This document shows, one piece after another, positions 1 to 64,000 of a DNA stretch of 64,000 nt. Both the position numbers and the translations under genes were made by a program. A model generated the notes under the pieces. It did not search any database. It saw only the letters and a list, made by a program, of their open reading frames with translations, and was not told the origin of the DNA. Each line of letters begins with the position of its first letter. Position 1 is the stretch's first letter. Location: positions 8,475 through 72,474 of the IMG/VR virus record IMGVR_UViG_3300028588_000019; one strand, given 5' to 3'. The DNA comes from a virus (Duplodnaviria > Caudoviricetes).

Positions 1-20
1 GGGTGTGTCCTTATCGATTT

Positions 21-509
21 TCATGGGAATGGGAACGCAGCAGCGTCGTTGACGTCTTTCTTCATTTCCCATTGCGGGTCCATGGTGTCGACGCCGTTGC
101 CGCAGAAGACGTCGAAGTTGCTTGCGAGGACAACGGCCTCTTTCGAGCTTTGACCACACGCCATTGCCGCCATTGCGAAATCGCGACCGCTACCCATTGC
201 CATATACGGTTCCACGATGAAGTCTGGCATCGTTTGAGGACCGTCGCAGTACAAATAAAGCTCACGATCGGTAGTTGCGAACAAAGCGTCCGCATGCTGG
301 TCCAGGTCCGTCGAGCCTGGAGGGAAGTTCGCCAAATCCGCCCCCTTCATGAACCAATCCAGCAAGACCAAAGCGCGCATACGACTACCACTGAATGCCA
401 CCACGCCGCCCGGTACTTTGTGGATTTTAGTCACGGTGCGGGGCATACCATTTGCCACCGCACGTTTATCAGCCGAAAGGGTTTTACCATCCCATGCAAT
501 AACTGTCAT
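21..509 (-). CDS. HslV/proteasome-beta-like Ntn hydrolase
   Basis: N-terminal M-T-V-I-A-W-DG...ADKR, GSG near the C-terminus; typical phage Ntn-protease pattern. Confidence 0.65.
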   Translation of the reverse strand: MTVIAWDGKTLSADKRAVANGMPRTVTKIHKVPGGVVAFSGSRMRALVLLDWFMKGADLANFPPGSTDLDQHADALFATTDRELYLYCDGPQTMPDFIVEPYMAMGSGRDFAMAAMACGQSSKEAVVLASNFDVFCGNGVDTMDPQWEMKKDVNDAAAFPFP

Positions 510-928
510 AATTTTACCTCATTGTAGTTGAAGAGTGCTGCAAACGGACCCTGCGGCCAACGATTGCACACTTCGTTGATGAATTTGTTGGTACGACGCA
601 GGGAACCGGCACCGGGCTCCCTGCCAAAAGTTTCGGCGGTGCCAACTTCTGTGTACACCGTTGGTGGAACAAAGTTTGGATCGGTTGGACCGGGTACGTC
701 TGGACCTTCACCATAAGACCAGACTGCAATGTAGGGCCCGTGACCGTTCTGAGGGCGCACCCAGCCGCTAACGTACAACTTGGACTGCCCGCGAAGTTCC
801 TTCAACCGCGACCGAACGGCTGAACGACCCACGCCAAGTTTTGCAGCCAATTCGTTCAGCGTCCCGGGCATGTGGGCAATTACTTGGTCGTGGGTGAGGC
901 GGTTGATGCCTTTGCGAGCGTTAAGCAT
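506..928 (-). CDS. winged-HTH protein, paralog of 13367-13642
   Basis: HTH-like LNELAAKLGVGRSAV; YVSGW...VWSYGEGPDV motif shared with 13367. Confidence 0.6.
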   Translation of the reverse strand: MLNARKGINRLTHDQVIAHMPGTLNELAAKLGVGRSAVRSRLKELRGQSKLYVSGWVRPQNGHGPYIAVWSYGEGPDVPGPTDPNFVPPTVYTEVGTAETFGREPGAGSLRRTNKFINEVCNRWPQGPFAALFNYNEVKL

Positions 929-1152
929 TAGAAGCTCCAGTCCTTGGTACAGATGTCCAGCGCTTCTGCTGGCGTGAACCCTTGCGCAATAGCTGCATCG
1001 TAACGGGCTTTGCAGATGCGCGCCTTATACCCAATTACTTCAACTTGCATGTCGAAGCCGTCGTTTAAGCTTTTGAGCGCATGCGCCTGCGTTGCACCAA
1101 CCTTATTGACGCTGGTCAGCGCGTTGTTTGGAGTTTTCGGTTCGTTGTTCAT
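928..1152 (-). CDS. hypothetical protein
   Basis: ORF abutting neighbours in a minus-strand operon. Confidence 0.65.
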   Translation of the reverse strand: MNNEPKTPNNALTSVNKVGATQAHALKSLNDGFDMQVEVIGYKARICKARYDAAIAQGFTPAEALDICTKDWSF

Positions 1153-1153
1153 T

Positions 1154-1405
1154 TTATTCTTTCGGGAACGACAGTTTGAGGGATTCGAGCAGTAGGGCTG
1201 AGACGCCTGCGTCGCCGTAGTGCTTGAGGAAACGGTCGAGGTCTACGCTGGCAGACGCGACCTTGTTGTAGTAGTCGGCACCTTGAGCCCGAACGTAGCC
1301 GAGCATATCCACGTAGCTCTGACGAGTGGCTGCAAGTTGCGGACCAAGATCCACCAACGGCTCGCGGCCCGTGGTCTTTTGTGCGTGTTCTTCGATCGGG
1401 GACAT
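1154..1405 (-). CDS. hypothetical protein
   Basis: tightly packed ORF in the operon. Confidence 0.65.
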   Translation of the reverse strand: MSPIEEHAQKTTGREPLVDLGPQLAATRQSYVDMLGYVRAQGADYYNKVASASVDLDRFLKHYGDAGVSALLLESLKLSFPKE

Positions 1406-1614
1406 TACAAACCCTTTCCGCCGCGACGCAGGTGACGCTTGCGCTGCCTGATGTAGATTGGCAGGAACAGCAAAAGGATGAAGGCGTCGAACAGCAGTTC
1501 AAGGATGTCCAGGCGCAGTACGTCAAAGAAGATGTTGAGCAGTGCAAGCACGCAGATGAACAACACGAAATAGCGGTGGCGCACCGCCTTCCAGATGAGT
1601 TTAACGCAGTCCAT
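1405..1614 (-). CDS. small membrane protein
   Basis: two hydrophobic segments; overlaps neighbour by 1 nt. Confidence 0.6.
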   Translation of the reverse strand: MDCVKLIWKAVRHRYFVLFICVLALLNIFFDVLRLDILELLFDAFILLLFLPIYIRQRKRHLRRGGKGL

Positions 1615-1615
1615 T

Positions 1616-1831
1616 TTACTTCCGATCGTAAAGGATTTTAACGCAGCGGTCGATGTTTTTGATCTTTACGATCTTGTCGCCGCCGTTCTTTTCGCAGGTC
1701 AGCTCGTCCTCGATGAAATTGCCGCGCTGGGACATGACAAACCAGACCACAAGCGCAAGAACCAACAGCGACAGGAGGATTTCCGCACCCTGCCCCCATT
1801 CGGATTCAGGACGTTCTTTTTTAATTGACAT
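1616..1831 (-). CDS. small membrane-anchored protein with a Cys pair
   Basis: one TM segment, then C...C. Confidence 0.6.
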   Translation of the reverse strand: MSIKKERPESEWGQGAEILLSLLVLALVVWFVMSQRGNFIEDELTCEKNGGDKIVKIKNIDRCVKILYDRK

Positions 1832-2081
1832 ATTGTTCGATTGGTTGCGTTGAAAAAGACCCGTCGTAGGTGTCGATGTCTACTTCGGGGATATTGCTGT
1901 ACGGGAGGTACTGCACCGGAGCCGTGCCCAGCGGGTAAGCCCAGGCTGCAAAATACTCTCCCGGTTGACCACACCAGCGGCCCAGCACGCTCACGCCACA
2001 AACCGTCAACAGTTGTAGATCGTATTGTTGCTGCGCTTCTGTGGGCGCTTCGAAATTCCAGTTTGTGGTGATCGTGTTCAT
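1821..2081 (-). CDS. hypothetical protein
   Basis: operon packing. Confidence 0.6.
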   Translation of the reverse strand: MNTITTNWNFEAPTEAQQQYDLQLLTVCGVSVLGRWCGQPGEYFAAWAYPLGTAPVQYLPYSNIPEVDIDTYDGSFSTQPIEQYVN

Positions 2082-2092
2082 GGTTCCGCCAA

Positions 2093-2875
2093 TTATTGCA
2101 CTTGGTCCCGTACCCAGCCCGGATATGGGAGGGGTGTGACTTCTTTACCCAAAGCGCGCTCGACATCCGCGCCAGTGGTGGACGTCGGCACAGCAGCGCA
2201 CGGACCGTCGTGACCTTCGGTGCGGGTGCACATCCAGCCCGGTGGCGGCACGTTGCAGGCGGTCGGCATGTGGGTGAAGTCCACCTTTACGCTCGAAGCT
2301 TTCGCTGTCTTGTCTTCGTAGATTTCGCCGACGGCGTCCATACTTGTCATTTTGACGTTGCTGAGATTCAGCGAGCCGTTTTCGCAGATCTGGAAGACAC
2401 CGAAGTCCAGCGGTAATTGCGTATGGTCAACGCTTGCGGGCGCCAGCATGTCGCGTACCTTGAACATATCACCTTGCTGGCAGGCGTCTTTCAGCGCCAG
2501 CAGCTTGTCGTGGTAACCATCTTGCATCGCTTTGCTGATGCGCAGGTCGCATTCCAGGGTACTGATCCGAGCGTAAGCGTGCTTCAGCTCGGTACGCATT
2601 TTGTCGATGCGTCCGTGAAGGCTGTTAATTTCGCCCTGCTTTGCTTCTTCGATCAGTTTAGCAATCGTTTCGTTATCCAGAGTGACCTGGATTGGTACGG
2701 ACAGGGTTTTGACAGCCTTGTTACCCGAACCCTCGCCGAGCTTCTTGTTAGCACGTTGCAGCGCGTCGATGCTGTTACGGTGGATGCTAATCACCGAGTT
2801 TTTGATGGCGGATACGAAACCGCCGCCGACGAGTGCGCCACCAACGACGCACAGGGTTGCTTGAATCAGTTCCAT
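2093..2875 (-). CDS. membrane-anchored coiled-coil protein
   Basis: N-terminal hydrophobic segment, heptad-like middle, C-terminal C..C.R..GH.GPC motif. Confidence 0.65.
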   Translation of the reverse strand: MELIQATLCVVGGALVGGGFVSAIKNSVISIHRNSIDALQRANKKLGEGSGNKAVKTLSVPIQVTLDNETIAKLIEEAKQGEINSLHGRIDKMRTELKHAYARISTLECDLRISKAMQDGYHDKLLALKDACQQGDMFKVRDMLAPASVDHTQLPLDFGVFQICENGSLNLSNVKMTSMDAVGEIYEDKTAKASSVKVDFTHMPTACNVPPPGWMCTRTEGHDGPCAAVPTSTTGADVERALGKEVTPLPYPGWVRDQVQ

Positions 2876-2878
2876 TTA

Positions 2879-3217
2879 TTAATCCTCGAAGATGTTACAA
2901 CGAACAGCAGGGGAACCGTCCTTGCCGGAACGGAACTGGAAGAACTTCAAACCCATTGCGGCAACATGGGTGCGGCAGACGCCGACCAGCGCAGCATCCG
3001 CGGCCTGCGTTTGGACGTGGTCAGTGGCTTTATGCCAGGTGTTTGGAATACCGATGCAGCGTGCGATCAGTTCCAGCGCCAGGCGGGTAGTAGTACCGAC
3101 ACCGCGCGTATCGCTGCACATCGGGTAGAGACGATTCTTGCGTTGCTTGTCTTTGGGCTTGTCGGCAGCGCGATCGAACGGCTGGCTCCAGTGGGTAAGC
3201 TTTTTGTGGTCGGTCAT
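2879..3217 (-). CDS. hypothetical protein, paralog of 3822-4136
   Basis: ATG overlaps the upstream stop (ATGA); shares R.xGxT...LIA...PN...DH...FF pattern with 3822. Confidence 0.6.
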   Translation of the reverse strand: MTDHKKLTHWSQPFDRAADKPKDKQRKNRLYPMCSDTRGVGTTTRLALELIARCIGIPNTWHKATDHVQTQAADAALVGVCRTHVAAMGLKFFQFRSGKDGSPAVRCNIFED

Positions 3218-3612
3218 AATTTCACCAGATACTCGAAGGTCCATTCGGACGGGTTACCGAGCAAACCAGCCCGGCTTGGATGTGGGTCGAACACGATTTC
3301 GCCGTCTTTGCCGACAACGGAGTGGAACAAACCTGCACCGCGAGGCGACGGGCCACCGATCAGATGGTAGCCTTCCATGTCGACCGCATAGGTTGGATCG
3401 TGACCGTCGGTGCGGAAGATCATACCAAGGCTGCGTGCGTCCAGGAAATTGAACACAGCATCCCAAAACTCTTCATTCTTGGTGTCCAGCTTTGCAAGGA
3501 AGTGCGGCACGTCCGCAATCGGCAGGTCCAGAACCGAAGCGATGGTTGCACGCATGCAGTCACCGTTTTGCACGCCCGGGATGTTGACGAACTCTTGGTC
3601 TTGGGGTGTCAT
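3214..3612 (-). CDS. putative Cys-His (papain/C39-like) peptidase-fold protein
   Basis: GDCMRATIASVLDLP N-terminus; HSVV...FDPHP C-terminus. Confidence 0.45.
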   Translation of the reverse strand: MTPQDQEFVNIPGVQNGDCMRATIASVLDLPIADVPHFLAKLDTKNEEFWDAVFNFLDARSLGMIFRTDGHDPTYAVDMEGYHLIGGPSPRGAGLFHSVVGKDGEIVFDPHPSRAGLLGNPSEWTFEYLVKL

Positions 3613-3818
3613 GGTTCGAACCTGATGAAGTGGATCTTGGTTTTGCCGTTTGCACCGACACGGAACTGTGGGCAGCAGATATCGTCCAGGACATCGATAG
3701 CCTTGGCCCAGATTGCTTCACCCTTCGGCGTGCGTTCCGCTTCGCAGTCCTTGCCCGGGTTGCGCAGTGCCGTCGCAATATATTCGAACACTGCTGCGTC
3801 GCTTGGTTGGAAGTGCAT
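3609..3818 (-). CDS. hypothetical protein
   Basis: operon packing. Confidence 0.55.
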   Translation of the reverse strand: MHFQPSDAAVFEYIATALRNPGKDCEAERTPKGEAIWAKAIDVLDDICCPQFRVGANGKTKIHFIRFEP

Positions 3819-3821
3819 GGC

Positions 3822-4136
3822 TTATTCCGTGTACAGGTTGAAGCGGAGCCAGAGGTTACCAGCAGCTTCTTGACCACACTCAAAGAACTGCATCTCGGTC
3901 TGCGCGATGATCTGCATGATGCGGTCGCGGAGCATGCGGTTCACGATTGGTGCTTTACCGACACCTTCCATCGTCGCATGGTCGATGATCATCAGCTTCT
4001 TGTTGGGTTGCTGCATTGCTTTAGCGATCATCATAAACGCTTGGGCTTGCGTCTTGCCGGTGAGGCGGTCGCTCGCAACGTTGCGCATGTCGTAGTTCGC
4101 GCCGAGCAGTTGGAACAGTTGGTTCTGTTTGGTCAT
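3822..4136 (-). CDS. hypothetical protein, first gene of the leftward operon
   Basis: ATG at 4136 (MTKQNQ); paralog of 2879-3217. Confidence 0.6.
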   Translation of the reverse strand: MTKQNQLFQLLGANYDMRNVASDRLTGKTQAQAFMMIAKAMQQPNKKLMIIDHATMEGVGKAPIVNRMLRDRIMQIIAQTEMQFFECGQEAAGNLWLRFNLYTE

Positions 4137-4467
4137 GGGATCATGTATCCAGAGGGTTAAGGGGTGCAACAGGGACAACTGTACAGGGGAAATGCGGTTA
4201 TGCAAAGGAATATTTTACGGGGTGGAATTTGGACTGATCGTGGTGTAACTATCGGGTCCGAGATACGGAATTTTCGGTGGGGTATTTTTTCCGCAAATGG
4301 GTAATGTTGAGGTGAAAAAGGGAAGGGGGTGGGTCTAGTGGAACAGATAGAGGATGGGATTGGAGGGCAGTGATGGTTCTAGATAGGGAACTTTGGATTT
4401 TTTACCTAAAATATCACCCCATAGCCTAATATATAGGCATCCGCCCCGATTTACTTACGGCCACTAT

Positions 4468-4564
4468 GTTCCACGCGTTCCACGCACCCTACAGCGCACG
4501 CGCGCACAGCACCCTCCTGCCCCACGCGCAAATTGTTCCACGCGCGCCTACCCCTGTTCCACGC
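4468..4564 (+). repeat. four GTTCCACGC direct repeats (iteron-like)
   Basis: copies at 4468, 4477, 4535, 4556; inverted GTGGAA(C) at 4222 and 4338 across a G-rich/C-rich skew switch at ~4400. Confidence 0.8.
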
Positions 4565-4743
4565 GGTTTAAACCGCATACCTGCTGCCAGGGTGCGCCAG
4601 GGTGCACCAGGCACCCCAGCCGCAGCCCCATAGGTTTTAGCTATGTGTTCCAGTTTGCCCGATAGTTATATACAATCTGCCAAGGTGCACAACCGTGTAT
4701 AGTTACACCTATGCGCTGCACACAACGCTGCACGCAGTACCCC

Positions 4744-4772
4744 GCAAGGGGTGCGCTGTACCCTTGCTTTTT
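4744..4772 (+). terminator. intrinsic terminator-like hairpin
   Basis: GCAAGGG..GTAC/CCTTGC stem followed by TTTTT. Confidence 0.4.
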
Positions 4773-4856
4773 AACAACATAGCAGCTTACTACTAAGCAA
4801 CATTACTATATAGCAATAATGCTGTATAGCAACATACTTTACTATAGGTAAACATT

Positions 4857-5312
4857 ATGCAAAACGCTAAATTCGGTAATACCAAAAACGCAATCGCACG
4901 TATGCAAGCACGCATTGCAGCTGTACAAGCACTGCGCAGCAGCAAGCACGCTGCTCGGGTTGCAGCACGCAACCAACAAGCGTTTACCCTGCAAATGCAG
5001 CAGCTAGCAGCACAGTACAACGTTGCACCCGAGCAGCTTAAAGCAATGCTTGGTGCTACCGACCGTGCAGCACGCGCTAACAGTGCAACTGCTAACCCTA
5101 GCACCGAACTGGTAACGGTTAACGGTGTTAGTTACAAACCATGCGCAGCAGTGCACGCACTGTGCGATTGGTTGGTTAGCACCGAACCAAACGCAACCCG
5201 TAAGCAAATGTTGGAGTTGTGCAAGGATAATGGCATTAACGCAAGTACTGCTGCAACGCAGGTCGGTTTGTACCGTGCACGCGCTAAAGCAGCAGCAGAC
5301 GCAGCACAGTAA
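4857..5312 (+). CDS. Ala/Gln-rich protein with the C-terminal domain shared by four paralogs; encoded almost without GA/TC
   Basis: VHALCD...GINASTAATQVGLYR; all 8 GA dinucleotides come from Asp/Glu codons and there are only 4 TC. Confidence 0.8.
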   Translation: MQNAKFGNTKNAIARMQARIAAVQALRSSKHAARVAARNQQAFTLQMQQLAAQYNVAPEQLKAMLGATDRAARANSATANPSTELVTVNGVSYKPCAAVHALCDWLVSTEPNATRKQMLELCKDNGINASTAATQVGLYRARAKAAADAAQ

Positions 5313-5487
5313 TGCAGCAGCACCCCGAACAGGGGTGCGCTTGCTAGTGTACCTTGGCAACAGGGTGCACCACCAAGCAACAACGTAGCAGATACAAGGT
5401 ACGCAAGGCGCCCTACCCCTCGCTGGGTAGCATCGCTGACCAGCACACCAATGGGTGTGAACAATTAGTAAGCTCTTTAACAATCTA

Positions 5488-5736
5488 TAAGCTCTGCTCC
5501 CACGTTTACACCTTCACGAATAGGGTGTGGGATGACAGGCAACCCCCATGAGTAACCGCGTGCGTGTATGAGCCCGGGACCAAGGATTAAAAGCCGCATG
5601 GGGGAAAATATATTCAGTGGTCCGACCTAACCTGAGTAACAGCTAGTACCTTATCACGAGAAGGTTAGTCAGCATGGTCGGGGTGTGCCCGCGTGACAGG
5701 CGGCATACTTATGTTCACTACCAAGTGCACATAAGT
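5488..5736 (+). ncRNA. cluster of stem-loops upstream of the early array (unassigned structured leader)
   Basis: CCCCCATG/CATGGGGG, CGACC/GGTCG, GTGTGCC/GGCATAC and CTTATGT/ACATAAG stems; no good ORF. Confidence 0.45.
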
Positions 5737-5765
5737 TGATAACCACACTAACAGGGGAATTAATC

Positions 5766-6005
5766 ATGGCATACAACGCTAATATCGAGCAACTTGCAGT
5801 CGACATCAAAAGCTTGACCGATACCGACCTGCAATACCTCGTCAGCTTGCTCAGCAGCGACAGTGACATGGAGGACGACGTCCGCGAGTCAAGCTGCATG
5901 GGTGCAATGGCTTACGCATACCGTACCAGCCGTGCAGTCATCGCTCAGCGCGACTTCAACCTGCGCGAGCAGGCAGCGATGGATGACGCGAACTACAAAT
6001 GGTAG
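5766..6005 (+). CDS. small acidic early protein
   Basis: SD AGGGG then ATG 5766; D/E-rich. Confidence 0.8.
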   Translation: MAYNANIEQLAVDIKSLTDTDLQYLVSLLSSDSDMEDDVRESSCMGAMAYAYRTSRAVIAQRDFNLREQAAMDDANYKW

Positions 6006-6053
6006 AGTAATTTACTAGCTTGCCGTGGCAGGCTAGTGAGTGCACTCTGCACT
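6003..6053 (+). ncRNA. stop-anchored pseudoknot motif, copy R1
   Basis: AGAGT (6004-6008) pairs with loop ACTCT (6044-6048); 11-bp P1; P2 AGTGC/GCACT. Confidence 0.8.
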
Positions 6054-6076
6054 AAACCAACTAACAGGAGTAATTC

Positions 6077-6226
6077 ATGGCAAAGTATAAGATTTCTTAC
6101 ACCCTCAACGGTGCACCACGGAGCAAGGCTGTTTCAGCTGAAAGCGACGGAGAAGCTTGGGAGCTAGCTGAAGAAATAGCTGACCAGTTTGACGACTGTG
6201 AAATCATAAGCGTTGTCGAACAGTAA
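6077..6226 (+). CDS. 49-aa acidic early protein
   Basis: SD AGGAG; MAKYKISYTL...VVEQ, not in the ORF track because it is under 60 aa. Confidence 0.75.
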   Translation: MAKYKISYTLNGAPRSKAVSAESDGEAWELAEEIADQFDDCEIISVVEQ

Positions 6227-6278
6227 GAGTAATTTAGTAGCCTATTCACGAGTAGGTTACTGAGTGCGCTCTTGCACT
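6224..6278 (+). ncRNA. stop-anchored pseudoknot motif, copy R2
   Basis: AAGAGT/GCTCTT pseudoknot; P1 6236-6261; P2 AGTGC/GCACT. Confidence 0.8.
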
Positions 6279-6303
6279 AAAACAACAACATAGGGAGTAA
6301 CTC

Positions 6304-6501
6304 ATGAAAATGATTAAATTCGGTCTTATCCTCACCTTCACGCTTAACACCGTACTGCTTGGCGCTTTTGACCGCTGGGCTAAGTCCGGTGATGGTTTGG
6401 AGTGGTACGGTTTGCTGATGGAAGTTGCAGTGAGTCTTGCAATGTTGGCAAACTTGCTGTCCGCTTCCATGGTGGCAATTTTGCATGCGGAGGGCAAGTG
6501 A
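6304..6501 (+). CDS. small membrane protein
   Basis: SD GGGAG; two hydrophobic helices. Confidence 0.75.
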   Translation: MKMIKFGLILTFTLNTVLLGAFDRWAKSGDGLEWYGLLMEVAVSLAMLANLLSASMVAILHAEGK

Positions 6502-6584
6502 CCCTCTACATCACTCTGCTCGGGTACGTTGTACCTGCAATCGCAATCACGTACTTCGTCAAAACCATCATTAACGACCTGTGA
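6498..6584 (+). CDS. 28-aa membrane peptide
   Basis: GTG start overlaps the upstream stop (GTGA); hydrophobic; its stop anchors R3. Confidence 0.55.
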   Translation: MTLYITLLGYVVPAIAITYFVKTIINDL

Positions 6585-6636
6585 AAGTAATTTGTAAGCC
6601 TGGCGCGCTAGGCTTGCGAGTGCACTTTCCCGCACT
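6582..6636 (+). ncRNA. stop-anchored pseudoknot motif, copy R3
   Basis: GAAAGT/ACTTTC pseudoknot (covaried); P1 6594-6617; P2 AGTGC/GCACT. Confidence 0.8.
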
Positions 6637-6658
6637 ATCACAACATAAAGGTAATACT

Positions 6659-7009
6659 ATGAACACCATCACCACCCACGCAGCATACATCGCTCACCTC
6701 GTTTCTAACGGTCGTCACGCAGGCCTTGCCAAAGCAATGGTCACCGAGTTCTTCTGGTCAAGCATTAACGGACCAGAAAACGACCTGTTGTATTCGGGTA
6801 GCGACGAGGAAACGCCATGCAGCCTCGAGCCAGCGCAAGCACTTGCCGAATTCGATGCAATTGTTCATGATTACAACGCTGCTGTAACCGAGGATGGCAT
6901 CATGTTCGACGGTGAACTTATGTTCGACCTCGACGGTGAGTATGCCACAAGCGGCTCAGGCAACGCATCGATCGTTCGTGGCTACGAGAACGGCGGTAAC
7001 TTCAACTAA
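6659..7009 (+). CDS. acidic early protein
   Basis: SD AAGG then ATG 6659; D/E-rich. Confidence 0.8.
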   Translation: MNTITTHAAYIAHLVSNGRHAGLAKAMVTEFFWSSINGPENDLLYSGSDEETPCSLEPAQALAEFDAIVHDYNAAVTEDGIMFDGELMFDLDGEYATSGSGNASIVRGYENGGNFN

Positions 7010-7059
7010 GAGCAATTTACTACCTCAGCGTGCTGGGGTAGTGAGTGCGCTCTTGCACT
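7007..7059 (+). ncRNA. stop-anchored pseudoknot motif, copy R4
   Basis: AAGAGC/GCTCTT perfect 6 bp; P1 7019-7042; P2 AGTGC/GCACT. Confidence 0.8.
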
Positions 7060-7079
7060 ATCACAACATAAGGATTCAC

Positions 7080-7208
7080 ATGTACACAATTATCGCCTTG
7101 ATTGAAGTTTGCCATGAAGTAGTCTTCACCCGCGACGGGTTGTACCTCGTCACCACCATCGTGGACCACTTCAACAAGCGCACCATCCAAATTGCAGAGG
7201 AGATCTAA
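7080..7208 (+). CDS. 42-aa early protein
   Basis: SD AAGGA then ATG 7080. Confidence 0.65.
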   Translation: MYTIIALIEVCHEVVFTRDGLYLVTTIVDHFNKRTIQIAEEI

Positions 7209-7210
7209 TC

Positions 7211-7429
7211 ATGCGTCATCCAATCGACTTTCAAGCTTCGCATGCTCAGATTAAAGAAGACCCTGAGTACGCAATCGAAGTGCTTGTTCACTATGTGCCG
7301 TTCAACCTGCACATGATGATTAACGAATTCATGGACGAGTTCGTACAAAAGCATTCATTCCAGGTGTACACGGCCAGCCCACTCGTTGGTCAGTTCTTCA
7401 TGTGGTTGAAGGACACCCACAAAGATTAA
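7211..7429 (+). CDS. small early protein
   Basis: SD GAGGAG; its stop anchors R5. Confidence 0.75.
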   Translation: MRHPIDFQASHAQIKEDPEYAIEVLVHYVPFNLHMMINEFMDEFVQKHSFQVYTASPLVGQFFMWLKDTHKD

Positions 7430-7478
7430 AGCTCTAGCTAAGTGGTCTTCACGGGCCACTTGACGAGCGCTTTGCTCG
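7427..7478 (+). ncRNA. stop-anchored pseudoknot motif, copy R5
   Basis: AAAGC/GCTTT; P1 7439-7462; P2 covaried to CGAGC/GCTCG. Confidence 0.75.
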
Positions 7479-7495
7479 CTAACAAAGGAACTAAA

Positions 7496-7786
7496 ATGAC
7501 TAAGATTGAATTAACGCAGTTCAAACAGACCAACCTGCGCGATGTTCTTGAACGTGCACAGGAACTCTTGGTGAGTCTTGCAACCATCTGCAACGACAAC
7601 AAGAGCCGAATCCAAATCGCTGAAAAGATGCTGAAGCAAGTTGACCCAGGCGATGACTGGGAGCGGGTTGCTTGGTCGCTGGTCAACATCGAGTTGGTTG
7701 AGCGGATTATTCGTGAAGAGGACGCAAGCCTTCTGAAGTATCCTGAAGACTGGGATGGCGGCATCAACGTTGGGACGAAGGAGTAA
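7496..7786 (+). CDS. small early protein
   Basis: SD AAGGA then ATG 7496. Confidence 0.75.
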   Translation: MTKIELTQFKQTNLRDVLERAQELLVSLATICNDNKSRIQIAEKMLKQVDPGDDWERVAWSLVNIELVERIIREEDASLLKYPEDWDGGINVGTKE

Positions 7787-7789
7787 TTC

Positions 7790-7978
7790 ATGATTAAGCT
7801 GATCCCGCTCCCAAAGACGCCGAAGGTTCGCGTCAACCTGCACCTCGAGGAAGGTGTGGTCGCCCACTTCAAGCATGTCGCTGAGCTTGAAGAACGCCCA
7901 TACCAGCCACTCATTAACAAGGTGCTTCGCGAGTATATCGAGTCGCTGCCGCCTGAGCAACGTTATCACAATCGCTGA
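7790..7978 (+). CDS. BrnA-antitoxin-like ribbon-helix-helix protein (orphan)
   Basis: KVRVNLHLEEGVVAHFK...PYQPLINKVLREY matches the BrnA/CopG RHH pattern. Confidence 0.6.
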   Translation: MIKLIPLPKTPKVRVNLHLEEGVVAHFKHVAELEERPYQPLINKVLREYIESLPPEQRYHNR

Positions 7979-7987
7979 GGTGCTGAT

Positions 7988-8083
7988 GTGTTTTGGGACT
8001 ACGTTCTAGCAGTCATTGCACTGTGTTTGATCCCACCCGCCGTCGTATTCCTGATTCTTTGGTGGTTTGGCGACGACTTTTAA
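7988..8083 (+). CDS. 31-aa membrane peptide
   Basis: SD GAGGTG, GTG start, hydrophobic. Confidence 0.5.
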   Translation: MFWDYVLAVIALCLIPPAVVFLILWWFGDDF

Positions 8084-8096
8084 TTAGGAGAGCGAA

Positions 8097-8315
8097 ATGA
8101 GTAAACCCCTCACGATTGAACAAGAAATCCACGCTCGCATCAAACGGACCGAGCTTTTCGCAGCAATGAGGTCTTCAGGTAATTACGAAGACGATCTTGC
8201 AATTATCGACATCATTCTCGAAATGCGCGAGCGTGCCCGCAACGGGGGTGACCCCGAAGAACTCTTATACGAAGAGGGCTTTGAACCCGACTACGTATTT
8301 GACCTTATTGACTAA
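8097..8315 (+). CDS. small acidic early protein
   Basis: SD AGGAG; acidic C-terminus. Confidence 0.75.
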   Translation: MSKPLTIEQEIHARIKRTELFAAMRSSGNYEDDLAIIDIILEMRERARNGGDPEELLYEEGFEPDYVFDLID

Positions 8316-8371
8316 AGCTCTAGCTCATGACCACACTACCACGGTGCGGTCATGGTCGAGCGCTTTGCTCG
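8313..8371 (+). ncRNA. stop-anchored pseudoknot motif, copy R6
   Basis: AAAGC/GCTTT; P1 TCATGACC/GGTCATGG; P2 CGAGC/GCTCG. Confidence 0.75.
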
Positions 8372-8389
8372 TAATAGAAAGGACATTGT

Positions 8390-8554
8390 ATGCTGCAATA
8401 CAGAAAGGCGCTGATTGATTTCAGCCACGAGTACTTCCATCAGTACATCGATGAATTCCTTGCGGGATACAGCATCCCAGCAGGTATGACCTATCCTCAA
8501 CTTGTCCACCAGTTCGCTGAGTGGTGCGAGTCTTGCGGCTTTTGGGAGGTTTAA
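8390..8554 (+). CDS. 54-aa early protein
   Basis: SD AAGGA; MLQYRKALID...GFWEV. Confidence 0.65.
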   Translation: MLQYRKALIDFSHEYFHQYIDEFLAGYSIPAGMTYPQLVHQFAEWCESCGFWEV

Positions 8555-8556
8555 CC

Positions 8557-8763
8557 ATGAAGTTCGAATTCAAAAGCTCGAACGGCCAACTCATGATGAG
8601 TATTGAGTCCCCGAACACTAAGTTCGCCAAGCTGGTCAAGCAAATGTTCATTAACGAAATGAAAGACATTCACGGACCAGGCTTCAACATGTCCGTCTCC
8701 ACTCCTATCGAGGGTGGGACGTTCGAGCAATACAGCCACGGTATCGAGTGCCGGGTATCATAA
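8557..8763 (+). CDS. small early protein
   Basis: SD GGAGG then ATG 8557. Confidence 0.75.
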   Translation: MKFEFKSSNGQLMMSIESPNTKFAKLVKQMFINEMKDIHGPGFNMSVSTPIEGGTFEQYSHGIECRVS

Positions 8764-8805
8764 AGTAATCTCCTAGCTCGTTCTGCGGGCTAGTGGATGC
8801 ACTTT
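8761..8805 (+). ncRNA. stop-anchored pseudoknot motif, copy R7 (truncated)
   Basis: AAAGT/ACTTT and P1 CTAGCTCG/CGGGCTAG are present; the 3' strand of P2 is missing. Confidence 0.6.
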
Positions 8806-8835
8806 AAATATGTGTATGCACTTTTGCTTTTGCCA

Positions 8836-8844
8836 TGGTATAAT
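8836..8844 (+). promoter_or_regulatory. extended -10 promoter for the HNH gene
   Basis: TGG-TATAAT upstream of 8880. Confidence 0.55.
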
Positions 8845-8879
8845 AACCGTGTTGTTCAATTTCACGACAAGGATAAACC

Positions 8880-9347
8880 ATGAGCAAGCGTCACGACATA
8901 AGCGGTCAAAAGTTTAATCAACTCACTGTAACGAGTTTCTCGCACACAAGCCCAACAAGGCGTGCGATGTGGAATTGTGTCTGTGATTGTGGAGGCACAA
9001 CAGTTGTGTCACTGCAAAACCTGCGCAATGAAAAGGTCAAAACTTGCGGGTGCATATTCACGTACCTCTGCCAAGATGAGATCTATGGTGTTTGGAGGGG
9101 TATGATTCAACGCTGTACCAATCCAAACTCTGAAGGTTGGAAGCATTATGGTGGTCGAGGGATTACTGTCTGCGAACGATGGAAGTTGTTTAAGAACTTT
9201 CATGAAGATATGAGCCCGCGCCCTAGTCCCGAGTACCAGTTGGACCGCAAGAACAATGACGAAGGGTACTCAAAAGACAATTGTCATTGGATTACAGGCC
9301 TTGAGAACATTCAAAAGGCACACGCAATTAAACGAAGTAAATCTTAA
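8880..9347 (+). CDS. HNH-type homing endonuclease
   Basis: WNCVCDCG, WRGMIQRC, YGGRGITVCERW, LDRKNNDEGYSKDNC(H)W motifs. Confidence 0.85.
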   Translation: MSKRHDISGQKFNQLTVTSFSHTSPTRRAMWNCVCDCGGTTVVSLQNLRNEKVKTCGCIFTYLCQDEIYGVWRGMIQRCTNPNSEGWKHYGGRGITVCERWKLFKNFHEDMSPRPSPEYQLDRKNNDEGYSKDNCHWITGLENIQKAHAIKRSKS

Positions 9348-9369
9348 CAACGTAAAGGACAGACTAATC

Positions 9370-9648
9370 ATGAATAATCAGAACGCCCCGCAAACCGGTC
9401 AAGTATTCACCGGCGCAGGCATCGACTACTACCGCTTGACCACACTCAAGCATGCTCTGAAACTGGAGTCCAAAGGCTTGAAGTCACGCGGAGGAGCACT
9501 TCGTCCGCAGTGGCATGCGCAACTTGGCCTTCGTTCACGTGACTCTTACCTCGTTTTCGTGAACAGGATCATTGACTTGCAGAACGAGTATCTCAAAGCT
9601 AATGGAACACCAGCTGAAAAGCTCATTCCACATCTGGAGTCATTATAA
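9370..9648 (+). CDS. hypothetical early protein
   Basis: SD AAGGA then ATG 9370. Confidence 0.7.
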   Translation: MNNQNAPQTGQVFTGAGIDYYRLTTLKHALKLESKGLKSRGGALRPQWHAQLGLRSRDSYLVFVNRIIDLQNEYLKANGTPAEKLIPHLESL

Positions 9649-9947
9649 GACGCAGAGTCGACGCCAAAATAAATTGTAACAGTTCCGTCCAATTGCGCGC
9701 AAACAAGCCCACAGCACCGAAAATCGGTTAAACTGGGCGTGTTGGTGCAGTAATTAGCGGGGTTTTGGGGGGTTTTTGGGTGCGGGTGCGCCCTACCCCC
9801 TAACCTAGTGCGCAAAACAGCGCCTAGGGTGCTTGCCGTGCGCGGCAGCTACCTTGCGGGTTACATGGTAAGTCCCCACGTTGCAGCTGCAAGGGGGTTT
9901 ACCGGGTAATCTTGCCCAAGTTCTTTCACAATCTAAGGAGAAACACC

Positions 9948-10724
9948 ATGGCACAAGCTCAAACCTCCGCAGCTCCTGGCAAAACCAAAGCTGCGCCACG
10001 CGCATCCCGCGCAAAGAAACCGCAAGCTGAGCAAGTCGTGCAGACGACTGGCAATGCAACGGGCCCTGGCGGCAAGAACATGCCAGAAGTCACCGCGCAG
10101 AACCAGAACCCGCCTGAAATCACGCAAGAGCAGCGTCAAGGTGAACGTCGTCAGCAACAGCAGAGCGCAATCGCGCGCTTTGCCAACCAGTCGATGGACA
10201 CCCCGGCAGCTCACAACGTGCCTGAAGTCACGGACGAACAGCGTAAGCTGATCGCCTTCCAGGAGCAGATGCGCATCACCGCTGAGCAGTTCGGTGTGCA
10301 GCTTCCGCCAAACCTCGAAGACGTGCTCAACGGCAAGGTTGAACAGCCGCAAGCTCAAGGCGCGCAGGGTGCACAACGTGCTCCGCGCAACGCTGACAGC
10401 CAGAACGGTGTCACGCGCCCTGCCAAGGGTACGAAGACCGGTCAGGTGTGGGACGCAGCCGACGCAATCTCGACCAGCAAGAACGGCCAACCGGCCACGA
10501 TTGCTGAAGTCAAAGAGAAGTTGGCTGGTAGCGTCAACGACGCCACGACCCGCACGCAGTATTCGCGGTGGCGTAACTACCACGGCATCAAAGGCCGGCT
10601 CGATGCTCAACCTCAGCAGCAACAAGCTGCCAGTCCTGAAGGACGTGACGAGGGTATCGAGAAAGCCTTCGGTCGTCGCAAGGACGATGTCGACCGTCGC
10701 CAAGCTGAACCAGCTGCACAGTAA
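9948..10724 (+). CDS. Q/A-rich putative DNA-binding protein with the shared C-terminal domain
   Basis: SQNGVTRPAKGTKTGQVWDAAD...NDATTRTQYSRWR; SD AAGGAG. Confidence 0.8.
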   Translation: MAQAQTSAAPGKTKAAPRASRAKKPQAEQVVQTTGNATGPGGKNMPEVTAQNQNPPEITQEQRQGERRQQQQSAIARFANQSMDTPAAHNVPEVTDEQRKLIAFQEQMRITAEQFGVQLPPNLEDVLNGKVEQPQAQGAQGAQRAPRNADSQNGVTRPAKGTKTGQVWDAADAISTSKNGQPATIAEVKEKLAGSVNDATTRTQYSRWRNYHGIKGRLDAQPQQQQAASPEGRDEGIEKAFGRRKDDVDRRQAEPAAQ

Positions 10725-10733
10725 TACAATTTC

Positions 10734-10762
10734 AACCCCGCCCTGAACCAGCGGGGTTTTTT
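10734..10762 (+). terminator. intrinsic terminator
   Basis: AACCCCGC/GCGGGGTT stem followed by a T-run. Confidence 0.8.
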
Positions 10763-10787
10763 ATTGGCAAAACTTTAGGAGTTAATC

Positions 10788-10961
10788 ATGATGAGTGGTG
10801 AAAAGCTTTACGCACTCTACGAAGAGGGGAACTCCACGTTGAACAATTGTATCGTCGACACTTGGGAGCAGTTATCAACTGACGACAAAGCTGTTTGGGA
10901 GCGCATGGCAGAAGATATCAACGACCATACGCAACGTGCCATTACCGACGTATTCACCTAA
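10788..10961 (+). CDS. 57-aa acidic protein
   Basis: SD AGGAG; its stop TAA abuts hammerhead 1. Confidence 0.7.
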   Translation: MMSGEKLYALYEEGNSTLNNCIVDTWEQLSTDDKAVWERMAEDINDHTQRAITDVFT

Positions 10962-11010
10962 CCACACTGACGAGACCTCAATGGTCGAAACCGCTTCGGC
11001 GGTCTGTGGT
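10961..11010 (+). ncRNA. hammerhead ribozyme, type I (HH1)
   Basis: ACCACA-CUGACGA-GACC(UCAAU)GGUC-GAAA-CCGC(UUCG)GCGG-UC-UGUGGU; predicted cut after C11004. Confidence 0.93.
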
Positions 11011-11040
11011 ATGTGCCACGAGTAACAGAAAGGAAGTAAG

Positions 11041-11322
11041 ATGGCAAAGATGTTTATGACAATCAAAACGGTCTATCATATTCGAGGTAAGTCTCCGAAA
11101 GTTAACCGTTCATACAACGCAAACAGAGCAGTCATGCAATGCGTCGCTCACATGCAAATCAACCACTACGGAGCACACGTTGCTGAAGTGTACGATGATG
11201 GCACAGGTGAACTGCATGCACAGGTCAAGCGCAAAGCAGACGGTTCGTTGCACATTCACTTCCAACGTGACCCGCAGAACTTCGAAACCAAGTACGCCAT
11301 GTCCCATCTTTTAGGCCTTTAA
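11041..11322 (+). CDS. hypothetical protein
   Basis: SD AAGGA; directly downstream of HH1. Confidence 0.8.
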   Translation: MAKMFMTIKTVYHIRGKSPKVNRSYNANRAVMQCVAHMQINHYGAHVAEVYDDGTGELHAQVKRKADGSLHIHFQRDPQNFETKYAMSHLLGL

Positions 11323-11332
11323 GGAGTTAGCC

Positions 11333-11572
11333 ATGAATAGTCAGATCCCGAGCAACTATACCTGCATGATTGACGAGTACCAGCGCAAGCTGATGCACGA
11401 CGTGTTCCAGGCTGTGCTCCTGCGCGACGATATGCGTGCACACTTAACCACACTAGAAGGATCCTTCGCGGACAACGCTCTGGAGGAACTGGAGATACTG
11501 CGTGACATGCTTAAGGATCTTCCCGAGCAAGAACAAAAGAGCCCAGGCGTAACTCACGGGCTGTGCCTGTAG
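11333..11572 (+). CDS. hypothetical protein
   Basis: SD AAGGAG. Confidence 0.75.
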   Translation: MNSQIPSNYTCMIDEYQRKLMHDVFQAVLLRDDMRAHLTTLEGSFADNALEELEILRDMLKDLPEQEQKSPGVTHGLCL

Positions 11573-11580
11573 TAATCACG

Positions 11581-11607
11581 AAGGGCTGAGTAGAGCCCTT
11601 TTATTTT
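11581..11607 (+). terminator. intrinsic terminator
   Basis: AAGGGCT/AGCCCTT stem followed by TTATTTT. Confidence 0.6.
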
Positions 11608-11622
11608 AATGAGGAGGTAATC

Positions 11623-11796
11623 GTGAATAGTCTTGATCGGAGAATCGTACGTAGTCGTAATAAGCGAGAGGGTTGCTACTACGACCGACCTATTTGGTGG
11701 AAATACAAAAATGGTCCAAACCGTAAGAAACGGAACGAGTTAAAGCTGGTGCAACGCGGGAAGAAGTTTAGTACCACTCGGACCAAGAAAGTTTAA
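11623..11796 (+). CDS. 57-aa very basic protein
   Basis: SD GAGGAGG, GTG start; K/R-rich; its stop abuts HH2. Confidence 0.65.
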   Translation: MNSLDRRIVRSRNKREGCYYDRPIWWKYKNGPNRKKRNELKLVQRGKKFSTTRTKKV

Positions 11797-11857
11797 CCAC
11801 ACTGACGAGCGCTAGTGCGCGAAACCGTGGCACGGAATATTGTGCGCGGTCTGTGGT
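11796..11857 (+). ncRNA. hammerhead ribozyme, type I (HH2)
   Basis: ACCACA-CUGACGA-GCGC(UAGU)GCGC-GAAA-CCGU...GCGG-UC-UGUGGU; predicted cut after C11851. Confidence 0.92.
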
Positions 11858-12176
11858 AGAAGTGAACAGTTTGCTGTTATTTGGGTTAGTATATGACAAA
11901 TAATGGGTGCTTACCCTATGTAAACGTACTATAAATTAAGTAAAAAAGAAGATTATATATAGTATAGGTAGGAACACCCACCCTCCCGGGATGGTTTCGC
12001 AGCCCCAACACCACCCACAAATAACGCTAAAGCATAACTTGCTCGTTATTATGGCAATTAACTGTATATACTACCCTACCCCCGGCTGTTGTTTATTGCG
12101 TTAGCCCTGTTTCAGCACTATACAGGGGAGGGGTAGGGTGTTATATTAGTGGTTTCCCCACCACGCAAGGATCACC

Positions 12177-12842
12177 ATGCCCCCGATTCAACTACTTAAC
12201 CATGTCAATCTTGAAACAGCTTACCTGCTGCCTGATTTCCCATACAGCTTCGGGACCAAAACGAAAGCTCGCTATTGGATTGAAACCCGCCAAGCATACG
12301 GGCAGCGGCTGTACACACAGTTCTGCGCACCTCGTTCGGAAAGCTGGTACAAGCCGAAGCCAAGCCTGTACAGCGACATCATTGTGATGACGGTGGACAC
12401 CAATGGCTATGACGCTGGCTTAGTTGTCCCGCACTTTATCGACGTGCAATCATTAAACGCAGAGCAGCTCAAGCAGTTTGCGGAATATTTCGTCCTAACC
12501 CCTTTCCAAAAGGATCGTGTGATGAAGGGTCTTGCCCGGAACAATGTCCACTATGCCCCAAAGTGGCGCAACAGTGAGGGGCTTAACCTGCGCTTGCATA
12601 TGATGGCTGAAACTAAACCAACTGCGTTGGAGCAAGTCACTAGAGGGGTAAACAGTGTGGGTATCACAACACAGTCTGCGGAGGATGCGCTCAAGGAACA
12701 ACGTCGCCGCGAACGGGAAGCTAAGACCATTATCAACACGCCCACCCCGGTCGCAAGGATGCCTAATGCAGACGCTGACGATACGACGGGCATGACCCCA
12801 GAGCAAATCGCTGTTTACAACGACCTGATGGGGAAGAGCTGA
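12177..12842 (+). CDS. hypothetical protein
   Basis: long ORF with SD AAGGA; RYWIET...W.KPK motif. Confidence 0.8.
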   Translation: MPPIQLLNHVNLETAYLLPDFPYSFGTKTKARYWIETRQAYGQRLYTQFCAPRSESWYKPKPSLYSDIIVMTVDTNGYDAGLVVPHFIDVQSLNAEQLKQFAEYFVLTPFQKDRVMKGLARNNVHYAPKWRNSEGLNLRLHMMAETKPTALEQVTRGVNSVGITTQSAEDALKEQRRREREAKTIINTPTPVARMPNADADDTTGMTPEQIAVYNDLMGKS

Positions 12843-13258
12843 TGACCTTCGACTTTATGAGCCTACCGCGCTCCGTCCAATCGGACGTCAAACCAATTGC
12901 TGAGCTCCAAGTGTACCATGTGGATGCACAGCTGGACGATGACCACACTTGGCCGGTTCTGTACCGCGCTCACTCACGCGTGGAATTCGCAGACTACTAC
13001 GTCAGCGCTTCAGTCTGGTTTGCAGCTTACCGCATCCTGGACTACACGCCGTGTGGCGTTTGGATTTCGCAAGGTGTGCAGAAGCGCAAGTTCGTCAATC
13101 TCAAAGCTGTTAAGCAATGGGCTTACCTTACTAAGGAAGAAGCCCTGCACAGCCTGAACCGGCGTAAGCAAATGCACGTTCGCCATCTTACACACGAACT
13201 TGCAGCGGCCGAGGCCCTTGCAGACTACGTTCAGCGCACGATGGAGCATAACAAATGA
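12842..13258 (+). CDS. hypothetical protein
   Basis: overlaps the upstream stop (TGATG). Confidence 0.75.
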   Translation: MTFDFMSLPRSVQSDVKPIAELQVYHVDAQLDDDHTWPVLYRAHSRVEFADYYVSASVWFAAYRILDYTPCGVWISQGVQKRKFVNLKAVKQWAYLTKEEALHSLNRRKQMHVRHLTHELAAAEALADYVQRTMEHNK

Positions 13259-13366
13259 CACAGCAATACGATAAGCCCGTCACCCGGCATTTGTCGGTAA
13301 CGGGTATTTCGAAGAAGATGTATTCAACCAGATGTACGAAGATTTAGCTCCCGAGAAAGGAAGATA

Positions 13367-13642
13367 ATGGACTATAAATACCTCACATTCAAAACCGAGC
13401 GTTCTAGGATCCGCATAGCTAGGATTCTGAAGCTACTGGAAACTCCCATGACCCGCGACAAGCTGGAGGAATGTGGTTATATGAGCAAGACAACAGCGAT
13501 TTACTGTCTACGTCATTTGCGAGAATGTACGCCGCCGAAAATCTTCATCAGTGGCTACGAAGAACGTTTTCAAAACAGGCCTGCGCCGGTCTATTCATTA
13601 GGTGCGGGTCCGGACGTTCAACCGCCACGGAAGGTTGCATGA
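13367..13642 (+). CDS. winged-HTH protein, paralog of 506-928
   Basis: IFISGY...PVYSLGAGPDV. Confidence 0.65.
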   Translation: MDYKYLTFKTERSRIRIARILKLLETPMTRDKLEECGYMSKTTAIYCLRHLRECTPPKIFISGYEERFQNRPAPVYSLGAGPDVQPPRKVA

Positions 13643-13731
13643 ACAAATGGCGCTGCCGCTATTGCGGTGTATGGAACCGACCAACCGCTGTCATTTGCTG
13701 GTGCAGGAGGAAAATTAATGAGCGAACCTAA
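13639..13731 (+). CDS. 30-aa Zn-finger-like peptide
   Basis: WRCRYCGVWN...ICWC; ATGA overlap. Confidence 0.5.
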   Translation: MNKWRCRYCGVWNRPTAVICWCRRKINERT

Positions 13732-13942
13732 AGCGTACGACTACGTGATTGCCGCTGCTAAACTGGCTGCTCGCGATATGAAGCGTCTGAAAGCAAAGCC
13801 GCACATTGTCCAGATTCGTGATTTGGGTGGTACAGTTTTTTATGCGGTTTATAGGAACCGAAATGCTGTTCGTTTGATAGGTTACGTCAACAGCTTGGAC
13901 CAGCTAACGCAAAATTGGGCCTACATAACGCGGATGCCCTAA
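13718..13942 (+). CDS. hypothetical protein
   Basis: SD AGGAGG then ATG 13718. Confidence 0.7.
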   Translation: MSEPKAYDYVIAAAKLAARDMKRLKAKPHIVQIRDLGGTVFYAVYRNRNAVRLIGYVNSLDQLTQNWAYITRMP

Positions 13943-13970
13943 TAGCTGGAAATAAATTAAATTTCAGCCA

Positions 13971-14000
13971 ATGCACTGTGGTATAATACTTACAGTGCAT
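13971..14000 (+). promoter_or_regulatory. extended -10 promoter inside an inverted repeat
   Basis: ATGCACTGT-G-GTATAAT-ACTT-ACAGTGCAT. Confidence 0.65.
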
Positions 14001-14033
14001 TTACGGAAGTTTATCAAAATACTAGAGGGTTAC

Positions 14034-14219
14034 ATGTTCAACAGTCCAGAACGACTCAAGCGTCTCGATGAGACTTGCATGCTCTGCGCCCAAAGGTTCG
14101 GAGATCATAGCGTCCACAACGAGTGCCCTACGATGAAGGAACGTAAGATCGTTCGGCACCATTTTGAAACCACCTTGTTCCGCGGAACGGGTCATTACAG
14201 GGAGCGACTGAAAGAATGA
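14034..14219 (+). CDS. small Cys/His protein
   Basis: CxxC...H...C; SD GAGG. Confidence 0.6.
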   Translation: MFNSPERLKRLDETCMLCAQRFGDHSVHNECPTMKERKIVRHHFETTLFRGTGHYRERLKE

Positions 14220-14542
14220 CGTACAAGACAGTAATCTGTGAAAACTTAGACTGCCGAAAGCAGTTTAAAGCACGCCTTGCGGACATTGCGCGGGGCTGGG
14301 GTCGTTTCTGCTGCAAAAGCTGTAAAGCTGCTGTACAGTCCCGTAACGGGGGTAAGCTACCAGCACTGCCCAAGCGGGGTAAACGCGCAGCACAACCCCG
14401 TAGGTTGCAACCAAAGGACCGTCCGCGCTACGCTACAACGCAACCTAAGCGCCCCGTAAACCATTGGGAAGTTGAGCATCAGCGGGCAAAAGACAATTTT
14501 GATGAGTACGATCGTATTTGCGCTGAGGAGGACCAGCAATGA
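14216..14542 (+). CDS. Zn-finger protein
   Basis: CENLDCRKQF...GRFCCKSC. Confidence 0.7.
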   Translation: MTYKTVICENLDCRKQFKARLADIARGWGRFCCKSCKAAVQSRNGGKLPALPKRGKRAAQPRRLQPKDRPRYATTQPKRPVNHWEVEHQRAKDNFDEYDRICAEEDQQ

Positions 14543-14712
14543 AGCCTTCCGGTGCACTTATCTTCGTCCGTACGACAAAGACCTACAACGTTGAAATGCC
14601 CTTGTACAGGCTGTACACCAAGTCTGGTTCAGCTGCTGGCGTTTACGCAAGTCACAGCGACGCTGCACGCTTCGCAGCTAAAAGCAATCTCGTGCATGTA
14701 GGTCCACAATGA
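14539..14712 (+). CDS. 57-aa hypothetical protein
   Basis: SD GAGGAGG, ATGA overlap. Confidence 0.55.
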   Translation: MKPSGALIFVRTTKTYNVEMPLYRLYTKSGSAAGVYASHSDAARFAAKSNLVHVGPQ

Positions 14713-14834
14713 ACCGTATCTGCAAAGTTTGCGGTCAACCCAAGGGCCTACCCATTCACACCGCTTGCAGTAGACAACTCAAAGCGGTCAAACGCTTAGC
14801 AGCTATTGCTAAGAAACAATCAGGTCTTAAATAG
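14709..14834 (+). CDS. 41-aa CxxC peptide
   Basis: CKVCG...H..C; ATGA overlap. Confidence 0.5.
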   Translation: MNRICKVCGQPKGLPIHTACSRQLKAVKRLAAIAKKQSGLK

Positions 14835-14842
14835 GAGGTATA

Positions 14843-15034
14843 ATGAAGTACAAAGCATTTTACAAATGTCGCTGGTGTCAGGGGGTTTTTAGCTATAGTG
14901 TGCCTGAAAACCACCGTAACAATCCGGTCGGTCTCACCATGCAACATTCGATGGTGACAACGCATAAGTGCGACGACATCCGAACAGGAATCGCTGACCT
15001 CATAGGCGTTAAGACGGAGAACTTAAATGATTAA
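14843..15034 (+). CDS. Zn-ribbon protein
   Basis: YKCRWC...HKC; SD GGAGG. Confidence 0.65.
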   Translation: MKYKAFYKCRWCQGVFSYSVPENHRNNPVGLTMQHSMVTTHKCDDIRTGIADLIGVKTENLND

Positions 15035-15314
15035 CGCAACCAACTTCAAAACCCTCGACCTCAAGAAAGTAATTGAGCGCGCCAACGAAATCCTGTGCTG
15101 TCTGCCACTGCTTGATCCGCATGTGGCCTACGGTCTTGAGATTGCTGAAGGTCGTTTGACCGGGCAAGACATTGTATCTCGTCACGAACCGCTGGACCTG
15201 TGGGAGAAGCTGGCGTGGCAAATGGTTTACGCAGAGCTTCGAGAGCAATGCATTCGTGACGGTGACCCGAGCGTTGAAAAGCGCCCAGTCAATTGGAATG
15301 GTGGTTTGACCTAA
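15027..15314 (+). CDS. hypothetical protein
   Basis: SD GGAG; its stop anchors R8. Confidence 0.7.
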   Translation: MINATNFKTLDLKKVIERANEILCCLPLLDPHVAYGLEIAEGRLTGQDIVSRHEPLDLWEKLAWQMVYAELREQCIRDGDPSVEKRPVNWNGGLT

Positions 15315-15363
15315 GTACCAGCCACAGCGTCGTGACAGGGCGCTGTAACGGGTGCTTTACCCG
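15312..15363 (+). ncRNA. stop-anchored pseudoknot motif, copy R8
   Basis: AAGT/GCTT; P1 ACAGCGTC/GGCGCTGT; P2 covaried to CGGGT/ACCCG with loop GCTTT. Confidence 0.7.
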
Positions 15364-15381
15364 ACAACAGAGGAGAATGAG

Positions 15382-15585
15382 ATGGTAAACGTTTTAATCA
15401 CCACGACGATGATGGATGTTTTTGACGGTGTAAGCTGTTCGGTCCACACCGTCGTGGTCCCTTGCAATTCGATGGAGGAGGCGCGCAGGGTTGCAGAGAA
15501 GGTCAATGACGCGCAGAACACACGAGGTGAATTGAAATTGGGTGGTGCCGCAAAATACCTCCAAACTGCAATGGTGCTCGCATGA
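15382..15585 (+). CDS. hypothetical protein
   Basis: SD GAGGAG. Confidence 0.65.
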   Translation: MVNVLITTTMMDVFDGVSCSVHTVVVPCNSMEEARRVAEKVNDAQNTRGELKLGGAAKYLQTAMVLA

Positions 15586-15785
15586 ACATCGACCAACTTC
15601 GCGCCTGGCACATGGCTCGTGCTGCAACATACCGCCAGTCGGCGGACAACACTGCCAAGTTACCCCACGCAAACGAACCACGCCAGCGCAGTGTAATCAA
15701 ACGCGCCCACGAGAACGCTAACTTTCACGTTAAATGTGTGGCGGCAATCGACGAGGTTCTTGAAGAACTGGAACCTGTGGCATGA
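15582..15785 (+). CDS. hypothetical protein
   Basis: ATGA overlap. Confidence 0.65.
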   Translation: MNIDQLRAWHMARAATYRQSADNTAKLPHANEPRQRSVIKRAHENANFHVKCVAAIDEVLEELEPVA

Positions 15786-16051
15786 ACCGCCGTTTTGAAA
15801 CCATCGAAGCAGCTGTCTTACACATGCAGGCCGCTTATGCAAAGTTGAGTCCAAGTGTGGTCACCTGGCACGTGCTTGAGCCCGAAGATAAACCTCAAGC
15901 ACTATTGTTCATCTCTCAGCATTTCGTAAAGCTTGCAGATTGTGAAGAGATCTACACCGCATGGGTGACTTATGCCTTCGCACTCGGGGACATGGAGGTT
16001 GTATTCGAGCAAACACCCTACCACACCGGATCCCCGGATCGACCCCACTAG
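15782..16051 (+). CDS. hypothetical protein
   Basis: ATGA overlap. Confidence 0.65.
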   Translation: MNRRFETIEAAVLHMQAAYAKLSPSVVTWHVLEPEDKPQALLFISQHFVKLADCEEIYTAWVTYAFALGDMEVVFEQTPYHTGSPDRPH

Positions 16052-16058
16052 ACGCCTT

Positions 16059-16094
16059 AACGGGTGTATAATGGGGGTTGCAGTACACCCCGTT
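16059..16094 (+). promoter_or_regulatory. TATAAT promoter inside an inverted repeat, GA/TC-free
   Basis: AACGGGTG-TATAAT...TACACCCCGTT. Confidence 0.55.
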
Positions 16095-16118
16095 ACCTTA
16101 ACAATTTAGGAGTAGTAA

Positions 16119-16325
16119 ATGGATATGCGAGTGCGCGAAAAGACGGACACCGATCGCCAAAACGACATCAACCGTCTTTCGCACCAAGAAATGGCGGAAA
16201 TCATGCATTTCACGCCGAATAACCACACTTACCGCACTGGCCCATACCGCGCCATGTTCGACGCACGATTCAAGCGGCTGGGTGGTATGACCAAAGAACT
16301 GAAAAAAGAACTTGCAGCCTACTGA
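16119..16325 (+). CDS. hypothetical protein
   Basis: SD AGGAG; its stop TGA is part of the HH3 core CUGAUGA. Confidence 0.75.
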   Translation: MDMRVREKTDTDRQNDINRLSHQEMAEIMHFTPNNHTYRTGPYRAMFDARFKRLGGMTKELKKELAAY

Positions 16326-16366
16326 TGAGCTCGTAAGAGCGAAACCGCCGAGAGGCGGTCTAGGCT
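16316..16366 (+). ncRNA. hammerhead ribozyme, type I (HH3)
   Basis: AGCCUA-CUGAUGA-GCUC(GUAA)GAGC-GAAA-CCGCC(GAGA)GGCGG-UC-UAGGCU; predicted cut after C16360. Confidence 0.95.
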
Positions 16367-16398
16367 TAATAACAAGTCTAACTAAACCGGAGGTTATT

Positions 16399-16668
16399 AT
16401 GTTTGGAGGAGCCAATAAGTCGGACAACATGCGCCTGGAAATGGCAATTGCTGCGGCTTTAAAGAAAGAAGCACAGGAAAAGATTGCAGCAGGTATTGAA
16501 CCTGAAGTCCCACGTGAGAAGATCATTTGGAGTGCAACCTTTCCGGCATTACCGAAAATGAAGCCAATCCAGAGCGACGATCCTGTTCTGTTCAAACAGA
16601 CCATTGATAAACTGCGTGCGCAACTTCCTGGAACGACGATTAACATCTACGAAATCCGCGGGCTGTAA
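16399..16668 (+). CDS. hypothetical protein
   Basis: SD GGAGG then ATG 16399. Confidence 0.75.
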   Translation: MFGGANKSDNMRLEMAIAAALKKEAQEKIAAGIEPEVPREKIIWSATFPALPKMKPIQSDDPVLFKQTIDKLRAQLPGTTINIYEIRGL

Positions 16669-16669
16669 T

Positions 16670-17200
16670 ATGTCAAAAGTTATTGCAAGAGAGGTGCAGC
16701 AACGCCTCCATAAATTTGAACGTTGGTTGAAGTCACGTGGTGCCGAAATTCTTATAAACACCAACCAATACGAGTTAATCCGTTTTCGCGGAACCAAAGG
16801 TACGTCCATTGTTTACCGCAAGGACAACCTTGATGCGGCTGCAAGCTTTTTCAACGAAGCTGAAGATGCTTGGTGCAACTATTTGGTGAACGGTCCGTGG
16901 CGTGCTATTTTGCCCACACCAAGGCAAGCCGGTCACCGCAATGGCGTCGAAATGCGCACCATCCGCGCACGCGACGGTAACGATTGCTTCTTTTGCTGTG
17001 AATACGTTACTGAGCACTCTGCAACAATCGAGCATCTTGTTGCTCTTGGTCAGGGTGGACCGCAGCACATCAGCAACAAGTTCCTAGCCCACGGCGAGTG
17101 CAACATGCGCGCAGGTAACATTAGCGCACCGGAAAAGATTAAGATACACACTGACGCGCTTTTGCGCAAGAACGGAAGGAAGGTTTATGAACCAAGCTGA
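16670..17200 (+). CDS. HNH endonuclease with an extra N-terminal domain
   Basis: RDG..CFFC...TIEHLV...GG...N...H..CN...GN. Confidence 0.8.
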   Translation: MSKVIAREVQQRLHKFERWLKSRGAEILINTNQYELIRFRGTKGTSIVYRKDNLDAAASFFNEAEDAWCNYLVNGPWRAILPTPRQAGHRNGVEMRTIRARDGNDCFFCCEYVTEHSATIEHLVALGQGGPQHISNKFLAHGECNMRAGNISAPEKIKIHTDALLRKNGRKVYEPS

Positions 17201-17669
17201 AGGTATCGAGAAGCTCGAAGATGCCACTATTAACCGAGCTCTCGAAATTTTGCACGGACGTATGAAGAAGCGCGGTCCGCTCATGTGCAGTCCGGAGCTT
17301 ATGTATGACTTCATTAAACTTAAGACCGGAAACCTGGAACACGAGGTGTTCGGTGCAATTTTGATGGACACTAGTGGGTGTTATATCACGCACGAAATCC
17401 TGTTCCGTGGTACGTTGCGCGAGACACCTATCCCGGCGCGTGAAGTTATCAAGTTTGCGCTACATCACAACGCGTGCATGATGGTGGTGTTTCACAATCA
17501 TCCTAGCGGAAGTACCAGCCCAAGCCCCGCCGACATTAAGTTCACAGCGGTGCTGGCAAAAATTCTCAAGTACGTAGACGTACAATTGGTTGACCACATT
17601 ATCGTTGCAGGCGACCAGTACGTGTCGTTTGCAGAAACCGGCATTATGCCACAACCGGAGGCAGGTTAA
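17187..17669 (+). CDS. radC: RadC-like JAB-domain protein
   Basis: EHEVF...HNHPSG...PS.AD...LVDHII. Confidence 0.9.
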   Translation: MNQAEGIEKLEDATINRALEILHGRMKKRGPLMCSPELMYDFIKLKTGNLEHEVFGAILMDTSGCYITHEILFRGTLRETPIPAREVIKFALHHNACMMVVFHNHPSGSTSPSPADIKFTAVLAKILKYVDVQLVDHIIVAGDQYVSFAETGIMPQPEAG

Positions 17670-17672
17670 ATA

Positions 17673-17921
17673 ATGCGAGTTATCACCCTGTTACCGCTCA
17701 GCAAACGCGCTAAACAGCTTATTAAGCAACACGGTGAACGTTGGGAAGTCGTGCGCAAGCAGAACCAAGTGCTCTTTAATCTTGCACCCGGACCGTGGCT
17801 GTTAGTTCAGCCGCTCAGCGAAGAACGTGCACCTGCGAACGACATGCGTGCGGCTCGAGTAGAAACCGCTTCGCGTTGGGTGCATGAGTTTAATGACACT
17901 GAATTTAAAGTAGCGCCTTAA
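17673..17921 (+). CDS. hypothetical protein
   Basis: operon packing. Confidence 0.7.
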   Translation: MRVITLLPLSKRAKQLIKQHGERWEVVRKQNQVLFNLAPGPWLLVQPLSEERAPANDMRAARVETASRWVHEFNDTEFKVAP

Positions 17922-17930
17922 CCAGAAAGG

Positions 17931-19016
17931 ATGAGTATGAACAACGACAAATGCGCCCACTGTGGCGCCAAGGCTGGCGAACCAGCATGCGACTGGATTG
18001 AATGCAACGGTCATTCCCCGCAGATAGCGGAGAAGGTGGAGCTGCCGAGCATCGACACGCCTGAATTCCAAGCGCTGGTCGAGGGCTGGCGCAAATACCC
18101 ATACGGCACACGAGAATTCTTGATCGCATGGGCCGCGATCATCGCTCATGTAGACCACGCTATCGCCGCATCCCGCCGTGCCGAGCTAACTTACACCGTC
18201 GATGGTGTCGTCATGTCGCCGTTGGAATATATTGACTACCTGCATGACAAGATCGACACCCCTGCACCTGCCAGCGCAGGGCAAGCCGCCCCGGCCCTGC
18301 CCGAGCAGGACGCCAGGGCTGCATTCAAATCGGCGTTCTTGTCATGGAACGGGCTCCATACCGACGCAGAGCTAGAAAAGGAATGGGCGCGCGGGACGTT
18401 GGCTGGTGAAATGTTCCGTGCTGGTCTCGCCGCCCAGCCTGCCGAGGTCAGCGCAGGGCAAACCGGTCAGGTGGCGATTCCGCGCATTCCAACTGAAGCG
18501 ATGTTGGACGCAGCCCGCGATTGGTCGGTGAATAAGTACAGCCAAGGTATCGGCAACGACGCCGCCATCGGCTGCTGGCAAGCGATGTACGACGCCACCG
18601 AGCGCGCAGCGGCACAGGGCGAGAAAGCACCCGCCACCAGCGCAGGCAATCAGGGCCATACGCCTGGGCCATGGGCGGTCGGCGATAAGGCCATGGACGA
18701 GTACCCGATATTCCGCAAGCATGACGGCAAAATGCACTGCGTGGCCGTCGCCTTCACCGAAGCCGATGCTAGGCTGATCGCCTCCGCACCGTCTCTTTCG
18801 ACCGACAGAGCAGCGGCACCGGCAGATGCACGCGACGCGGCGCGGTATCGCGTTCTGCGCATGCACGTTGCGCCGCGCGATGTGTCGATCAGCATGCAGG
18901 TCCCTCCCGAGGACATTCCGCCGGATCAGGCTGTTGAGGAACGCATCGACATGCTGTGCGATCAGGTGGTGGACCGCGCCACCCATCAGCCCAGCGCACA
19001 GAAAGACAACAAATGA
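17931..19016 (+). CDS. mosaic multi-segment protein (Ead/Ea22-like accessory type)
   Basis: short modules joined by PA..AGQ linkers; HTPGPW...ADARLIASAP module; GC-richer than neighbours. Confidence 0.6.
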   Translation: MSMNNDKCAHCGAKAGEPACDWIECNGHSPQIAEKVELPSIDTPEFQALVEGWRKYPYGTREFLIAWAAIIAHVDHAIAASRRAELTYTVDGVVMSPLEYIDYLHDKIDTPAPASAGQAAPALPEQDARAAFKSAFLSWNGLHTDAELEKEWARGTLAGEMFRAGLAAQPAEVSAGQTGQVAIPRIPTEAMLDAARDWSVNKYSQGIGNDAAIGCWQAMYDATERAAAQGEKAPATSAGNQGHTPGPWAVGDKAMDEYPIFRKHDGKMHCVAVAFTEADARLIASAPSLSTDRAAAPADARDAARYRVLRMHVAPRDVSISMQVPPEDIPPDQAVEERIDMLCDQVVDRATHQPSAQKDNK

Positions 19017-19240
19017 CCACACAACGCCTTAACGGTTGCCATTCACTCCCGCGAGCAAATGAAACAAAGCTGCTCATTGTCCAAGATGGCTTCATGCCTA
19101 TTGTTCACGACGGTTTTGGAAATCCGCAAGTAATTCCGAAGTACAAATACATCCAACACTTCACAAACAATGCTAAATGCATGTATGACCTCAAGAGCTC
19201 GGACGAAGGTTGTAAAGGATGCCCGTCGCAGATGACATAA
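19013..19240 (+). CDS. small Cys protein
   Basis: ATGA overlap; C-terminal C.Y...C.GC. Confidence 0.6.
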   Translation: MTTQRLNGCHSLPRANETKLLIVQDGFMPIVHDGFGNPQVIPKYKYIQHFTNNAKCMYDLKSSDEGCKGCPSQMT

Positions 19241-19246
19241 ATTATT

Positions 19247-19296
19247 TAACGCAAGCGTTAAATATTCCACTTAACGCTTGCGTTATGCGCTATAAT
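19247..19296 (+). promoter_or_regulatory. 15-bp perfect inverted repeat (operator-like) followed by TATAAT
   Basis: TAACGCAAGCGTTAA-N9-TTAACGCTTGCGTTA; TATAAT at 19291. Confidence 0.65.
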
Positions 19297-19324
19297 GCAC
19301 ACCCCGAACACAACATTGCACGCT

Positions 19325-19564
19325 ATGGAAACTGTCACACAAGCGCAAGAGTGTTTCGATAAGAAATACATTGCAGCATCAGAAATCATGGAGCAACTTG
19401 GTGTAACCCGCGCCGCGTTGCTGTACGCACGCCGAACTAACCGTCTGCCACAGGGTATTGTGGTTAGTAAAGGTCTGCTCTTTATTTGGGAACGCGAACA
19501 GGTTGAAGCGCAAATTCGCGAATGGAAAGCTGAACTAGAAATGCGCCGCAAGGGACAGGTATGA
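19325..19564 (+). CDS. AlpA/excisionase-like HTH protein
   Basis: YIAASEIMEQLGVTRAAL...LP...W.REQV; start uncertain (19295 or 19325). Confidence 0.65.
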   Translation: METVTQAQECFDKKYIAASEIMEQLGVTRAALLYARRTNRLPQGIVVSKGLLFIWEREQVEAQIREWKAELEMRRKGQV

Positions 19565-22161
19565 GCATCACCAACTACGACAATATCCCAGAACAGATGC
19601 GCTGGTCCCGTTCTTGGCTCTTAGCTGGTCCGGATGAAAATGGGATCATGAAGGCCCCGCACAGTTTTAACTCACGCGGCATCTTTAAGGTTGACCCACG
19701 TGATACATCTAAATACATGGACCTGGAAACGGTCATTGAAGCCTCCGCACATTACGGCTGCGGCATCGGCTTCGCTTTGTCCGACTTAGACACATTCTCA
19801 TGTGTTGACCTGGACATTAAAAACATCCACAATTACCCGAACAAAATTGATCACAAAGGTAAGGCCGTTGAATGGACCTCGGAAGAGGACATTGCGCGTT
19901 ACCACAAGATCATTAACAAGCTCGACAGCTATACCGAGCGCAGCACCAGCGCACAGGGCTTCCACACATGGGTCCAAGGCGATATTGGCGCAGGCTGCAA
20001 GCGTGACGGTGTTGAGGTGTATTCGCGTGAACGCTTTATCGTGTGCACAGGCAACGTCTATCTTAATAAGGATATTGAGGACCGACAGGAACTTCTGAAT
20101 ATCCTTGTTGGTGAAATTCGTGCAGCAGCCGAAGCCGACGCACCCAAGGTGGCACTGACGGACTTGGAAGAAACCGAGACTGACGAGGTCATCCTCGAAC
20201 GTGCACGCACCGCTGAAAACTCGGGGAAGTTTGCCGCCCTGTTTGGCGGTGATTGGAACGGTTACCCTTCGCAATCTGAAGCAGACCTTGCGCTGATGTC
20301 CATGTTTACGTTCTACAGCAAGTCGAACGTACAATGTCGTCGCTTGTTCCGCATGTCTGGGCTCGGTCAACGCGACAAAGCTCAGAAGAACGACCGCCAT
20401 CTGAACCTTATGTTGAGCATGATTCGTGGCCGCGAAGCTAAAGAAGAAGAACGCGATAACTTGGCTGTCGAAGCTGGTAAGCGATTGGTTGCGCAGCTTT
20501 TAGGGAGCGTTAGCAACCCCGCACCAGTGCAAGCGCAGCAGTACGCTCCAGCACCGTACCAGTACACCCCGCCACCAGCGCTACCACCCCTGCCGCCTGT
20601 GCAGATGTATAATCCTGTAATCCCACCAAGTGACCAGACTGTGATTGCAGCCGGTCAGGAATGGAGCATGGCTGTAGCTGAGCCAGAAGACGACTTCGAA
20701 TACCTGCCGCCTGGCGTGGGTCCACAAATTAAGTTCGACTTTGACCCTGTGTTGGCCGGTCTTGAGCCACGTAAGGACGAGGTTGAGCTTCCGGGTATCA
20801 GCTGGCCTCCAGGCGTGGCGGGTGCACTCGCACAGTACATCTTTGACGGTGCACCACGTCCAGTTAAAGAGGTCGCAATTGTGGCAGCGATTGGCTTGCT
20901 GGCGGGTGTATGTGGTAAATCGTTCACCATTCCACAATCGGGCTTGAACGTGTACATGGTTCTGGTTGCTAAGTCAGCTGTTGGTAAAGAAGCAATGCAC
21001 AGTGGTATTGCCAACATGATGAGTTACATCCGTGATAGCGTACCAAATGTCACCAATTTTGTCGACTTTACCGACTATGCTTCGGGGCCTGCGCTATCTA
21101 AGGCTGTTGCAACTAATCCAAGCTTTGTAAACGTGTCCGGTGAGTGGGGTCGTAAGCTGCGCCGCTTGGGCATGGAAGATGGCAGGGACGGTCCTATGCA
21201 ACAGCTTCGCACCGTAATGACGAACCTCTACCAGAAGTCCGGTCCTAAATCGGTTGTTGGTGGTATTGGCTATTCAGATAAAGAAAAGAACATTGCGTCT
21301 GTGTCGGGTGTTGCGTACAGCATGATTGGTGAAACGACTCCAAGCACATTCTACGATTCGCTTACCGAAACAATGATGGAAGACGGGTTCTTGTCGCGTT
21401 TTACCGTGCTGGAATATACGGGCAATCGTCCCAAGTACAACGTGGACGCAGTCAAAGCGCCAAACACGATGCTACTTGAGACCATGTGTTCGCTGGTACA
21501 GCGCGCAATTGATCTTAACGACCGCTTTACGACACAAGAAGTGCTCTCTGATCCTGAGGCGCACAAGATTTTGTCCAACTTTAACTTTGAGTGCGACGAC
21601 CACATTAACAGCAGCGAGGATGAAGGTTTCCGTCAGATGTGGAACCGTGCACACTTGAAGGCGTATCGTATGGCAGCACTGCTTGCAGTAGCGGATAACC
21701 ACACATTCCCGGTAATCCAAAAAGAGCACGCTGAATGGGCGCTGCTGCTGATTCGCAAGGACATTGGTGTGATGAGTCGTCGTATTAACTCGGGTGACGT
21801 TGGCGTTGGCGACAGTCCGCGTGAACGCAAAGTGTTGTCGCTCATTGAAAAGTTCCTCAAAGAAGGTGCACCGCCTAGCTATGGTGTCCCTGAAAAGATG
21901 CGCGAAGCTGCCGTTATTCCTCGAAAGTACCTGCAAATCTGCACGCAGAAATCCGGGTCGTTTACTTCGCATCGTTTGGGGCAAAGCGCTGCCCTGGACC
22001 TCACCTTGAAGTCTCTTGCAGATAGCGGCTATATTAGTCTGCTCGATAAAGCAAAAGCTGCCACGGATTTCCAATTCCACGGCATATGCTACCGCGTCAT
22101 TACTCTTCCTCGCAGCTCGCAGGAAGAGCGCGATGCCAAGATTGCGAAGCAGCACCAATAA
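19561..22161 (+). CDS. primase-polymerase (AEP) fused to a helicase-like domain
   Basis: VDLD, ERSTS..GFHTW, EVYSRERF, YPSQSEAD; C-terminal DUF3987-like region. Confidence 0.85.
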   Translation: MSITNYDNIPEQMRWSRSWLLAGPDENGIMKAPHSFNSRGIFKVDPRDTSKYMDLETVIEASAHYGCGIGFALSDLDTFSCVDLDIKNIHNYPNKIDHKGKAVEWTSEEDIARYHKIINKLDSYTERSTSAQGFHTWVQGDIGAGCKRDGVEVYSRERFIVCTGNVYLNKDIEDRQELLNILVGEIRAAAEADAPKVALTDLEETETDEVILERARTAENSGKFAALFGGDWNGYPSQSEADLALMSMFTFYSKSNVQCRRLFRMSGLGQRDKAQKNDRHLNLMLSMIRGREAKEEERDNLAVEAGKRLVAQLLGSVSNPAPVQAQQYAPAPYQYTPPPALPPLPPVQMYNPVIPPSDQTVIAAGQEWSMAVAEPEDDFEYLPPGVGPQIKFDFDPVLAGLEPRKDEVELPGISWPPGVAGALAQYIFDGAPRPVKEVAIVAAIGLLAGVCGKSFTIPQSGLNVYMVLVAKSAVGKEAMHSGIANMMSYIRDSVPNVTNFVDFTDYASGPALSKAVATNPSFVNVSGEWGRKLRRLGMEDGRDGPMQQLRTVMTNLYQKSGPKSVVGGIGYSDKEKNIASVSGVAYSMIGETTPSTFYDSLTETMMEDGFLSRFTVLEYTGNRPKYNVDAVKAPNTMLLETMCSLVQRAIDLNDRFTTQEVLSDPEAHKILSNFNFECDDHINSSEDEGFRQMWNRAHLKAYRMAALLAVADNHTFPVIQKEHAEWALLLIRKDIGVMSRRINSGDVGVGDSPRERKVLSLIEKFLKEGAPPSYGVPEKMREAAVIPRKYLQICTQKSGSFTSHRLGQSAALDLTLKSLADSGYISLLDKAKAATDFQFHGICYRVITLPRSSQEERDAKIAKQHQ

Positions 22162-22247
22162 TCACGTCCACTAAAACAGCTTTACCCCTTCGGGGGTAGG
22201 CTGTAAAATGGTTACGCTGTACTAATAAACCCTAACTGGAGTAATAC

Positions 22248-22847
22248 ATGAAACTGACCGTTGCTGAAACCAAAGCGCTGCCGCGCGCCATGCAGTACGA
22301 AGAAATGATCCGCGACCTGTTCACCAAAGACCTGGGCGGCATCGACGGGCAGCGCATGCACGCTGCAATCGGCATCAGTGGCGAAAGCGCTGAGCTGATG
22401 AAAGCATTTATGCTGCGCGATGAACGGAACCTCGTCGAAGAAGGCGGCGATGCGTACTTCTACGTCCAGGCGCTGCTGAACCAGAATAACTGGACCGTCG
22501 AAGATGTGCTGAACGCACGTACCGACTGCGAGCAAGACCTCGTGGGCATGGAGGGTGCGCAGACCATCATCTACGCCGGTGACATCCTGGACATCGCAAA
22601 GAAGTCGTGGGTGTACGGCAAGACCATTGACCTCGCTGCGCTCAAGACCGCAGTTGGCAACTGGCTGCACGCGTTCATGTCACTCATGGACGCCGAAGGT
22701 GGCGACTTCTTCGAAGCCCTAACCCTGGAAGACCTGAAAGCGCACAACCAGTACAAACTCGTTACCGGCCCGAACGCCCGCTTCGCAACGGGCAAGTACA
22801 CCGACGCAGCCGCAATCGCACGCGCAGACAAACCAGCCGGCGAATAA
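22248..22847 (+). CDS. tandem MazG-like NTP pyrophosphohydrolase
   Basis: HAAIGISGESAEL...EEGGD; second degenerate repeat GDILDIAKK. Confidence 0.75.
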   Translation: MKLTVAETKALPRAMQYEEMIRDLFTKDLGGIDGQRMHAAIGISGESAELMKAFMLRDERNLVEEGGDAYFYVQALLNQNNWTVEDVLNARTDCEQDLVGMEGAQTIIYAGDILDIAKKSWVYGKTIDLAALKTAVGNWLHAFMSLMDAEGGDFFEALTLEDLKAHNQYKLVTGPNARFATGKYTDAAAIARADKPAGE

Positions 22848-22890
22848 CCACACAACACGCCCGGTTCGCCGGGCCTCCTGAAAGGCACAA

Positions 22891-23328
22891 GTGGAACAAG
22901 TGAACCAAAACGTCGCAGCCGACGACATGGACCAACCGGCAACTCAAGACACCCTCAATGAGTGGTTCCTTGCACAGGAAGAACTGGCTAAGATCAAGGA
23001 CCGTGAAATGGCGCTGCGCAAGCGCATTGCACGCACGTACTTCCCGAACCCGGTCGAAGGTACTAACACGGCGCCACTGTCCGAAGGCTGGGTAATGAAG
23101 TTGACGCACAAGATCGACCGCAAGCTGGACATTCCAGTCCTTACCAACCTTGCCGACGAATTCCTCAAGGCAGAGCTGCCGCTGGGTATGCTCGTCAAAA
23201 ACAAACCCGAGCTGGACCTGAAGGCCTACCGTGCACTACCGGACGAAAAGCGCGCTATGTTCGAGCGTGCAATGACCATCAAGCCCGGTTCGCCCTCCCT
23301 CGAAATCGTCAAACCGAAGCGAGCATAA
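22891..23328 (+). CDS. hypothetical replication-region protein
   Basis: coiled N-terminus, EGTNT motif. Confidence 0.75.
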   Translation: MEQVNQNVAADDMDQPATQDTLNEWFLAQEELAKIKDREMALRKRIARTYFPNPVEGTNTAPLSEGWVMKLTHKIDRKLDIPVLTNLADEFLKAELPLGMLVKNKPELDLKAYRALPDEKRAMFERAMTIKPGSPSLEIVKPKRA

Positions 23329-23329
23329 A

Positions 23330-23509
23330 ATGCAAGTTGTCAAAAATTACGACAAGGTCACCTTGACCCCACAGGACATTCAAGAAGCGATCCGTGAATT
23401 TGTCCTGCAAAAGACCGGCCGCGTCATGCGGGGTGAGGCCAGCGTGAACGGTAATGGTCAGGTCAACGGCGGCTACTGCCTGATTGAAGATCAAGTAAAG
23501 GCGAACTAA
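23330..23509 (+). CDS. 59-aa hypothetical protein
   Basis: fills the gap between neighbours exactly. Confidence 0.55.
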
Positions 23510-23510
23510 C

Positions 23511-24344
23511 ATGAAACAATACCACGACCTTCTGATTCACGTGCTGGAAAACGGCACGCTGAAAACCGACCGTACTGGTACGGGCACCCTGTCCGTGTTC
23601 GGCTATCAGATGCGCTTCAACCTCCAGGAAAGCTTCCCGCTGGTAACGACCAAGGCCCTGCACCTGAAGTCCATCGTTCACGAACTGCTGTGGTTCCTCG
23701 CCGGCGACACGAACGTCAAGTACCTGCAAGAAAATGGCGTCAAGATCTGGGATGACTGGGCGCGCGAAGACGGTAGCCTTGGTCCGGTGTACGGCGCACA
23801 GTGGCGCAGCTGGCCGAACCCGACGATCGAACCTCACCCATCTGACGCCGCGTTGTCGTTCGTTAAGCGCGAAACTATCGACCAGATCAGTGAAGCGCTG
23901 GAGCAGCTGAAGCACAGCCCGGACTCCCGTCGCATTATCGTGTCGGCCTGGAACGTTGCGGACATTCCGAACATGAAGCTGCCACCGTGCCACTGCCTGT
24001 TCCAGTTCTACGTGGCCGACGGCAAGTTGTCCTGCCAGCTCTACCAGCGCAGCGCCGACATCTTCCTGGGCGTACCGTTCAACATCGCTTCCTATGCCTT
24101 GCTTACCCACATGGTGGCGCAGCAAGTCGGCCTGGAAGTCGGCGAGTTCATTTGGACTGGTGGCGATACGCACCTGTACCTGAACCATCGAGACCAAGCG
24201 CGCCTGCAACTCGAGCGCGGATTCCGCCCGGCGCCGCAACTGGTACTGAACAAGGCGCCGTCGCTGTTCGACTACAAGTTCGACGACGTGCAAATCGTGG
24301 GCTACGACCCGCACCCATCCATCAAAGCGAAAGTGGCGGTGTAA
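23511..24344 (+). CDS. thyA: thymidylate synthase
   Basis: [29 protein letters not shown]. Confidence 0.97.
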
Positions 24345-24345
24345 C

Positions 24346-24651
24346 GTGACGCAAGGTCAACCATTACCAATCGAGCAGGCGCAGTTCATCACTGACCTGG
24401 ACGAGCAACTTGCAGAAATGCGTGCGCTGTTGATCAGCAAGAACCGCAAGTACGGTGACGCTGCGCTCAACCCGAAGCAAGTGTTCAGCACCTGCGATGC
24501 GGAAGAGCTTATCGACGTCCGCATCGACGACAAGCTGTCGCGCATCCGCAATCGTCAGAACGACGAGGACGAGGATGTCGTAGGTGACCTGCTGGGTTAC
24601 CTACTGCTCAAGAAGATCGCGCGTGCGCGTAAAATGCGGTCGCCGAAATGA
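24346..24651 (+). CDS. DUF1599/nucleotide-modification-associated all-alpha domain protein
   Basis: KNRKYGD...RIDDKLSRI.N...D...DL.GY. Confidence 0.7.
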   Translation: MTQGQPLPIEQAQFITDLDEQLAEMRALLISKNRKYGDAALNPKQVFSTCDAEELIDVRIDDKLSRIRNRQNDEDEDVVGDLLGYLLLKKIARARKMRSPK

Positions 24652-25181
24652 AGAACCTACTCTGGAAGCTGGTGGCGAAAGCCGTGTCGCATCCTAGTGT
24701 GGTTAAATGGCTCATTGCTCGCGCCAAGAAGACGCCGTATTCCCACATCTACAAGGACGGCGACGTCTATATGGAACGGTACTGGCTGTTCAACCCGTAC
24801 CCGGTCAACGAGGTGGAGCGTGAGCGCTGGCGCAGCAAGTGGCCGTCGGTCCGCCTGCACAAGATCATGCGCCCGGACCGCGACCGTCACATGCACGATC
24901 ATCCGTGGGACGCACGCACGATCATCCTGCAAGGCTGGTATCGTGAAGAACGTCTGGAACGTCGTTACCATTTCTTAGGATACCAATCCAAGATCGTCAG
25001 GGCGTATCGCTACGCTGGTGAAACTGCTACCCTGAAGTTCGGTGAGTACCATAAAATCACCGACGTTCCGGACGAAGGTGTTTGGACGATGTTCATCACC
25101 TGGAAGTATATGGGGACGTGGGGCTTCATGGTCGATGGTCAGAAAGTACAATGGAGGAAGTATCTTGGTCTCGACAAGTAA
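24648..25181 (+). CDS. cupin-like protein
   Basis: LHKI.RPD.DR.MHDHPW...YHKI. Confidence 0.55.
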   Translation: MKNLLWKLVAKAVSHPSVVKWLIARAKKTPYSHIYKDGDVYMERYWLFNPYPVNEVERERWRSKWPSVRLHKIMRPDRDRHMHDHPWDARTIILQGWYREERLERRYHFLGYQSKIVRAYRYAGETATLKFGEYHKITDVPDEGVWTMFITWKYMGTWGFMVDGQKVQWRKYLGLDK

Positions 25182-26139
25182 TCCAATCATTAAGCCCATG
25201 AGGGCGGAAAACGCTGACCTGAAAAAGATCAAACGTTGGCCTGTATGGGTGTTCCCGAAGGTGGATGGCGTGCGGGGTTATAACCCGCAAGGCACGCTCC
25301 TGTCCCGGCCGTTGAAGCGTCACCGCAATGCGTACACGACGAATTACTTCAGTCGTGAGGAATACGCAGGCTTTGACGGTGAGCTTGCGGCGGAGCACGA
25401 ATGCCACCCGCGTCTGTGCCACCTGACCCAAAGCGCTGTCAGCACCGCAGAAGGCACGCCGTTTGTGCTGTGGCATCTGTTCGACTATGTAACGCCGGAG
25501 TCCCGCACGCTACCATACAGCGAGCGCTATAAAATGCTCACAAAGCAGGTGTATGACCTCAAGCTGATGGGTCTTGCTGATCGTTTGCGCGTGTTAAGCT
25601 ATGTAATCTGTGATAACGTCGAGCAAGTGCTCGCAGCGCACACCAAGAACATGGAGCTCGGCTACGAGGGTTCGTGCTACTACGATCCAACCGTGACGCA
25701 CAAGGAGGGCAAGAGCTCCCCGACCCATGGTGGCGTACTGCGCATTAAGGACTTCATCGACTTCGAGGCTGAAGTGCTGGAGGTGCAAGAAGGTCGCACC
25801 AACCTGAACGAAGCACAGGTCAATGAGTTGGGTCGTCAGTTCCGCTCTTCGCACCAAGAAAATATGGTTCCCAACGGCATGGTTGGCACGCTGGTCTGTA
25901 AAGCGCTCAAAGATGTCGTCGACCCGTATGACAAGAAGAAGATTCTGATTGCAAAGGACCAGATCTTTAATTGCTCGCCTGGTAAAATGACGGACGATGA
26001 AGCGGTGATGTTCCTGAAACACCCGGAGTTGATTGTGGGCAAGCCCAGTACCGTCAAATTCTTCCCGAAGGGGATGAAAGACGCACCGCGCTTTCCACAA
26101 TGGCAGTGTATCCGCGCAACAGGCGATCACGAAGGTTAA
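25165..26139 (+). CDS. lig: ATP-dependent DNA ligase
   Basis: KVDGVR motif I, FDGE, GYEG, RFP; TTG start after GGAGG (start uncertain). Confidence 0.9.
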   Translation: MVSTSNPIIKPMRAENADLKKIKRWPVWVFPKVDGVRGYNPQGTLLSRPLKRHRNAYTTNYFSREEYAGFDGELAAEHECHPRLCHLTQSAVSTAEGTPFVLWHLFDYVTPESRTLPYSERYKMLTKQVYDLKLMGLADRLRVLSYVICDNVEQVLAAHTKNMELGYEGSCYYDPTVTHKEGKSSPTHGGVLRIKDFIDFEAEVLEVQEGRTNLNEAQVNELGRQFRSSHQENMVPNGMVGTLVCKALKDVVDPYDKKKILIAKDQIFNCSPGKMTDDEAVMFLKHPELIVGKPSTVKFFPKGMKDAPRFPQWQCIRATGDHEG

Positions 26140-26161
26140 TGCGGATCACGTAAAATTCTGC

Positions 26162-26190
26162 TTGCATATACGTAACAACGCGCGCATAAT
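26162..26190 (+). promoter_or_regulatory. sigma70-type promoter
   Basis: TTGCAT-N17-CATAAT. Confidence 0.7.
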
Positions 26191-26256
26191 AGCGGTTCCT
26201 GTTCAAGCAGGTAAGTCCCCGGTTCACGCCGGGGAATTCTAACAAACGGAGAGTAA

Positions 26257-27099
26257 ATGTCCATCCTCGGAGCAGTTACCCACACTTCCCAAGGCATCCA
26301 GCCCGGTATCCGCGCAGTCATCGCGGGTGTCGAAAAAATGGGTAAGACCACCCTGACGACCAATGCACCGCGTGCGCTGCTGGTCCCACTCGAAATCGGT
26401 TACAGCGGCGTGCAGGTCAATATGACCCCGATGCTGACCGAGTTCCAGCATGTGTTGATGCTGCTGGACGAACTTATCGCTTCGCGCATGGCTGGTACGC
26501 TGCCGTATCTGAGTGTTGTGATCGACAGCGCTACCGCACTCGAGCGTCTGATCCATAACGACGTGCTCAAGCGTGACCCGCAATATGCGCCGGGTAACAA
26601 GAAAACCGTCACCATGGACTCGGCGCTCGGCGGTTACGGTAAGGCCTACGCCTTCTCGAACGAGCTATTCGAGAACTTCCTGAAAAAGTGCGACCAACTG
26701 TCGCAGATGGGGATTAATATCATCCTCACCTGCCACGTTTTCGCAGCGGAAGTCGTTGACCCGACCGCAGGCACGTTCAATACGTGGGATCTGCTGCTGC
26801 ATTCGCCGAAAAACCAGAAGACCTACGGCAAGCGTGAAATGATGACGCAGTGGGCTGACCTTATCGGTTTCCTGCACGAACCCATCTTCGTCACCGAAGG
26901 TAAAACGATGAACCAAGCTGTGAGCCAAAACAAAGGCCGCGTCCTGGGCATCGCTCGTCAACCCGGTTATGTGGCGGGTAACCGTTACAACATGACCGAC
27001 GAAATCCAGATTCCGTCGCAAAACGGCTGGAACAGCCTCGCTGCACAGATCTGGCAGTGCAGTGGTAAGAACTACTACAATCAGGACGTTGCACAATGA
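26257..27099 (+). CDS. AAA_24/Sak4-like ATPase
   Basis: GVEKMGKTT Walker A, VIDS Walker B, GYGK. Confidence 0.85.
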   Translation: MSILGAVTHTSQGIQPGIRAVIAGVEKMGKTTLTTNAPRALLVPLEIGYSGVQVNMTPMLTEFQHVLMLLDELIASRMAGTLPYLSVVIDSATALERLIHNDVLKRDPQYAPGNKKTVTMDSALGGYGKAYAFSNELFENFLKKCDQLSQMGINIILTCHVFAAEVVDPTAGTFNTWDLLLHSPKNQKTYGKREMMTQWADLIGFLHEPIFVTEGKTMNQAVSQNKGRVLGIARQPGYVAGNRYNMTDEIQIPSQNGWNSLAAQIWQCSGKNYYNQDVAQ

Positions 27100-27269
27100 C
27101 CACACATCTGCATCCAGCGCTGCGCGGCGCTGCAAACATCCAAAAGCGCATCCACTTCAGCCGTCTGCGTGCACACGCGCACGCCAATGGCAATCTGCGC
27201 CCAACGCGCATTGCTGAAGCTGTGAACGTGATGTTCCAGGGCGGCGTGCCTTTCAGCTGGGGTAAGTAA
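27096..27269 (+). CDS. 57-aa basic protein
   Basis: ATGA overlap. Confidence 0.5.
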   Translation: MTTHLHPALRGAANIQKRIHFSRLRAHAHANGNLRPTRIAEAVNVMFQGGVPFSWGK

Positions 27270-27270
27270 C

Positions 27271-27519
27271 GTGAACCACCAGCGCATCAAACCCGCAGAG
27301 TCACCTATCGACGAGTTGTTGAACCGCGTGCAGGAAATTCTGAATATCCGCACCCGGACAGCTACGATCAAAAAGATTGGTTCAACTCCGGCAACTGTTA
27401 GCCGCATCCGCAAAGGTGAGCTAACCCCGTCTGCGGATTTGGTGTTGCGGGTGCACGACTTAACCGGCTTGTCTGTTGCTGAAATTCGTAAGCTCGGCGA
27501 CATTGCTATAACGATTTAA
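27271..27519 (+). CDS. XRE-type HTH protein
   Basis: PATVSRIRKGEL.PSA. Confidence 0.75.
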   Translation: MNHQRIKPAESPIDELLNRVQEILNIRTRTATIKKIGSTPATVSRIRKGELTPSADLVLRVHDLTGLSVAEIRKLGDIAITI

Positions 27520-27570
27520 CCCGCAAGCTGTCTGGCGTTTAACAGACAGCATTCTTCCTAGGAAAAAGAA

Positions 27571-28476
27571 ATGACCGCTTTTAATTTTAACGCAAATTCC
27601 GTCGCACCTGACTCCGGACGTGTTGGCGCGCTGCCTGCCGGCTGGTATGCTTCGATGCTGACCAAGACCGAAATCAAGCCCACCAACGGTGGCGGCGGCG
27701 CATATATCGCCGTGCAGGGTCAGGTTTCGGAAGGTCCGCACAAGGGCGCCAGCTGGTTCACCAACTTCAACATCCAGAACGCCAACGAAAAGGCTGTCGA
27801 AATTGGCATGGCGCAACTGTCGTCGCTGTGCCACGCAACCGGCGTCATGCAGTTCAGCGATACCGACCAGCTGAAAAACAAACCGTTTTACGTCCGCCTC
27901 AAGCTGGTGCCTGCCGAACTGAACGAACCGGGCAACCCGGCCTCCGGCGTGAAATACGAAGAAAAGAACGAAGTGATGGCTTACCGCGCGATCACCGACC
28001 AGGCCGCAATGGAAGCAGCGAAGAACCAAGCTGTCGCCAAGACGCCAGCCGGCGCGCAGGTTCCGCCGCAACAACCGCCGGCATTCGTTCCGCCGCAACA
28101 GCAGATGCAGCAGCAAGCGGCACCCGTCCAGCAACAGCAGCAGTGGAACCAACAGCCGCAACAACAGCAGGCACCACAGCAACAGCAATGGAGCCAGCAA
28201 CCACAGCCGCAAGCCCCGCAACAGCAAGCTCCGCAACAGCAGCCGCCAGCATCGTGGCAGGGTCAGCAACAGCAGCAACAGCAGCAACAGGCGCCAGTTC
28301 AACAACAGCAAGCTCCTGCCGCTGAAGCACAACCAGCCTGGGCACAAGCTGGCGCCGCTCAACCGTGGGCACAGCAGCAAGCCCCGCAACAGCAGCAACA
28401 GCAGCAAGCTCCAGCCGGCCCGGCGGTAGATCCCGCAATGCCGGCCTGGATGCAGGGTCAGCCGCAACCACAGTAA
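27571..28476 (+). CDS. DUF669-type ssDNA-binding protein with a long Gln/Pro-rich tail
   Basis: LPAGWY...FNIQN..AVEIG..L; poly-Q tail ending in PAWMQ. Confidence 0.8.
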   Translation: MTAFNFNANSVAPDSGRVGALPAGWYASMLTKTEIKPTNGGGGAYIAVQGQVSEGPHKGASWFTNFNIQNANEKAVEIGMAQLSSLCHATGVMQFSDTDQLKNKPFYVRLKLVPAELNEPGNPASGVKYEEKNEVMAYRAITDQAAMEAAKNQAVAKTPAGAQVPPQQPPAFVPPQQQMQQQAAPVQQQQQWNQQPQQQQAPQQQQWSQQPQPQAPQQQAPQQQPPASWQGQQQQQQQQQAPVQQQQAPAAEAQPAWAQAGAAQPWAQQQAPQQQQQQQAPAGPAVDPAMPAWMQGQPQPQ

Positions 28477-28480
28477 TGCG

Positions 28481-28508
28481 AAATGCCTTCCTTCGGGAGG
28501 GCATTTTT
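28481..28508 (+). terminator. intrinsic terminator
   Basis: AAATGCCTTCC-TTCG-GGAGGGCATTT followed by TT. Confidence 0.8.
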
Positions 28509-28586
28509 AGATGGTGAGACACATACGTGTGGGCTTTATCTGCTGGCAAAGAACAGCTACCATCTAAAAATTCACAGAGGAGCATT

Positions 28587-29483
28587 ATGGCTGTCAGACT
28601 TGCAACAAAAACGCTCGCAGCAATTGACCACACTATGATGGAAGATCAGGGTGCGGCTTTCCGCGTTTGGTCGGGTAAAGTGCTGCCTGCAATGAAGGAC
28701 GCGTATCGGGGTGAAGAGGACGGTTTCCGTTCGCACCTTGGCGCATCAATGATTGGTCGCGCATGCGCTCGCGAAATTTGGTACGGCTTCCGCTGGAGCA
28801 AGAAGCCTAGGCACCAGGCGCGGACACTTCGTCTTTTCAATAGGGGGCATCTTGAAGAAGCTCGATTTATCGCAGCCTTGCTGTCGATCGGTGTGCAGGT
28901 TGTGCAGCAAGATGCTAACGGCAATCAGTTCCGCATTAGTGACGCTGGTGGCCATTTTGGGGGCAGTGGTGACGGTGTTGCTTTGGGCATCCCTGACGTT
29001 CCTGCTGGGACTTGGTGTCTCTTAGAATTCAAAACGCACGGTGACAAGTCCTTCCAGAAGCTGAAAAAAGAAGGCGTCAAGATTGCCAAGCCCGAGCATT
29101 ATACGCAGATGCAAGTCTACATGCGCAAGATGCAATTGACCGTTGCGCTGTACGGTGCTGTCAATAAGAACGACGACGAGTACCACTTCGAAATTATCGT
29201 CATTGACCCGTTGCACGCCGACCAGTTCCTGGACCGCGGGCGACAAATCGTGCGTCTGCACAAAGCACCAGAGCGCATTAACGAGTCGCCAGGCTGGTAC
29301 GAATGCAAGTTCTGCGACTACAAGCCGATCTGCCACGGTGGTGAACCGCCTGAGCGCAACTGCCGTACTTGCCACCATGTGCGCTGTGACGACACGAACG
29401 GCTCGTGGGTGTGTGGTCAAACAGGTGAAGTCCGCGATAAGGAAGCTCAACTCGCTGGCTGCGACGACTATTTGGTGAACTAA
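28587..29483 (+). CDS. Cas4-like PD-(D/E)xK exonuclease
   Basis: HLGAS.IG..C, DG, LEFKT, QMQVYM, Cys cluster. Confidence 0.85.
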   Translation: MAVRLATKTLAAIDHTMMEDQGAAFRVWSGKVLPAMKDAYRGEEDGFRSHLGASMIGRACAREIWYGFRWSKKPRHQARTLRLFNRGHLEEARFIAALLSIGVQVVQQDANGNQFRISDAGGHFGGSGDGVALGIPDVPAGTWCLLEFKTHGDKSFQKLKKEGVKIAKPEHYTQMQVYMRKMQLTVALYGAVNKNDDEYHFEIIVIDPLHADQFLDRGRQIVRLHKAPERINESPGWYECKFCDYKPICHGGEPPERNCRTCHHVRCDDTNGSWVCGQTGEVRDKEAQLAGCDDYLVN

Positions 29484-31228
29484 TGTCTGTTCGCCTCATA
29501 CCCCGCGACTATCAGCTGGAAACAGTTAATAGCATCTTTCGTTACTTTCAGGCAAACCGCACTGGCAATCCGGTTGCGGGGTTGCCCACGGGTACGGGCA
29601 AGGCTTTCTGCATTGCCTACTTCCTGTTCAAAGCTCTGGAGATGTATTCCAAGCAAAAGATTCTCGTTGCGACACACGTTAAAGAGCTTGTTGACCAGAA
29701 CTATAAAGAGTTCATTGAAATCTGGCCGCAAGCTCCGGCAGGTGTCTACAGTGCCGGTTTGAAGCGCAAAGATACGCATCAGTCTGTTATCTTCTGCGGT
29801 ATTGCGTCGATTGCTAAGAATATCGAAGCTTTCGGTCGGGTGGACTTAGTGATTGTGGACGAGTGCCACCTCATCAGCCTCAAAGAAGACTCGATGTACC
29901 GTGCGGTATTTGACGCGCTCAAGGTTATTAATCCGAACCTTCGCATCATTGGTTTCACCGCCACCCCATGGCGCGCTGGTCAAGGTCGTCTTACCGAAGG
30001 CGATGGTATCTTTACCGATATGTGTATCGACCTTACCGACATGGCGTCCTTTAACCGCTTTGTGCGGGAGGGGTACTTAGTCCCACTGGTGTCCAAGCCT
30101 ACAAAGCTCTTGCTTGACGTTACAGGGGTTAAAATCACAGCAGGTGAGTATAACGAGAAATCGCTGGACTTGGCTGTAAATAAAGACCATATCACTTTTG
30201 CTGCACTTCAGGAGGCGCAGCAGTATGCGTACGAAACAGGGCGCCGTAGTTGGATCATTTTTGCAACAAGCCTAGCGCATGCCGACAAGATTAAAGAAAT
30301 GCTGGAATATCTCGGTGTGACTTGTCGTGTCGTGCACAGTAAAATGTCTTCGACCGAGCGTGACAACAACGTTGCTGACTGGAAAGCAATGAAGTTTACC
30401 GCCATCATTAACATGGGCGTCCTAACAACTGGTGTGAACCATCCTGCGCTAGACTTAATTGTCATGCTGCGTCCAACAATGTCGTCTGTCCTTTGGGTAC
30501 AGATGCTCGGTCGCGGGACTCGTCCGTTATTTGTTCGTGAAGGTTACGACTTAACAACCATCCAAGGGCGACTCGATTCTATTGCTGCTAGTGCAAAACA
30601 GTATTGTCTAGTAATGGACTTTGCGGGTAACATCAAGCGCTTGGGACCCGTCAACGACCCGGTCATCCCCCGCAAGAAGGGTGCATCAAAAGGCGAAGTC
30701 CCGATTAAAGAATGCGACGCTTGCGGGATGTATAACCACATCAGTGCGAAGTGGTGCGGTGGCACCCCATTCAAAACGAATGAAGGTTGCGGCGCGGAGT
30801 TTGTATTCCGTGTACAGCTGAAGCAGGAAGCAAGCACCGAGGCTGTCGTTCGTGAGGACGACTTACCTGTTATTGAAACCTTCCCTGTGATGCAAACGAC
30901 CGCCTCAGTGCATCGAAAAGAGGGTAAGCCTGACAGCTTGAAGGTGACGTACTATTGCTTCACCAAAAAGTTCACAAAGTACATTCTAATTGAGCATCCC
31001 GGATTTGGCCGTCGCAAAGCTGAAATGTGGTGGAGTGAGCGAACGAACTTGACTTTACCCATCACAACGGCTGAGGCAATGGAAATATTCACGGAGCTTA
31101 GCGTACCGACTCACATCCAAGTGTGGACAAACGCTCCGTATCCTGAAATTATGAAGGAGTGCTTCATGGGCGAATTTGCAAATAGCGTCCCCGGTAACGA
31201 ACTTGCAAAGAATGATATTCCGTTCTAA
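29483..31228 (+). CDS. SF2 helicase (RadD/YejH-like)
   Basis: PTGTGK, DECH, TAT, QMLGRGTR, Zn ribbon. Confidence 0.92.
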   Translation: MSVRLIPRDYQLETVNSIFRYFQANRTGNPVAGLPTGTGKAFCIAYFLFKALEMYSKQKILVATHVKELVDQNYKEFIEIWPQAPAGVYSAGLKRKDTHQSVIFCGIASIAKNIEAFGRVDLVIVDECHLISLKEDSMYRAVFDALKVINPNLRIIGFTATPWRAGQGRLTEGDGIFTDMCIDLTDMASFNRFVREGYLVPLVSKPTKLLLDVTGVKITAGEYNEKSLDLAVNKDHITFAALQEAQQYAYETGRRSWIIFATSLAHADKIKEMLEYLGVTCRVVHSKMSSTERDNNVADWKAMKFTAIINMGVLTTGVNHPALDLIVMLRPTMSSVLWVQMLGRGTRPLFVREGYDLTTIQGRLDSIAASAKQYCLVMDFAGNIKRLGPVNDPVIPRKKGASKGEVPIKECDACGMYNHISAKWCGGTPFKTNEGCGAEFVFRVQLKQEASTEAVVREDDLPVIETFPVMQTTASVHRKEGKPDSLKVTYYCFTKKFTKYILIEHPGFGRRKAEMWWSERTNLTLPITTAEAMEIFTELSVPTHIQVWTNAPYPEIMKECFMGEFANSVPGNELAKNDIPF

Positions 31229-31307
31229 AAATAAATGTGTTTGCGCTGCCGCATGTGCTGTACAATGTGTGCTTGTGGTAGCGCAAACCTTAAAGGAGAT
31301 GTGACTT

Positions 31308-32060
31308 ATGTATGTTGTCATAGACCGCGAATACTTGTGTGTCAAGTACAAGCACCCAAACCAATCCGCCATTAACAATCTGGCGTGCATTGAAATCCCG
31401 TACCAGCCAATCGTCGTTGTTAGCGCGACTGATAAAGATAGCTTCGAGTCTTTTACGGACTACGAACTGAAGGTTATGTACGAAAACCTGTGCGGACTGC
31501 TGTACTCGGGCTTTCGTCGTCCGGACCTCGTCACAAGCGTAATCCGTTTGATTGGTATGTTGTCTGAAACCGACTTGGTCCCTCGTGAAGTTGACCAACA
31601 ACTGGACACCATCAAGGACCCGGACGATGGCCCGTTCCAATACGTGCGCGGTTCAGCTGTACCGAAAAAGCAGAACGAGCTCTGGCTACCACCTACGATG
31701 GTCACTCGCGACGGCGTCATCCCAAACGGAAAAAAGTACCATGTACCAGACCCCGTTAAACGCGTGCAACCTCTGTACAGCCCCGTATATACCAACCCCG
31801 CACTGTTTGCAGCGCCTAGCACCCCTGCCGCGCGTGCAAACAGCACCGGGGAACCCAGCGCACCAGCGGCACCGCCCAAAGCGGGTAGCACAACAGGTCG
31901 GGTATGGGCAATTGCGGACGACTGCTACCAGAAGCACTCGGTTCTCGACAAGACCCTGCGCAAGATGGTTGCTGACGAATGCGAAGCGCAGGGTATCAAT
32001 TCCTCCACCATGAGCGTGCAGTTCAGCAAATGGAAGGGACACAAATTGGCACAGTCCTAA
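31308..32060 (+). CDS. protein with the shared C-terminal domain
   Basis: GSTTGRVWAIADD...GINSSTMSVQFSKWK. Confidence 0.8.
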   Translation: MYVVIDREYLCVKYKHPNQSAINNLACIEIPYQPIVVVSATDKDSFESFTDYELKVMYENLCGLLYSGFRRPDLVTSVIRLIGMLSETDLVPREVDQQLDTIKDPDDGPFQYVRGSAVPKKQNELWLPPTMVTRDGVIPNGKKYHVPDPVKRVQPLYSPVYTNPALFAAPSTPAARANSTGEPSAPAAPPKAGSTTGRVWAIADDCYQKHSVLDKTLRKMVADECEAQGINSSTMSVQFSKWKGHKLAQS

Positions 32061-32120
32061 GTGTCAAGGCAAGCACTTTTTCGTGATCCAAAAATATTTG
32101 CTTGTATCCGAAAAAAGTGC

Positions 32121-32149
32121 TTGCAGTTAGTAAATAAGCCGGTTATAGT
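32121..32149 (+). promoter_or_regulatory. sigma70-type promoter; the -35 overlaps an inverted repeat (32071-32122)
   Basis: TTGCAG-N17-TATAGT; AAGCACTTTTTCG...CGAAAAAAGTGCTT. Confidence 0.7.
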
Positions 32150-32221
32150 TAAGCCTCACTCGCCGCAAACAGTGTAACGTAGTTAATCCAGTTTACATCA
32201 AATCATTATTAGGAGTTTCAA

Positions 32222-32818
32222 ATGTCCGAGCAAAAATCCCAAGAGCAAATCGCAGCAGAAGCTGCTGAAACCAAAGCCAAAGCCGACGCCGCCAAAGCGG
32301 AAGCGAAAGCTGCCAAAGACAAGGCCGCCGCTGAAGCCAAGGAAAAGAAACAAGCCGCCGCTGCCGAAGCCAAGCGCCTGAAGGACGAAGCCAAGGCCGC
32401 CGAGAAAGCCGAAAAAGAAGCCAAAGCTGCCGCTGCTGCCAAAGAAAAAGCCGACAAAGCCGCTGCCGCTGCTGCCGAAAAAGCCGCTACTGCCGCTGCC
32501 AAGGTCAAGGTCGTCATGCCATCGCAAAACGGTATCACCCGTCCGAAGACCGGCACCAAGACCGGCGACGTCTGGGCCCTGGCCGACAAGCTGTCCACCG
32601 AAAAGAATGCGCCGATCGCTATCGCTGAACTGCTGCCAGCCGGCGCCGCCGCAGGCCTGAACGACGCGACCATCCGCACGCAATACGCACGCTGGAAAAC
32701 CTTCAACGGCATCTTCGGTTCGGTCAAAGCTGCACCGAAAGCCCCTGAAACCCCGGCACCGACCGCGCAGACCGAACAGACCGCCGGCGCCGAAGCAACC
32801 GAACCGGCCGCCGCCTAA
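32222..32818 (+). CDS. Ala/Lys-rich (H1-like) protein with the shared C-terminal domain
   Basis: AEK repeats; SQNGITRPKTGTKTGDVWALAD...NDATIRTQYARWK. Confidence 0.85.
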   Translation: MSEQKSQEQIAAEAAETKAKADAAKAEAKAAKDKAAAEAKEKKQAAAAEAKRLKDEAKAAEKAEKEAKAAAAAKEKADKAAAAAAEKAATAAAKVKVVMPSQNGITRPKTGTKTGDVWALADKLSTEKNAPIAIAELLPAGAAAGLNDATIRTQYARWKTFNGIFGSVKAAPKAPETPAPTAQTEQTAGAEATEPAAA

Positions 32819-32840
32819 TTCGGCCTGGTCGAGCAGTTAA

Positions 32841-32920
32841 GAGGTGCTAATCGCGGGTACGGGTTTCCAAAATCACGTATCGCAGGATTACGGTCCCGTT
32901 TAAGCCGGGCCACCTCACCA
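32841..32920 (+). ncRNA. tRNA-like RNA with encoded CCA (degenerate; CCA anticodon-like loop)
   Basis: GAGGTG/CACCTC acceptor, discriminator A then CCA, T-like loop TTTAAGC in a CCCG/CGGG stem, TTCCAAA loop; no normal D-arm. Confidence 0.5.
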
Positions 32921-32924
32921 AATC

Positions 32925-33078
32925 GCGCCACTTACCAGATAGGTCTGGGCGCAACCGAGCGGACCCTGTCGTGTAGTTAAGCCCAAGGCGCGAAAGCGTT
33001 GACTTGGTGACTCAGGGGTGAGAAAAACACGATGACAGCTGGCAAAGACCGCCCCGAAAGGGTTCCCATTTACCCGTA
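32925..33078 (+). ncRNA. unassigned structured RNA upstream of queE
   Basis: CTGTC/GACAG and GTGT/ACAC outer stems, CCAAG/CTTGG with a GAAA-capped hairpin, CCC-GAAA-GGG hairpin. Confidence 0.45.
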
Positions 33079-33110
33079 CACAGACAAGGTCTGTTCCTCT
33101 GAGGTGTCAA

Positions 33111-33839
33111 TTGCAAGTCATCCCAATCAATAAGCAACCGATCGAAAAGCGCAACAACGAGGCGCGTTCGCTCGAAGTCCATTCCATTTTCCTCACCATT
33201 CAAGGTGAGGGTCCATTCACCGGATACCCAGCAGTATTCATCCGCCTCGCGGGCTGCAACCTGCAATGCCCTTCGTGCGACACCGACTACACCAACGGTC
33301 GCAAGGGTATGTCCGTCGAAGCAATTGTGTCGGAAGTGAAAAGCGTGCACTCGGAATGCAATGCGCGGCCCATTGTGGTCATCACCGGTGGCGAACCCTT
33401 CCGTCAAAACATCGAACAACTGGTTGAACTGCTGTTGCGCCAGGACTTTACCGTCCAGGTCGAGACCAACGGTACGCTTGCACCACTCAACGTCCAAGCA
33501 CCAGTGTGGTTCAATCGCAAGTTTCACATCGTATGCAGCCCGAAGGCTGGCAAGGTACACAACTGGATTGCCAATCGCGCCGACTGCTTCAAGTACGTCC
33601 TGAGCGCCGACAGTGTCGACCCGGAAGACGGCCTGCCAATCCTTGCGCTTAACCACACTGCCTCGCCGCGCGTTGCTCGTCCATTCTTCAGCACGAAGAA
33701 CAAGCCCATCTATCTGCAACCGATGGACGCGAAAGACCAAGCTAAGAACGATGCTAACGTCTGCGCAGTCCTGCAAAGCTGCATCAAACACGGCTATATC
33801 TTCCAACTGCAAACGCACAAATACATCGGGGTCGAATGA
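33111..33839 (+). CDS. queE: 7-carboxy-7-deazaguanine synthase (radical SAM)
   Basis: SIFLTIQGEG...RLAGCNLQCPSCDT, TGGEP, ETNGT, LQTHK; TTG start after GAGG. Confidence 0.95.
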   Translation: MQVIPINKQPIEKRNNEARSLEVHSIFLTIQGEGPFTGYPAVFIRLAGCNLQCPSCDTDYTNGRKGMSVEAIVSEVKSVHSECNARPIVVITGGEPFRQNIEQLVELLLRQDFTVQVETNGTLAPLNVQAPVWFNRKFHIVCSPKAGKVHNWIANRADCFKYVLSADSVDPEDGLPILALNHTASPRVARPFFSTKNKPIYLQPMDAKDQAKNDANVCAVLQSCIKHGYIFQLQTHKYIGVE

Positions 33840-34039
33840 TGGCAATTAACGTTAAACGCATTGTCGAGGTTTCGGTTGACATGACCCTCGACGAGCAACA
33901 GGCTGGCGAGCTTCTGGATTTTTTGCGGACCGCTGTCACTGTCACTGCACCGCGCCCCATGACTCCAGGTTCCCGACCAACTAACATCGTGCGCGAGCTG
34001 GCAGACGCACTCATCGCTCAAGGGGTTGTTTCAAAATGA
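33836..34039 (+). CDS. hypothetical protein
   Basis: ATGA overlap. Confidence 0.6.
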   Translation: MMAINVKRIVEVSVDMTLDEQQAGELLDFLRTAVTVTAPRPMTPGSRPTNIVRELADALIAQGVVSK

Positions 34040-34323
34040 GGCTCGAAGACTGGAGTGTGGTCGCTTCACCATTGTCAGGTTACCGTGACCCGGAGCAATG
34101 GTCCCCTAAGCTGTACGGCACGGTGTACGGTAATCCAAAGTTCGCGGACGGTTCGCTTATTTTTACGAGCCGCATTGTTACGGTGGACAAAAAGGCTGGC
34201 ACTGCAACCACCAAGTCCGGCAGCGTCTATGTGCTGGGTGAAGTGTCCGCAGAATACGAAAACATTCATCCAAACGCGCGTGAGCGCTTCTTCAATCAAG
34301 GGGTTAGCAATGTTCAAAATTAA
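34036..34323 (+). CDS. hypothetical protein
   Basis: L.G.VYG.P.F.DG..I.TS...T.SG..Y.LG pattern. Confidence 0.7.
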   Translation: MRLEDWSVVASPLSGYRDPEQWSPKLYGTVYGNPKFADGSLIFTSRIVTVDKKAGTATTKSGSVYVLGEVSAEYENIHPNARERFFNQGVSNVQN

Positions 34324-35107
34324 AGCACTGGTCGTCCTGTCCGGCGGCCAAGATTCGACCACCTGCGCATTCTGGGCCAAGCAGCAGGGTTACGAGATCC
34401 ACGCGGTGACTTTCGATTACGGTCAGAAGCACGTCATCGAAATCGAAGCGGCCAAGAAGATCGCGGAACTCGTCGGCGCCGTGTCGCACGAGATCATCAA
34501 GCTGGGCGACGGCGTCCTGGCCGGTACGTCCCCGCTCACCAACAAAGCGGAAGTCCTGGAACAATACGCCGACCACCAATCGCTGCCAGGCGGTCTGGAA
34601 AAGACCTTCGTACCGCTGCGCAATCAGCTGTTCTTGACCGTTGCTGCGAACCGCGCCTACGTCATGGGCTGTACCGTGCTGGTCACCGGCGTCTGTCAAG
34701 AAGACAGCGGAGGCTATCCGGACTGCCGCGCCACCTTCATCAGCGCCGTACAGGACGCAACCAACTATGGTACGTTTACCGGCGAACCCGGTACGCTGCC
34801 ACCCCTGCGCATCCTGACCCCGCTGATGTACCTGACCAAGGCCGACAGCGTGCGCCTGGCGCGTGCCATCCCGGGCTGCTACGATGCGCTGGCGTATTCC
34901 CACACCAGCTACGACGGCGCTTACCCGCCCGTAGGTAAAGACCATGCAACCCTCCTGCGCGCAAAAGGCTTCGAAGAAGCAGGCTTGCCTGACCCGCTGG
35001 TCGTGCGTGCATGGAAAGAGGGTCTGATGGACCTTCCAGATACGAAGGTTTACAACGACTTCGAAGACCAAATGGACGCTGCTCGCGAAGCTGCTGAGGG
35101 CGACTAA
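34310..35107 (+). CDS. queC: 7-cyano-7-deazaguanine (preQ0) synthase; variant lacking the Zn-binding cysteines
   Basis: SGGQDST, FDYGQKH, FVPLRN, GYPDCR; ATG 34310. Confidence 0.93.
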   Translation: MFKIKALVVLSGGQDSTTCAFWAKQQGYEIHAVTFDYGQKHVIEIEAAKKIAELVGAVSHEIIKLGDGVLAGTSPLTNKAEVLEQYADHQSLPGGLEKTFVPLRNQLFLTVAANRAYVMGCTVLVTGVCQEDSGGYPDCRATFISAVQDATNYGTFTGEPGTLPPLRILTPLMYLTKADSVRLARAIPGCYDALAYSHTSYDGAYPPVGKDHATLLRAKGFEEAGLPDPLVVRAWKEGLMDLPDTKVYNDFEDQMDAAREAAEGD

Positions 35108-35108
35108 C

Positions 35109-35303
35109 ATGGCAATCGGCGGCGGTATTCGTAAAGGCAATGGCTGCGTTACCGCCGCCAAGCCCGAGTCCATTTACGAGGCGCATCGTAAGCTCGAGAA
35201 GAAGTACACTGAAAAGTGCCAGCAACTTGAGCGTGCAGAGAAGAAAATCTTAATTCTGAACGAGCGCATTAAAAAACTTTCTGCAAAGAAGAATCCAAAA
35301 TGA
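35109..35303 (+). CDS. small coiled-coil protein
   Basis: heptad C-terminus. Confidence 0.6.
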   Translation: MAIGGGIRKGNGCVTAAKPESIYEAHRKLEKKYTEKCQQLERAEKKILILNERIKKLSAKKNPK

Positions 35304-35824
35304 GCAAATATCGCAGTACCAAGACCTACGGTCACGAGCTCGGACTGTCGGCGTGCTTCCGCCAGCATCGTGCAACGCATTCGCACTGCTCGATGCTGCA
35401 CGGTTACGCGCTCGCGTTCACTTTCACGTTCGAAGCAGACACGCTGGACGACCGCAATTGGGTCCAGGACTTCGGAGGCCTGAAAGAACTGAAGCAAAAG
35501 CTTCAACGGACGTTCGACCACAAGCTGGTCGTCGCGGAAGACGATCCGAAGGTGCACGAGATTTGCCGTTTGGACGGCTACGTCGCGGACGTACTTGTGC
35601 TGCCTGCGGTCGGCTGCGAAGCGTTCGCGAAACAGGCTTACGACATGGCCTGTGAAGTTATTCGTGACGCAAACAAGGCTGAGGTTGCTCGTCTCCAGTC
35701 TGAGCACAAGCCTGGCACCCAATGGCCAACCGCTGGTCGTCAGCGCGTCCGCGTCGTGTCGGTCGAGTGCCGCGAGCACGGCGCCAACAGCGCAATTTAC
35801 ATCGGTGGCGAGGATGAAGCATAA
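35300..35824 (+). CDS. queD: 6-carboxy-tetrahydropterin synthase
   Basis: HCSMLHGY...DFG.LK...FDH...CE..A...E. Confidence 0.92.
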   Translation: MSKYRSTKTYGHELGLSACFRQHRATHSHCSMLHGYALAFTFTFEADTLDDRNWVQDFGGLKELKQKLQRTFDHKLVVAEDDPKVHEICRLDGYVADVLVLPAVGCEAFAKQAYDMACEVIRDANKAEVARLQSEHKPGTQWPTAGRQRVRVVSVECREHGANSAIYIGGEDEA

Positions 35825-36053
35825 ACTCATCTATGACAGGCGAGCAGGCGGTTACTCAGCAATCTGTTCGCTTTATAACCAACTCGGGGTGGCGGAATTC
35901 GTCATCACTATGGACCATAACGAAGGATTTACGCATAGCGTGCTTCGTGTTCCAGACGAGAAGGTTATTGTCACCTGGCGCAAACTTGGCAAGGACATGC
36001 ACAACTGTCCTGTCGAACCTAATAAATTTATTGTTACGAAATCACTAGCATGA
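35814..36053 (+). CDS. hypothetical protein
   Basis: SD GGCGAGG, ATG 35814. Confidence 0.6.
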   Translation: MKHKLIYDRRAGGYSAICSLYNQLGVAEFVITMDHNEGFTHSVLRVPDEKVIVTWRKLGKDMHNCPVEPNKFIVTKSLA

Positions 36054-36673
36054 ACATTAAAGAAAACGAGCAAGGTCAAAAGCACTACATCCGCGTGAAA
36101 GCTGTCGAACAACTGCTACGCACGATCCCGGGCACACTAGCACCTGCACCAGCAGAATTCGGACAGCTGACCGGCGCACTGCGCGAAGGCGTCCAGGACA
36201 CGCCGAATCGCGTTGCCAAGGCTTGGGCGGAATGGACCAGCGGTTATAGCATTGACATCGCAGAACTGCTGAAGGTGTTCGAAGACGGCGCCGAGGGCTA
36301 CGATGAGATGGTTGTGGTCAAAGACATCCCCATCTACAGCAAGTGCGAGCATCACCTCGCAGACATCTTCGGCACGGCAACCATCGCGTATATCCCGGAC
36401 GGCAAGGTTGTCGGCCTGTCCAAGCTGTCCCGCCTGGCAGATGCGTTCGCAAAGCGTCTGCAAGTGCAGGAGCGCCTGACGGTGCAGATCGCTGACGCGC
36501 TGATGGAACATCTGCAACCGAAAGGCTGTGGCGTTATCGTCCGTGCCAGACATATGTGCATGGAATCGCGGGGCATCTGCCAGCAAGGTCACCACACTGT
36601 GACTTCCGCATTGCGCGGTGTGTTCAAGGATCAACCTGAAACCCGCGCCGAATTCCTGGCGCACGGAAAATAA
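36050..36673 (+). CDS. folE: GTP cyclohydrolase I
   Basis: TPNRVAK, SKCEHH, GLSKL, RLQVQERLT, HMCMESRG. Confidence 0.97.
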   Translation: MNIKENEQGQKHYIRVKAVEQLLRTIPGTLAPAPAEFGQLTGALREGVQDTPNRVAKAWAEWTSGYSIDIAELLKVFEDGAEGYDEMVVVKDIPIYSKCEHHLADIFGTATIAYIPDGKVVGLSKLSRLADAFAKRLQVQERLTVQIADALMEHLQPKGCGVIVRARHMCMESRGICQQGHHTVTSALRGVFKDQPETRAEFLAHGK

Positions 36674-36682
36674 GGAGTCACC

Positions 36683-37048
36683 ATGTTGTTCCGTAAAAAG
36701 CCAGTCGTTATCGATGCGACGCAGTGGTTTAAGAATGGGGACCATCCGCAGGACTACGCCAAAGACGTAGAGGGATTCAAAAACGGCCAACACCATGTCT
36801 ATGACAAATGTGTTGCGTCCACGAACGGTTGGGAAGGTCAGGTTGTCCGCCACTACCGCCACCCGGAAGTGGCGGGTGACACCCCGTGCAAGCATTGCGG
36901 TCAAACCATGCACGACCACGGTTTGGTCGAAACGTTGGAAGGCGGTCACATCGTCTGTCCTGGAGACTGGATTATTACGGGTGTGAAGGGTGAACACTAT
37001 CCGTGCAAACCTGACATTTTTGATGTAACGTACGAACAAGTTAAATAA
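36683..37048 (+). CDS. conserved-type phage protein (PGDWII...YPCKPDIF family)
   Basis: TLEG...PGDWII.GVKGE.YPCKPDIF..TYE. Confidence 0.75.
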   Translation: MLFRKKPVVIDATQWFKNGDHPQDYAKDVEGFKNGQHHVYDKCVASTNGWEGQVVRHYRHPEVAGDTPCKHCGQTMHDHGLVETLEGGHIVCPGDWIITGVKGEHYPCKPDIFDVTYEQVK

Positions 37049-37050
37049 GT

Positions 37051-37180
37051 CTGCCAGGGTGACCCAGAGCCACTGCAATGGTTAGGTGACACCTTTTTGA
37101 CTGAAGCTGGTAGGTGGCAGCATCTAGCGAACAGCAGACCGGAGCCGAAAGGTAGTCTGATCCGGTCACCTTCTAACCTA
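37051..37180 (+). ncRNA. unassigned structured intergenic RNA
   Basis: CTGCCA/TGGCAG, GGTTAG-GTGAC/GTCAC..CTAACC and CAGAC/GTCTG with a GAAA hairpin. Confidence 0.4.
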
Positions 37181-37193
37181 CTGAGGAAATAAC

Positions 37194-37757
37194 ATGAATC
37201 AAAAATATAACTTCTCGCTGTCCAAGAATGCGCTGTTCGGTATCGGTGCAGTGATCCTGCTGGCACTGGCAATCATGGTTGCCGTCTGGCCATCCAAGCC
37301 GACGCAAAGCTACCGTGAAGGTGCGGGCACCACGCGCGAGGGTACGGGCATCTATCGCGAAGGCATCGGCGGCGCTGCACCAGTTGCCCACAACTACCAA
37401 CCGGAGCAGTACGCGCATCCCGCACCAGTACAAGCGCAACCCGCTCCGGTTGTGGTGCAACAAGCTGCATCGTCGCGCGGCACGGACATGCTGACCGGTG
37501 CCGCTATCGGTGCGCTCGCAACCCATGCGCTGACGTCCAAACCGGCTGCACCCGCGCCGGAACGCATCGTCGAACGTCGTACTGTGGTCAAGTACGTGCA
37601 GACCCCTCGCCCGAGCGTGCGTCCGCAGAAACCATACGTGCCTGCATACAAGTCCGATCGCTACGTGTCGACGTATAAAGCACCGACCAGCTACAGGCCA
37701 GCGAGCTATTCCAGCGGGTCGTCATATCGCTCGACAGCAAGCTTCAGCAAGCGTTAA
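37194..37757 (+). CDS. membrane-anchored low-complexity protein
   Basis: N-terminal TM, second hydrophobic patch, S/Y/R-rich tail. Confidence 0.75.
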   Translation: MNQKYNFSLSKNALFGIGAVILLALAIMVAVWPSKPTQSYREGAGTTREGTGIYREGIGGAAPVAHNYQPEQYAHPAPVQAQPAPVVVQQAASSRGTDMLTGAAIGALATHALTSKPAAPAPERIVERRTVVKYVQTPRPSVRPQKPYVPAYKSDRYVSTYKAPTSYRPASYSSGSSYRSTASFSKR

Positions 37758-37783
37758 AACGCGCTACAAGCGCGTGCAATCCG

Positions 37784-37815
37784 GGGGTGCAGTGTGCTAT
37801 GCTGTACCCCTTTTT
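37784..37815 (+). terminator. intrinsic terminator
   Basis: GGGGTGCAG/CTGTACCCC followed by TTTTT. Confidence 0.7.
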
Positions 37816-37872
37816 AACGCGCTGCGCACCCTTGCCGCAAGCGCAAACCGCATTCCAGGGCCAGTACAAGCT

Positions 37873-38799
37873 ATGAAACTTTTCCTCGCTGCTGTCTACA
37901 CCAATCATTACATGGAGACGCAGAACCGCTACGAGAAGCTGAACGAAGCTGAGCAGCACATTATGTCGGATGTCCCGAACATCCTTGAATCATATCACTA
38001 CGTTAAGAACCAGTCCTTTGTAGATACAATGAGGTCGCGCGGTGCAAAGGTCTTTCTTGACTCGGGCGCATTCTCCGCGCACTCGCTGAACGCCCATATT
38101 GATATCAACCAGTATTGCGACTACATCATCCGCAACAGGGATATCCTGCGCGTCGAAGATGGCGCAGTAATGGCTTCGGTGCTTGACGGTATCGGTGACC
38201 CGCTCAAGACCTACCAGCACCAGCTTCACATGGAAAAGATGGGTGCAAAGCCTCTCCCCTGCTTCCACTACGGCGAAGACATCCGTTACCTCGAGTTCTA
38301 CGTCAAGAACTATGACTACATTACGATCGGTGGTCTGGTGCGGCGCACGTCCGAAGCACAGAAGGTGTGGTTAGACCGCATTTGGCCGTACATGCTGGAC
38401 GGTAGCGGTCGTCCAAAGTTGAAAGTCCATGCCTTCGGTATGACGGCACCGTGGCTGATGGAACGATATCCATGGTACAGTGTCGACTCCTCGTCTTGGA
38501 TTCAGGCAGCGGCGTTCGGTTCCATCTTTACCAGCGAGCACGGACCAATTGCAGTGTCCAGCACTTCGCCTTCCCGGCACGACTACGGCAGGCACATAAC
38601 CACACTACCCGACGTCGAGCGTCAATACATGGAGCAAATGCTCGCTAAAAAAGGTTTTGAAACTGAGCGTCTAGGCACAGTTTACGAATCCCGGGCAGTG
38701 TATAATATGCTGGGGTACATGGAATTAAACGACCTGATCCTCGAGCGGATCAAAGGCAAGCAGACATTCGATTGCAGTAAAATTCAGGAGCTATTCTAA
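37873..38799 (+). CDS. dpdA: DNA 7-deazaguanine transglycosylase (TGT-like)
   Basis: FLDSGAFS, HYGE, HAFG, SVDSSSW; next to the que genes; no clear SD, so start uncertain. Confidence 0.85.
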   Translation: MKLFLAAVYTNHYMETQNRYEKLNEAEQHIMSDVPNILESYHYVKNQSFVDTMRSRGAKVFLDSGAFSAHSLNAHIDINQYCDYIIRNRDILRVEDGAVMASVLDGIGDPLKTYQHQLHMEKMGAKPLPCFHYGEDIRYLEFYVKNYDYITIGGLVRRTSEAQKVWLDRIWPYMLDGSGRPKLKVHAFGMTAPWLMERYPWYSVDSSSWIQAAAFGSIFTSEHGPIAVSSTSPSRHDYGRHITTLPDVERQYMEQMLAKKGFETERLGTVYESRAVYNMLGYMELNDLILERIKGKQTFDCSKIQELF

Positions 38800-39218
38800 T
38801 GTGTGTAATTGACAGCTTTAACGGGGAGTTCCGCTTCCTGTCCAACTTTGCTTATTCTGAATTCACTTTGTACGGTACGCGCTACCCGACCGTTGAGCAC
38901 GCCTACCAAGCATTGAAGTGTGTCAGCCAGCGCGACCACGACGGGATTGCGACTGCGCGAACTCCAGGCGTTGCCAAGAAGCTCGGTCGTGTAGTTCAGC
39001 TGCGCGAAGATTGGGAACAGTCAAAAGATGCGGTTATGATAGCATGTGTGTACGCCAAGTTCAAACAGAACCCGCATCTAGCCGAGCAACTGCGCAACAC
39101 TCGCGGATGCACGCTAATCGAAGGGAATACGTGGGGTGACCATTATTGGGGCGTCTGTAAGGGGACCGGGCAGAACATGCTTGGACAAATTCTAATGCGA
39201 GTAAGGGACATGGTTTAA
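38799..39218 (+). CDS. NADAR/YbiA family protein
   Basis: FLSNF...YPTVEHAYQA.K...AKKLGR...KF.QN..L...L.EGN.W.D..WG. Confidence 0.92.
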   Translation: MCVIDSFNGEFRFLSNFAYSEFTLYGTRYPTVEHAYQALKCVSQRDHDGIATARTPGVAKKLGRVVQLREDWEQSKDAVMIACVYAKFKQNPHLAEQLRNTRGCTLIEGNTWGDHYWGVCKGTGQNMLGQILMRVRDMV

Positions 39219-39430
39219 TGAATAACATCAAGTTCAAATGGTTGCTGTTGCGTAAAGCAATCTTCACCAAGTGGTTGGAGTTCCGCTACCGCAACCAAGA
39301 TGGTGAAACCTGTTGCTGTGGATCGCAGATAGGTAAAGGTGGTGACATTTGCTATCACGGCGGGTGCCGCAGTATGAAGGACTATGTCATTGAACGCGAA
39401 GTCGAAAGGAAGTTTCCAAATGCCACGTAA
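39218..39430 (+). CDS. small Cys protein
   Basis: CCCG...C.HGGC. Confidence 0.6.
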   Translation: MNNIKFKWLLLRKAIFTKWLEFRYRNQDGETCCCGSQIGKGGDICYHGGCRSMKDYVIEREVERKFPNAT

Positions 39431-39650
39431 CGAGCCCCCGAGCCACAGCCCGAAGGACTTCCCCGAAATGGAAGTATGGGTCGATGGAAAGCCGCAGCGT
39501 CGCCCTGTCGAGAGTGTACAGATGCCTAGTGCAATGGGTATGCTGATCGGCTTTGTGCCAACACCCCGTCTTGAACCTATCCTGTTTGAAAACGAACGTG
39601 CAGAACACTTGCTCGACGGTCGCGTTATTATTATCAAGGTGAAGCAATGA
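39420..39650 (+). CDS. hypothetical protein
   Basis: SD AAGGA, ATG 39420. Confidence 0.55.
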   Translation: MPRNEPPSHSPKDFPEMEVWVDGKPQRRPVESVQMPSAMGMLIGFVPTPRLEPILFENERAEHLLDGRVIIIKVKQ

Positions 39651-40621
39651 CTACAATGCTCGAAGCGTTGAAGTTTGTACAAGGAAGTATCGCTAAAAAA
39701 GAACTGGTCGATGAGCTCACGCACTTCCAAATTAAGAACGGTCGGGTTAGCGGTTACAACGGCGTGATTGCGCTTAGCAGCCCTATCCCGTTCGATCTCA
39801 ACTGCAACCCCAAAGCAGCAGAGCTCATCAAAGCTATCTCAAACTGCGACGAAAATGACACCATCCAGTTGTCGTTGACCCCAGGCGGCAAGCTGACCGT
39901 CAAGAGCGCAGGGTTCCGCGTCAACATCCAGTCTTTCAATGAGCCTGTGCACAGTTACGAGCCTGAAGGTGAAGTTGTAGAGTTCGACGGCGAAGCGTTC
40001 TTGCAGGGTGTGAAGGCTGTGTCCCCATTCATTGGACAGGATGCTTCGCGTAAATGGTCGCAGGGTGTGCTAATTAAAGACAGCTCGTTCTTTGCGACCA
40101 ATAATGTCACGTTGGTCCAATACTGGCTGGGCGCAGTATTTCCGTTCGAGATTAACATCCCGATGCCTACGGTTAAAGAAATTCTGCGCATCAAGGAAGC
40201 ACCCCTCTCGATGCAGGTTGCGGAGAACTGCTTTACCCTGCACTACAGCGGGGACCGCTGGCTCCGGTCGCAGTATTACAGTATCAAAGAGTGGCCTGAC
40301 CTTGGGAAGATCCTGGACCGCCCGTTTAACCCCGGACCACTTGATCCAGCAGTCTTTGTTGGTCTTGAAAAGATGAAAAGCTTCGTCGACCCGCTGGGGA
40401 GCATTTACTTCCAGGGCGGTCTGATGACCACACATCCTGACGTTGCTGAAGCTAACGCCACGTTCGCGGTCCCGAGCATCCAAACCGAAGGCCTGTTTAA
40501 CAATCAAATGCTTGCGCTGCTCGAAGGTGTTGCGACGCATATCGACTGGACAACCTACCCTGCACCGTGCCTGTTCTCAGGCGATCGGCTGCGCGGTGCA
40601 ATTGTGGGGATGCGCAAATGA
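39647..40621 (+). CDS. beta-clamp-like DNA polymerase processivity factor
   Basis: three-domain size; N-terminus and terminal motifs resemble DnaN; next to the polymerase. Confidence 0.7.
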   Translation: MTTMLEALKFVQGSIAKKELVDELTHFQIKNGRVSGYNGVIALSSPIPFDLNCNPKAAELIKAISNCDENDTIQLSLTPGGKLTVKSAGFRVNIQSFNEPVHSYEPEGEVVEFDGEAFLQGVKAVSPFIGQDASRKWSQGVLIKDSSFFATNNVTLVQYWLGAVFPFEINIPMPTVKEILRIKEAPLSMQVAENCFTLHYSGDRWLRSQYYSIKEWPDLGKILDRPFNPGPLDPAVFVGLEKMKSFVDPLGSIYFQGGLMTTHPDVAEANATFAVPSIQTEGLFNNQMLALLEGVATHIDWTTYPAPCLFSGDRLRGAIVGMRK

Positions 40622-40974
40622 ACGATACTACCGCGAAGCGAAGGCCTGTAATTGTGGTCATGGGGGCGCCAATGGGCGGCAAAAGCTGGGTGAACGACGC
40701 CCTCCGCAAGTTCGCAGAAGAGGGTCATGCCACCGTGCTTATCGTACCTGAGCTCGGAACCGTTCAAGGTACGCGGTTTGTTGCGTTGGACGAGTACGCT
40801 GACCTAACTTGCTCGAACACCATGACCCCACACACGGCGTTCCCGGAATTCATCGAACCTACCGACACCCGCAAGGAGAAGTTCGCACAGCTGACAGCTG
40901 AACTGTACCGTGCAAAAGCGATGCGCAATAAGCATCTTGTTAAAGAACTTGAAAAGCGCATTAAGCGACTCTAA
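40618..40974 (+). CDS. small protein with a Walker A-like motif
   Basis: VIVVMGAPMGGKS. Confidence 0.5.
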   Translation: MNDTTAKRRPVIVVMGAPMGGKSWVNDALRKFAEEGHATVLIVPELGTVQGTRFVALDEYADLTCSNTMTPHTAFPEFIEPTDTRKEKFAQLTAELYRAKAMRNKHLVKELEKRIKRL

Positions 40975-40976
40975 TC

Positions 40977-43043
40977 ATGCGGGCAGATAGCGTAGGATTA
41001 TTCTGGGAGGACGTTGCTAAAGTCAAGCCTCCCAAGAAAGAAAAAGTAAAGCGCACTCCACCCGAGAAGTTTTGGACGGTGGAAGGTTACATTCCGCCTG
41101 GTGCACTGGAGGAAGCGCAGTCGTACGAGTACAAGTTCTTCAACGATATGGAACTGTACCAGGCAATGTTGCGCGGTGAACGCTTGGTGTATGACTTGGA
41201 GGTCTACCCGAATTATTTCCTAGCAGGCTTTAAAGGCATTGATAGCGGAAAGTATGTGTTCCTCGAAGAGATTCACCACGATCTTGGCGACCTCCCTGAA
41301 CGCACTTACAACCGCGAAAAGCTCAAGTGGATCCTTGAAAAGTTTACGCTGATTAGCTTCAACGGCAAGAAGTACGACGATATCATTTCTGCGCTTGCAG
41401 TGCACCCGCAATTCGGCTGCATTGACTTCTGGAACGCAACCTGCATGCTGATCCAGGAGGGTTTGCGCGACCGTGATATTTATTCGCACTACTCTGTCAA
41501 GAAACTTGAAATTGACAGTATCGACATTAAAGAGCTTACAGCGCAAGGGCCTAGTTTGAAGAAATGCGCAGCACGCTTGCATGCCCCACGATTGCAAGAC
41601 CTGCCGTTCATCCCCGGTACATACCTCACGGACAGGCAAATTGTTGTGTTGCGCCGATACAACATCAACGACTTGGACAACACGCAGATTGTTTACGAGT
41701 CCAAGCTCGACATTATTGCGATTCGTGAGCAGAAGGGTAAAGAATACGGCGTAGACCTGCGGTCTAGTTCCGATGCGCAAATGGCTGAAGCGATTGTTGG
41801 CGCTGAGATTCGGCGTATGACCGGACGCAAGTATATCCAGCGCACCAAGATTGACCCCGGTACAGCTTACAAATACCGCGCGCCAACGTGGGTGAACTTT
41901 AAGACTCCGATGATGCAAGACTTCTTGCGTCGATTGCAGAAGCTGGACTTTGTGGTCAACCATTGGGACGGCGGTTTGCTCATGCCGCCTGAGCTCGATA
42001 AGTACACTATTAAGATTGCAGAGGGTAGCTATGCTGTCGGTATCGGTGGGCTGCACAGCCAGGAGAAGTCGGTTGCATGGTACGCAGACGACGAATACGA
42101 ACTGGTTGACACCGACGCGACGTCCTACTATCCCACACTGATCCTTAACGCGGGTCTGAAACCGCAATCGCTCGGTGACGCGTTCATTCAGATTTATCGT
42201 CGCATCGTTCAAGAGCGTGTTGCAGCAAAGCACGCAGGCGACGACATCACCGCGCAGTGCTTGAAGATTGTCATTAACGGCACGTTCGGTAAACTTGGCA
42301 ATATGTACTCAATCATGTACGCGCCCCACCTCATGTTGCAGGTTACGATTACGGGTCAGCTGTCGCTGCTGATGCTCATTGAGCGCTTTGAGCTTGCAGG
42401 TATTCGCGTCATTAATGCTAACACCGACGGTGTGGTTGCTCGTCCGCACAAGTCCCAGCGCGAAACCTTTAACGCTATCGTCAAGCAGTGGGAACGCGAA
42501 ACGGGCTTCGGTACGGAAGAAACGCTCTACAAAGCGTACATGGCTAAAGACGTGAATAACTACCTTGCACAGTACGTTAAGCCTGAAAAGGGTCAGCACT
42601 TTAAGACAAAGGGTCTGTACGCTAAAACCTCGTCGGCGAAGAATGCCGTCAATGAGGTCTGTATCCTTGCGCTGAAGGAATATCTCATCAACAAGACCTC
42701 CGTCGAAGAAACAATTCGCAACTGCACAAAGCCATCCATGTTTACCACAATGCGCGAGACGCACATGGGCGGTGGAGCGGTCAAAGGGGACCAGTACCTC
42801 GGCAAAGTGGTTCGTTGGTATTACGCGAAAGGTGAGACCGGAGAGATTCAGGTCGTTAAGACGGGTAACAAGGTTGCACGCTCGGACGGTGCAATTCCAC
42901 TGATGGATTTACCAGACGAGCTACCGGAGGATTTAGACTACGACTGGTACATCGCTGAGGCGAATAAGATCCTTGGTAAGATCGGTACAGTGGCGGAAGA
43001 GGGGGAGTCTGACGAAGAAGACGAAGAAACTGAAACCGCTTAA
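40977..43043 (+). CDS. family B DNA polymerase
   Basis: exonuclease DLEVY; DATSYYP, KIVINGTFG, NANTDG. Confidence 0.92.
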   Translation: MRADSVGLFWEDVAKVKPPKKEKVKRTPPEKFWTVEGYIPPGALEEAQSYEYKFFNDMELYQAMLRGERLVYDLEVYPNYFLAGFKGIDSGKYVFLEEIHHDLGDLPERTYNREKLKWILEKFTLISFNGKKYDDIISALAVHPQFGCIDFWNATCMLIQEGLRDRDIYSHYSVKKLEIDSIDIKELTAQGPSLKKCAARLHAPRLQDLPFIPGTYLTDRQIVVLRRYNINDLDNTQIVYESKLDIIAIREQKGKEYGVDLRSSSDAQMAEAIVGAEIRRMTGRKYIQRTKIDPGTAYKYRAPTWVNFKTPMMQDFLRRLQKLDFVVNHWDGGLLMPPELDKYTIKIAEGSYAVGIGGLHSQEKSVAWYADDEYELVDTDATSYYPTLILNAGLKPQSLGDAFIQIYRRIVQERVAAKHAGDDITAQCLKIVINGTFGKLGNMYSIMYAPHLMLQVTITGQLSLLMLIERFELAGIRVINANTDGVVARPHKSQRETFNAIVKQWERETGFGTEETLYKAYMAKDVNNYLAQYVKPEKGQHFKTKGLYAKTSSAKNAVNEVCILALKEYLINKTSVEETIRNCTKPSMFTTMRETHMGGGAVKGDQYLGKVVRWYYAKGETGEIQVVKTGNKVARSDGAIPLMDLPDELPEDLDYDWYIAEANKILGKIGTVAEEGESDEEDEETETA

Positions 43044-43086
43044 AACGCGTTTGCCGCGTTTTGTTTGCGCGGTAGGGGGTAAGTGT

Positions 43087-43120
43087 AGGGGGTACGGGCT
43101 TTGCAGCGTGTACCCCCTTT
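43087..43120. terminator. terminator-like hairpin between convergent operons
   Basis: AGGGGGTAC/GTACCCCCT followed by TT, between the polymerase and spanin stops. Confidence 0.55.
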
Positions 43121-43124
43121 GCCG

Positions 43125-43637
43125 TTACTGCGCTGGTGCGTTGCAGGTGTCCCGCGCAGCGTTGTACAGGTCGATCAGGAGGTTGCGTTCTCGCACAAGT
43201 CTTGCACTGTCTGCTGCGGCGCGGAGAACGTCTTCAGAAGCTTCTGGCACCAGATCGGTTCCTCCTTCTTCGACACCGAATCCGGCAGTGGTGGGATTTG
43301 AGGGCGCTTGGTTTCCAGGAGCCGGACTTGCGGGGCAGCGCAACCCGCTAGTGCCAGCACGAGCCCGAGCAATAGCTTTTTCAATTGCATCTTCATGTTT
43401 AGCTTTCAGGATGGATTCGTTGGTGGTGAGGGTTTGGACTTGAGCTTTCAACGCTGCTTCGCGCTGTTCGGCAAGCTTGTTCAGTTTGACTTGAGCGTCT
43501 TTCGCGATCTTGTCGTCGGATGCAATTTGAGCAAGCAATTCTTGCGCACCGTCGTGACGCCCGTACTGGAATAGACCATAACCCAGCAGCGCAGCAAGCA
43601 GAAGGCCCACGAACCAGTCCAACAGGTCGGACTTCAT
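43125..43637 (-). CDS. i-spanin (Rz-like)
   Basis: N-terminal TM, coiled coil, follows the endolysin. Confidence 0.85.
   Translation of the reverse strand: MKSDLLDWFVGLLLAALLGYGLFQYGRHDGAQELLAQIASDDKIAKDAQVKLNKLAEQREAALKAQVQTLTTNESILKAKHEDAIEKAIARARAGTSGLRCPASPAPGNQAPSNPTTAGFGVEEGGTDLVPEASEDVLRAAADSARLVRERNLLIDLYNAARDTCNAPAQ
43175..43396 (-). CDS. embedded o-spanin lipoprotein (Rz1-like)
   Basis: LVLALAG-C lipobox, Pro-rich, nested in another frame of Rz. Confidence 0.8.
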   Translation of the reverse strand: MKMQLKKLLLGLVLALAGCAAPQVRLLETKRPQIPPLPDSVSKKEEPIWCQKLLKTFSAPQQTVQDLCENATS

Positions 43638-44146
43638 GCCAGCACCCCGCCAGCTTTTACGTAGGCGTTACGCAGAACGACGATATTGTTCATGTGCTGG
43701 TTTGCGTAGTTAGCACCAGGCAAGGACGCCCAGCGGCTCTTGCACTTTTCGACAGCAACGTCGAAACGACCCGCTTCAACATCTTGCAAAGCTTTGCATT
43801 CACGGATCATTTGCACCGCGATTGCATCTTGCGCAGCTGGGGAGAAGTCTTTCAGCTTCAACGACGCCTTGTAGAAGTCGAAGTAGCGCTTGAGCAGCTG
43901 GTAACGGCCAGCAGCGGTGGATGGGATGACCACACCAGACTTCTGCTTCACCTGCACCAGCTTGCGCGGGTGGTCTTTGTAGCCTGTGAACAGATCGGGT
44001 TTGCTTGGCGTACTGCCAACGATCACATTGTAACCGTTGTCGGACTTTTGCAGCAAGACAGCGCCAAGCTCGCTGAATGCAATCATGTCCAGGAAGGCTT
44101 TAAGGTTGCGACTGATTTCCATTACGTACTCCACGGATGTCGCCAA
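43634..44146 (-). CDS. endolysin, lambda-R-like lytic transglycosylase
   Basis: AFLDMIAFSE, GYNVIVG, STAAGRYQ, WASLPG. Confidence 0.93.
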   Translation of the reverse strand: MATSVEYVMEISRNLKAFLDMIAFSELGAVLLQKSDNGYNVIVGSTPSKPDLFTGYKDHPRKLVQVKQKSGVVIPSTAAGRYQLLKRYFDFYKASLKLKDFSPAAQDAIAVQMIRECKALQDVEAGRFDVAVEKCKSRWASLPGANYANQHMNNIVVLRNAYVKAGGVLA

Positions 44147-44504
44147 TCACGTCGGTGATGGTCGAGTTTTGGTTGCGGATGATATAGTTGAACACCCAGC
44201 GAACGAATGCCCAACCCGGAAGCCCGCAGGTGAACACCAGCGCGAGCATGGCAATCAAACCGAACGGGGTGTTGACCCAGGATTGCAGGTCGTAATACTG
44301 GATGACTGCTGCTCCGCCACCAATGGACGAGACGACTGTGCTGATGATGCCCACGGCCCATTCTTTCGGGCTGCGTGGTGTGGTAATACACATGACCACA
44401 ATCGCCGCAAGTGTGGCCATTGCAAGAGCACCCAACCCTGCGGCGCTGTAAAGGGAAATGAATGCCACGGAAGTGTCCAGCGATTTAGGGTTGATGTCGT
44501 TCAT
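44100..44504 (-). CDS. holin
   Basis: about 3 TM segments directly upstream of the endolysin. Confidence 0.75.
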   Translation of the reverse strand: MNDINPKSLDTSVAFISLYSAAGLGALAMATLAAIVVMCITTPRSPKEWAVGIISTVVSSIGGGAAVIQYYDLQSWVNTPFGLIAMLALVFTCGLPGWAFVRWVFNYIIRNQNSTITDVIGDIRGVRNGNQSQP

Positions 44505-44612
44505 GTTGCGCCTTAGTAATTTGAGGTAGGTGATGGACTACAGATACACGGCCAATTGTAGCCATCAACTACCTACAACGCAAATGATATTTGTATCTAG
44601 TTGCTCGTCTCT

Positions 44613-46034
44613 TTAGACCTCTTCAATTGTTAACTCGGTGGAGTAAGCTTCTGCAAACTCCAGTTCGATGTCCGAATCTTCTGCGCGGCGACCAAAAATA
44701 GTCAGGTCGCGTGCTAGTTCAGAATCAGAGTGTCCAGGAAATACCGAAACATAAATTGGATTGATTCTAGATTGCCGCACCATGCGAACAAACTGTTTAC
44801 GGTCCTGGGCCGGCATCATTGACAATTTAATCGGTAAGACCTTATGGATTGTCCCTGCGCGTCCAGTCTGCGTTCCAGCGTTCGTTCGTTTGATCTCACT
44901 GCTGTCAGCAATGCGCGGGGTTACGTCTGAAGGCTGGTATTTAGTCTCCCAATATTTGCCAACAACAGCTTGCGCAATATTGATGGCACCAATTGGGTTT
45001 GCTGGGTCGTCAATCTCAATTATAAGATAGGCACAGAGCATTTCTGGAATCCACATCTCCGCGCAAGTTCCGCCGCCATAAGTGTACGCGCAGGAGCTCT
45101 GTGCCACGGTCCAACCATCCAGCACAATTTGCTCGGCTGGTGCAGCGACCTTCCAACCGCTGTCGAATGAGCTAGTCTGTTGCCAGTTGTCGCTGTAGCC
45201 TAGAGGACGAGTTGAAGTTCCACCTGTATTGTTCGGGTAATACGAAGAGATTGTACCGTATTCGAATTGGGCACCCCACACGTAGAAGCCGTATCCAGCA
45301 ATGCCTGTGTATAGCAGTACGGGCTGTCCGCTGCCGTTGAGCGAACCAGCCACTAGTCGTGGAACGATGTTCCCTGCGGCGGTGGTGGTTCGGGTTGCCC
45401 AGACCCTCCACCAGCCGTTACCAATGTTCTGCATGCCATGCGTCCAGCCACCATCCACGTCCATCGTGACAGTGCCGGCAGCCAGGTCAAAAAATGCTCG
45501 CGAGCCGAACGGTGCAGCCGTGTTCGCAGTGTTGTCGAATTTGATTGCGACAAGGGTTCGTTCTGCGGCCCTCACAAAGAATGAAACGGTAACCTGTTGT
45601 CCGGCAGGAACAGCCCAGACTTGGCTGATATACTTCTCGCTTCCTGTTTGCTCCTTGAATTTTTCGACGCCACCGGCGCCAGATGGTGCCTTCACCCCAG
45701 CGGCATCAGCTTCGGTGGTCCCGATAGTGGAACTCCATTTGGACCAAGCAGCGTTGCTGAAGCTCTCACTGTATTTGGCGTAATTGGTCTTTGTCCCCTC
45801 GCCGTTTGCGCGCACCCGCCACAAAGCGCTAGGCGAAAGGCCACAAATTGGCAGAACAACTGCCGAGATCCTTTCTGCAGTGTTCCACCCAGCTTCGATG
45901 CGCGCGGTAGTCCCGACCGACTGGTAAACTTCAGTCTTGTCGGTGCTAAGAATATTACCCACACTAAGAACGCCTGCTGTGGTCAAAGCGCTTAGTGTGG
46001 CACGTTTGAGGACGTTGTCCGAGATCACTCGCAT
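44613..46034 (-). CDS. distal tail protein with an inserted carbohydrate-binding-like domain
   Basis: position; central W/G-rich beta-sandwich-like insert. Confidence 0.6.
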   Translation of the reverse strand: MRVISDNVLKRATLSALTTAGVLSVGNILSTDKTEVYQSVGTTARIEAGWNTAERISAVVLPICGLSPSALWRVRANGEGTKTNYAKYSESFSNAAWSKWSSTIGTTEADAAGVKAPSGAGGVEKFKEQTGSEKYISQVWAVPAGQQVTVSFFVRAAERTLVAIKFDNTANTAAPFGSRAFFDLAAGTVTMDVDGGWTHGMQNIGNGWWRVWATRTTTAAGNIVPRLVAGSLNGSGQPVLLYTGIAGYGFYVWGAQFEYGTISSYYPNNTGGTSTRPLGYSDNWQQTSSFDSGWKVAAPAEQIVLDGWTVAQSSCAYTYGGGTCAEMWIPEMLCAYLIIEIDDPANPIGAINIAQAVVGKYWETKYQPSDVTPRIADSSEIKRTNAGTQTGRAGTIHKVLPIKLSMMPAQDRKQFVRMVRQSRINPIYVSVFPGHSDSELARDLTIFGRRAEDSDIELEFAEAYSTELTIEEV

Positions 46035-46035
46035 T

Positions 46036-46302
46036 TTATTTCCGTTCGGATGGTGGAGGCGACTGGTAGCGTGCCAGTTCTTTAATATTGGCGTTCACGC
46101 AGTGGTTCGGTCCTTGGAAGGGGTGGAAGATAAAGTCGATGATTACTTTCCAGAACTTGTATGGGTAACGGTGACCCAGGCGGCCGCAACGAGCCGACAA
46201 CGTTTCGTCGGGCCAGCCGAAAAGGATCGTGTTCACTAACTGGTCAACGCCAATGAGAACATTGCTGATGTATTTCAGAATAGCTAAAGCAGTCTTCTTC
46301 AT
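46036..46302 (-). CDS. small conserved-type membrane protein
   Basis: NVLIG.DQL.NT...G.PDETLSAR. Confidence 0.7.
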   Translation of the reverse strand: MKKTALAILKYISNVLIGVDQLVNTILFGWPDETLSARCGRLGHRYPYKFWKVIIDFIFHPFQGPNHCVNANIKELARYQSPPPSERK

Positions 46303-46314
46303 GTTACCCCCTAG

Positions 46315-46929
46315 TTATAGGCCGAGTATCTCACGCAGCCACTTAATGAAATTGTCCCACGAAGCAACTGCTGCGTCAAGCATCTCCAGCGAAGTTGCTG
46401 CACGCATCTCAGCCTGGTGAAGAAAGCGAACGTTGCGCATCTGAAGCTCAGCCCAGCGAAACGCGTCAGCACGCTCAATGATTTGTTGTGCTGCCCACAC
46501 TTCACTTTGCACTTGCCCGGTCGGGTTGTTTAGCGCGTGCCCTGTGATGTACCCGGAAGCAGGGGAGGGTTTCGGGTCAGCTGCAATGTACGCACGCGCT
46601 GCGCTCTCGGCGTTAGCGTACTCCGTTGCACGCAGACCTATTGCGTCTTGATAAACCGAGTCTACATCAGGGTAGGTTTTAGTGACTGCTGCGACCTTCT
46701 CGTCCTCCAGCACCGCACGGTCTTCCCATTCGACGGCACCGTTGCGCAGATAGGCTACTTCGGTATCGCGGCGCCCTTCACGCGTGAACTCGCCGTCAAA
46801 GGCCACGATTGTTTCGCCAGGGCAGGAGGAGAAAACAGGCGTTGTTGGGCCATTGTTCGGATTGTCGATCCAGCCTGACGCAGAGATAACACCGTCTTCG
46901 CGCACAAATAAAATATGTTGTTGGCTCAT
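46315..46929 (-). CDS. tail fibre assembly/associated protein
   Basis: directly downstream of the fibre gene. Confidence 0.55.
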   Translation of the reverse strand: MSQQHILFVREDGVISASGWIDNPNNGPTTPVFSSCPGETIVAFDGEFTREGRRDTEVAYLRNGAVEWEDRAVLEDEKVAAVTKTYPDVDSVYQDAIGLRATEYANAESAARAYIAADPKPSPASGYITGHALNNPTGQVQSEVWAAQQIIERADAFRWAELQMRNVRFLHQAEMRAATSLEMLDAAVASWDNFIKWLREILGL

Positions 46930-46941
46930 TTCGTACCTCGC

Positions 46942-49572
46942 TTAAGCGCCGTTACCATAGCCGACAAGGCACCGAATAGACCGGCTGACCACTGCGCCGC
47001 TACCCTCATCAATAAGTACCAAGCCGATGTTTACCGATACCGTGATGTTCTGCCCACGACAGCGGAATGAGCAGCTAGTGGCCGATGGATCGCTGGTCAT
47101 CATCGCGTCGCCTTCGACTACGGTCAGTGACCATTGGTAACGCAGATTGCCGACTGCACCAGACACCGTGGCGAATGCCGTAAAGTTCTCGTAGTTGAAC
47201 GTGTTTGCCCGATTGCGCTGATTGGTAAAAGACAACGTGGCACTGAGCGATACTTGAATACGCGCGTTGTACAGAATCGTGTTGTCCAGCGTTAGTTGCC
47301 TATTCACCAAAGAGAAGCCGGGGGCTAAAATAGTCCCGTCAGCTCTAGCTTCAAGAAACGCGCCCTGCCCGTCAATGTTGTTCCCTAGCAGGATGCCTTC
47401 AGGTCCGAAGTAAGAGCCTCTTCCACCCGGCGCGGGCCATGCCCATCCATTGAAATCACCTGTAGCGATATAGCCCCTTGCTCGCAGAGAATTACAAAAG
47501 ATGTCGCCATTACGCTGTAGTAGCCAGCCGGACCCGCCCGTACTAGTCTGACCGTTCCAAGCGTTGCTATAAATGTCACCACCGATTTGTGTGTTACCGA
47601 TTGACCCCGGCGCAACATAATTGTTGATCGTGCGCCAGTCGAGAACGTTATCGCTCCACGCAGTTCTTACTTTGCCGCGTTCCAGCTTGACATCGTAAAT
47701 CAACAACTGCGATGCGTTCTTACCTGTGAAGATACGAACCTGACAGTTTTCTAGGCTCGCCTGAGTCCCGGTGCGCCAGTGAAGTTCGTAAGACCCCATG
47801 CCAACCTGAACTGCTACTACTCCTTCCGGTAGATCGTCTGGGAACAGGTCGCAGATAACCTCACGAACGCCTCCAGCACCATCGTTAGTAGCTTTGAAAC
47901 TAAGTGTGTAGTCTGTGTTTTGGTTGAGCGAGAAAGTGCGCGAGCGGAACAAAGCAAAATCCGAATTCGGAAAAACCTTGTGAATGCCGTTACGGGCATA
48001 ATCTGCCGTAACGTTTGTATCAATGTAGGTCCAAGCTGCCCCTTCGTTAATCCACAGGTCGATTCGCTCAAGAATGTTCGGGTTAAGCTGCGTTTGTTCT
48101 GCCAAGGTCGCCCCGGATCGTAGAACCACGCCTCCCTTTCCGTCGTAGAGCGTGGCAGTGCCACCGTCTACCACAAACAACGGCTGGCCGTTAGGAGCTT
48201 CCGTACGGAACGACCTAGACACTACGTACCCATCTTTGCTGACCCTGAAGGGGGCGTTGGCCCACGAATCAGAACCAGACCACATATCACCAACTGGTGA
48301 CACATGCCAGCTGTTGCTTCCAGAACCAATGTGGATCTCGCCACCAGTAATGACGCCCAGATTGGAAATAATGGCTGAGAGCGTACCAACCTTAAGTGAC
48401 GACCAGTAAGGGATTGACCACACTACGGTGTTCGTCGCTGGGTTGTAGATACCGTCGGACTGGTACAGGAACTGGCCTGCCGACAGTGTGGGAACAGTCT
48501 TGGTCCAGGCGCCAACAATCCCGCCACCGTTCGGGCTCGGGACGCTGCTGCGGCCAGACGTGTTTGCCGGTACAGTGGTTGTCGCAGGCGTGACGGACGC
48601 GCAGTAGGCGGTGACATAGCTTGCGCCTTCCGTACCCGTCCCGTTATTACCCGAATAACCCACAGCGCGAATTGATGCGTTTTGCCAGTTGAAATCTGTC
48701 TGTGCGTTCGCAGCGGAGTCGGTAATGAAAACGCGCGCCGCCCATAACGTCATCCCTGGAGACGGAGCGTCACCCGGAGTTAAACCCCAGCCTGTAGGCG
48801 CTGCACCGAACGTTCCGTTAGACCATGTCAGCTGCGCTGGGCCAGTTGGACCCGATGGGATGGTAGCAGCCCATTTAAAGACAACAGCTTCACCCGAATT
48901 GACCCCGCTTGTGCCGTTGTTCCCGTTATTGCCGTTCTGGGCCCATGCGACTACGGTCGACGAAGCGTAGGAAACAGTTGTGCTGACAGCACTAGCTGCC
49001 ACGCTTAAGCCGACAGCGACGCTAAACAGCTGAGTCCCGGGCGTGCCAGGGTTAGTTGGTACAGCTACGCTCCAGCCGTCGCTCCCAGCATACGCGGTGT
49101 TTACGCCCGCCGCCCAGGTGAACGTTGACGAATTGTTTGGGCGTGCAGGGGGTGAACCTGCCGGGGCCCACTTCCACAGATAGGCTGTGCCGGTCTTATT
49201 TGGGCTGACACCCGCATCACCTTTGACACCGTCTGCGATTTTGCTGACGGTTGTAGACTTAGTATAGGTCGTACCGTCATAAGCGATTGTGGCAGTAATG
49301 ACGGCAGTATCGGTCGTCATATTTGCAAACGTCAACGTTGCGCTGTTACCGTTGACCGTAAGCGTTGCGCCGGCTGTAGCTGACCAGTTTACAGTTCCCG
49401 GGATGTTCAACAGCGTTGCTTCGAAGGTGTACGATCCGGGAGTGCTGTCCCCTGATACCACCTTGAAAACGGCGGATGACGGATAAAGGAACATGCCTCT
49501 GTCCGTCGGCGGGGTGAACCGTGGGTTCACCAAACGCATCATTACATCACGGTCGTTCAGGATGGTGGCCAT
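46942..49572 (-). CDS. tail fibre/tip protein
   Basis: G-x-x linkers, repeated W/P-rich modules, position. Confidence 0.75.
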   Translation of the reverse strand: MATILNDRDVMMRLVNPRFTPPTDRGMFLYPSSAVFKVVSGDSTPGSYTFEATLLNIPGTVNWSATAGATLTVNGNSATLTFANMTTDTAVITATIAYDGTTYTKSTTVSKIADGVKGDAGVSPNKTGTAYLWKWAPAGSPPARPNNSSTFTWAAGVNTAYAGSDGWSVAVPTNPGTPGTQLFSVAVGLSVAASAVSTTVSYASSTVVAWAQNGNNGNNGTSGVNSGEAVVFKWAATIPSGPTGPAQLTWSNGTFGAAPTGWGLTPGDAPSPGMTLWAARVFITDSAANAQTDFNWQNASIRAVGYSGNNGTGTEGASYVTAYCASVTPATTTVPANTSGRSSVPSPNGGGIVGAWTKTVPTLSAGQFLYQSDGIYNPATNTVVWSIPYWSSLKVGTLSAIISNLGVITGGEIHIGSGSNSWHVSPVGDMWSGSDSWANAPFRVSKDGYVVSRSFRTEAPNGQPLFVVDGGTATLYDGKGGVVLRSGATLAEQTQLNPNILERIDLWINEGAAWTYIDTNVTADYARNGIHKVFPNSDFALFRSRTFSLNQNTDYTLSFKATNDGAGGVREVICDLFPDDLPEGVVAVQVGMGSYELHWRTGTQASLENCQVRIFTGKNASQLLIYDVKLERGKVRTAWSDNVLDWRTINNYVAPGSIGNTQIGGDIYSNAWNGQTSTGGSGWLLQRNGDIFCNSLRARGYIATGDFNGWAWPAPGGRGSYFGPEGILLGNNIDGQGAFLEARADGTILAPGFSLVNRQLTLDNTILYNARIQVSLSATLSFTNQRNRANTFNYENFTAFATVSGAVGNLRYQWSLTVVEGDAMMTSDPSATSCSFRCRGQNITVSVNIGLVLIDEGSGAVVSRSIRCLVGYGNGA

Positions 49573-51026
49573 TAGATCATCACTTCCACATTTACTTCAA
49601 AACTATTAATGTCAGGGGTTACACCAGTTACAACAGCGAAAGCGCCGTTCTCCAAATCGTACCAATCCGCGAACACTTGTACAGCTTGACCGAGCGTTAG
49701 CATCAGGTGGTTTGCGGTGAGCCGAGCAGTGTATGTCCCGCGTGCAACCTGCTCAACTACGAGTTGACGATTGGCTTCAGTCTGAGCGCTGGTGCCCACA
49801 ATTATACAGGTGTCGCGCTGCGCCGGCTCCTGATTTAACTTATACAGGTCCGCAACAGTTTGATTCTTTGCAACAACCTCCAGCCATTCTTTCTTATAGA
49901 GGTCTTTATGTTCCTCGGGAAGTGTGGTCAGCAGATTGTCCTGCACCGTGTAGTTCTTGCAGTAACCTAACTTGATTGCTGCAACCGGCTCTGTCAGATC
50001 CACCAATGTGAGCGGCGCATCGTCAAACTGATGCGCACGCTTGATAACCGTTGTAGCGCTGGTCGGGAAGTTAATCTGAATCAGCTGCAACAAACCCTCG
50101 CGTGACACAACCATCTGCGCACGGACGCTGGAGGCAAGCTGACGGCATACTTCAATAACGTTCGTACGGTCTTTGATGTAGATGCCAACAGGGTGCGGAT
50201 TGGCAGTCTCGAACGAGTCCAGGTTTGCGGTATCGAGATCTGTATTTGAAAAACGATCCGAGAGCTTACCGAACCCGGTGGCAATGCGGCGAATGATGTT
50301 CGTAATCGTGTTCCGGTAAACACCCCCAAACTTGTCACCCTGTACGCTGCAAGTAATGACACCTGCCGCCTTTTGGTTGAGGGTGAACGTGCCAGTTTCA
50401 TGGTCAGCTGTAAACAAGACAGGCTTGCCGTTGTCTCGTACCTCAAAGATGTTTTCGACAGGGCCGTCGTGAATCTGGTATTTGTTGGGCCCCACCATGA
50501 GCGGGGTCACGTTGTGGCATTCCCCGAAGCAGAGCGGAATAAGGCTATTCTTATTTGTGGTGGTCCCGCCCAGCAGTTTTTCACTGATAGGTGTGTTCAA
50601 TTGCTGGAGCTTGTCCACCATGCTGAGCGCAAGCGTATAACGGTCCTTTGGGGCGCACTTGCCCACAATACCCGTCCAGTAGAGTTTAAAGTCCGCACGG
50701 TCCCAGCGGGTGTCGCCGATGTACATTCGGATCTTACGGTTCTTCCAAACGTCCTTGAACCAGCTTTGTCGCCCTGCGGTAAGATCGATCTCAAGCGCAC
50801 CAATAGATACGCTGGCTTCTGCACTCAGGGAAATCTTAGCAGACACCGCGATGCTACCTGACACAATCGCCGAATACGGCGTTGCAACAGGTGCGTTGAT
50901 GTACTGCTTATCGCTCAAATAACGAGTGATGGGGTTACCGCCACTCGTCACTTCAATCTCGTAAAGCACGACCCGCTGGGCCGTGCTGTCCAAGAGCCAT
51001 GCTTCAAATTGCGCTTGAGTAATCAT
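49572..51026 (-). CDS. tail tip/hub protein
   Basis: follows the TMP; P.CFGEC.NVTP motif. Confidence 0.7.
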   Translation of the reverse strand: MITQAQFEAWLLDSTAQRVVLYEIEVTSGGNPITRYLSDKQYINAPVATPYSAIVSGSIAVSAKISLSAEASVSIGALEIDLTAGRQSWFKDVWKNRKIRMYIGDTRWDRADFKLYWTGIVGKCAPKDRYTLALSMVDKLQQLNTPISEKLLGGTTTNKNSLIPLCFGECHNVTPLMVGPNKYQIHDGPVENIFEVRDNGKPVLFTADHETGTFTLNQKAAGVITCSVQGDKFGGVYRNTITNIIRRIATGFGKLSDRFSNTDLDTANLDSFETANPHPVGIYIKDRTNVIEVCRQLASSVRAQMVVSREGLLQLIQINFPTSATTVIKRAHQFDDAPLTLVDLTEPVAAIKLGYCKNYTVQDNLLTTLPEEHKDLYKKEWLEVVAKNQTVADLYKLNQEPAQRDTCIIVGTSAQTEANRQLVVEQVARGTYTARLTANHLMLTLGQAVQVFADWYDLENGAFAVVTGVTPDINSFEVNVEVMI

Positions 51027-54000
51027 TCCATTGCCATCGAAAGGACGTTGTTTTTATACGACGAGTTAGCTGCCGAGGACATTATACCACTAACAGTAGT
51101 TTGAGCGGCCCCGGCAGTCACCTTAGCATTCGAAGTAATAACGTTTGCAGTGTTGGTGTTCGCCTCAGCACGCATGCCCGAAACTTCTTCGCGCAGTGCT
51201 TTCAGCTCAGCTGCCATCATCGCCTTTTCCGACGCGGTGGTCGGGTTGCCGCTCAAGCTTGGCATTGCTGCCGCCGGACGAGGATCACGGATTGCCCACA
51301 ACACATCGTTCAGGGTGTTGTTCAGGTTGGTGATGCCTGCAACCTGAGCATTCAGTGCATCCAGCGACAGCTGCTCGACGCTTGCCTTCGCAGTAGCCCA
51401 CTGCTCCATCTCTTCCGTAATGCGCAGCACCTTGGCAAAGTCCGAGCTGTACTTCGGATCCGAGGCATTGACCACACGAGACGCTTGCAGGAATGCGTTG
51501 GCGGCTGCACTGATCTGCGACTGCGCTTCCTCGTCCCCGGTCTTAGCTTTCGCCACCGTGTTGTCAAATTGACGCAGAGCTTCAAGGTACTGTTGCTCAG
51601 GGGTCAGTGTGGTTAGATCGCTTAACAGCAAGCCGTCGCGCATTTCACGCATGGACTGCGCAAACGTCTTCAACTTCTCGATCGTCTGCGACAAGCTCTC
51701 TTTGTTTGTGTCCTGCGCCTCTTTTTGCTTCTTGAGCAATTGGAGGTAGTCGAACAGCGAGCGGTTGCTTTCATCAAGCTCCTCGCGCTGCTTTGCAATC
51801 AGCTGCGCAGGGGTCATCACCAGTTCGTCGATCTCGTCCTGGATGCTTTGGCGTTCTTCTGCAATCGCCTTCGTTACATCCAAGATTTCCTTGAACGCTG
51901 GCACCAGCCCCATCAGTGCAGCATATGCCTCTGCACCGTACTGCGTGGTGGTATCCAAGCCTTCGATAAACTTACGGAACATCTCTTCGGAGTTAGGCTG
52001 ACTGGTAGTCAAACCGTACTTAGCGAAGGTCGGGTCCAGCTGTCCTTTTAGGAATTTGGCTTTTTCTTTATCCGTGTAGAACGTATCCAAGAAGGTGCTC
52101 GCTTGGCTTACGAACTCTTCCAGGCCACCGGACAATTCGATCAGACGCGAACGTGCCGCAACAGACGAAAGACCAATCTGACCAAACGTCTTATTGAACG
52201 ATTGGAACACGGTGTCGATAGTTTGGTATTCTGCGGCAATGCGAACCAGCGTTTCAAGCTGACCCTCACCAAGCTTGGCGTAATCGTTCAGACCTGCAAC
52301 CATTAGGCTGGCCATGTCGTCGCCAAGCTTAGAAACGACAGCTTCGATTTCTTTTTGGATCTCTTCTGCGCTAAGATCCTTAAAACTAATCTTACCGAAG
52401 TCGATAATAATAGATTTCAAGCGTTCATTGAACGCAGCACCACCGATGCCCAGTGCTTCACCAGCAGCATTAATGGTTGTAGACAAACCCTTGAAGATGA
52501 GCGCAAATTGGTCGTTTACATCTTTGTCCAAGGCGGTCAGTTGCGTCTTGTACTTATCGCTATGGAAGATGCCGCCGTCTTTCTTTGTATCAAGGTACTG
52601 GCTCATCACAAGCCCGCCGTTTACAATATTGCCAACGGAGGTTTTGTTAGCGGTCAAGCCTGTATCTAAATTCGTGGTCTTACCGCCAAAGATCGAATTA
52701 GTCAAACTTGCGTACTGTTTTCCAAGCCACTCACCGCCAGGCATGGATTTCAAAGGGGAGCCAATGAGCGAGCCCAACGAGCTCATACCGCCATACGTGT
52801 TGGCAGGCATATCTCCGGTTACGCCATTGTTCAGCAGAATACCACTCAAGCCACCGATACCTGCTTGAATGGCGCGTAGAGCTTGCAGCATCCCGCTACC
52901 GATGACAAGATTCTGGTAGGTGTTGTCTTCAATCAGCTCAAGAGACTTAGAAATGGATTCCGACTTAGCGTCTACATTGCCAAACACGGTCCCGGTCCCT
53001 TGAGCTTCTTGACGATCCTTGGCCACATTAACGTCACTGAACTTACCGCTGATGGCCACACCAAGCCCAGCAACGATCGCAGCCATTGCTGCCATACGTG
53101 CGAATGCGGAATACGAATCGCCTTGACCTTGAGTCAAAATTGCAGAGATGCCTTTCGGTACGAGCTCAGCGATGGTCAGAGCAAGCTCTGCCGCGTGGAA
53201 CACCTGCGACATCACCATCAATGCTTTATAGCCCTTCGACTGTTCGTCAAAGAAGCCGGCAGCAGCACCAGCCATGTTCCCGTATTCGTTCATACGGTTA
53301 CGGGCAGAAGCTTGGTTGTATTCGTTCTGCGCTTTAGCATTACGCGCTTCTTCGTCTTGCAAGCCTTCGTTTTCTTTTTTGGACTTGCGCAGCTTGTTGT
53401 CCAGTTGCAACTGTTCTGCCGTACCACGCGAGAATACTTTGAACAGTTCACCGGCAGCTTTGCCACCTTTGCCGAATGCCTGCTCCAGCGCTTTAGCGAT
53501 ATCGTTGCCGGCCTCTTTCCAGGACTTTGCGAGGTCGTCTGCTTTCTTGAAGTCTGCTTGCTCAGCATCCAGTTTAGCACCAATATCCTTCAAGCGATTG
53601 ATGTCGGCTTGTGCTGCGATAAGCTTTTGGAGCGCAGCCAAACGCGCACCGTATGCAGCAATGGCAGCTTTATTTTGCTCGTCCTCAGGCTTAGCTTTTT
53701 CGGTGTCAAGCAGCGCTTCAAGATACAGCGCGTCACGCTTACGCTGCTGGTCAGCTTCGTCAGCCAAAGCGATAGCCACCAGCTGACGCTGAGCAGCGGT
53801 CTTACCGATCTCCTCGTTGTACTTTTTCTGCGCCTCGATCTTCTTATTCAACTCTTCCAACTCACGAGCACCGTCTGTGGTGATATTGCCCACAGTGGTC
53901 TTGAGAGCTTTCTTGTTTGCGCCGACTTCATCACGATCAAGGTTTTCGCCTGCGGCGCCGTTGCTGTCGATTGCTTTATCCAAGGCGGCGCGGATGTCTT

Positions 54001-57000
54001 GCATCTGTTTCGCCACCTTAGCGCGCTCCACCTCAGTCTTGGCGCTGAAGCCTTTAAGCGCCGCCACCTTCTTATCGTAGACTGCTTGCGCCGCGGAAAG
54101 CTCCTGCGCTTCAATTGCACGCAGTTTGTTGTAGTGTTCAGCGACACTCGACTCACCGTCGCGGAACGCGTCTTTCTCTTCCGCAACTTGTGCGTCAATG
54201 GCACGCTTGGCTTTATCGCCTTCGTCCTCAAATTTGGAAAGCTGGGTTTGCAGTTCGATCCAGCGCGGATCGTCTTTGTTGGTGTTACCACCGCCGCCAC
54301 GGTTGTACTTCGCCCGGATGTCCGCAACGGTTTTCTCAACACGCTCAGCGTTAATGATCTTCAGCTCACCGCTTGCGATAGCTGCTTCAACAGCAGCTTG
54401 ATTATTGGCCGCGTCAATGTTGTGCGTTTTTTCCCATTGGTGGATGATGTCACGGTTTGCCATCGTCACACCTTGCAGGTAACGCTGGATGTACGTTTCT
54501 CCGATCTGGTTGCGCGAACGTGCGTGGGTCTCAATGTAATCAACCTCGCGCTGACCGAACACACCCTGTTGCTCAATCTGTTTGTCTTCCGACTTCTTCT
54601 GCGCAGCGAGTTGCTCGTCGTCGAACTTTTTCTGCAGCTGTGCAACGACACCAGCTTGCTTGGCGTACTGAGCAGCGACGGCCATAAAACGGCCTTCGTA
54701 GATATTCTTGGTTTTTGGATTCGCCATACCGGCAGCGAAACCCTCCGACGCTTGCTCCAAAGCTTTCAGTTGCTGCTTGGCAGCGTCCAGGAGTTGACCT
54801 GTACTGTCTTCCTTACCCCACTCCTTCATCGCATGACCGATCTCTTGGATGATCTGCTTGAAGCCGAGGTACGAAGCCATCAGGTAGCCAACATTCTTAT
54901 CCTGCTTTTGCAGACTTTCGCTCATGCGGTCGGCAATTTCAATCATCGCCTCTTGGTTGCGACCTTCCAGCGCAAGCAGACGGATACGCTCATACGACTG
55001 CGCATTCAGGAAGTGATACGTCTCGTTTTGCTTCGCAGCCCACTCGGCAATCTTGTTCTGCATTTCGTTGAAGACTTTGCCGTGCACTGCACCAAGCTGC
55101 TGGAACATGCCCACAACTTGCTCCGTGGACTGTCCGCTCAAACGTTGGAAGTTCAGTGCTGCACCGCCAATAGCTTGCAGCGTGTCGGCAGTAAACTTAC
55201 CAGTCGCGTTCAGTGCGAGCAGCATTTCGGTTGCCGTGCCGATTTGACCGTGCACGTTACCCTTCAGCTCCAGCGCCATTTCGTGCAGCGAGTCTCGGGT
55301 TTGACCCGAGAAGCCGCCGGTCAACTGCATGACGTTATTGAACTTGTAGAGCTCGCTAGCGCCCTTAGCCATTTCCCAAGCGACCGTACCCAGCGTAACA
55401 AGCATGGCGAGCGCAGCGACACCAAAGCCAGTGAACGCCAGCGAGGCCATGTTGGTATACTCAGCCAGCACCATCATGGATGCAGGCATACGGCTAAAGC
55501 GACCCTGCACCATTTCATGCAGCAGAACAATAATCTCTGAACGCGCACGCGACGATTGGAAGCTAATTTTGCTCAGCGCGTCCGCCACCGAAGTGGCAGG
55601 AGCGTGGGCAGACGAATGCGTAGCCTTCAAGGCTTCTTGTGCAGCCTTAAGGTCATTGACGTGTTTGGTGTAGTTGGCAAGGTCAGCTTGAGCTGCCTTC
55701 GAAAACAACGAGTTAAACGTATCACCGCCGATGCCGGTGTTACCCTTGTAAGCCGCGAGCTTTTCCAGCTCAGCAATCTTTTGCTTGGTCGACATCTCTG
55801 CATAGCGGATGTCCATCTGCGCCGCCTTTTCAGCAGCGGCTAGATCCTTTTCGCGTTGTTGCGTCTTGCGCAGGTAAATCTGTTCAGCTGCTTCCATTTG
55901 ACGGAACGCAGCGTATTCAGCGGCGCTGGTGGCCGCAGCAATGCGTGCCAGCTCTTTGCGCTGGTGTTCTTCGGCTGCAAGTTCATCAGCCTTGCGCTGT
56001 GCCTGCTTTTTCAGGAAGACAGCTTCATTCGCTTCCATCTCTTTCAAAGCTGCGTATTCGGCCGCAGCGGTACGCTTGAGGTACAGCTGTTCAGCAGCTT
56101 CCATTTCCTTCAGCGCAGCGTATTCAGCAGCTTCGAGCTTTGCCTTACCGATTGCGATTTCTTTTTCAATGTGGGCAGTAAGAGCAACTTCGTCAGCTTT
56201 CATCTGTGCTTGCCTTTTCAGGAACACAGATTCGTTTGCTTCCATTTCACGGAAAGCAGCGTACTCAGCTGCCGCTGTGCGCTTTAGATACAGCGCTTCA
56301 GCAACTTCCATTTCTTTCAGTGCAGCATACTCGGCGGCCGCAGTCTTGCGATTGCCGATTGCAATTTCTTCTTCGACGTGTTTGACCAGCGCAGCTTCGT
56401 CGGCGGTACGCGCAGCAACGCCTTTCAAGTAGACCGATTCATTAGCCTCCATCTGGCGGAAAGCGGCATACTCTGCGGCGGCGGTGGTTTTCAGGTAGAG
56501 CGCTTCGTGCGCCTCCATGGTACGGAACGCAGCATACTCCAGCTTTGTCATTTCCTTAGTCTGGAGTTCCAAAGCTGCGATCAGTGGCGCAGCAGCTTCC
56601 GCGACGCCCAGCTCAGCTGCTTTCATGCGTTGCAGTTCGGCGGTAGTCTTACCAGCTTGCGCGTTCATGACGGTCAACTGGTCGATGAAGCGTTGACCAG
56701 CCAGGGTCAGCTCTTCCTTGGCGCGTGCAGCGTCGCGCTCTGCTCTAGCAATGTCAGCAGCAGCCTTTTGTTCTTTTTCCCATTCAGCTGTCAATTGCTG
56801 AATTCGGTTCTGGTGCTTCTTTGCTGACTGCTCAAGCCATTCGTTGTTCTTCTGAACGGCAGCACTCATGTCGTTGATGCGACGTGTCTGCACAATCGTG
56901 GCGGTGCCGAACGAGTTCAGTTCAGCTTCCGCCTTAGCTGCATCTGTGGTTACACCAAGATGCAGACTTGCAATATCAGTACCGCCACCACCGCCGGAAT

Positions 57001-57013
57001 TAGGGCTTGACAT
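51023..57013 (-). CDS. tape measure protein (~2000 aa)
   Basis: long A/E/K-rich helical ORF after the chaperone; start taken at MSSPN (57013). Confidence 0.92.
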   Translation of the reverse strand: MSSPNSGGGGGTDIASLHLGVTTDAAKAEAELNSFGTATIVQTRRINDMSAAVQKNNEWLEQSAKKHQNRIQQLTAEWEKEQKAAADIARAERDAARAKEELTLAGQRFIDQLTVMNAQAGKTTAELQRMKAAELGVAEAAAPLIAALELQTKEMTKLEYAAFRTMEAHEALYLKTTAAAEYAAFRQMEANESVYLKGVAARTADEAALVKHVEEEIAIGNRKTAAAEYAALKEMEVAEALYLKRTAAAEYAAFREMEANESVFLKRQAQMKADEVALTAHIEKEIAIGKAKLEAAEYAALKEMEAAEQLYLKRTAAAEYAALKEMEANEAVFLKKQAQRKADELAAEEHQRKELARIAAATSAAEYAAFRQMEAAEQIYLRKTQQREKDLAAAEKAAQMDIRYAEMSTKQKIAELEKLAAYKGNTGIGGDTFNSLFSKAAQADLANYTKHVNDLKAAQEALKATHSSAHAPATSVADALSKISFQSSRARSEIIVLLHEMVQGRFSRMPASMMVLAEYTNMASLAFTGFGVAALAMLVTLGTVAWEMAKGASELYKFNNVMQLTGGFSGQTRDSLHEMALELKGNVHGQIGTATEMLLALNATGKFTADTLQAIGGAALNFQRLSGQSTEQVVGMFQQLGAVHGKVFNEMQNKIAEWAAKQNETYHFLNAQSYERIRLLALEGRNQEAMIEIADRMSESLQKQDKNVGYLMASYLGFKQIIQEIGHAMKEWGKEDSTGQLLDAAKQQLKALEQASEGFAAGMANPKTKNIYEGRFMAVAAQYAKQAGVVAQLQKKFDDEQLAAQKKSEDKQIEQQGVFGQREVDYIETHARSRNQIGETYIQRYLQGVTMANRDIIHQWEKTHNIDAANNQAAVEAAIASGELKIINAERVEKTVADIRAKYNRGGGGNTNKDDPRWIELQTQLSKFEDEGDKAKRAIDAQVAEEKDAFRDGESSVAEHYNKLRAIEAQELSAAQAVYDKKVAALKGFSAKTEVERAKVAKQMQDIRAALDKAIDSNGAAGENLDRDEVGANKKALKTTVGNITTDGARELEELNKKIEAQKKYNEEIGKTAAQRQLVAIALADEADQQRKRDALYLEALLDTEKAKPEDEQNKAAIAAYGARLAALQKLIAAQADINRLKDIGAKLDAEQADFKKADDLAKSWKEAGNDIAKALEQAFGKGGKAAGELFKVFSRGTAEQLQLDNKLRKSKKENEGLQDEEARNAKAQNEYNQASARNRMNEYGNMAGAAAGFFDEQSKGYKALMVMSQVFHAAELALTIAELVPKGISAILTQGQGDSYSAFARMAAMAAIVAGLGVAISGKFSDVNVAKDRQEAQGTGTVFGNVDAKSESISKSLELIEDNTYQNLVIGSGMLQALRAIQAGIGGLSGILLNNGVTGDMPANTYGGMSSLGSLIGSPLKSMPGGEWLGKQYASLTNSIFGGKTTNLDTGLTANKTSVGNIVNGGLVMSQYLDTKKDGGIFHSDKYKTQLTALDKDVNDQFALIFKGLSTTINAAGEALGIGGAAFNERLKSIIIDFGKISFKDLSAEEIQKEIEAVVSKLGDDMASLMVAGLNDYAKLGEGQLETLVRIAAEYQTIDTVFQSFNKTFGQIGLSSVAARSRLIELSGGLEEFVSQASTFLDTFYTDKEKAKFLKGQLDPTFAKYGLTTSQPNSEEMFRKFIEGLDTTTQYGAEAYAALMGLVPAFKEILDVTKAIAEERQSIQDEIDELVMTPAQLIAKQREELDESNRSLFDYLQLLKKQKEAQDTNKESLSQTIEKLKTFAQSMREMRDGLLLSDLTTLTPEQQYLEALRQFDNTVAKAKTGDEEAQSQISAAANAFLQASRVVNASDPKYSSDFAKVLRITEEMEQWATAKASVEQLSLDALNAQVAGITNLNNTLNDVLWAIRDPRPAAAMPSLSGNPTTASEKAMMAAELKALREEVSGMRAEANTNTANVITSNAKVTAGAAQTTVSGIMSSAANSSYKNNVLSMAME

Positions 57014-57404
57014 TTTTCGCTTCCTTCTCGTTACAGAATCGACGGTATTCTTCGTCGATTGCTCGAATACATCTGCGCTCAAAAGGCGTCAGTGTAACAT
57101 CCATCCCCTGCGCCCATGCTGTGATTTCTAGATGGGTTATCGGGCAAAAGCCCATTCCGTTGTTGGTGCGAGTCCCGTCCAGTTCGCAGTAATAGCCCCA
57201 AATGTGGGAAAGCTCATAAGGGCATTGTATCTCCTCCGGAACCTCCTCAAACGTCTTTTCAGTTACAACAAGGGCAGCGAAAGCTGAACTCTTGGCAACG
57301 TCGACGTGTTCCTGTGTCGACGCACCATCCTTCTGCTTGCTGCCCCAGTAAAACTGATTTTTGGCGTAAGCCTTTAGATCGCTTAGGAGGCTTTCGAGAA
57401 ATTT
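57000..57404 (-). CDS. tail assembly chaperone -1 frameshift extension
   Basis: slippery A AAT TTC at 57404-57398; -1 frame is open to 57000 (P..L.HIW...L...R..NGMG..PI...EI.AW). Confidence 0.85.
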   Translation of the reverse strand, partial: KFLESLLSDLKAYAKNQFYWGSKQKDGASTQEHVDVAKSSAFAALVVTEKTFEEVPEEIQCPYELSHIWGYYCELDGTRTNNGMGFCPITHLEITAWAQGMDVTLTPFERRCIRAIDEEYRRFCNEKEAKNVKP

Positions 57405-57847
57405 GCTTCTTCGTCGAGGTCGTTCAAGACCTTAGCTTGCCACTGCGGCATCTTGTTGAACATGGTTTCCAGCAGGTCTTTGCTGAACTCGACGGGCTTG
57501 CCTGCGCGGTCGAAGCCGAAGAAGCCGGTAACCACAGCCATCGCGGTCGAGCGGTCGTTGCGCGCCATCGTTTCGGTCACGACTGCGGCGCCTTCTTCGG
57601 TTGCGGTGTCGATTGCTTTCTTGCGCTTGCCGGCGCGCTGGATGTTCTCGGTCTTGATGGTGGCTTGGTTGGCCTGGTACTCGGCGCTGTTTTTGCCGAC
57701 CATGATGAAGCCCGAGACCGGATCGCCGTTGTCGTCGAAGATGACGCCACACTTGTGGGTCAGCGACGGCATCTGGTCCAGCAGGTCCAGGTCGAAGCCA
57801 GCGTTAGCGATGATTTGTGCAGCGTTCGGATTTTGTGCGGTGTTCAT
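57383..57847 (-). CDS. tail assembly chaperone
   Basis: between tail tube and TMP; slippery site just before the stop. Confidence 0.85.
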   Translation of the reverse strand: MNTAQNPNAAQIIANAGFDLDLLDQMPSLTHKCGVIFDDNGDPVSGFIMVGKNSAEYQANQATIKTENIQRAGKRKKAIDTATEEGAAVVTETMARNDRSTAMAVVTGFFGFDRAGKPVEFSKDLLETMFNKMPQWQAKVLNDLDEEANFSKAS

Positions 57848-57882
57848 TTTATATATTCCAATTATAGTTTGGTTTTACTTCG

Positions 57883-57910
57883 AAAAAGACTCCCGGCTTT
57901 CACCGGGAGT
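57883..57910 (-). terminator. intrinsic terminator after the tail tube gene
   Basis: minus strand ACTCCCGG-TGAAAG-CCGGGAGT followed by CTTTT. Confidence 0.75.
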
Positions 57911-57956
57911 TAAAGCACAAGCCGATGTCCGTCAGCTTGATCGTTACAGTTCGCTG

Positions 57957-59192
57957 TTACACGAACGCGCTGTCTTGAACAGCGAAACTCGTTGGATACG
58001 TGCCGTTGGTGGTGCCACCGTCGACGTTTTCCAGTGCGGTGAACGGCATGGTCATCACCAGGCCGGTATCGCTGTCGTCGCGGTCTGCGCCACCCATCTT
58101 GCAGCGTGGGAAGCTGTAAGCCTTGAAGCCGGCGCCGGGAGTGTTATTGGTGGTGAACACGCAGTAGATGCCGACTTCCGTTTCGTTCAGGAAGTAGTCG
58201 CGCATCGTTGCGTCCGAGAACAGCACGGTGATCTGGCCGTCCACCGTCATCGCGCCAGGGAAGATGTCCGGTTCAACGTTGCTGCCCACAACACCGCCGA
58301 TCGAGGCATGGTTACCCTTGACCGAGAAGTTCATGCCGGTGATGAGTGCGACGGGTACGCCGTTCACGTACAGCAGCCCGTTCGCCGACGCCAGGACCGC
58401 ACCGTTACCAGCCGCAGCCGGCGAGGTGAAGTATTGCGTGTCTTGCGGCGACATGTCCAGACCTTTGATCTGGTAGTCGACGGTCATCATGCCCGAGCCT
58501 GGCAGCTTGACGTCCATCTGCGTGACCACACAGTCCGTGAACACTTCCGAGCTGCCGGTCGGCACGTCGCTCTGGAACTGCTCGATGGTGTAGTAGTCGC
58601 GGGTAAAGTTGGTCGTCGCCATCGCGCTGTGCTTGCCGACTTCGGTCAGGGTCACTGCGCCGGTTTCGGTCTTGGCGGTCATCAGAACACCGTCCAGGCG
58701 AACCACGTTCATGGTCTTGCCGTTCGCTGCGATCGACACGACGAACAAGTTGGCGCCGTTGTTTGCCACACCGGTGGTCGTGAAGCCCGAGGCACGAATC
58801 ACCATGCCGACGCGGAAGCCTTGCGTGATGAAGTTGTTTGCGGTCGTGGTGAGGGTGCCCACGGTTGCGTTGATATCGCCTGCTGCGGCGGTCAGGGTGA
58901 TCGACGGGACGACCAGCGCACGGTTGATCGATTCTTCGAACTGCTGGTAGGTGCCAACCGAGACTTCGCCGCTGATGGTGCCCTCGACCGAGCGCGTACC
59001 GTGACGCATGTCGGACTTCTGTTGCGACGGACGCTTTTCGTTCGACTGGTAGGTAGCCTTTTTCAGACCGATCGTGGAGGTAACGCGGCGCATGTAGCGC
59101 GAAGTACCTGCTGCACCGGCAGAAGCTTTGGCGTTGAGGCCGGTCTGCTTCTTGACGATGAGGAGCTTATTAATACCTGATGCGATAGGCAT
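57957..59192 (-). CDS. major tail (tube) protein
   Basis: S.E.R..Q......G...V.G pattern; highly biased codons; position. Confidence 0.85.
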   Translation of the reverse strand: MPIASGINKLLIVKKQTGLNAKASAGAAGTSRYMRRVTSTIGLKKATYQSNEKRPSQQKSDMRHGTRSVEGTISGEVSVGTYQQFEESINRALVVPSITLTAAAGDINATVGTLTTTANNFITQGFRVGMVIRASGFTTTGVANNGANLFVVSIAANGKTMNVVRLDGVLMTAKTETGAVTLTEVGKHSAMATTNFTRDYYTIEQFQSDVPTGSSEVFTDCVVTQMDVKLPGSGMMTVDYQIKGLDMSPQDTQYFTSPAAAGNGAVLASANGLLYVNGVPVALITGMNFSVKGNHASIGGVVGSNVEPDIFPGAMTVDGQITVLFSDATMRDYFLNETEVGIYCVFTTNNTPGAGFKAYSFPRCKMGGADRDDSDTGLVMTMPFTALENVDGGTTNGTYPTSFAVQDSAFV

Positions 59193-59206
59193 GATTCTTC
59201 CTTCAA

Positions 59207-59611
59207 TTATAGATAGATGTCGGCGTAAAACGGGACTCGCACGATTACGACATAACTTTCATCGTGCGGTACACCAGTCCCGATTTCGGGGGTACGGTCA
59301 ATGACAGTGGTGATACCGTTACTGCTAAACGTCGATCCCCTCGGGAACGTTTTACGAATCAGCTCAGCCCTCAACTTTGCCGATCTTGAACCAGTTAGAA
59401 GCGGGTAGTACAGAGTCAACTGCATGTACCCGCGTTCCCGATAGAAAGTTGCGTCCATCGTTACGTCGTCTGGTTGCACAAACAGAAAGTTCACCTTCTG
59501 CCATGGAACATCCACGACGGGGGTAAAGAGCGTGTTCTCCCAAGCGGTCGGCAATTCCGGCATAGCTGCAAGCGCAAGCTCAAGGGCCGATTGGATCGCG
59601 AGTTGAGACAC
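59207..59611 (-). CDS. tail terminator (DUF4128-like)
   Basis: AWEN..F.P...PW...GY.Q...P...G. Confidence 0.8.
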   Translation of the reverse strand: MSQLAIQSALELALAAMPELPTAWENTLFTPVVDVPWQKVNFLFVQPDDVTMDATFYRERGYMQLTLYYPLLTGSRSAKLRAELIRKTFPRGSTFSSNGITTVIDRTPEIGTGVPHDESYVVIVRVPFYADIYL

Positions 59612-60097
59612 TTACTTCCCCCTGTTAATATATTCCATTTCGCACTGACGCACGATCTGGTTGAACTCCATGCGAGTCCGTTGTACCATCCCGCCCGGTG
59701 GCACCATCGCGGAGTGCAATCCGGTTTCCAGCAAACGGGCGTAAGGCACGTTGTTCACAAAATAATACGTATGACCCATCGGCCACCGCGGAATCGACTT
59801 GCGCATGCGCATCTTGGATGCTGCACCGCTAGGGTCCGAAACCGCAATCCAGCCACCAGGCACAACATCGCATCCAAGCTGCCAGTTATTGATAAACTGA
59901 CCGGGGATGTAACCCTTCGGCCAGTAGGGTGGATGCCAACGCTTCGGGTCACCAATCACCGAATAATAATGGAGTCGTTCGCCAATGCGAATCAGCACCA
60001 TCTTTGTTACGTCTTGCATCGCACCTTTAGCTTTCAAGATAAACTTGAAAACATCATTTACTGCAATGGCGTTAAGCGCGATCGAATCTTTGCTCAT
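59612..60097 (-). CDS. HK97 gp10-like neck protein
   Basis: NNVPYARLLE.G.HS...P.GMV. Confidence 0.8.
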   Translation of the reverse strand: MSKDSIALNAIAVNDVFKFILKAKGAMQDVTKMVLIRIGERLHYYSVIGDPKRWHPPYWPKGYIPGQFINNWQLGCDVVPGGWIAVSDPSGAASKMRMRKSIPRWPMGHTYYFVNNVPYARLLETGLHSAMVPPGGMVQRTRMEFNQIVRQCEMEYINRGK

Positions 60098-60486
60098 GCT
60101 CTCAGCACCACAAGATAAAACACAGGCACACCAGCTGGACCAACAGACTGCACGTCGGCAACGGTATAAGTCACACCCTGCACGATCATTTGGTCTTTCG
60201 GCTGGGGCTCACTACCAGTTGCATCGACATACAGCCAACGCTCGGCGCTATGAACCAGCGTACCGCGTTCGACGTTGTTACCGTACTGTGGGCCAATGCG
60301 CGTACCAGGCTGATCGGTAACGAGCGCTTGGAGTGTTTCGTCCGTGTGCGCTGGGGCGCTTGTTACAACCTCCTGCGTTGCCGGGTTGTACACACCGGCA
60401 CTATACGCCAGCTTACGCAAAATCACATCCTGCCCATACTTGGCAAATGCTTTTTTGACCGTTTTAGCTGTTCGTGTGTAATCCAT
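60094..60486 (-). CDS. head closure protein
   Basis: position; G.YNP.T pattern; start taken at MDYT. Confidence 0.7.
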   Translation of the reverse strand: MDYTRTAKTVKKAFAKYGQDVILRKLAYSAGVYNPATQEVVTSAPAHTDETLQALVTDQPGTRIGPQYGNNVERGTLVHSAERWLYVDATGSEPQPKDQMIVQGVTYTVADVQSVGPAGVPVFYLVVLRA

Positions 60487-60537
60487 AGCGCCCATAGTAG
60501 CATGGACGCATAGGCATTGCAAGTGTTTCTTGCGTTC

Positions 60538-61032
60538 TTATACTCGCGACAACCGGATGTTGCCCCGCCCACTACGCAGATATACGCGAAGCATGTCATC
60601 AACTTCGGTATAGCGCACAGCAGCGCTGGAACCTTCGTCGTACTTTGTGGTAATCGGTCCAACGGTTTCCTGAATCACCAGACGTTCTTGATCTTCTACC
60701 AGTGGCCCGGATGCAGCACGCAGGGCGAGTTCCGCAATGGCGTTTTTGATTTCTTTCGGGATAACCCGGTAGTCGCGCTCAACACCATCGATAACCACAC
60801 CACTGCGTGGCCAGTCCAGTTCCTGCGTGCAGCTCACCCGGCAGCCCTTCCACCGCATGGCGTAGCGACCACTAAAATAGACCATCGCACGGAAGATGGC
60901 CTGCTCCTTGTGGTCATCAACCATACCCATCCAGTCGGGGTTGCCGCGCTTCAGGAAATACGCATCAGCAAAAGCAGTGTCGATATACGACTCTGCGTCA
61001 CGTACTACGGAACCATCCTCAACGATCAACAT
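60538..61032 (-). CDS. head-tail adaptor (DnaT-like family)
   Basis: LIVEDG....AESY...A..YF..RG...Q.LDWPR. Confidence 0.85.
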   Translation of the reverse strand: MLIVEDGSVVRDAESYIDTAFADAYFLKRGNPDWMGMVDDHKEQAIFRAMVYFSGRYAMRWKGCRVSCTQELDWPRSGVVIDGVERDYRVIPKEIKNAIAELALRAASGPLVEDQERLVIQETVGPITTKYDEGSSAAVRYTEVDDMLRVYLRSGRGNIRLSRV

Positions 61033-61034
61033 GA

Positions 61035-61151
61035 TTATTTCCTTTTCTTTGCAAGCGGGTATTTCACAAGCGGAGTGGCCGGCTTTGCAGGTGTGGGCGC
61101 AGGCACTCCGATACGGTAGTTGACGGGCAAGTCTGCGCGCACGGGTTTCAT
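61035..61151 (-). CDS. 38-aa basic Pro-rich peptide
   Basis: fills the gap between neighbours. Confidence 0.4.
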   Translation of the reverse strand: MKPVRADLPVNYRIGVPAPTPAKPATPLVKYPLAKKRK

Positions 61152-61462
61152 TAGTGGTCCACCTTGCGGAAGCAGATGGTGCGGTCGAACTGCTCGCCGT
61201 TCACGCACAAGATGCGGAACGTGCAATAGCTGTCAGCTTCGGTTGCGCCGATACCAGTCAGGAAGCATTTAACCTTGGACCCGTTGAATTCCGGATCCGC
61301 GAGCTTTACCATACCTGTGCCAAGATTAACGTCAACCGACGCAATGCTGGTCCCGGAAATGGACAAGTCTTCAGCGACGTCCGCACCGTACCAATATTTA
61401 TCGTCCGGGTCTTTTTTGAACCAGGCCTTGTCGCCTTCAAACGTTGGTTCCTCGATAGCCAT
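61151..61462 (-). CDS. fibre-attachment adaptor-like virion protein
   Basis: KDPD...WYG.D...L...I.S...F.RT pattern. Confidence 0.6.
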   Translation of the reverse strand: MAIEEPTFEGDKAWFKKDPDDKYWYGADVAEDLSISGTSIASVDVNLGTGMVKLADPEFNGSKVKCFLTGIGATEADSYCTFRILCVNGEQFDRTICFRKVDH

Positions 61463-62196
61463 TATTTAAACTCCACTGTGCGGTTTTGTGATCCAAATTT
61501 TACTTCACGAATTTGCGAAGTTTCAAACTTTGCTTCACGATTTTGTACGTTTTTGAAAACAGCTGTCCTGTCTCTTGCGGGGAAAACAGCAATTCGTTCT
61601 TGTGATGAGAACACTGCCATGCGTTGCGGGGGAACTTCCACGCTTGGAGGGGTATCGCCCAGGATGCGATAAACAACCATCAGATCGCAGCGAACCGCAC
61701 CAGCAATTCTATAACCTGCGCTCAAATCTCGAGACACCGCATTGCGTAAAGCGTAGCCGGCAAGCAGATCTTTATTTACCGATTTGCGTACTGCATAACT
61801 CACGCTCAACGATCTGCCGGTTGCACCCCGGATAGCATAGTCAACGGCGAGCTCGGCAAACGCTACCGATCCCAACACTGAATAGCTGACCGCCAAATTA
61901 CGTCCCACCGAAGACCTGACAGAATAATCCTGGGCAAGGTTGACACCAATAGCAACCCTGACAGCATATTGCACGGAGAGCGTTTTGCCCACACTACTCC
62001 GCACAGCATAACTGGCGCTCAGCGTGAGGCCAACCGCTGCACGCACGGCATAAGTTAGGCTTAGGTCTTTTCCGACCGGAGTTCTGACTGGCGCACTTAC
62101 GCTAACGTCAACATAGCCATAGCCGGGGACAAGATATTGCCCCGATGTGGTTGGCTCGTCAACGTAACCGTATCCGGGAATGAGACGCTGCGCCAT
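61462..62196 (-). CDS. virion fibre-like protein with ~10 x 14-aa repeats
   Basis: Y-A-V-R-x-x-V-G-x-x-L-S period-14 repeats; R.AVF tail repeats. Confidence 0.65.
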   Translation of the reverse strand: MAQRLIPGYGYVDEPTTSGQYLVPGYGYVDVSVSAPVRTPVGKDLSLTYAVRAAVGLTLSASYAVRSSVGKTLSVQYAVRVAIGVNLAQDYSVRSSVGRNLAVSYSVLGSVAFAELAVDYAIRGATGRSLSVSYAVRKSVNKDLLAGYALRNAVSRDLSAGYRIAGAVRCDLMVVYRILGDTPPSVEVPPQRMAVFSSQERIAVFPARDRTAVFKNVQNREAKFETSQIREVKFGSQNRTVEFK

Positions 62197-63527
62197 TATG
62201 CCGCCCGCTTCGGGTCCACGTACATGACGGTGTTAGGCCGTGCCAGCGTAATCTTCCATAGCGCCCCGCCGGCGGTCTGCGGCGTGAATGTCAGGGACAG
62301 TCGCTGGGGGCGAGGTGCAACCATACTCGCAGCAGCCCATGCCGCTGTGCTGGACGCAATCGCCTTTGGCGCCCCAAGTGGTACGACGCGGGATCTATAA
62401 AAAGTGCTCTTCGGCGCGCCGCACTCCTGCACTTCGACCCACACATCCGCATCGGTTAGCGTCACGCCATCTGTGAGCACGTCGATGGTGAAGGTTAGCG
62501 GTGCGCCGGTGGAAGGAATAACGAAGAACTGCTCCTCGGATTCCAGACCGATCATGCCGGGCGTGGGGTTTGCATTCGTTTCCATTCGCCAAGAATAGGA
62601 GACGCCGCTATCAACCGCCCCGTTCTGCTTCAGGACGCCAGTGTCGGACCGAATCGTTCCGCTGAATGCTGCCACGTTCATGCGAATACGAGTTGCACCC
62701 GAATCGCAGTTGTGCATGGTGGCCCGGAATCCCGGATCAATGACGCCCTGTACCAGCTGTCCGGTCCAGTTCGGTGGCAATAGCGAATTCCGGATGGTCG
62801 CGCGCCCGGTGCAGTTGGCACCACTGAAAATGTCCGCACCCGGCGAGATATTGGTGAAATCGACACCATCGATGGAAATGAAAGATCCACGCCCGCTGGA
62901 GCCGCAGCGGAACAGATATGACTGGCTACCGTGCACGCTGGTGTACGAGCCGCCACGCCAGTTCAACTCTTGGTAGATCGCTAACGATTGCAGCGAACCT
63001 GTGAATTTGATATCAACATTGTTAAAGATAAAACGAGAACGTGCGTTGTTGGTTCCTGCGCTCGACCCGACGTTGATTAGCCCTGAACTTGCAGTGGTGT
63101 TGATCTGCAGGACCGAATCGTTATAAACCTGAATCACATCCACGCTGGTACTCGTGCCAAGGCTGAGCGTTGCGGCAGCTGAGCCGGAGCCGACCGCAAC
63201 GGTTAAGCCATGCGCGACAAACGAACCGTACAGCAAAACATTACCGCCGCTACCTGTACTGGTGATCGTGGCTCCATTGGACACAGCACTTGGCGGGGAT
63301 ACTCCATCCGGCACGCTGTACAGCTGCACAGGCGCATTCGGTGTGCCTGGAAAGGTAAAGGTTCGGGCAGTGGCGCTGACCGTGTCGTTGAGCAGGTTCG
63401 ACATGAAGAGACGGTCCCCCGCCACCATTGCGCCAGCCAATGAACCGAGAAGCGTCGCATCGGCACCTGCCCAGGACAAGCCGTCGTTGGCATCCGCACC
63501 AGTTGGACGAATATAGTAATCGCTCAC
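62196..63527 (-). CDS. virion protein, probable beta-helix
   Basis: YYIRPTG.DANDG.SW...ATL N-terminus; G/S/T-rich. Confidence 0.65.
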   Translation of the reverse strand: MSDYYIRPTGADANDGLSWAGADATLLGSLAGAMVAGDRLFMSNLLNDTVSATARTFTFPGTPNAPVQLYSVPDGVSPPSAVSNGATITSTGSGGNVLLYGSFVAHGLTVAVGSGSAAATLSLGTSTSVDVIQVYNDSVLQINTTASSGLINVGSSAGTNNARSRFIFNNVDIKFTGSLQSLAIYQELNWRGGSYTSVHGSQSYLFRCGSSGRGSFISIDGVDFTNISPGADIFSGANCTGRATIRNSLLPPNWTGQLVQGVIDPGFRATMHNCDSGATRIRMNVAAFSGTIRSDTGVLKQNGAVDSGVSYSWRMETNANPTPGMIGLESEEQFFVIPSTGAPLTFTIDVLTDGVTLTDADVWVEVQECGAPKSTFYRSRVVPLGAPKAIASSTAAWAAASMVAPRPQRLSLTFTPQTAGGALWKITLARPNTVMYVDPKRAA

Positions 63528-63964
63528 ATGGCCTCCGAGATTGCTTCAGCGCGTTCGAACGTGATTGCGCCAATGTGCGCAAGGTACATTAGCCCTTCAA
63601 AGGCTAAAGACTTATAAACGCCACCGGAGGCTTTCGCCATCTCAATGAAGTCCATGACGTTGCCATCGGTTTGTTCAAAAGCACGGATAGCCTTGCGTTC
63701 CGCAGACGTGAACATGCTGAAGAACTGGTACTTAGTCCAAGGCACTTCATCACCGACTACAGCCAGCCGTGCAGCTTCCCGAGCCAATAGGGTGGCTGCG
63801 ATCTGCTTAGCGCGCTCCTCCATCACCAGCTGCGGATCGAGTACACCGTCCCACAAATATTCACGGTCAATGACTTGACCATCCGCTGCCGTATGCTGTT
63901 CTTTGATAAATTGGCGACCGTCAACCTGAACCTCGCCATACGTGAGGGTCGAGGTCAGATTCAA
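63524..63964 (-). CDS. hypothetical virion-module protein
   Basis: ATGA overlap with the next gene. Confidence 0.65.
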   Translation of the reverse strand: MNLTSTLTYGEVQVDGRQFIKEQHTAADGQVIDREYLWDGVLDPQLVMEERAKQIAATLLAREAARLAVVGDEVPWTKYQFFSMFTSAERKAIRAFEQTDGNVMDFIEMAKASGGVYKSLAFEGLMYLAHIGAITFERAEAISEAM

Positions 63965-64000
63965 TTGGAATCCCCTTCAACACGCAAGACGAATGGGTCG

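Follow-up and report, generated by a model that had tools for sequence, protein, structure and literature searches.

The genome of an uncultured 72-kb siphovirus from soil or leaf litter (72,474 bp, of which 64,000 nt constitute the window analyzed here) is bidirectional and Queuovirinae-like, and at its divergence point it carries a 1-kb island (4401–5420) that looks selected to be devoid, on both strands, of the words targeted by the DNA-modifying enzyme DpdA. In our judgment, this is probably an early transcription unit in its entirety (a regulatory region, a leader, the gene ORF151 and 3′ hairpins) that is exempted from self-modification. The case for selection is that the purge hits synonymous sites, non-coding DNA and amino-acid composition, and is kept across diverged relatives. 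The initial annotation had proposed that this DNA is unmodifiable by design; the purge of words stands at the synonymous, non-coding and amino-acid levels, but the accompanying ideas of a GA-only specificity and of restriction-site avoidance do not. No published description of such an island was found.

Local loss of GA/TC and GGC/GCC words

Scanned in windows of 1 kb across all 72,474 bp, the genome dips to z = −9.0 for GA/TC at the island, which is the sole outlier of this kind, no genome minimum of any other symmetric dinucleotide falling below z = −3.7. It holds 25 GA/TC steps (12 GA and 13 TC) versus ~118 expected, with rho values of 0.19 for GA and 0.21 for TC as compared to 0.92 genome-wide; the mean over the window is 115 steps per kb. 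The hand counts made originally (~12 GA and ~14 TC in the island, ~30 of both in 5761–6000) were close in the former case and exact in the latter (17 GA and 13 TC), and the observation is stronger than the initial description had it. The longest GA/TC-free run in the genome (197 bp, 4676–4873) falls here; the segment 4679–4876, originally reported to contain neither step, indeed has no GA but does have one TC (at 4873). The density is normal in the early genes from 5766 onward, so that general trouble in transcribing modified DNA cannot be the cause.

When ten islands are pooled, all eight trinucleotides containing GA are depleted about equally (0.08–0.17x), which argues for a word of 2 nt rather than for a particular site or a PAM such as TTC/GAA. 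The pooled counts are strand-symmetric (63 GA and 80 TC), pointing to a reader of double-stranded DNA. An APOBEC-like mutational bias was rejected, as AA/TT shows no enrichment, and so was a general absence of GA/TC from intergenic DNA, which is a mild effect only (intergenic/coding ratio of 0.8–0.9, with crude gene calls).

The word that ranks directly after these eight trinucleotides in the pooled islands is GGC/GCC (0.27x). In the core of the island (4677–5420) it occurs 5 times versus ~24 expected, a ~5-fold depletion and the genome-wide minimum, and single loci show the same (2 observed vs 25 expected, 3 vs 34 and 5 vs 37). The initial annotation had considered GGC/GCC not depleted and had predicted a GA-only DpdA on this ground; both statements have to be revised, since the 13 occurrences it saw all lie in 4401–4676, upstream of the core. 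The word signature of the island points to a dual GA and GGC specificity, as would be predicted for a DpdA of the CAjan type.

Organization of the island

Table 1. Features of the island and of the 7-deazaguanine module (positions in the window).
Feature	Position	Strand	Remarks
G-skewed, GA-rich spacer	4210–4400		G 71, C 17, GA 19, TC 7; between leftward operon and island
Upstream non-coding part of island, partly purged	4401–4676	+	GA 2, TC 8, GGC 3, GCC 10
Candidate sigma-70-type promoter	4648–4676	+	TTCCAG, 17-nt spacer, TACAAT; predicted from sequence only
Leader	4677–4856	+	no GA or TC, one GCC
ORF151, first rightward gene	4857–5312	+	151 aa; 12 homologues
Three stable hairpins right after ORF151 stop	5313–5435	+	fold energy −60.1 kcal/mol, z = −3.7
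QueE	33111–33839	+	Radical_SAM (Pfam)
QueC	34310–35107	+	Pfam QueC, 1.1e-52
QueD	35300–35824	+	PHROG QueD, 2e-38
FolE	36050–36673	+	Pfam GTP_cyclohydroI, 8.7e-65
DpdA	37873–38799 (open from 37774)	+	phrog_887, E = 1.9e-79; intact TGT-like DNA transglycosylase gene

The leftward operon begins on the minus strand with a gene starting at 4136, and the island has an abrupt start at ~4400, at the right edge of the G-skewed, GA-rich spacer. In the relatives, the position of the spacer is taken by a poly-T run and then by GGG-rich sequence. The adjoining upstream part of the island is its least purged portion and carries the repeats. The word GTTCCACGC, which the initial annotation had assigned to 4210–4400, is indeed repeated, four times within 97 bp (at 4468, 4477, 4535 and 4556), but inside the island; the repeats are kept in three further loci. 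With an additional GTTCCA at 4647, GTTCCA words hold 5 of the 11 GA/TC steps left in this part. Other elements include TTTACTTACGG at 4450, a single-copy conserved word kept in 11 of 14 loci, the palindrome GGTTTAAACC at 4565 and the CAGGGTGC repeats at 4588 and 4598; TTTACTTAC occurs once each in 11 of the 14 related loci and GTTTAAACCG in six of them. The clustered GTTCCACGC direct repeats, which could bind an initiator, are only suggestive of an iteron-type origin, neither an adjoining initiator gene nor an unwinding element having been identified.

The 197-bp run starts at the last base of the candidate promoter. A promoter consensus scan did not list this rightward candidate because its −35 element is weak; it listed a leftward match (TTGCTA, 16 nt, TATAGT) at 4832–4805. 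Hairpins occur in the leader, as does a terminator-like stem with GCTTTTT downstream of it (4747–4775); AT-rich TATAGCAA-type repeats come next, ahead of the start codon, and an Rfam search of 4000–6100 returned nothing near threshold. On the right, the island ends at the post-stop hairpins, with the GA/TC density normal again from ~5420. Between the putative transcription start and these hairpins the purge is at its deepest.

The first rightward gene and its product

Codon counts in ORF151 agree with the initial description: its eight GA all fall within its eight Asp/Glu codons, and Ser is encoded by AGC (four times) and AGT (three times) with no TCN. In addition, GCC is used for none of the 36 Ala residues. 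With the amino acids fixed and the genome codon usage applied, as the initial annotation had advised, the depletion holds: 12 GA/TC steps are observed versus 35.9 ± 4.0 expected (the minimum possible being 8), and none of 5,000 simulated genes fell below 21 (z = −6). Among ten strict homologues, the same avoidance extends to four amino acids, namely Ala (GCC in 3 of 366 codons vs 19% in the genome), Ser (TCN in 5 of 57 vs 62%), Ile (ATC in 3 of 39 vs 54%) and Val (GTC in 4 of 121 vs 30%), and Asp plus Glu amount to only 2.2% of residues compared to 11.2% proteome-wide. In one homologue Asp, Glu, GA and TC are all absent, and at one related locus (L023) a second island gene is likewise without Asp or Glu.

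The product is a basic, Ala/Gln/Asn-rich protein (24% Ala) whose homologues are 38–69% identical. Its predicted fold (AF2, pLDDT 80) combines a long N-terminal helix with a C-terminal three-helix domain (GINxxTAxTQ) that appears HTH-like. ORF151 had no Pfam or PHROG match; Foldseek returned no PDB structure at E <= 0.001, the weaker matches being homeodomain- or HTH-like, and gave weak matches to uncharacterized phage proteins in a viral library, and the protein atlas offered no usable lead. The wHTH paralogues other than ORF151 show weak dips in their upstream 150 bp (7, 11 and 12 GA/TC steps vs a background of 16.3 ± 4.1).

The modification module and characterized systems

The folE/queD/queE/queC/dpdA set named in the initial annotation was recovered in full by Pfam and PHROG searches (Table 1). 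The whole 7-deazaguanine module spans 33111–38799 on the plus strand and comprises the full preQ0 gene set. By tblastn, the DpdA is 64–65% identical to its Seuratvirus counterparts, 57–61% to those of Pseudomonas phages (~61% for Nipunavirus and ~57% for Iggyvirus PBPA162) and 56% to that of 9g, i.e. ~60–65% identical to two DpdA clades with experimentally mapped motifs. These motifs are GA and GGC for the CAjan enzyme (Kot et al. 2020, PMC7544227) and GA only for that of iggy (Olsen et al. 2023, PMC10484667). Since DpdA specificity varies, a motif read from enzymes of ~60–65% identity can only be a predicted one, and it is in this sense that we infer GA/GGC modification of this phage's DNA and an unmodified island.

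The Seuratvirus CAjan shares with the present phage FolE, QueD, QueE, QueC and DpdA (65% identical) and a syntenic replication/modification module, and its two motifs are exactly the pair of words depleted in the island. Unlike the present genome, CAjan has no motif-free island (minimum ratio, as defined below, of 0.62; longest GA/TC-free run of 81 bp, about as expected by chance), and the CAjan paper (PMC7544227) does not mention a motif-free region. On the other hand, iggy and PBPA162 (Iggyvirus) are likewise bidirectional. Their GA/TC density is lowest in a zone of ~1 kb at the divergence point, the one strong GA/TC-poor zone they have (12 steps per 600 bp vs a median of 58). In contrast to the island, this zone is non-coding and less extreme, and the iggy termini appear to map into it, both ends of the linear iggy record lying within the zone. 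The authors mapped termini with nanopore reads and report a 1,091-bp direct terminal repeat (PMC10484667). GGC/GCC is just ~2-fold low in the zone (z of −2), consistent with an enzyme restricted to GA. The iggy paper (PMC10484667) does not mention the GA-poor zone.

Distribution among relatives

Related loci were found by an alignment-based scan, and ten relatives retain the island at 38–69% protein identity, with a cassette that is syntenic across the clade. Pairs of strict loci differ at 36–37 synonymous codons, with only 1–3 GA/TC steps touching those codons, and strict versus relaxed pairs have 1 vs 15, 2 vs 18, 0 vs 10 and 0 vs 7 GA/TC steps. Among strain variants in three other runs, 4858–5408 is identical (0 differences) and 4615–4694 carries four substitutions, none of them making GA or TC, the number of events being small.

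The strength of an island was expressed as the minimum/median GA/TC ratio in 800-bp windows. This ratio is 0.10–0.17 in three complete genomes of the clade, 0.27 in Iggyvirus and 0.59–0.79 in six complete dpdA-negative TerL relatives, none of which has the island. The absence of equal depletion in the dpdA-lacking relatives favors the reading of the initial annotation, and strong islands were seen only in dpdA-positive genomes, within a sample of few and phylogenetically clustered genomes. However, the modification system alone does not impose an island: the clade members G003 and G011 have relaxed islands (ratios of 0.53 and 0.45) with dpdA intact, and CAjan, Nipunavirus and three 56–57-kb genomes are dpdA-positive and have none, so that DpdA is not sufficient. 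The extra genes of the relaxed-island genomes were considered as base-changing enzymes and rejected, as they encode RtcB and a secreted low-complexity protein (phrog_20531).

Neither nucleotide searches with the island and with 20 kb of the window nor tblastn with ORF151 produced a match among ~50,000 phage records, and related-locus searches by ORF151 alone and by the 260-aa left neighbor yielded no confirmed relative. A scan of metagenome contigs returned mostly 1–6-kb contigs, too short for linking an island to dpdA.

Alternative explanations

The best surviving alternative, which we still regard as unlikely, is a cis-acting element (a terminus, direct terminal repeat, packaging site or origin) kept unmodified for terminase, replication or recombination, the gene being purged as a bystander. 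It is favored by the Iggyvirus zone, non-coding, located at the same divergence point and containing the ends of the linear record, by the iteron-like GTTCCACGC repeats together with TTTACTTACGG in the upstream part of the island, and by the breakage of two independent assemblies (G002 and G003) at the spacer, no more than 260 bp from the island (end overlaps of 188 and 158 bp). However, the repeat-bearing segment is the least purged one, whereas the purge is deepest over the leader and the coding sequence, where even Asp and Glu are removed, and the edges of the island coincide with a transcription unit. Moreover, terS is ~6 kb distant, and the TerL is ~50% identical to that of Seuratvirus, which nevertheless lacks an island. 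The present assembly is circular, and the 127-bp overlap between the record ends looks like an assembler k-mer overlap; one source contig, from the six runs with this DNA (represented by contigs), spans 3500–6500.

Less probable still is a reader of GA/TC words on unmodified DNA other than the phage's DpdA, such as a host restriction or defense nuclease or a CRISPR PAM. The lability of the island among close relatives that all keep dpdA would be expected of a host-specific agent, and many restriction sites do contain GA/TC (in the pooled islands GATC occurs 0 times vs 33 expected and TCGA 2 vs 46). As in known cases of restriction-site or PAM avoidance in phages, selection appears to remove short words, synonymous sites included. 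Unlike in those cases, the effect is confined to 1 kb of the 72-kb genome, it concerns a dinucleotide and one trinucleotide, and other palindromes are enriched: 6-bp palindromes without GA, TC, GGC or GCC number 212 versus 87 expected (2.4-fold), with TGCA at 207 vs 66, GTAC at 106 vs 37 and GCGC at 152 vs 70, while those with a DpdA motif number 2 versus 44. These palindrome counts contradict the restriction-site avoidance that the initial annotation had offered as its own alternative. The near-equal loss of all eight GA trinucleotides, the second CAjan motif being the sole other strongly depleted word, and the lack of the island in each of the six dpdA-negative relatives also argue against such a reader.

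Finally, the island could be a side effect of composition, due to a low-complexity gene rich in Ala and Gln, to codon bias linked to expression or to the recent acquisition of a foreign cassette. This is very improbable and already contradicted by the codon-controlled tests: although ORF151 has an unusual, Ala-rich composition and DUF669-type genes with Pro/Ala linkers show mild GA/TC dips, the depletion persists with the protein sequence fixed and covers a 180-bp non-coding leader, the capsid gene has a normal density (117 per kb), the cassette is syntenic in the clade, and close relatives encode the same protein with normal codons.

Proposed role and significance

According to the preferred reading, an early unit exempted from self-modification, selection would remove from both strands the words GA and GGC, at which a CAjan-type DpdA swaps G for a 7-deazaguanine base. 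As DpdA would act on these words after replication, a stretch without them would remain unmodified in all virions, with a modified G about every 8–9 bp elsewhere in the genome. The island would probably be alone in entering the cell as plain DNA. Its likely purpose would be to let the cassette function on newly entered DNA while phage proteins are still absent, being readable by host RNA polymerase and DNA-binding proteins and offering no substrate to modified-guanine defenses, e.g. Dag-type glycosylases or type IV enzymes. We infer that the cassette is expressed first and gains an advantage from staying unmodified, in which case the small DNA-binding-like ORF151 protein would be the first product made. 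A plausible selective agent is the defense glycosylase Dag1, which degrades phage DNA modified with preQ0 or G+ (bioRxiv 10.1101/2025.10.29.685425).

A parallel may be drawn with leading-end systems, in which the early regions act before the remaining genome is exposed. Such are the first-step-transfer DNA of T5 and gene 0.3 (Ocr) of T7, which depend on staged DNA entry and on the absence of particular restriction sites. Like them, the ORF151 cassette is self-contained, its gene comes first in the early arm, and it appears built to evade an attack or handicap at the DNA level during entry. Unlike in them, the words lost are those targeted by the phage's own DpdA, and the ORF151 protein is no acidic DNA mimic but basic and HTH-like.

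More tentatively, deazaguanine phages of several lineages may keep the DNA that is read first, as a kind of beachhead, without the words of their own DpdA. Unaided host machinery would transcribe it, defenses that sense modified guanine could not attack it, and its product (here ORF151) would then allow the modified genome to be used or would block such defenses. In this scheme, ORF151 would be a paralogue of the conserved DNA-binding-like protein found beside queE in CAjan, iggy and the present phage, and the purged words would reveal the DpdA specificity of each phage from sequence.

If the preferred reading holds, hypermodification would have a cost and phages would exempt one cassette from it, at the price of a constrained protein nearly without Asp and Glu. 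It would also provide a prediction of the DpdA motif from sequence (GA and GGC for this clade and GA only for iggy, the latter matching the iggy experiment) and a way of locating immediate-early or leading-end genes in uncultured phages. ORF151 and its paralogues would be candidate factors for dealing with modified DNA or with modification-dependent defenses, and Iggyvirus offers cultured phages with an analogous zone, for which nanopore data on wild-type and amplified iggy DNA are public.

GA/TC depletion at the divergence point

A recount of the island (4401-5420) gave 12 GA and 13 TC, within one of the hand counts in the initial annotation, against a window mean of 115 GA/TC per kb. In 1-kb windows over the whole genome it reaches z = -9.0 for GA/TC, and every other symmetric dinucleotide stays at or above -3.7 everywhere. 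The island's rho values (0.19 for GA, 0.21 for TC; 0.92 genome-wide) are accompanied by compensating rises in GC, CA/TG and TA. Pooled islands contain 63 GA and 80 TC, a strand-symmetric depletion that favours a reader of the DNA duplex over one of the mRNA. The genome's longest run without GA/TC (4676-4873, 197 bp) begins where a candidate promoter, possible from its sequence, ends (Table). In the partly purged upstream segment, which holds a TTTACTTACGG element conserved in 11 of 14 loci, five of the 11 retained GA/TC steps fall in GTTCCA words, where the other strand would carry the modified G. The four GTTCCACGC repeats reported earlier do exist but lie inside the island and not beside it.

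The depletion also holds once codon and amino-acid content are corrected for. With the amino-acid sequence held fixed and codons drawn at genome usage, the ORF encoding the 151-residue protein ORF151 was expected to contain 35.9 ± 4.0 GA/TC and contains 12, the attainable minimum being the 8 imposed by its eight Asp/Glu codons. This ORF, with 12 homologues at 38-69% identity, is a genuine gene, and the purge works on DNA. Asp and Glu make up 5.2% of ORF151 (11.2% of the proteome). Its model (pLDDT 80) predicts a long helix at the N terminus and an HTH-like domain of three helices at the C terminus, and no significant structural or family matches to ORF151 were found. The C-terminal domain is related to three more proteins of this phage. 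The genes of two of these lie between helicase and queE, a position shared with CAjan (gp46, gp47) and PBPA162 (gp04, gp05), whose counterparts are 47-70% identical over ~70 aa; the two are conserved and uncharacterised companions of the deazaguanine module.

Elsewhere in the window, GA/TC-free runs occur upstream of the wHTH258 gene (9724-9873, 149 bp) and in a convergent terminator region, rich in hairpins, that follows the DNA polymerase gene (43032-43150, 118 bp), with ~0.04 runs of at least 100 bp expected by chance. Among the 150-bp regions upstream of 44 plus-strand genes, those at 37723-37872 (upstream of dpdA) and 12027-12176 have the fewest GA/TC, 6 each versus 16.3 ± 4.1. Promoter-like sites read by eye at 26162-26190, 32121-32149 and 31229-31260 carry TTGCAT, TTGCAG or TTGCGC at -35, not TTGACA, which places the G outside a GA context.

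Coordinates and loci of the features discussed (window positions unless a locus or genome is named)
Feature	Position or locus	Remarks
G-skewed spacer	4210-4400	relatives here: poly-T run, then GGG-rich sequence
Upstream part of island, partly purged	4401-4676	TTTACTTACGG, four GTTCCACGC, GGTTTAAACC palindrome, CAGGGTGC repeats
Candidate promoter	4648-4676	TTCCAG-17-TACAAT; sequence only
Leader, 180 bp	4677-4856	hairpins; terminator-like stem 4747-4775; GA 0, TC 0
ORF151 gene (+)	4857-5312	inside island
Three stable hairpins	5313-5435	z = -3.7; normal GA/TC density beyond
Relatives of ORF151 C-terminal domain	31308-32060	hhalign E = 6e-7
	32222-32818	hhalign E = 8e-5
	9948-10724	hhalign E = 0.03
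Strict islands	L003/4/5, L009-L015, L023, L080	coding GA+TC ~ number of Asp+Glu codons
Relaxed or absent islands	L006/7, L008, L016, L017	strict-versus-relaxed codon pairs
RtcB and phrog_20531 genes of relaxed-island genomes	G003:28316-29020, 31985-33187; G011:53259-54017, 58023-59207	
GA/TC-free runs of PBPA162	25-196, 3439-3612, 15184-15345, 39719-39868, 43422-43574	some within small annotated genes gp01, gp04, gp20

A second depleted motif

When all trinucleotides were compared in ten pooled islands from relatives, the eight containing GA fell to 0.08-0.17x, and the next most depleted was GGC/GCC at 0.27x (79 observed, 289 expected; 2 vs 25, 3 vs 34 and 5 vs 37 in single loci). The initial annotation had regarded GGC/GCC as not obviously depleted; the GCCs it noticed sit in 4401-4676, and the core (4677-5420) has 5 GGC/GCC versus ~24 expected, the genome's minimum. 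None of the 36 Ala codons of ORF151 is GCC, nor are more than 3 of 366 in ten strict homologues (genome, 19%). The two depleted words are exactly the two motifs, GA and GGC, at which CAjan DpdA inserts preQ0 (PMC7544227). The depletion therefore predicts a CAjan-like dual specificity, replacing the GA-only DpdA proposed earlier. The iggy enzyme has a GA-only motif (PMC10484667), with which the merely ~2-fold dip of GGC/GCC in the Iggyvirus zone agrees. It is likely that avoidance of the words targeted by this phage's DpdA (GA/TC and GGC/GCC) shaped the island.

The phage and its relatives

The 72,474-bp IMG/VR virus record, of which bases 8475-72474 form the window, has ends sharing a 127-bp repeat that looks like an assembler k-mer overlap. 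It represents a siphovirus (tape measure protein ~2,000 aa) with its own DNA polymerase, primase and helicase, and with capsid, scaffold, portal and terminase genes on the minus strand. Metagenome runs containing its DNA come from leaf litter and soil, and a nucleotide search against ~50,000 deposited phage genomes returned 0 matches. The replication module with QueE, QueC, QueD, FolE and DpdA is syntenic to that of Queuovirinae such as CAjan; the DpdA shares 64-65% identity with Seuratvirus (CAjan-type) enzymes and 57-61% with those of Pseudomonas phages (Nipunavirus ~61%, Iggyvirus PBPA162 ~57%). A NADAR-domain gene (38799-39218) adjoins dpdA on its downstream side; it is present in G002 and absent from G001, G003 and G011.

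The position of the ORF151 homologue is constant across all related contigs: it opens the rightward series of genes, beyond a long spacer at the divergence point. The most extreme island, that of L023, spans 1,476 bp with 7 GA/TC; the ORF151 homologue in it contains no Asp, Glu, GA or TC, and a second island ORF of 88 aa (L023:10420-10686) also has no Asp or Glu. Strict-versus-strict pairs show 36-37 synonymous codon differences, just 1-3 GA/TC steps touching them, and strict-versus-relaxed pairs have 1 vs 15, 2 vs 18, 0 vs 10 and 0 vs 7 such steps. Both protein subgroups include strict and relaxed members; the constraint, strong where it acts, has therefore arisen or lapsed on at least two occasions.

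Near-identical strains from three other metagenome runs, of independent soil and leaf-litter samples, show 0 differences across 4858-5408 and 9-15 in the flanks (3571-4069 and 5767-6425). The "linear" records of G002 and G003 self-overlap at 99.4% identity (L015:1-188, L016:1-158), the indel falling in a poly-T stretch, and both break at most 260 bp left of the island; this pattern could reflect homopolymer heterogeneity or a true DNA end. In both clade genomes with relaxed islands, G003 and G011, dpdA is immediately followed by a gene for the RNA ligase RtcB, and a gene for a secreted Asn/Ser/Gln-rich protein (phrog_20531) lies between queC and queD; neither gene is present in the strict genomes.

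Association with dpdA

Whole genomes were scanned in 800-bp windows, and the lowest GA/TC value of each was divided by its median. This ratio was 0.10-0.17 in the complete clade genomes G000, G001 and G002 and 0.27 in PBPA162. In this small and phylogenetically clustered sample, strong islands appear only in dpdA-positive genomes, of two separate lineages. None of six complete dpdA-negative genomes, found via TerL (terminase large subunit) similarity, has a strong island (0.59-0.79), but neither do several dpdA-positive ones, namely G003 and G011 with dpdA intact (0.53, 0.45) and CAjan, a Nipunavirus and three genomes of 56-57 kb (0.56-0.71). By itself, dpdA is insufficient for an island.

On crude gene calls, coding GA/TC per kb is 97-136 in the dpdA-positive genomes surveyed, mostly below the 127-146 of the six dpdA-negative relatives, and most dpdA-positive genomes have an intergenic rho(GA/TC) of 0.69-0.89 (exceptions: G009 0.98, Nipunavirus 1.10), the dpdA-negative ones 0.98-1.22, comparisons confounded by GC content and phylogeny.

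Possible roles of the island

The main alternative, that the island acts in cis as a terminal, packaging or origin element, draws on its repeats and on the cultured Iggyvirus, and we consider it unlikely. In PBPA162, and in iggy with 94% identity to it, GA/TC is lowest over a 1-kb stretch of non-coding DNA where the two arms of the bidirectional genome diverge. Both ends of the linear iggy record lie inside this stretch (21 GA/TC per kb in the last 670 bp, 62 in the first 960 bp, ~92-115 in adjoining sequence). The iggy termini were mapped by nanopore reads, with a reported direct terminal repeat of 1,091 bp (PMC10484667). The CAjan (PMC7544227) and iggy (PMC10484667) papers do not mention a motif-poor zone, and a full-text literature search found no published description of one. 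PBPA162 (NC_070971.1) has five GA/TC-free runs of 149-173 bp (~0.001 expected), and Iggyvirus may carry several small motif-free segments.

A different, host-side reader of GA would account for the lability among relatives but leaves the GGC signature unexplained, and appears quite improbable. Restriction-site avoidance, raised in the initial annotation, was not borne out: 6-bp palindromes without a DpdA word are enriched (212 observed vs 87 expected), and those with one number 2 vs 44. TGCA, GTAC, GCGC, CTAG and TATA are likewise all enriched.

The purge tracks the transcription unit, on both strands and deepest over its transcribed part, and defences attacking preQ0-modified DNA exist (bioRxiv 10.1101/2025.10.29.685425). 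We therefore favour, as a fairly probable reading overall, an unmodified first-expressed cassette kept free of the phage's own modification, its purpose being less certain than the avoidance of the DpdA target words.

Follow-up and report, generated by a model that had tools for sequence, protein, structure and literature searches.

Repeated copies of a compact RNA pseudoknot, each anchored on a stop codon, punctuate the early region of this phage genome and, judged from sequence and placement, probably mark and insulate gene boundaries on its long early mRNAs. In the window, that is, the whole 64,000-nt stretch of DNA analysed here, six copies are intact (beginning at 6003, 6224, 6582, 7007, 7427 and 8313), a seventh (R7) is cut and an eighth (R8) is divergent. 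The elements of each copy follow in the order stop codon, S1 strand, linker of 4-6 nt, hairpin A, hairpin B (a 5-bp stem), A/C-rich leader, SD and ATG. Why hammerheads and other ribozymes lie between phage genes has yet to be explained (PMC6765202). The present motif, which is uncatalogued, small and strongly covarying, has a built-in stop codon, sits in the slot of hammerheads and occurs in at least two unrelated phage groups, offers a tractable system for asking whether phages punctuate their early mRNAs, with respect to decay, translation coupling and the modularity of gene cassettes.

Direct reading and a script parse yielded an identical order of parts in R1 to R6, all on the plus strand. 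In these copies, S1 runs from the second base of the stop codon for 5-6 nt and is fully complementary to loop B, and hairpin A, lying between S1 and B, measures about 10-13 bp by the widest parse (the preliminary description, which correctly placed it between the two strands, had given 8-11 bp). R1 (6003-6053; 67.7 bits with the covariance model, CM) opens with the stop TAG at 6003-6005, followed by S1 (6004-6008), the linker (6009-6013), hairpin A (6014-6037), B5' (6039-6043), the S1-pairing loop (6044-6048) and B3' (6049-6053). Its A/C-rich, unstructured leader (6054-6079, plus strand) ends in the SD (AGGAG) and ATG, and such a leader follows every intact copy. R2 (6224-6278, stop TAA) pairs S1 AAGAGT with loop GCTCTT above the B stem AGTGC/GCACT, and its hairpin A shows a compensatory A-T to G-C change in a related strain. 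In R3 (6582-6636, stop TGA) S1 GAAAGT pairs with ACTTTC within an 8-nt loop, and in R4 (7007-7059, stop TAA) AAGAGC pairs with GCTCTT. R5 (7427-7478, stop TAA) combines S1 AAAGC and loop GCTTT with the linker TCTAGC(T) and the B stem CGAGC/GCTCG; R6 (8313-8371) belongs to the same subfamily, with a longer hairpin A containing one mismatch. The ORFs that end at the R1-R6 stop codons comprise 50-144 codons, and the motif is found between groups of translationally coupled ORFs, not after each ORF. Structural-descriptor scores for R1-R6 were 13-16; five block shuffles of the window gave 0 matches of 14 or more. Reading, parse and scores against shuffles thus confirm the stop-anchored repeats between early mini-genes first noted in the preliminary description, with corrections to its account of R7 and R8.

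R7 (8761-8805, plus strand; 34.3 bits), from an AATCTY / GATGC subfamily, retains S1, A, B5' and the loop and lacks the B3' strand. The sequence changes past 8805, and an intact version of R7 is present both in the strain run X2, whose contig has a loose end at 8805 and departs from the window there, and in the related phage G001. The copy is disrupted at loop B by an insertion (8826-9347, plus strand) that carries a promoter-like site, read by eye as the extended -10 sequence TGGTATAAT at about 8840-8850, and an HNH endonuclease gene (8880-9347; match to PHROG 374, E 5e-54). R8 (15312-15363, plus strand) is a genuine member of a divergent subfamily with an S1 helix of only 4 bp (AAGT : GCTT, one G·U), GTGACAG in the A loop and the B stem CGGGT/ACCCG; its relatives in G001 pair AAGU with ACUU and AAGC with GCUU, and likewise carry the GUGACAG loop on hairpin A.

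Covariation supports all three helices. Across A and B, 96% of cells are paired and 15 of 16 pairs have changed on both sides, a level reached in none of 500 shuffles, while sliding the partner strand leaves 26-41% paired. S1 pairs with its own loop at a mean of 4.91, as compared with 3.87 ± 0.11 in 2000 loop permutations, none of which reached 4.91. When IMG/VR was scanned with S1 and loop B left unconstrained, the 71 distinct matches proved bimodal: anchored S1:loop pairs numbered 5-6 in 42 of them and 0-2 in 26. All 42 possess at least a short stem at the position of A (4 bp or more in 36), and 39 have an SD and ATG. Since G·U pairs outnumber A·C pairs 75 to 0 in 43 distinct A stems, it is the sense strand that folds. 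The earlier suggestion of selection on a single-stranded structure is therefore borne out for the mRNA-sense strand, and the covariation reported for the B stem now extends to about 20 stem sequences across phages. S1/loop combinations exceed 20 in number, and the A loops are of generic stable kinds, often UNCG or GNRA. Loop B (4-7 nt) pairs entirely with S1, much as in one half of a kissing-loop complex; 42 of 45 copies leave no unpaired base at its 5' end, and 35 of 45 none at its 3' end. Across the family A and B mostly adjoin directly (junction of 0 nt), and linkers measure 4-6 nt. Sequence is conserved within subfamilies (a YAGC linker, the GUGACAG loop on A), and no nucleotide is invariant across the family. 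Free sequence combined with kept shape suits a mechanical or structural role, and the covarying complementarity argues for RNA and not for a DNA promoter site. PF00940, the T7-like single-subunit RNA polymerase, gave no match in the genome, its control likewise matching nowhere, and none of the large ORFs scanned resembles such a polymerase.

The motif has been found in dozens of uncultured phages, in at least two groups that share no protein at E 1e-5; it is therefore likely to need either host machinery or no partner of any kind. Rfam 15 contained no match to it at gathering or E-value thresholds, either in the window or in the group II contigs, and this holds specifically for twister, twister-sister, pistol, hatchet and HDV-like ribozymes; a cmscan for hammerheads (Rfam CL00010) returned nothing on R1-R8, even with E up to 10 on a 1.1-kb stretch. 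The motif thus falls into no known ribozyme class of Rfam 15, as the preliminary description had supposed. Its helix order, S1-A-A'-B5'-S1'-B3', differs from that of HDV (P1-P2-P3-P3'-P1'-P4-P4'-P2') and from that of pistol, in which the loop of a 5' hairpin pairs downstream. A further candidate was the coremin xrRNA-C, one of the exoribonuclease-resistant RNAs, which block a 5'-to-3' exonuclease as well as scanning ribosomes and some of which are intergenic; in coremin, a 4-bp hairpin near the 5' end, closed by a YGAD or YGNNAD loop, is followed by an 8-10-nt spacer and hp2 (PMC10520033). Coremin and the motif are both small two-hairpin elements, and the second coremin hairpin is conserved in structure only; in our motif, however, the order is reversed, with the small hairpin 3' of the large one and its loop paired to an upstream strand, and the loop sequences are free (GCUCUU, AAUGUC, UAGUUC and others).

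Hammerheads occupy the equivalent slot in the same region, as had been claimed. Sub-threshold Rfam matches with intact cores lie at 10961-11010 (type I, 26.6 bits; full element 10961-11026, plus strand) and 16312-16369 (16312-16384, plus strand), and a third core was read by eye at 11796-11857 (plus strand), immediately past the stop TAA at 11794-11796. Stem I of the first starts from the last base of the stop TAA at 10959-10961, and the ORF upstream of the 16312 element ends inside its CUGAUGA core. In two of the three, a hairpin of 5-7 bp can open the 3' product ahead of an A-rich leader: TGTGG-TATGTG-CCACG after the 10961 element, and the 7-bp TAGGCTT-AATAAC-AAGTCTA after that at 16312. Motif and hammerheads share a layout (stop codon, RNA element, A-rich leader, SD, ATG), a closing helix that starts from the stop and a short hairpin before the leader, whereas the motif lacks the CUGANGA...GAAA...UH core, or any conserved core, and forms a pseudoknot instead of a three-way junction.

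Our preferred reading, held tentatively and a variant of the roadblock or insulator idea, is that the motif is a cis-acting, non-catalytic RNA boundary module that would stabilise and insulate cistrons on the polycistronic early mRNA. Apart from the 4-6-nt linker, every nucleotide past the first base of the stop would be locked in a compact fold, in which the stable hairpin A abuts B, usually with no spacer, and hardly any naked RNA would separate the end of one translated region from the ribosome-binding site of the next. A protective structure would form at the 3' end of the upstream cistron, and the downstream one would acquire a 5'-proximal structure and a ribosome-binding site whose accessibility does not depend on the gene before it. 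Short gene units of 1-4 ORFs could in this way become independent in decay and translation, and hence exchangeable. The sequence data show the fold, strand, position and spread of the motif; its function and an absence of cleavage we infer, and the motif would then correspond, uncleaved, to the hammerhead-plus-5'-hairpin modules of the same phage. A plain stable hairpin would suffice for 3' protection, and the boundary module leaves the need for a pseudoknot unexplained. The hammerhead analogy could equally mean that the element is cut. RNA runs consisted of pieces of only 151 nt.

The stop codon itself suggests another reading, a ribosome-actuated switch, unlikely in our estimate, in which a terminating ribosome would pull S1 and loop B apart without unfolding hairpins A and B, thereby coupling the downstream unit to upstream translation. 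With the stop in the A site, S1 and linker (together 9-12 nt in 29 of 36 copies) would lie inside the mRNA channel, and initiation or re-initiation downstream, or access for nucleases, would depend on whether loop B is free or held in the pseudoknot. Consistent with this, 33 of 45 copies have a stop codon as the triplet at -1 to +2 of the pairing-defined S1, against an expectation of about 5%, and the upstream ORF's own stop lies at offset 0 in all eight window copies, as the preliminary description stated, and in 24 of the 37 copies family-wide that have an upstream ORF of at least 40 codons. In nested folding A+B and A+S1 are nearly isoenergetic, so that the B and S1 helices could alternate instead of coexisting, a point that counts against the boundary module; in the hammerheads, too, stem I sets in at or inside the stop region, and the 3' strand of that stem can pair in an alternative hairpin; and a folded pseudoknot would bring the stop near the leader, the SD of many group II copies lying about 3-8 nt past B3' (read by eye). 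Other copies fit less well, with ORF stops at offsets from -9 to +17, no stop triplet at all (CAAAGT in the first copy of G003, for example) or, ahead of the first gene of an array, no long upstream ORF, and these last indicate that the motif works as a 5' leader without upstream termination. Moreover, out-of-frame copies keep the stop triplet too, which suggests inheritance as part of the repeat, and genome compaction alone could put a stop at the helix edge. The boundary module accounts for the near-exact placement only indirectly, as leaving no unprotected nucleotides. A read-through or frameshift signal was also considered: stop-to-ATG distances modulo 3 are spread 12 / 15 / 12 over 39 group II copies, and in-frame stops a few codons downstream in the window copies likewise speak against recoding. 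Possible, if doubtful, is the broader proposition of either a new self-cleaving RNA class or a termination-actuated device toggling the next unit's cleavage, decay or initiation; in its device version the stop codon would be built into the closing helix of the pseudoknot, a logic that hammerheads, with stem I beginning at the stop, would share.

Cleavage by a host endoribonuclease, cutting the early transcript into units with hairpin A at the 3' end and hairpin B at the 5' end, seems improbable. The early RNase III signals of T7 (R0.3, R0.5, R1.1 and others) are repeated structures of about 50 nt between a stop codon and the next ribosome-binding site, and consist of single irregular hairpins of some 20 bp or more whose cutting by RNase III leaves a protective hairpin on the upstream message. 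The motif resembles them in size, repetition and position on a polycistronic early mRNA, and differs in its covarying second hairpin with a loop paired to the 5' strand, its cleavage being hypothetical. The cutter could be RNase III, with A, B and S1 stacked coaxially into a rod of about 20-24 bp, or an RNase P/Z-like enzyme that recognises the 10-12-bp B+S1 stack, or RNase E, with the linker as its target; the phage has no RNase III gene, so that a host enzyme would be needed, which fits the presence of the motif in unrelated phages. The slot shared with self-cleaving hammerheads favours such a site, as does the MFE fold, a long irregular hairpin in R1-R4 and R6 (about 20 bp with an internal loop in R1-R4), and the summed helices amount to two helical turns. 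Group II, however, does not conserve the AUUU:GAGU extension of this hairpin, whose formation is in competition with that of the covarying B stem, and the linker sequence differs among subfamilies. Quite improbable is a new class of ribozyme acting, like the nearby hammerheads, in the processing of the early transcript. The compact pseudoknotted fold matches no known class, and the motif satisfies the criterion behind the discovery of twister-sister, pistol and hatchet, namely proximity to hammerheads in phage DNA (PMC6765202). Yet every paired position covaries, the linker, A loop, junction and tail vary, and the lack of any invariant nucleotide, when each known class has a set of them, speaks indirectly against a catalytic core. 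With hardly any nucleotide unpaired, there is little from which an active site could be built; cleavage at the 5' edge would cost the upstream ORF its stop codon, and other ribozyme-adjacent motifs showed no cleavage when assayed (PMC6765202). The self-cleaving reading is weakened accordingly. An operator bound by a trans-acting phage or host protein, shutting off or tuning all early units together, is very improbable: the architecture of pseudoknot, unstructured leader and SD, together with the subfamily-conserved YAGC linker and GUGACAG A loop, would suit a pseudoknot that nucleates binding spreading over the leader, as in the T4 gene 32 operator, but the two phage groups share no protein and no sequence is conserved family-wide. 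The T4 element, in which a pseudoknot likewise borders the 5' end of an unstructured leader into SD and AUG, is single-copy, classical H-type and gp32-bound, whereas ours is multi-copy, with an inserted hairpin and a fully paired loop. An ssDNA recombination site is unlikely, and we regard as hardly credible a role at the DNA level in recombining cassettes, through folded ssDNA or through the repeats, in the manner of attC or the PeSL of T4-type phages. Both of these are likewise repeated boundary elements around small exchangeable ORFs, and here the gene array is cassette-like, repeats supply homology for exchange, the HNH gene is inserted exactly within one copy and stops occur in two or three frames of the 5' part in 23 of 45 copies. 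PeSL, however, is a promoter plus a plain stem-loop, and attC, whose core sites are conserved (GTTRRRY and its inverse), depends on an integrase; we see neither feature here. All 72 kb of the complete genome gave no match to PF00589, for which the control was positive in 14 of 14 genomes, and S1/S1' holds no conserved sequence or crossover core, which weakens the cassette-recombination reading put forward earlier. What is conserved is complementarity, not sequence, the 75:0 ratio of G·U to A·C fits RNA, and orientation and distance to the SD and ATG are fixed.

Among known systems, the synthetic insulator RiboJ was grouped with the gene-boundary hammerheads as a comparison for the motif, which, if it is a true natural insulator, would be a compact part for synthetic operons.

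The preliminary description had reported eight copies of a pseudoknot anchored on stop codons on the plus strand of the window, here called R1 to R8 and starting at 6003, 6224, 6582, 7007, 7427, 8313, 8761 and 15312. Direct reading of the eight sites, together with a script parse, revealed one common architecture in R1 to R6, in which the first element is the stop codon that ends an upstream ORF 50-144 codons long. A strand of 5-6 nt (S1), whose first base is the second base of that stop, is followed by a linker of 4-6 nt (AAUU(U) or UCUAGC), a hairpin of some 10-13 bp that has, for example, a CGUG loop (hairpin A), a junction of 0-2 nt and then a 5-bp hairpin (hairpin B, with stem strands B5' and B3'), the entire loop of which is complementary to S1; an A/C-rich spacer, an SD and an ATG end the unit. 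A structural descriptor gave these six copies scores of 13-16, and block shuffles of the window (n = 5) produced no match scoring 14 or more. The other two copies depart from this plan: R7 lacks B3', and the S1 helix of R8 has only 4 bp.

Both exceptions could be traced in related phages. In R7, all parts as far as the loop of hairpin B are present. A contig of a related strain (run X2) matches the window until 8805 and then continues with CGCATC ATAACTTAGGAG...ATG, that is, with an intact B3', leader, SD and start codon (read as a loose end of that contig), whereas the window continues with an extended -10 promoter-like site and a gene for a 155-aa HNH endonuclease (PHROG 374, E 5e-54). A mobile gene has accordingly been inserted exactly at the border between the loop and B3' of R7, an intact counterpart of which is also present in a related 69-kb phage (G001). 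We note that the insertion (8805-9347) comprises the HNH gene and its own promoter-like site, and that the X2 strain carries a different gene downstream of its intact motif. R8 is a true member of the family: copies in G001 match it in the linker (ACCAGCC) and in the GUGACAG loop on hairpin A, and likewise have 4-bp S1 helices (AAGU/ACUU and AAGC/GCUU); their B stems are CGGGU/ACCCG and CGGAU/AUCCG.

We then searched IMG/VR with a B-hairpin pattern derived from R1-R4, which identified 35 loci, about 20 of them with stop, S1 and hairpin A upstream of the B hairpin and with leader, SD and ATG downstream. Scanning five whole contigs and further loci brought the collection to 45 distinct members. 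G000, G001, G003 and G004 are related phages, with virion proteins 55-83% identical and a G+C content of 40-54%; together they form group I. The contigs G002 and G005 and several others, which carry the linker UCAGC or UUAGC (group II), displayed no protein in common with the window phage at E 1e-5. Phages of two or more unrelated groups thus carry the motif. A covariance model (model R1) built from eight group I copies was too narrow, missing the window copies R5, R6 and R8 as well as most of group II, and its alignment misplaced 6-nt loops, so that pseudoknot pairs were counted by script instead.

These comparisons confirm and considerably strengthen the structural observation. In line with the covariation first described for the window copies, the B stem occurs in about 20 complementary versions across phages, including AGUGC/GCACU, CGAGC/GCUCG, CGGGY/RCCCG, GAUGC/GCAUC, GAUCC/GGAUC, AGUCC/GGACU, AGUGG/CCACU, CGGAC/GUCCG and GUAGG/CCUAC. 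In a model-derived alignment of helices A and B, which is fitted to structure and so favours pairing, 96% of cells were paired and both sides had changed in 15 of 16 pairs; none of 500 shuffles reached as high, and slid controls were 26-41% paired. In addition, hairpin A of R2 differs in a variant strain, read from a low-depth contig, yet stays paired: the substitutions 6244 A>G and 6253 T>C compensate each other, and two more are of the wobble type.

For the leader-loop helix, the mean contiguous pairing of S1 with its own loop was 4.91, against 3.87 +/- 0.11 with loops permuted among members, and 0 of 2000 permutations reached the observed mean. The clearest evidence came from a new scan of IMG/VR that used the pattern TGA-NNNN-TYAGC-N(18-26)-AGTGC-N(5-7)-GCACT, which leaves four S1 bases and the loop unconstrained. 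Its 71 distinct matches were bimodal: 42 had 5-6 consecutive pairs anchored at the stop codon, and 26, random in appearance, had 0-2. All 42 paired matches have a short stem or more at the position of hairpin A (at least 4 bp in 36), and 39 have an SD and ATG downstream. The S1/loop variants among them include GACAUU/AAUGUC, GACAUA/UAUGUC, GACAGU/ACUGUC, GACUUU/AAAGUC, GACUUA/UAAGUC, GACAAU/AUUGUC, GAUAUU/AAUAUC and GACAGC/GCUGUU. Comparative evidence thus establishes the pairing proposed at the outset.

The 43 distinct A stems contain 364 Watson-Crick pairs, 75 G·U pairs and no A·C, a tally that leans to G·U because the stem parser counts it as a pair, although the opposite strand would have mismatches at all these positions; the imbalance indicates that selection for the fold acts on the mRNA-sense strand. 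Hairpin B has its loop paired throughout, right up to the 5' end in 42 of 45 copies and to the 3' end in 35 of 45. Most A-B junctions are 0 nt long, and S1 and linker together measure 9-12 nt. By established pseudoknot geometry, a connection of zero length is too short to span the shallow groove of a helix of 5-6 bp, which excludes a classical H-type stack. By analogy, we infer a geometry like that of fully paired kissing loops, in which the loop strand pairing with S1 would stack on B3' and B5' would cross the deep groove, and in which A, B and S1 could stack into a rod some 20-24 bp long, the linker passing back alongside. Under nested folding, A with B and A with S1 are nearly isoenergetic, the minimum-free-energy structure choosing S1 in 27 of 36 members and B in nine, so that the B and S1 helices may either coexist or alternate. 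A plain long hairpin was rejected as the conserved fold, since its extension lacks conservation and covariation supports the B stem.

No Rfam 15 family matched any motif copy, either at the gathering threshold across the whole window or, in E-value mode, in 20 kb, in a permissive search of 1.1 kb or in five group II loci; the window's own hammerheads served as controls, two being visible to cmscan and one by eye. In the order of its helices the motif differs from HDV, pistol, twister and hatchet, and it lacks the features of the coremin xrRNA. We also considered the loop of B as an anti-SD for the downstream SD, which fits only purine-rich S1 variants and fails for the GACAUU, GAAUUU and GAACUG copies with SD GGAG. 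A resemblance of GCACTA... to T7-like promoters was likewise set aside; a polymerase search gave none, its control being uninformative.

The hammerheads at 10961, 11796 and 16312 occupy the same slot as the motif, as originally proposed, both presenting in order a stop codon, a folded RNA, a short hairpin, an open leader and an SD. At 10961 and 11796 stem I begins at the last base of the stop codon, and at 16312 the ORF end lies within the core. The predicted 3' cleavage products at 11011 and 16362 can open with 5-bp and 7-bp hairpins that reuse the 3' strand of stem I (10961-11026 and 16312-16384), followed by an A-rich leader and SD. The arrangement recurs in G001 and is a natural counterpart of RiboJ, a synthetic insulator. 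The second hammerhead is followed by a 300-nt AT-rich non-coding gap (11860-12176), where inverted repeats and several TATAAT-like sites occur and where the next transcription unit probably starts.

That the window phage builds the same boundary in two ways is the main reason why we tentatively read the motif as a non-catalytic module that would act as boundary, stabiliser and insulator between gene units. The boundary shared with the hammerheads also leaves room for the motif being cut, either by an enzyme of the host or autocatalytically; a host-RNase site is rather improbable, and a new ribozyme is very unlikely, because the family has no invariant nucleotide, which counts against a catalytic core. 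A termination-sensing switch is unlikely. At the 5' edge of the pairing-defined S1, the triplet that precedes and overlaps it is TAA, TGA or TAG in 33 of 45 members, is retained even out of frame, and is the exact stop of an upstream ORF of at least 40 codons in 24 of 37 cases; two or three reading frames are closed within 17 nt in 23 of 45 copies. Among the exceptions, some upstream ORFs end at a second stop within S1 or the linker and others end earlier, and no long ORF precedes the copies that open arrays, one such copy starting with CAAAGU directly 3' of a promoter-like TATTAT. These exceptions mark the stop as an inherited part of the module and not a strict functional requirement of every copy. 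Read-through or fusion into the next ORF was excluded, the frames being evenly spread. A protein operator or a DNA-level role takes up the small remaining probability, the latter at odds with the 75 G·U to 0 A·C imbalance.

Two overlapping motif units stand at an array start in group II (locus L057 in G002, minus strand 8323-8411; also locus L017, 4441-4529). The B loop of the first (AAGAGUU) is the S1 of the second, making the two pseudoknots mutually exclusive, and the pair could be a leader switch.

The IMG/VR virus record from which the window is taken (bases 8475-72474) is complete, measures 72,474 bp and has direct terminal repeats. The genes identify a tailed phage and encode minor tail proteins, a tape measure protein of 2019 aa, a family A DNA polymerase, a primase-polymerase/helicase, a ligase and an SNF2 helicase; neither an integrase nor an RNase III was found in the genome. 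Leaf-litter metagenomes hold near-identical DNA, blastn of 5700-9000 against GenBank phages gave no match, and a prophage/host search with a conserved 476-aa virion-region protein detected no relative among genome contigs. Relatives of the DNA polymerase in IMG/VR are only 34-44% identical and uninformative for the array, and RNA runs X7 and X8 yielded 151-nt contig pieces only, uninformative as to ends, strand and level.

The rightward early genes start near 4857, and 5766-8763 is an array of very small ORFs. The divergent region at 4400-4800, between leftward and rightward genes, contains numerous short repeats (TTCCACGCG iterons, CAGGGTGC) as well as AT-rich stretches that resemble promoters, and is probably a regulatory, origin or genome-end region. 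The leader (5630-5765) of the first array gene (5766-6005) resembles the motif in its 5' part, where TGAGTAACAGC is accompanied by a hairpin whose loop is ATCACGAG. Next come another hairpin, with GTGACAG in its loop, and a long one, but a canonical B is absent, and the leader may represent a degenerate or composite copy. Finally, the small early proteins encoded at 7496-7786 and 15027-15314, which precede or follow motif copies, look like paralogues, and both match the same place in phage G004 by tblastn.

Follow-up and report, generated by a model that had tools for sequence, protein, structure and literature searches.

About a dozen control regions of the phage genome studied here appear to be written without the dinucleotides that its own DNA-modifying enzyme would recognise. 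Within the 64,000-nucleotide stretch of phage DNA that we analysed, a set of windows lacks GA and TC beyond what composition-matched controls allow; the windows are real, and our evidence supports the view that they behave like stretches held free of the target motif of DpdA. We consider it probable, if well short of certain, that they are cis-acting segments kept free of this motif by selection, the motif being GA, whichever strand it falls on, and less markedly GGC. The avoidance falls below composition-matched expectation, is specific to these words and is kept across diverged relatives. The windows would lie at transcription-unit boundaries in the early/middle block, and would include the control region and whole first gene of the early operon, as well as terminators and several spacers that contain a promoter-like core, a palindrome or a hairpin (Table 1).

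The phage is uncultured and comes from soil (a leaf-litter metagenome). It carries a complete set of genes for preQ0 synthesis (folE, queD, queE and queC) adjoining dpdA, the same gene set and replication-module order as in the dPreQ0 systems of Escherichia phage CAjan and Pseudomonas phage iggy. Its DpdA is 65% identical to that of CAjan and 57% identical to that of iggy, and the DpdA of Queuovirinae match its dpdA at 60-66% identity (tblastn). The experimentally determined motif is GA and GGC for CAjan (PMC7544227) and GA only for iggy (PMC10484667); as the two enzymes are sisters, DpdA phylogeny does not track the motif, which cannot then be predicted from the tree. Judging from these homologues of 57-65% identity, the DNA of this phage would be modified at GA/GGC, and the words avoided in its windows are exactly the published motifs (PMC7544227, PMC10484667).

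Eight stretches had been singled out in an earlier note, and a recount reproduced their GA and TC counts exactly: six contain neither word (9726-9872, 16053-16105, 31229-31293, 43036-43149, 26162-26190 and 32121-32149), while 12000-12125 and 37755-37872 each contain no GA and two TC. Two of these, the 29-nt 'promoter cores' at 26162-26190 and 32121-32149, are too short for significance individually. Comparison with composition-matched shuffles bears out the depletion; against mononucleotide shuffles made per region, intergenic DNA contains 646 GA/TC where about 880 are expected (z -9.8), the strongest intergenic deviation among all 10 dinucleotide classes. Among the 41 intergenic regions of at least 60 nt, seven reach p<=0.002 for GA/TC and none does so for any other two-member class. 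The longest GA/TC-free runs measure 197, 149, 118 and 91 nt, compared with 85 nt or less in four dinucleotide classes of like frequency, and the longest of all (4677-4873) lies outside the range originally noted, 9726-43149.

Table 1. GA/TC-free windows and associated genes
Feature	Position	Strand	Details
GA/TC-poor island, 1 kb, at head of early block, including upstream region and whole first gene	4401-5400	+	25 GA/TC in 1000 nt, 0.025 per nt
First early gene, 151 aa	4857-5312	+	12 GA/TC against 35.4 expected (synonymous resampling), z -6
Window directly 3' of first gene, hairpin	5328-5391	+	64-nt run; fold -24.8 kcal/mol, z -1.8
Window with TGG-TATAAT extended -10-like element	8797-8856	+	60-nt run; unstructured
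Hairpin-rich window upstream of paralogue 9948-10724	9725-9873	+	149-nt run; fold z -2.1
Putative wHTH-like paralogue, one of four	9948-10724	+	phrog_18634
Three adjoining runs (11896-11948, 11998-12043, 12044-12112) upstream of gene 12177-12842	11896-12112	+	region 11797-12176, p=0.001
Window with hairpin, upstream of gene 16119-16325	16052-16110	+	59-nt run; region 16052-16118 has 1 GA/TC, p=0.001
Window upstream of MazG-like gene 22248-22847 (PHROG match)	22191-22239	+	49-nt run; region p=0.006
Promoter-like core TTGCAT, 17 nt, CATAAT, upstream of Sak4-like gene	26158-26197	+	40-nt run; unstructured, z +1.1
Long imperfect palindrome/hairpin between helicase gene and putative wHTH-like paralogue 31308-32060	31225-31296	+	72-nt run; fold -30.5 kcal/mol, z -5.0; region p=0.004
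Promoter-like core TTGCAG, 17 nt, TATAGT, upstream of putative wHTH-like paralogue 32222-32818	32111-32156	+	46-nt run; unstructured
queE	33111-33839	+	PHROG match, E 3e-59
queC	34310-35107	+	PHROG match, E 1e-61
queD	35300-35824	+	PHROG match, E 2e-38
folE	36050-36673	+	PHROG match, E 1.5e-75
Window between gene 37194-37757 and dpdA	37781-37854	+	74-nt run; fold z -2.85; region 37758-37872 has 2 GA/TC, p=0.001
dpdA (DNA guanine transglycosylase)	37873-38799	+	phrog_887, E 9e-79
Window at convergent junction of early/middle (+) and late (-) blocks	43033-43150	no strand	118-nt run; region p=0.001; fold z -2.6

The extent of the avoidance is modest, about 1.2 kb of spacers and one gene, and the suggestion of a genome-wide code is not supported; depletion affects roughly 10 of 38 early/middle (+ strand) intergenic regions, about a quarter, and late spacers are at background (z -10.4 for spacers of the early/middle block against -1.6 for those between late genes). 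Over the whole genome GA/TC density is 0.116 per nt, a weak deficit (o/e 0.92). Coding DNA is GA/TC-normal as had been claimed, at 0.119 per nt, with the exception of gene 4857-5312. This gene, whose product matches no known family in Pfam or PHROG, sits within an island that contains runs of 91 nt (4559-4649) and 197 nt and has an abrupt edge, the adjoining 4137-4400 carrying 0.125 GA/TC per nt. Its orthologues in uncultured relatives are equally poor in GA/TC (6 against 27 expected in G001, 3 against 29 in G002), and since it is synonymous positions (z -5.5 to -6.5) that avoid GA/TC in the gene and its orthologues, the avoidance reflects selection at the DNA level.

The pattern recurs in related phages. 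Spacers at p<=0.002 number seven in each of G001, G003 (like G002, uncultured relatives) and iggy, six in G002, four in Vibrio phage ALK, three in CAjan, whose tracts are weaker than those of iggy, and two in 9g. ALK, with little difference between its two blocks, is the one exception among nine related genomes; in the others depletion is stronger in early/middle than in late spacers. The windows show no blastn similarity to sequence in relatives, yet relatives have windows at four syntenic places: at the front of the early operon, downstream of the helicase gene, ahead of dpdA and at the convergent junction, which is also GA/TC-free in G001, G002 and G003. Before dpdA, the GA/TC-free windows of L004, L006 and L007 are 129-156 nt long and diverged in sequence. 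The windows are thus conserved as a property and not as a sequence. The pattern is absent from ten DpdA-less phages, although five of these share the primase lineage; the ten have 0-2 spacers each at p<=0.002 (5/228 in all), and mild intergenic deficits (z +3.6 to -6.3).

An independent line of evidence comes from the second motif. In windows picked solely by their lack of GA/TC, no other remaining trinucleotide is as depleted as GGC/GCC, with o/e 0.42 in this phage, 0.27 in G001, 0.40 in G003 and 0.09 in ALK (rank 1 of 24, p 0.005 against shuffles that preserve dinucleotides). The windows of iggy show no such depletion (o/e 0.92, p 0.74). Co-depletion here, and its absence from a phage that modifies GA only, are what one would independently predict if the motif were CAjan-like, and bear on the motif indirectly. 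Avoidance of GGC is partial, 29 copies being left in the windows, and GGT, reported as a weak secondary site of CAjan modification, is enriched in them, not depleted.

Every genome with the pattern falls within a single broad lineage (Queuovirinae and kin), and five DpdA phages of other clades (NP1, PSASB_03, VPv64, RHph_Y55 and Rosebush) have no windows; a lineage effect may yet be the source of the recurrence. It is conceivable, though unlikely, that the windows represent a lineage-specific regulatory style of palindromes, G5/C5 hairpins and operator repeats such as GGGTGC, which has nothing to do with modification and lacks GA/TC only through the motifs that the regulators of this phage group happen to use. 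Certain words are indeed enriched in the windows (GGGGGT/ACCCCC 15-fold, GGGGTA 9-fold, GGGTGC 6- to 12-fold), and GGGTGC occurs three times in window 9725-9873, within an intergenic region (9649-9947) depleted at p=0.001. However, the enriched motifs vary by genome (AAACGC/TTTAAA in G003, C-runs in iggy) and only the lack of GA/TC is common to them; relatives' windows are not alignable; unstructured promoter-like windows and the synonymous sites of a whole gene are depleted too; and GGC/GCC co-depletion tracks the experimental difference between CAjan and iggy.

A constraint on RNA, in which hairpins and leaders shun GA/UC due to an endoribonuclease or an RNA-acting transglycosylase, is improbable. 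Stable hairpins do occur in many windows (z -2 to -5), and strand symmetry would follow from stems, in which each GA has to pair with a UC in the opposite arm. However, unpaired stretches and unstructured windows lack GA and TC alike, coding mRNA is GA/UC-normal, and so are those spacers of the same early operons that carry hammerhead-like motifs (10961-11010 and 16312-16369, both below the Rfam threshold), while both strands are depleted at the convergent junction. We give still less credence to mutational decay, in which modified G at GA would be mutagenic and erode under weak selection, analogous to CpG loss; it would accommodate the weak genome-wide deficit, but predicts uniform depletion over weakly constrained sites, whereas late spacers and most early ones are normal, edges are abrupt with GA-rich DNA beside the island, and one conserved protein-coding gene is depleted and its neighbours are not. 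Cores of 29-46 nt could lack GA/TC by chance or because spacers are rich in AT or in G-runs, and DpdA-less phages have mild deficits too, but per-region shuffles and run-length statistics rule this out for the long windows, and avoidance of restriction sites containing GA/TC is scarcely credible when losing every GA and TC far exceeds the needs of any such set and common sites without them (GCGC, GTAC) still occur in the windows.

The identification of the windows with promoters and terminators stands in part. There are two intrinsic terminators, one at 37783-37813, 25 nt past the stop of gene 37194-37757 (a 13-bp stem, then UUUUU, with about 40 nt more of window), the other at 43041-43062, where an A-tract, 8-bp stem and U-tract form a bidirectional terminator-like element, in a window that also has a second, G5/C5 hairpin. 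There are also two unstructured -35/-10-like cores, 26162-26190 and 32121-32149, which fit TTGNNN/TANNNT, with -35 boxes that match the consensus at three of six positions only; the whole spacer around the first has p=0.14, and that core is not significant alone. Most long windows lack such a core, and the hairpins at 9725-9873, 16052-16110 and 31225-31296 have no U-tract and so do not qualify as intrinsic terminators. Consensus scans gave no excess of promoters or terminators over shuffles. What had been taken for a dpdA leader is GA/TC-poor as described, but mainly holds the terminator of the upstream gene, with no sigma-70-type promoter evident. Terminators act through RNA and would have no evident need of unmodified DNA, a point against avoidance of the DpdA motif as the main reading.

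TTGA opens 14 of 114 -35-like hexamers in DpdA phages and 34 of 54 in control phages (Fisher 3.6e-11). It stays scarce when the comparison is confined to E. coli/Salmonella hosts (p 0.0015) or to Pseudomonas hosts (p 0.0002). The boxes of DpdA phages read TTGC instead, and the sole GA of the sigma-70 consensus is thereby removed, which is consistent with a need for sites readable on modified DNA. Core spacers are GA/TC-free in 16% of cases in DpdA phages and 6% in controls (p 0.08), and the idea that promoter-like cores elsewhere are kept free finds no support, their spacers carrying GA/TC as often as in control phages.

In proposing how such windows would work, we envisage that the phage makes preQ0 through FolE, QueD, QueE and QueC, and that DpdA probably puts it in place of guanine at ~22% (GA) to 28% (GA and GGC) of all G. 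If modification does occur at GA/GGC, it would follow that only the motif-free stretches of virion DNA enter the cell unmodified, as canonical B-DNA with guanine N7 intact in the major groove. We infer that the windows act as promoters, as operators or as terminators, that modification would impair them, and that their purpose may be to keep sites readable on modified DNA by host RNA polymerase/sigma and phage DNA-binding proteins, and to permit expression of the first gene at once after entry.

These features have analogues elsewhere. Phages selectively lose short words due to enzymes acting there, as in restriction-site (palindrome) avoidance, but here the avoided word would be one that the phage's protective enzyme itself acts on, and its loss is local, not genome-wide, leaving stretches unprotected instead of protected. 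In vertebrate CpG islands and in non-methylated GATC of bacterial regulatory regions such as pap, the motif is present and shielded by bound proteins. Regulatory DNA would likewise be unmodified within a modified genome here, but the motif is deleted from the sequence and the unmodified state hard-wired. The concern we raise, loss of a major-groove N7 contact, is that of Hutinet et al. 2019, who considered that 7-deazaguanines might block sigma or transcription factors needing guanine N7 and judged this unproblematic because sigma-70 sites are AT-rich (PMC6884629); TTGC -35 boxes and motif-free control regions suggest that these phages do adapt. The CAjan and iggy papers map where modification is present, while our finding concerns absence of the motif, and neither mentions promoters, intergenic regions or motif-free tracts (PMC7544227, PMC10484667). 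We found no published description of motif-free control windows.

More tentatively, phages with guanine hypermodification at short motifs may as a rule compose early control regions, and in many cases the first gene to be expressed, in a motif-free 'alphabet'. Were this so, the specificity of an uncharacterised DpdA could be read from motif-free islands in the bare sequence (GA and GGC here, GA only in iggy), the islands would point to the DNA that has to be read first by host RNA polymerase when a modified genome comes in, and 7-deazaguanine in the major groove would hinder the start of transcription or the binding of regulators.

Candidate phage readers of the windows may be encoded just behind four of them. 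Four paralogues (starting at 4857, 9948, 31308 and 32222) each lie directly downstream of a window, the first early gene contributing a C-terminal domain paralogous to that in 31308-32060, and Atlas structure rows offer a lead, and only that, towards a winged-helix-like fold. Their relationship is seen by blastp between 9948 and 32222 (E 5e-25), 31308 and 32222 (5e-7), 31308 and 9948 (1e-5) and 4857 and 31308 (8e-4).

The GA/TC-depleted windows of this phage are real. When intergenic regions were taken from a simple gene map of the stretch analysed (bases 8475-72474 of the 72,474-bp IMG/VR virus record), and each was shuffled separately with its base composition kept, they held 646 GA/TC steps against about 880 expected (z -9.8), the largest deviation among 10 dinucleotide classes. 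Seven of the 41 spacers of at least 60 nt reached the floor p-value for GA/TC, while no spacer did so for the other two-member classes; similarly, the longest GA/TC-free runs genome-wide measure 197, 149, 118 and 91 nt, and those of equally frequent dinucleotide classes do not exceed 85 nt. The GA and TC counts in the earlier note proved exact for all stretches on recount and, since the depletion is greater than in composition-matched controls, its observation stands. The strongest feature lies beyond the range covered by that note: a 1-kb island at the head of the early operon, which encloses the whole of gene 1, the first early gene. This gene contains 12 GA/TC against 35 expected from synonymous resampling of its own protein (z -6), and its orthologs are likewise purged (6 against 27, and 3 against 29).

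The phage is a siphovirus, with a 1996-aa tape-measure protein, minor tail proteins and a spanin, and carries a Queuovirinae-like replication module (primase, Sak4-like protein, SSB-like protein, Cas4-type exonuclease, helicase, sliding clamp and DNA polymerase). A leaf-litter metagenome is the only sequencing run with the full sequence and may be the source sample of the assembly; the sequencing-run look-up listed no RNA runs containing it. The phage's DpdA, the DNA guanine transglycosylase, is 65% identical to that of CAjan, for which the target was mapped experimentally as GA plus GGC (PMC7544227), and 57% identical to that of iggy, for which it was mapped as GA only (PMC10484667). If the behaviour of these enzymes holds here, dPreQ0 is predicted at 21.6% of G (in GA) plus 6.0% (in GGC). 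Our essential contention, which we hold to be probable though well short of assured, is that the windows are islands hard-wired to stay free of modification, and that they serve cis-acting DNA in the early/middle region of a dPreQ0-bearing phage.

A megablast search with the dpdA region against GenBank phages gave no match, and relatives were located via protein instead. The comparison comprised three complete uncultured relatives (G001-G003, DpdA 69-78% identical) and three partial ones; further dpdA genomes from CAjan, iggy, 9g, NP1 and a Vibrio phage (ALK), plus five from other clades; and 10 control phages without dpdA, five of them in the same primase lineage. Spacers depleted of GA/TC at p<=0.002 number seven in this phage, seven, six and seven in G001, G002 and G003, seven in iggy, four in the Vibrio phage, three in CAjan, two in 9g and none in NP1; the controls have 0-2 each (5/228 in total), and other dinucleotide classes in dpdA phages give 0-1. 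In iggy (MN029011) the windows include 60074-60586, 32722-32811 and 3179-3286. The early/middle block is the more depleted in eight of nine related genomes. By blastn, the windows of this phage have no similarity to any relative, yet windows of relatives occupy the same four positions in the gene order: the early-operon head (362 nt in G001, 395 nt in G002), beyond the helicase gene, in front of dpdA (129-156 nt in relatives L004, L006 and L007) and the convergent junction. That the GA/TC-free property is conserved when the sequence is not is a signature of selection on the property itself.

All window-positive genomes are nevertheless kin, which leaves dpdA partly confounded with lineage. GA/TC windows are absent from five dpdA phages (NP1, PSASB_03, VPv64, RHph_Y55 and Rosebush), four of which lie outside the clade of the DpdA tree that contains this phage's enzyme. 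For DpdA phages lacking windows, such as NP1, PSASB_03 and Rosebush, the favoured reading would predict a motif that differs or is sparser, or another means of coping. A sequence style specific to the lineage could account for this pattern but is unlikely, given that the motif content of the windows differs between genomes, and the idea is weakened again by an independent test, which concerns GGC. With windows picked solely by the absence of GA/TC, the 24 remaining trinucleotide classes were compared against dinucleotide-preserving shuffles, and the most depleted was GGC/GCC, the second motif of CAjan. Observed/expected ratios are 0.42 in this phage, 0.27 in G001, 0.40 in G003 and 0.09 in the Vibrio phage (each rank 1, p 0.005), 0.64 in G002 (rank 2) and 0.65 in CAjan, but 0.92 in iggy (rank 10, p 0.74), whose DpdA does not touch GGC; NP1 and T1 give 1.02 and 1.15. 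Depletion here but not in iggy means that the windows track known enzyme specificities, and it suggests, indirectly, that the motif of this phage is CAjan-like and dual (GA plus GGC). The windows are enriched in GGT, which is a weak site in CAjan. The GGC-avoiding phages do not cluster on the DpdA tree (2 changes, the same as in shuffles).

Folding separates the windows into two kinds, one hairpin-rich, the other unstructured and containing -35/-10-like cores (see table); enriched words include GGGGGT/ACCCCC, GGGGTA and GGGTGC. Simple consensus scans for promoters and terminators (4000-17000 and 25000-44900) returned counts no higher than shuffles and did not flag the windows, and therefore neither locate nor confirm such elements within them. 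The proposal that the windows house promoters and terminators is thus plausible for some and unproven for the remainder. A constraint acting at the level of RNA is improbable, because unstructured windows exist and because RNA motifs with GA occur in neighbouring spacers. Rfam at its gathering threshold and ARAGORN returned no matches; below that threshold, hammerhead matches (type I, 26.6 bits where gathering is 34, E 0.005; HH9, 25.8 bits, E 0.007) lie at 10961-11010 and 16312-16369 (+), directly 3' of early-gene stop codons. Both spacers are normal in GA/TC, and hammerhead cores need GA.

Modification genes, GA/TC-depleted windows and associated genes (window coordinates)
Feature	Position	Remarks
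queE, queC, queD, folE, dpdA in a row	33111-38799	
GA-rich stretch	4137-4400	directly adjoins the island
1-kb island	4401-5400	0.025 GA/TC per nt
Hairpin-rich window	9725-9873	
Hairpin-rich window	31225-31296	fold z -5.0
Hairpin-rich window	37781-37854	13-bp stem with U5 downstream, forming a textbook intrinsic terminator 3' of gene 37194-37757
Hairpin-rich window	43033-43150	A-tract/stem/T-tract plus G5/C5 hairpin, convergent junction
Unstructured window	8797-8856	-35/-10-like core
Unstructured window	26158-26197	-35/-10-like core
Unstructured window	32111-32156	-35/-10-like core
Paralogous gene	4857-5312	gene 1
Paralogous gene	9948-10724	
Paralogous gene	31308-32060	
Paralogous gene	32222-32818	Ala/Lys/Glu-rich N-terminus

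The distribution of the windows is narrower than the earlier note had it. Every depleted spacer falls within, or at the margins of, the + strand early/middle block (4137-43124), where 38 spacers hold 473 GA/TC against 690 expected (z -10.4), whereas background levels prevail in the late, structural block on the - strand (12 spacers, 173 GA/TC against 191 expected, z -1.6). Even within the early/middle block the majority of spacers are normal, such that the entire pattern amounts to about a dozen windows (~1.2 kb of spacer) plus one gene, and the phrase 'across the genome' was too broad. Mutational decay is most improbable as an origin, since late spacers are normal and window boundaries are sharp. 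At 42980-43035, the acidic tail of the DNA polymerase is written in dense GA codons and a 118-nt GA/TC-free stretch begins within a few bases of the stop, as it does in G001. Chance, composition or restriction avoidance can be set aside almost completely, being rejected by the shuffles.

Promoter-like sequences were compared between nine dpdA phages and controls using the pattern TTGNNN-N16-18-TANNNT upstream of genes. The fourth base of the -35 box is A, creating GA, in 14/114 matches in dpdA phages and 34/54 in controls (Fisher 3.6e-11), a contrast that persists within enterobacterial (p 0.0015) and Pseudomonas hosts (p 0.0002); TTGC.. makes up 65% of matches in dpdA phages, and the commonest hexamer is TTGACA in controls alone. 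Promoter-like cores are not, as a rule, entirely GA/TC-free (16% against 6% in controls, p 0.08), and their spacers carry GA/TC just as those of controls do, and hence avoidance at ordinary promoters seems confined to the base-specific -35 contact. Windows of 60-200 nt would then need a further reason, which might lie in longer footprints, in operator sites for the winged-helix paralogs, or in a role on the fully modified genome as it enters the cell.

The paralogs in question are four genes that each lie directly downstream of a GA/TC-free window (see table). They share a C-terminal domain of ~70 aa (blastp E 8e-4 to 5e-25) behind differing low-complexity N-termini, and their homologs in CAjan and iggy, described as 'FtrA-like', are annotated as putative transcriptional activators. 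Searches of Pfam, PHROG, PDB sequences and Atlas with gene 1 and the paralog domain returned no named family, the PDB matches being low-complexity noise; in Atlas models the domain may resemble winged-helix domains, which we offer as a lead.

The prevailing view of 7-deazaguanine modification is of a defence, and nothing more, against restriction and CRISPR. What has been published for DpdA phages is the modification system and its motifs; the phenomenon described here is, on the favoured reading, local avoidance of a phage's own modification motif. Neither promoters nor intergenic regions figure in the CAjan and iggy motif papers (PMC7544227, PMC10484667), a 2019 survey raised possible interference of 7-deazaguanine with sigma factors and then set it aside (PMC6884629), and our literature searches for promoter or intergenic motif avoidance, or motif-free regulatory tracts, in deazaguanine phages found no report. 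Hard-wired motif-free islands, if correct, would be the first genomic evidence that the modification has a cost to phage gene expression, and of how that cost is paid. DpdA motifs would become predictable from sequence alone (the choice between GA-only and GA-plus-GGC is correct for iggy and CAjan), the islands would mark early promoters and operators in uncultured phages, and they would indicate where the genome is predicted to lie unprotected, a matter of interest for restriction, for CRISPR targeting and for the engineering of phages. CAjan and iggy lend themselves to a direct test, as dpdA mutants or modification maps are already available for them; those of CAjan include dpdA deletion mutants (PMC7544227), and public nanopore data for iggy comprise a wild-type run (SRR22405777) and an amplified one (SRR22407576).

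Several other sequence biases were encountered. Long GA/TC-free runs inside genes (SSB-like genes, iggy 42700-42870 and 28147-28410 of this phage) were dropped as evidence; for the SSB genes this is because Gln/Pro/Gly/Ala low-complexity linkers give runs of 168 and 108 nt in PA73 and RcThunderbird, which lack DpdA. AC/GT-free runs of 99-218 nt (G001 32672-32889, G002 37783-37918, Vibrio phage ALK 19079-19218, iggy 38544-38757) do not represent a second avoided word, since they are a low-complexity effect of coding: GCN/AAR/GAR codons there specify the Ala/Lys/Glu-rich N-terminus of the gene 32222 homolog. Another dpdA-bearing phage, Vibrio phage 1.207.B (MG592577; L103-L105), is depleted in intergenic CA/TG (z -7.7, 4 spacers at p<=0.002) and AC/GT (z -7.0), not GA/TC, and its DpdA may have another motif. 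Five control phages (PA73, Loki, RcThunderbird, Langgrundblatt1 and Chi; L052-L063, L074-L076) have unusually low genome-wide AG/CT (0.074-0.089), with CA/TG also low in most, and intergenic AG/CT deficits (z -6 to -9) unrelated to dpdA.

The 127-bp 'direct terminal repeat' of the whole record (1-127 = 72348-72474; window 63874-64000) lies within the late-gene block, beside or over called genes, and resembles an overlap left when a circular or permuted map was assembled more than it does genuine ends; iggy has a mapped 1091-bp terminal repeat at the end of its record, and the same place holds its largest GA/TC-free tracts. At the left edge of the 1-kb island (4468-4565, +) are four copies of TTCCACGC in 100 nt, three of them the full GTTCCACGCG, which account for nearly all of the few TC steps there and might function as a repeat bound by protein, as an origin or in packaging. 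RGGGTGC is also clustered, with nine copies at 4484-5363 and three at 9778-9827; it is enriched 12-fold in the windows of this phage, 10-fold in G001 and 6-fold in G002, though not in G003 or iggy, and is a candidate operator half-site.
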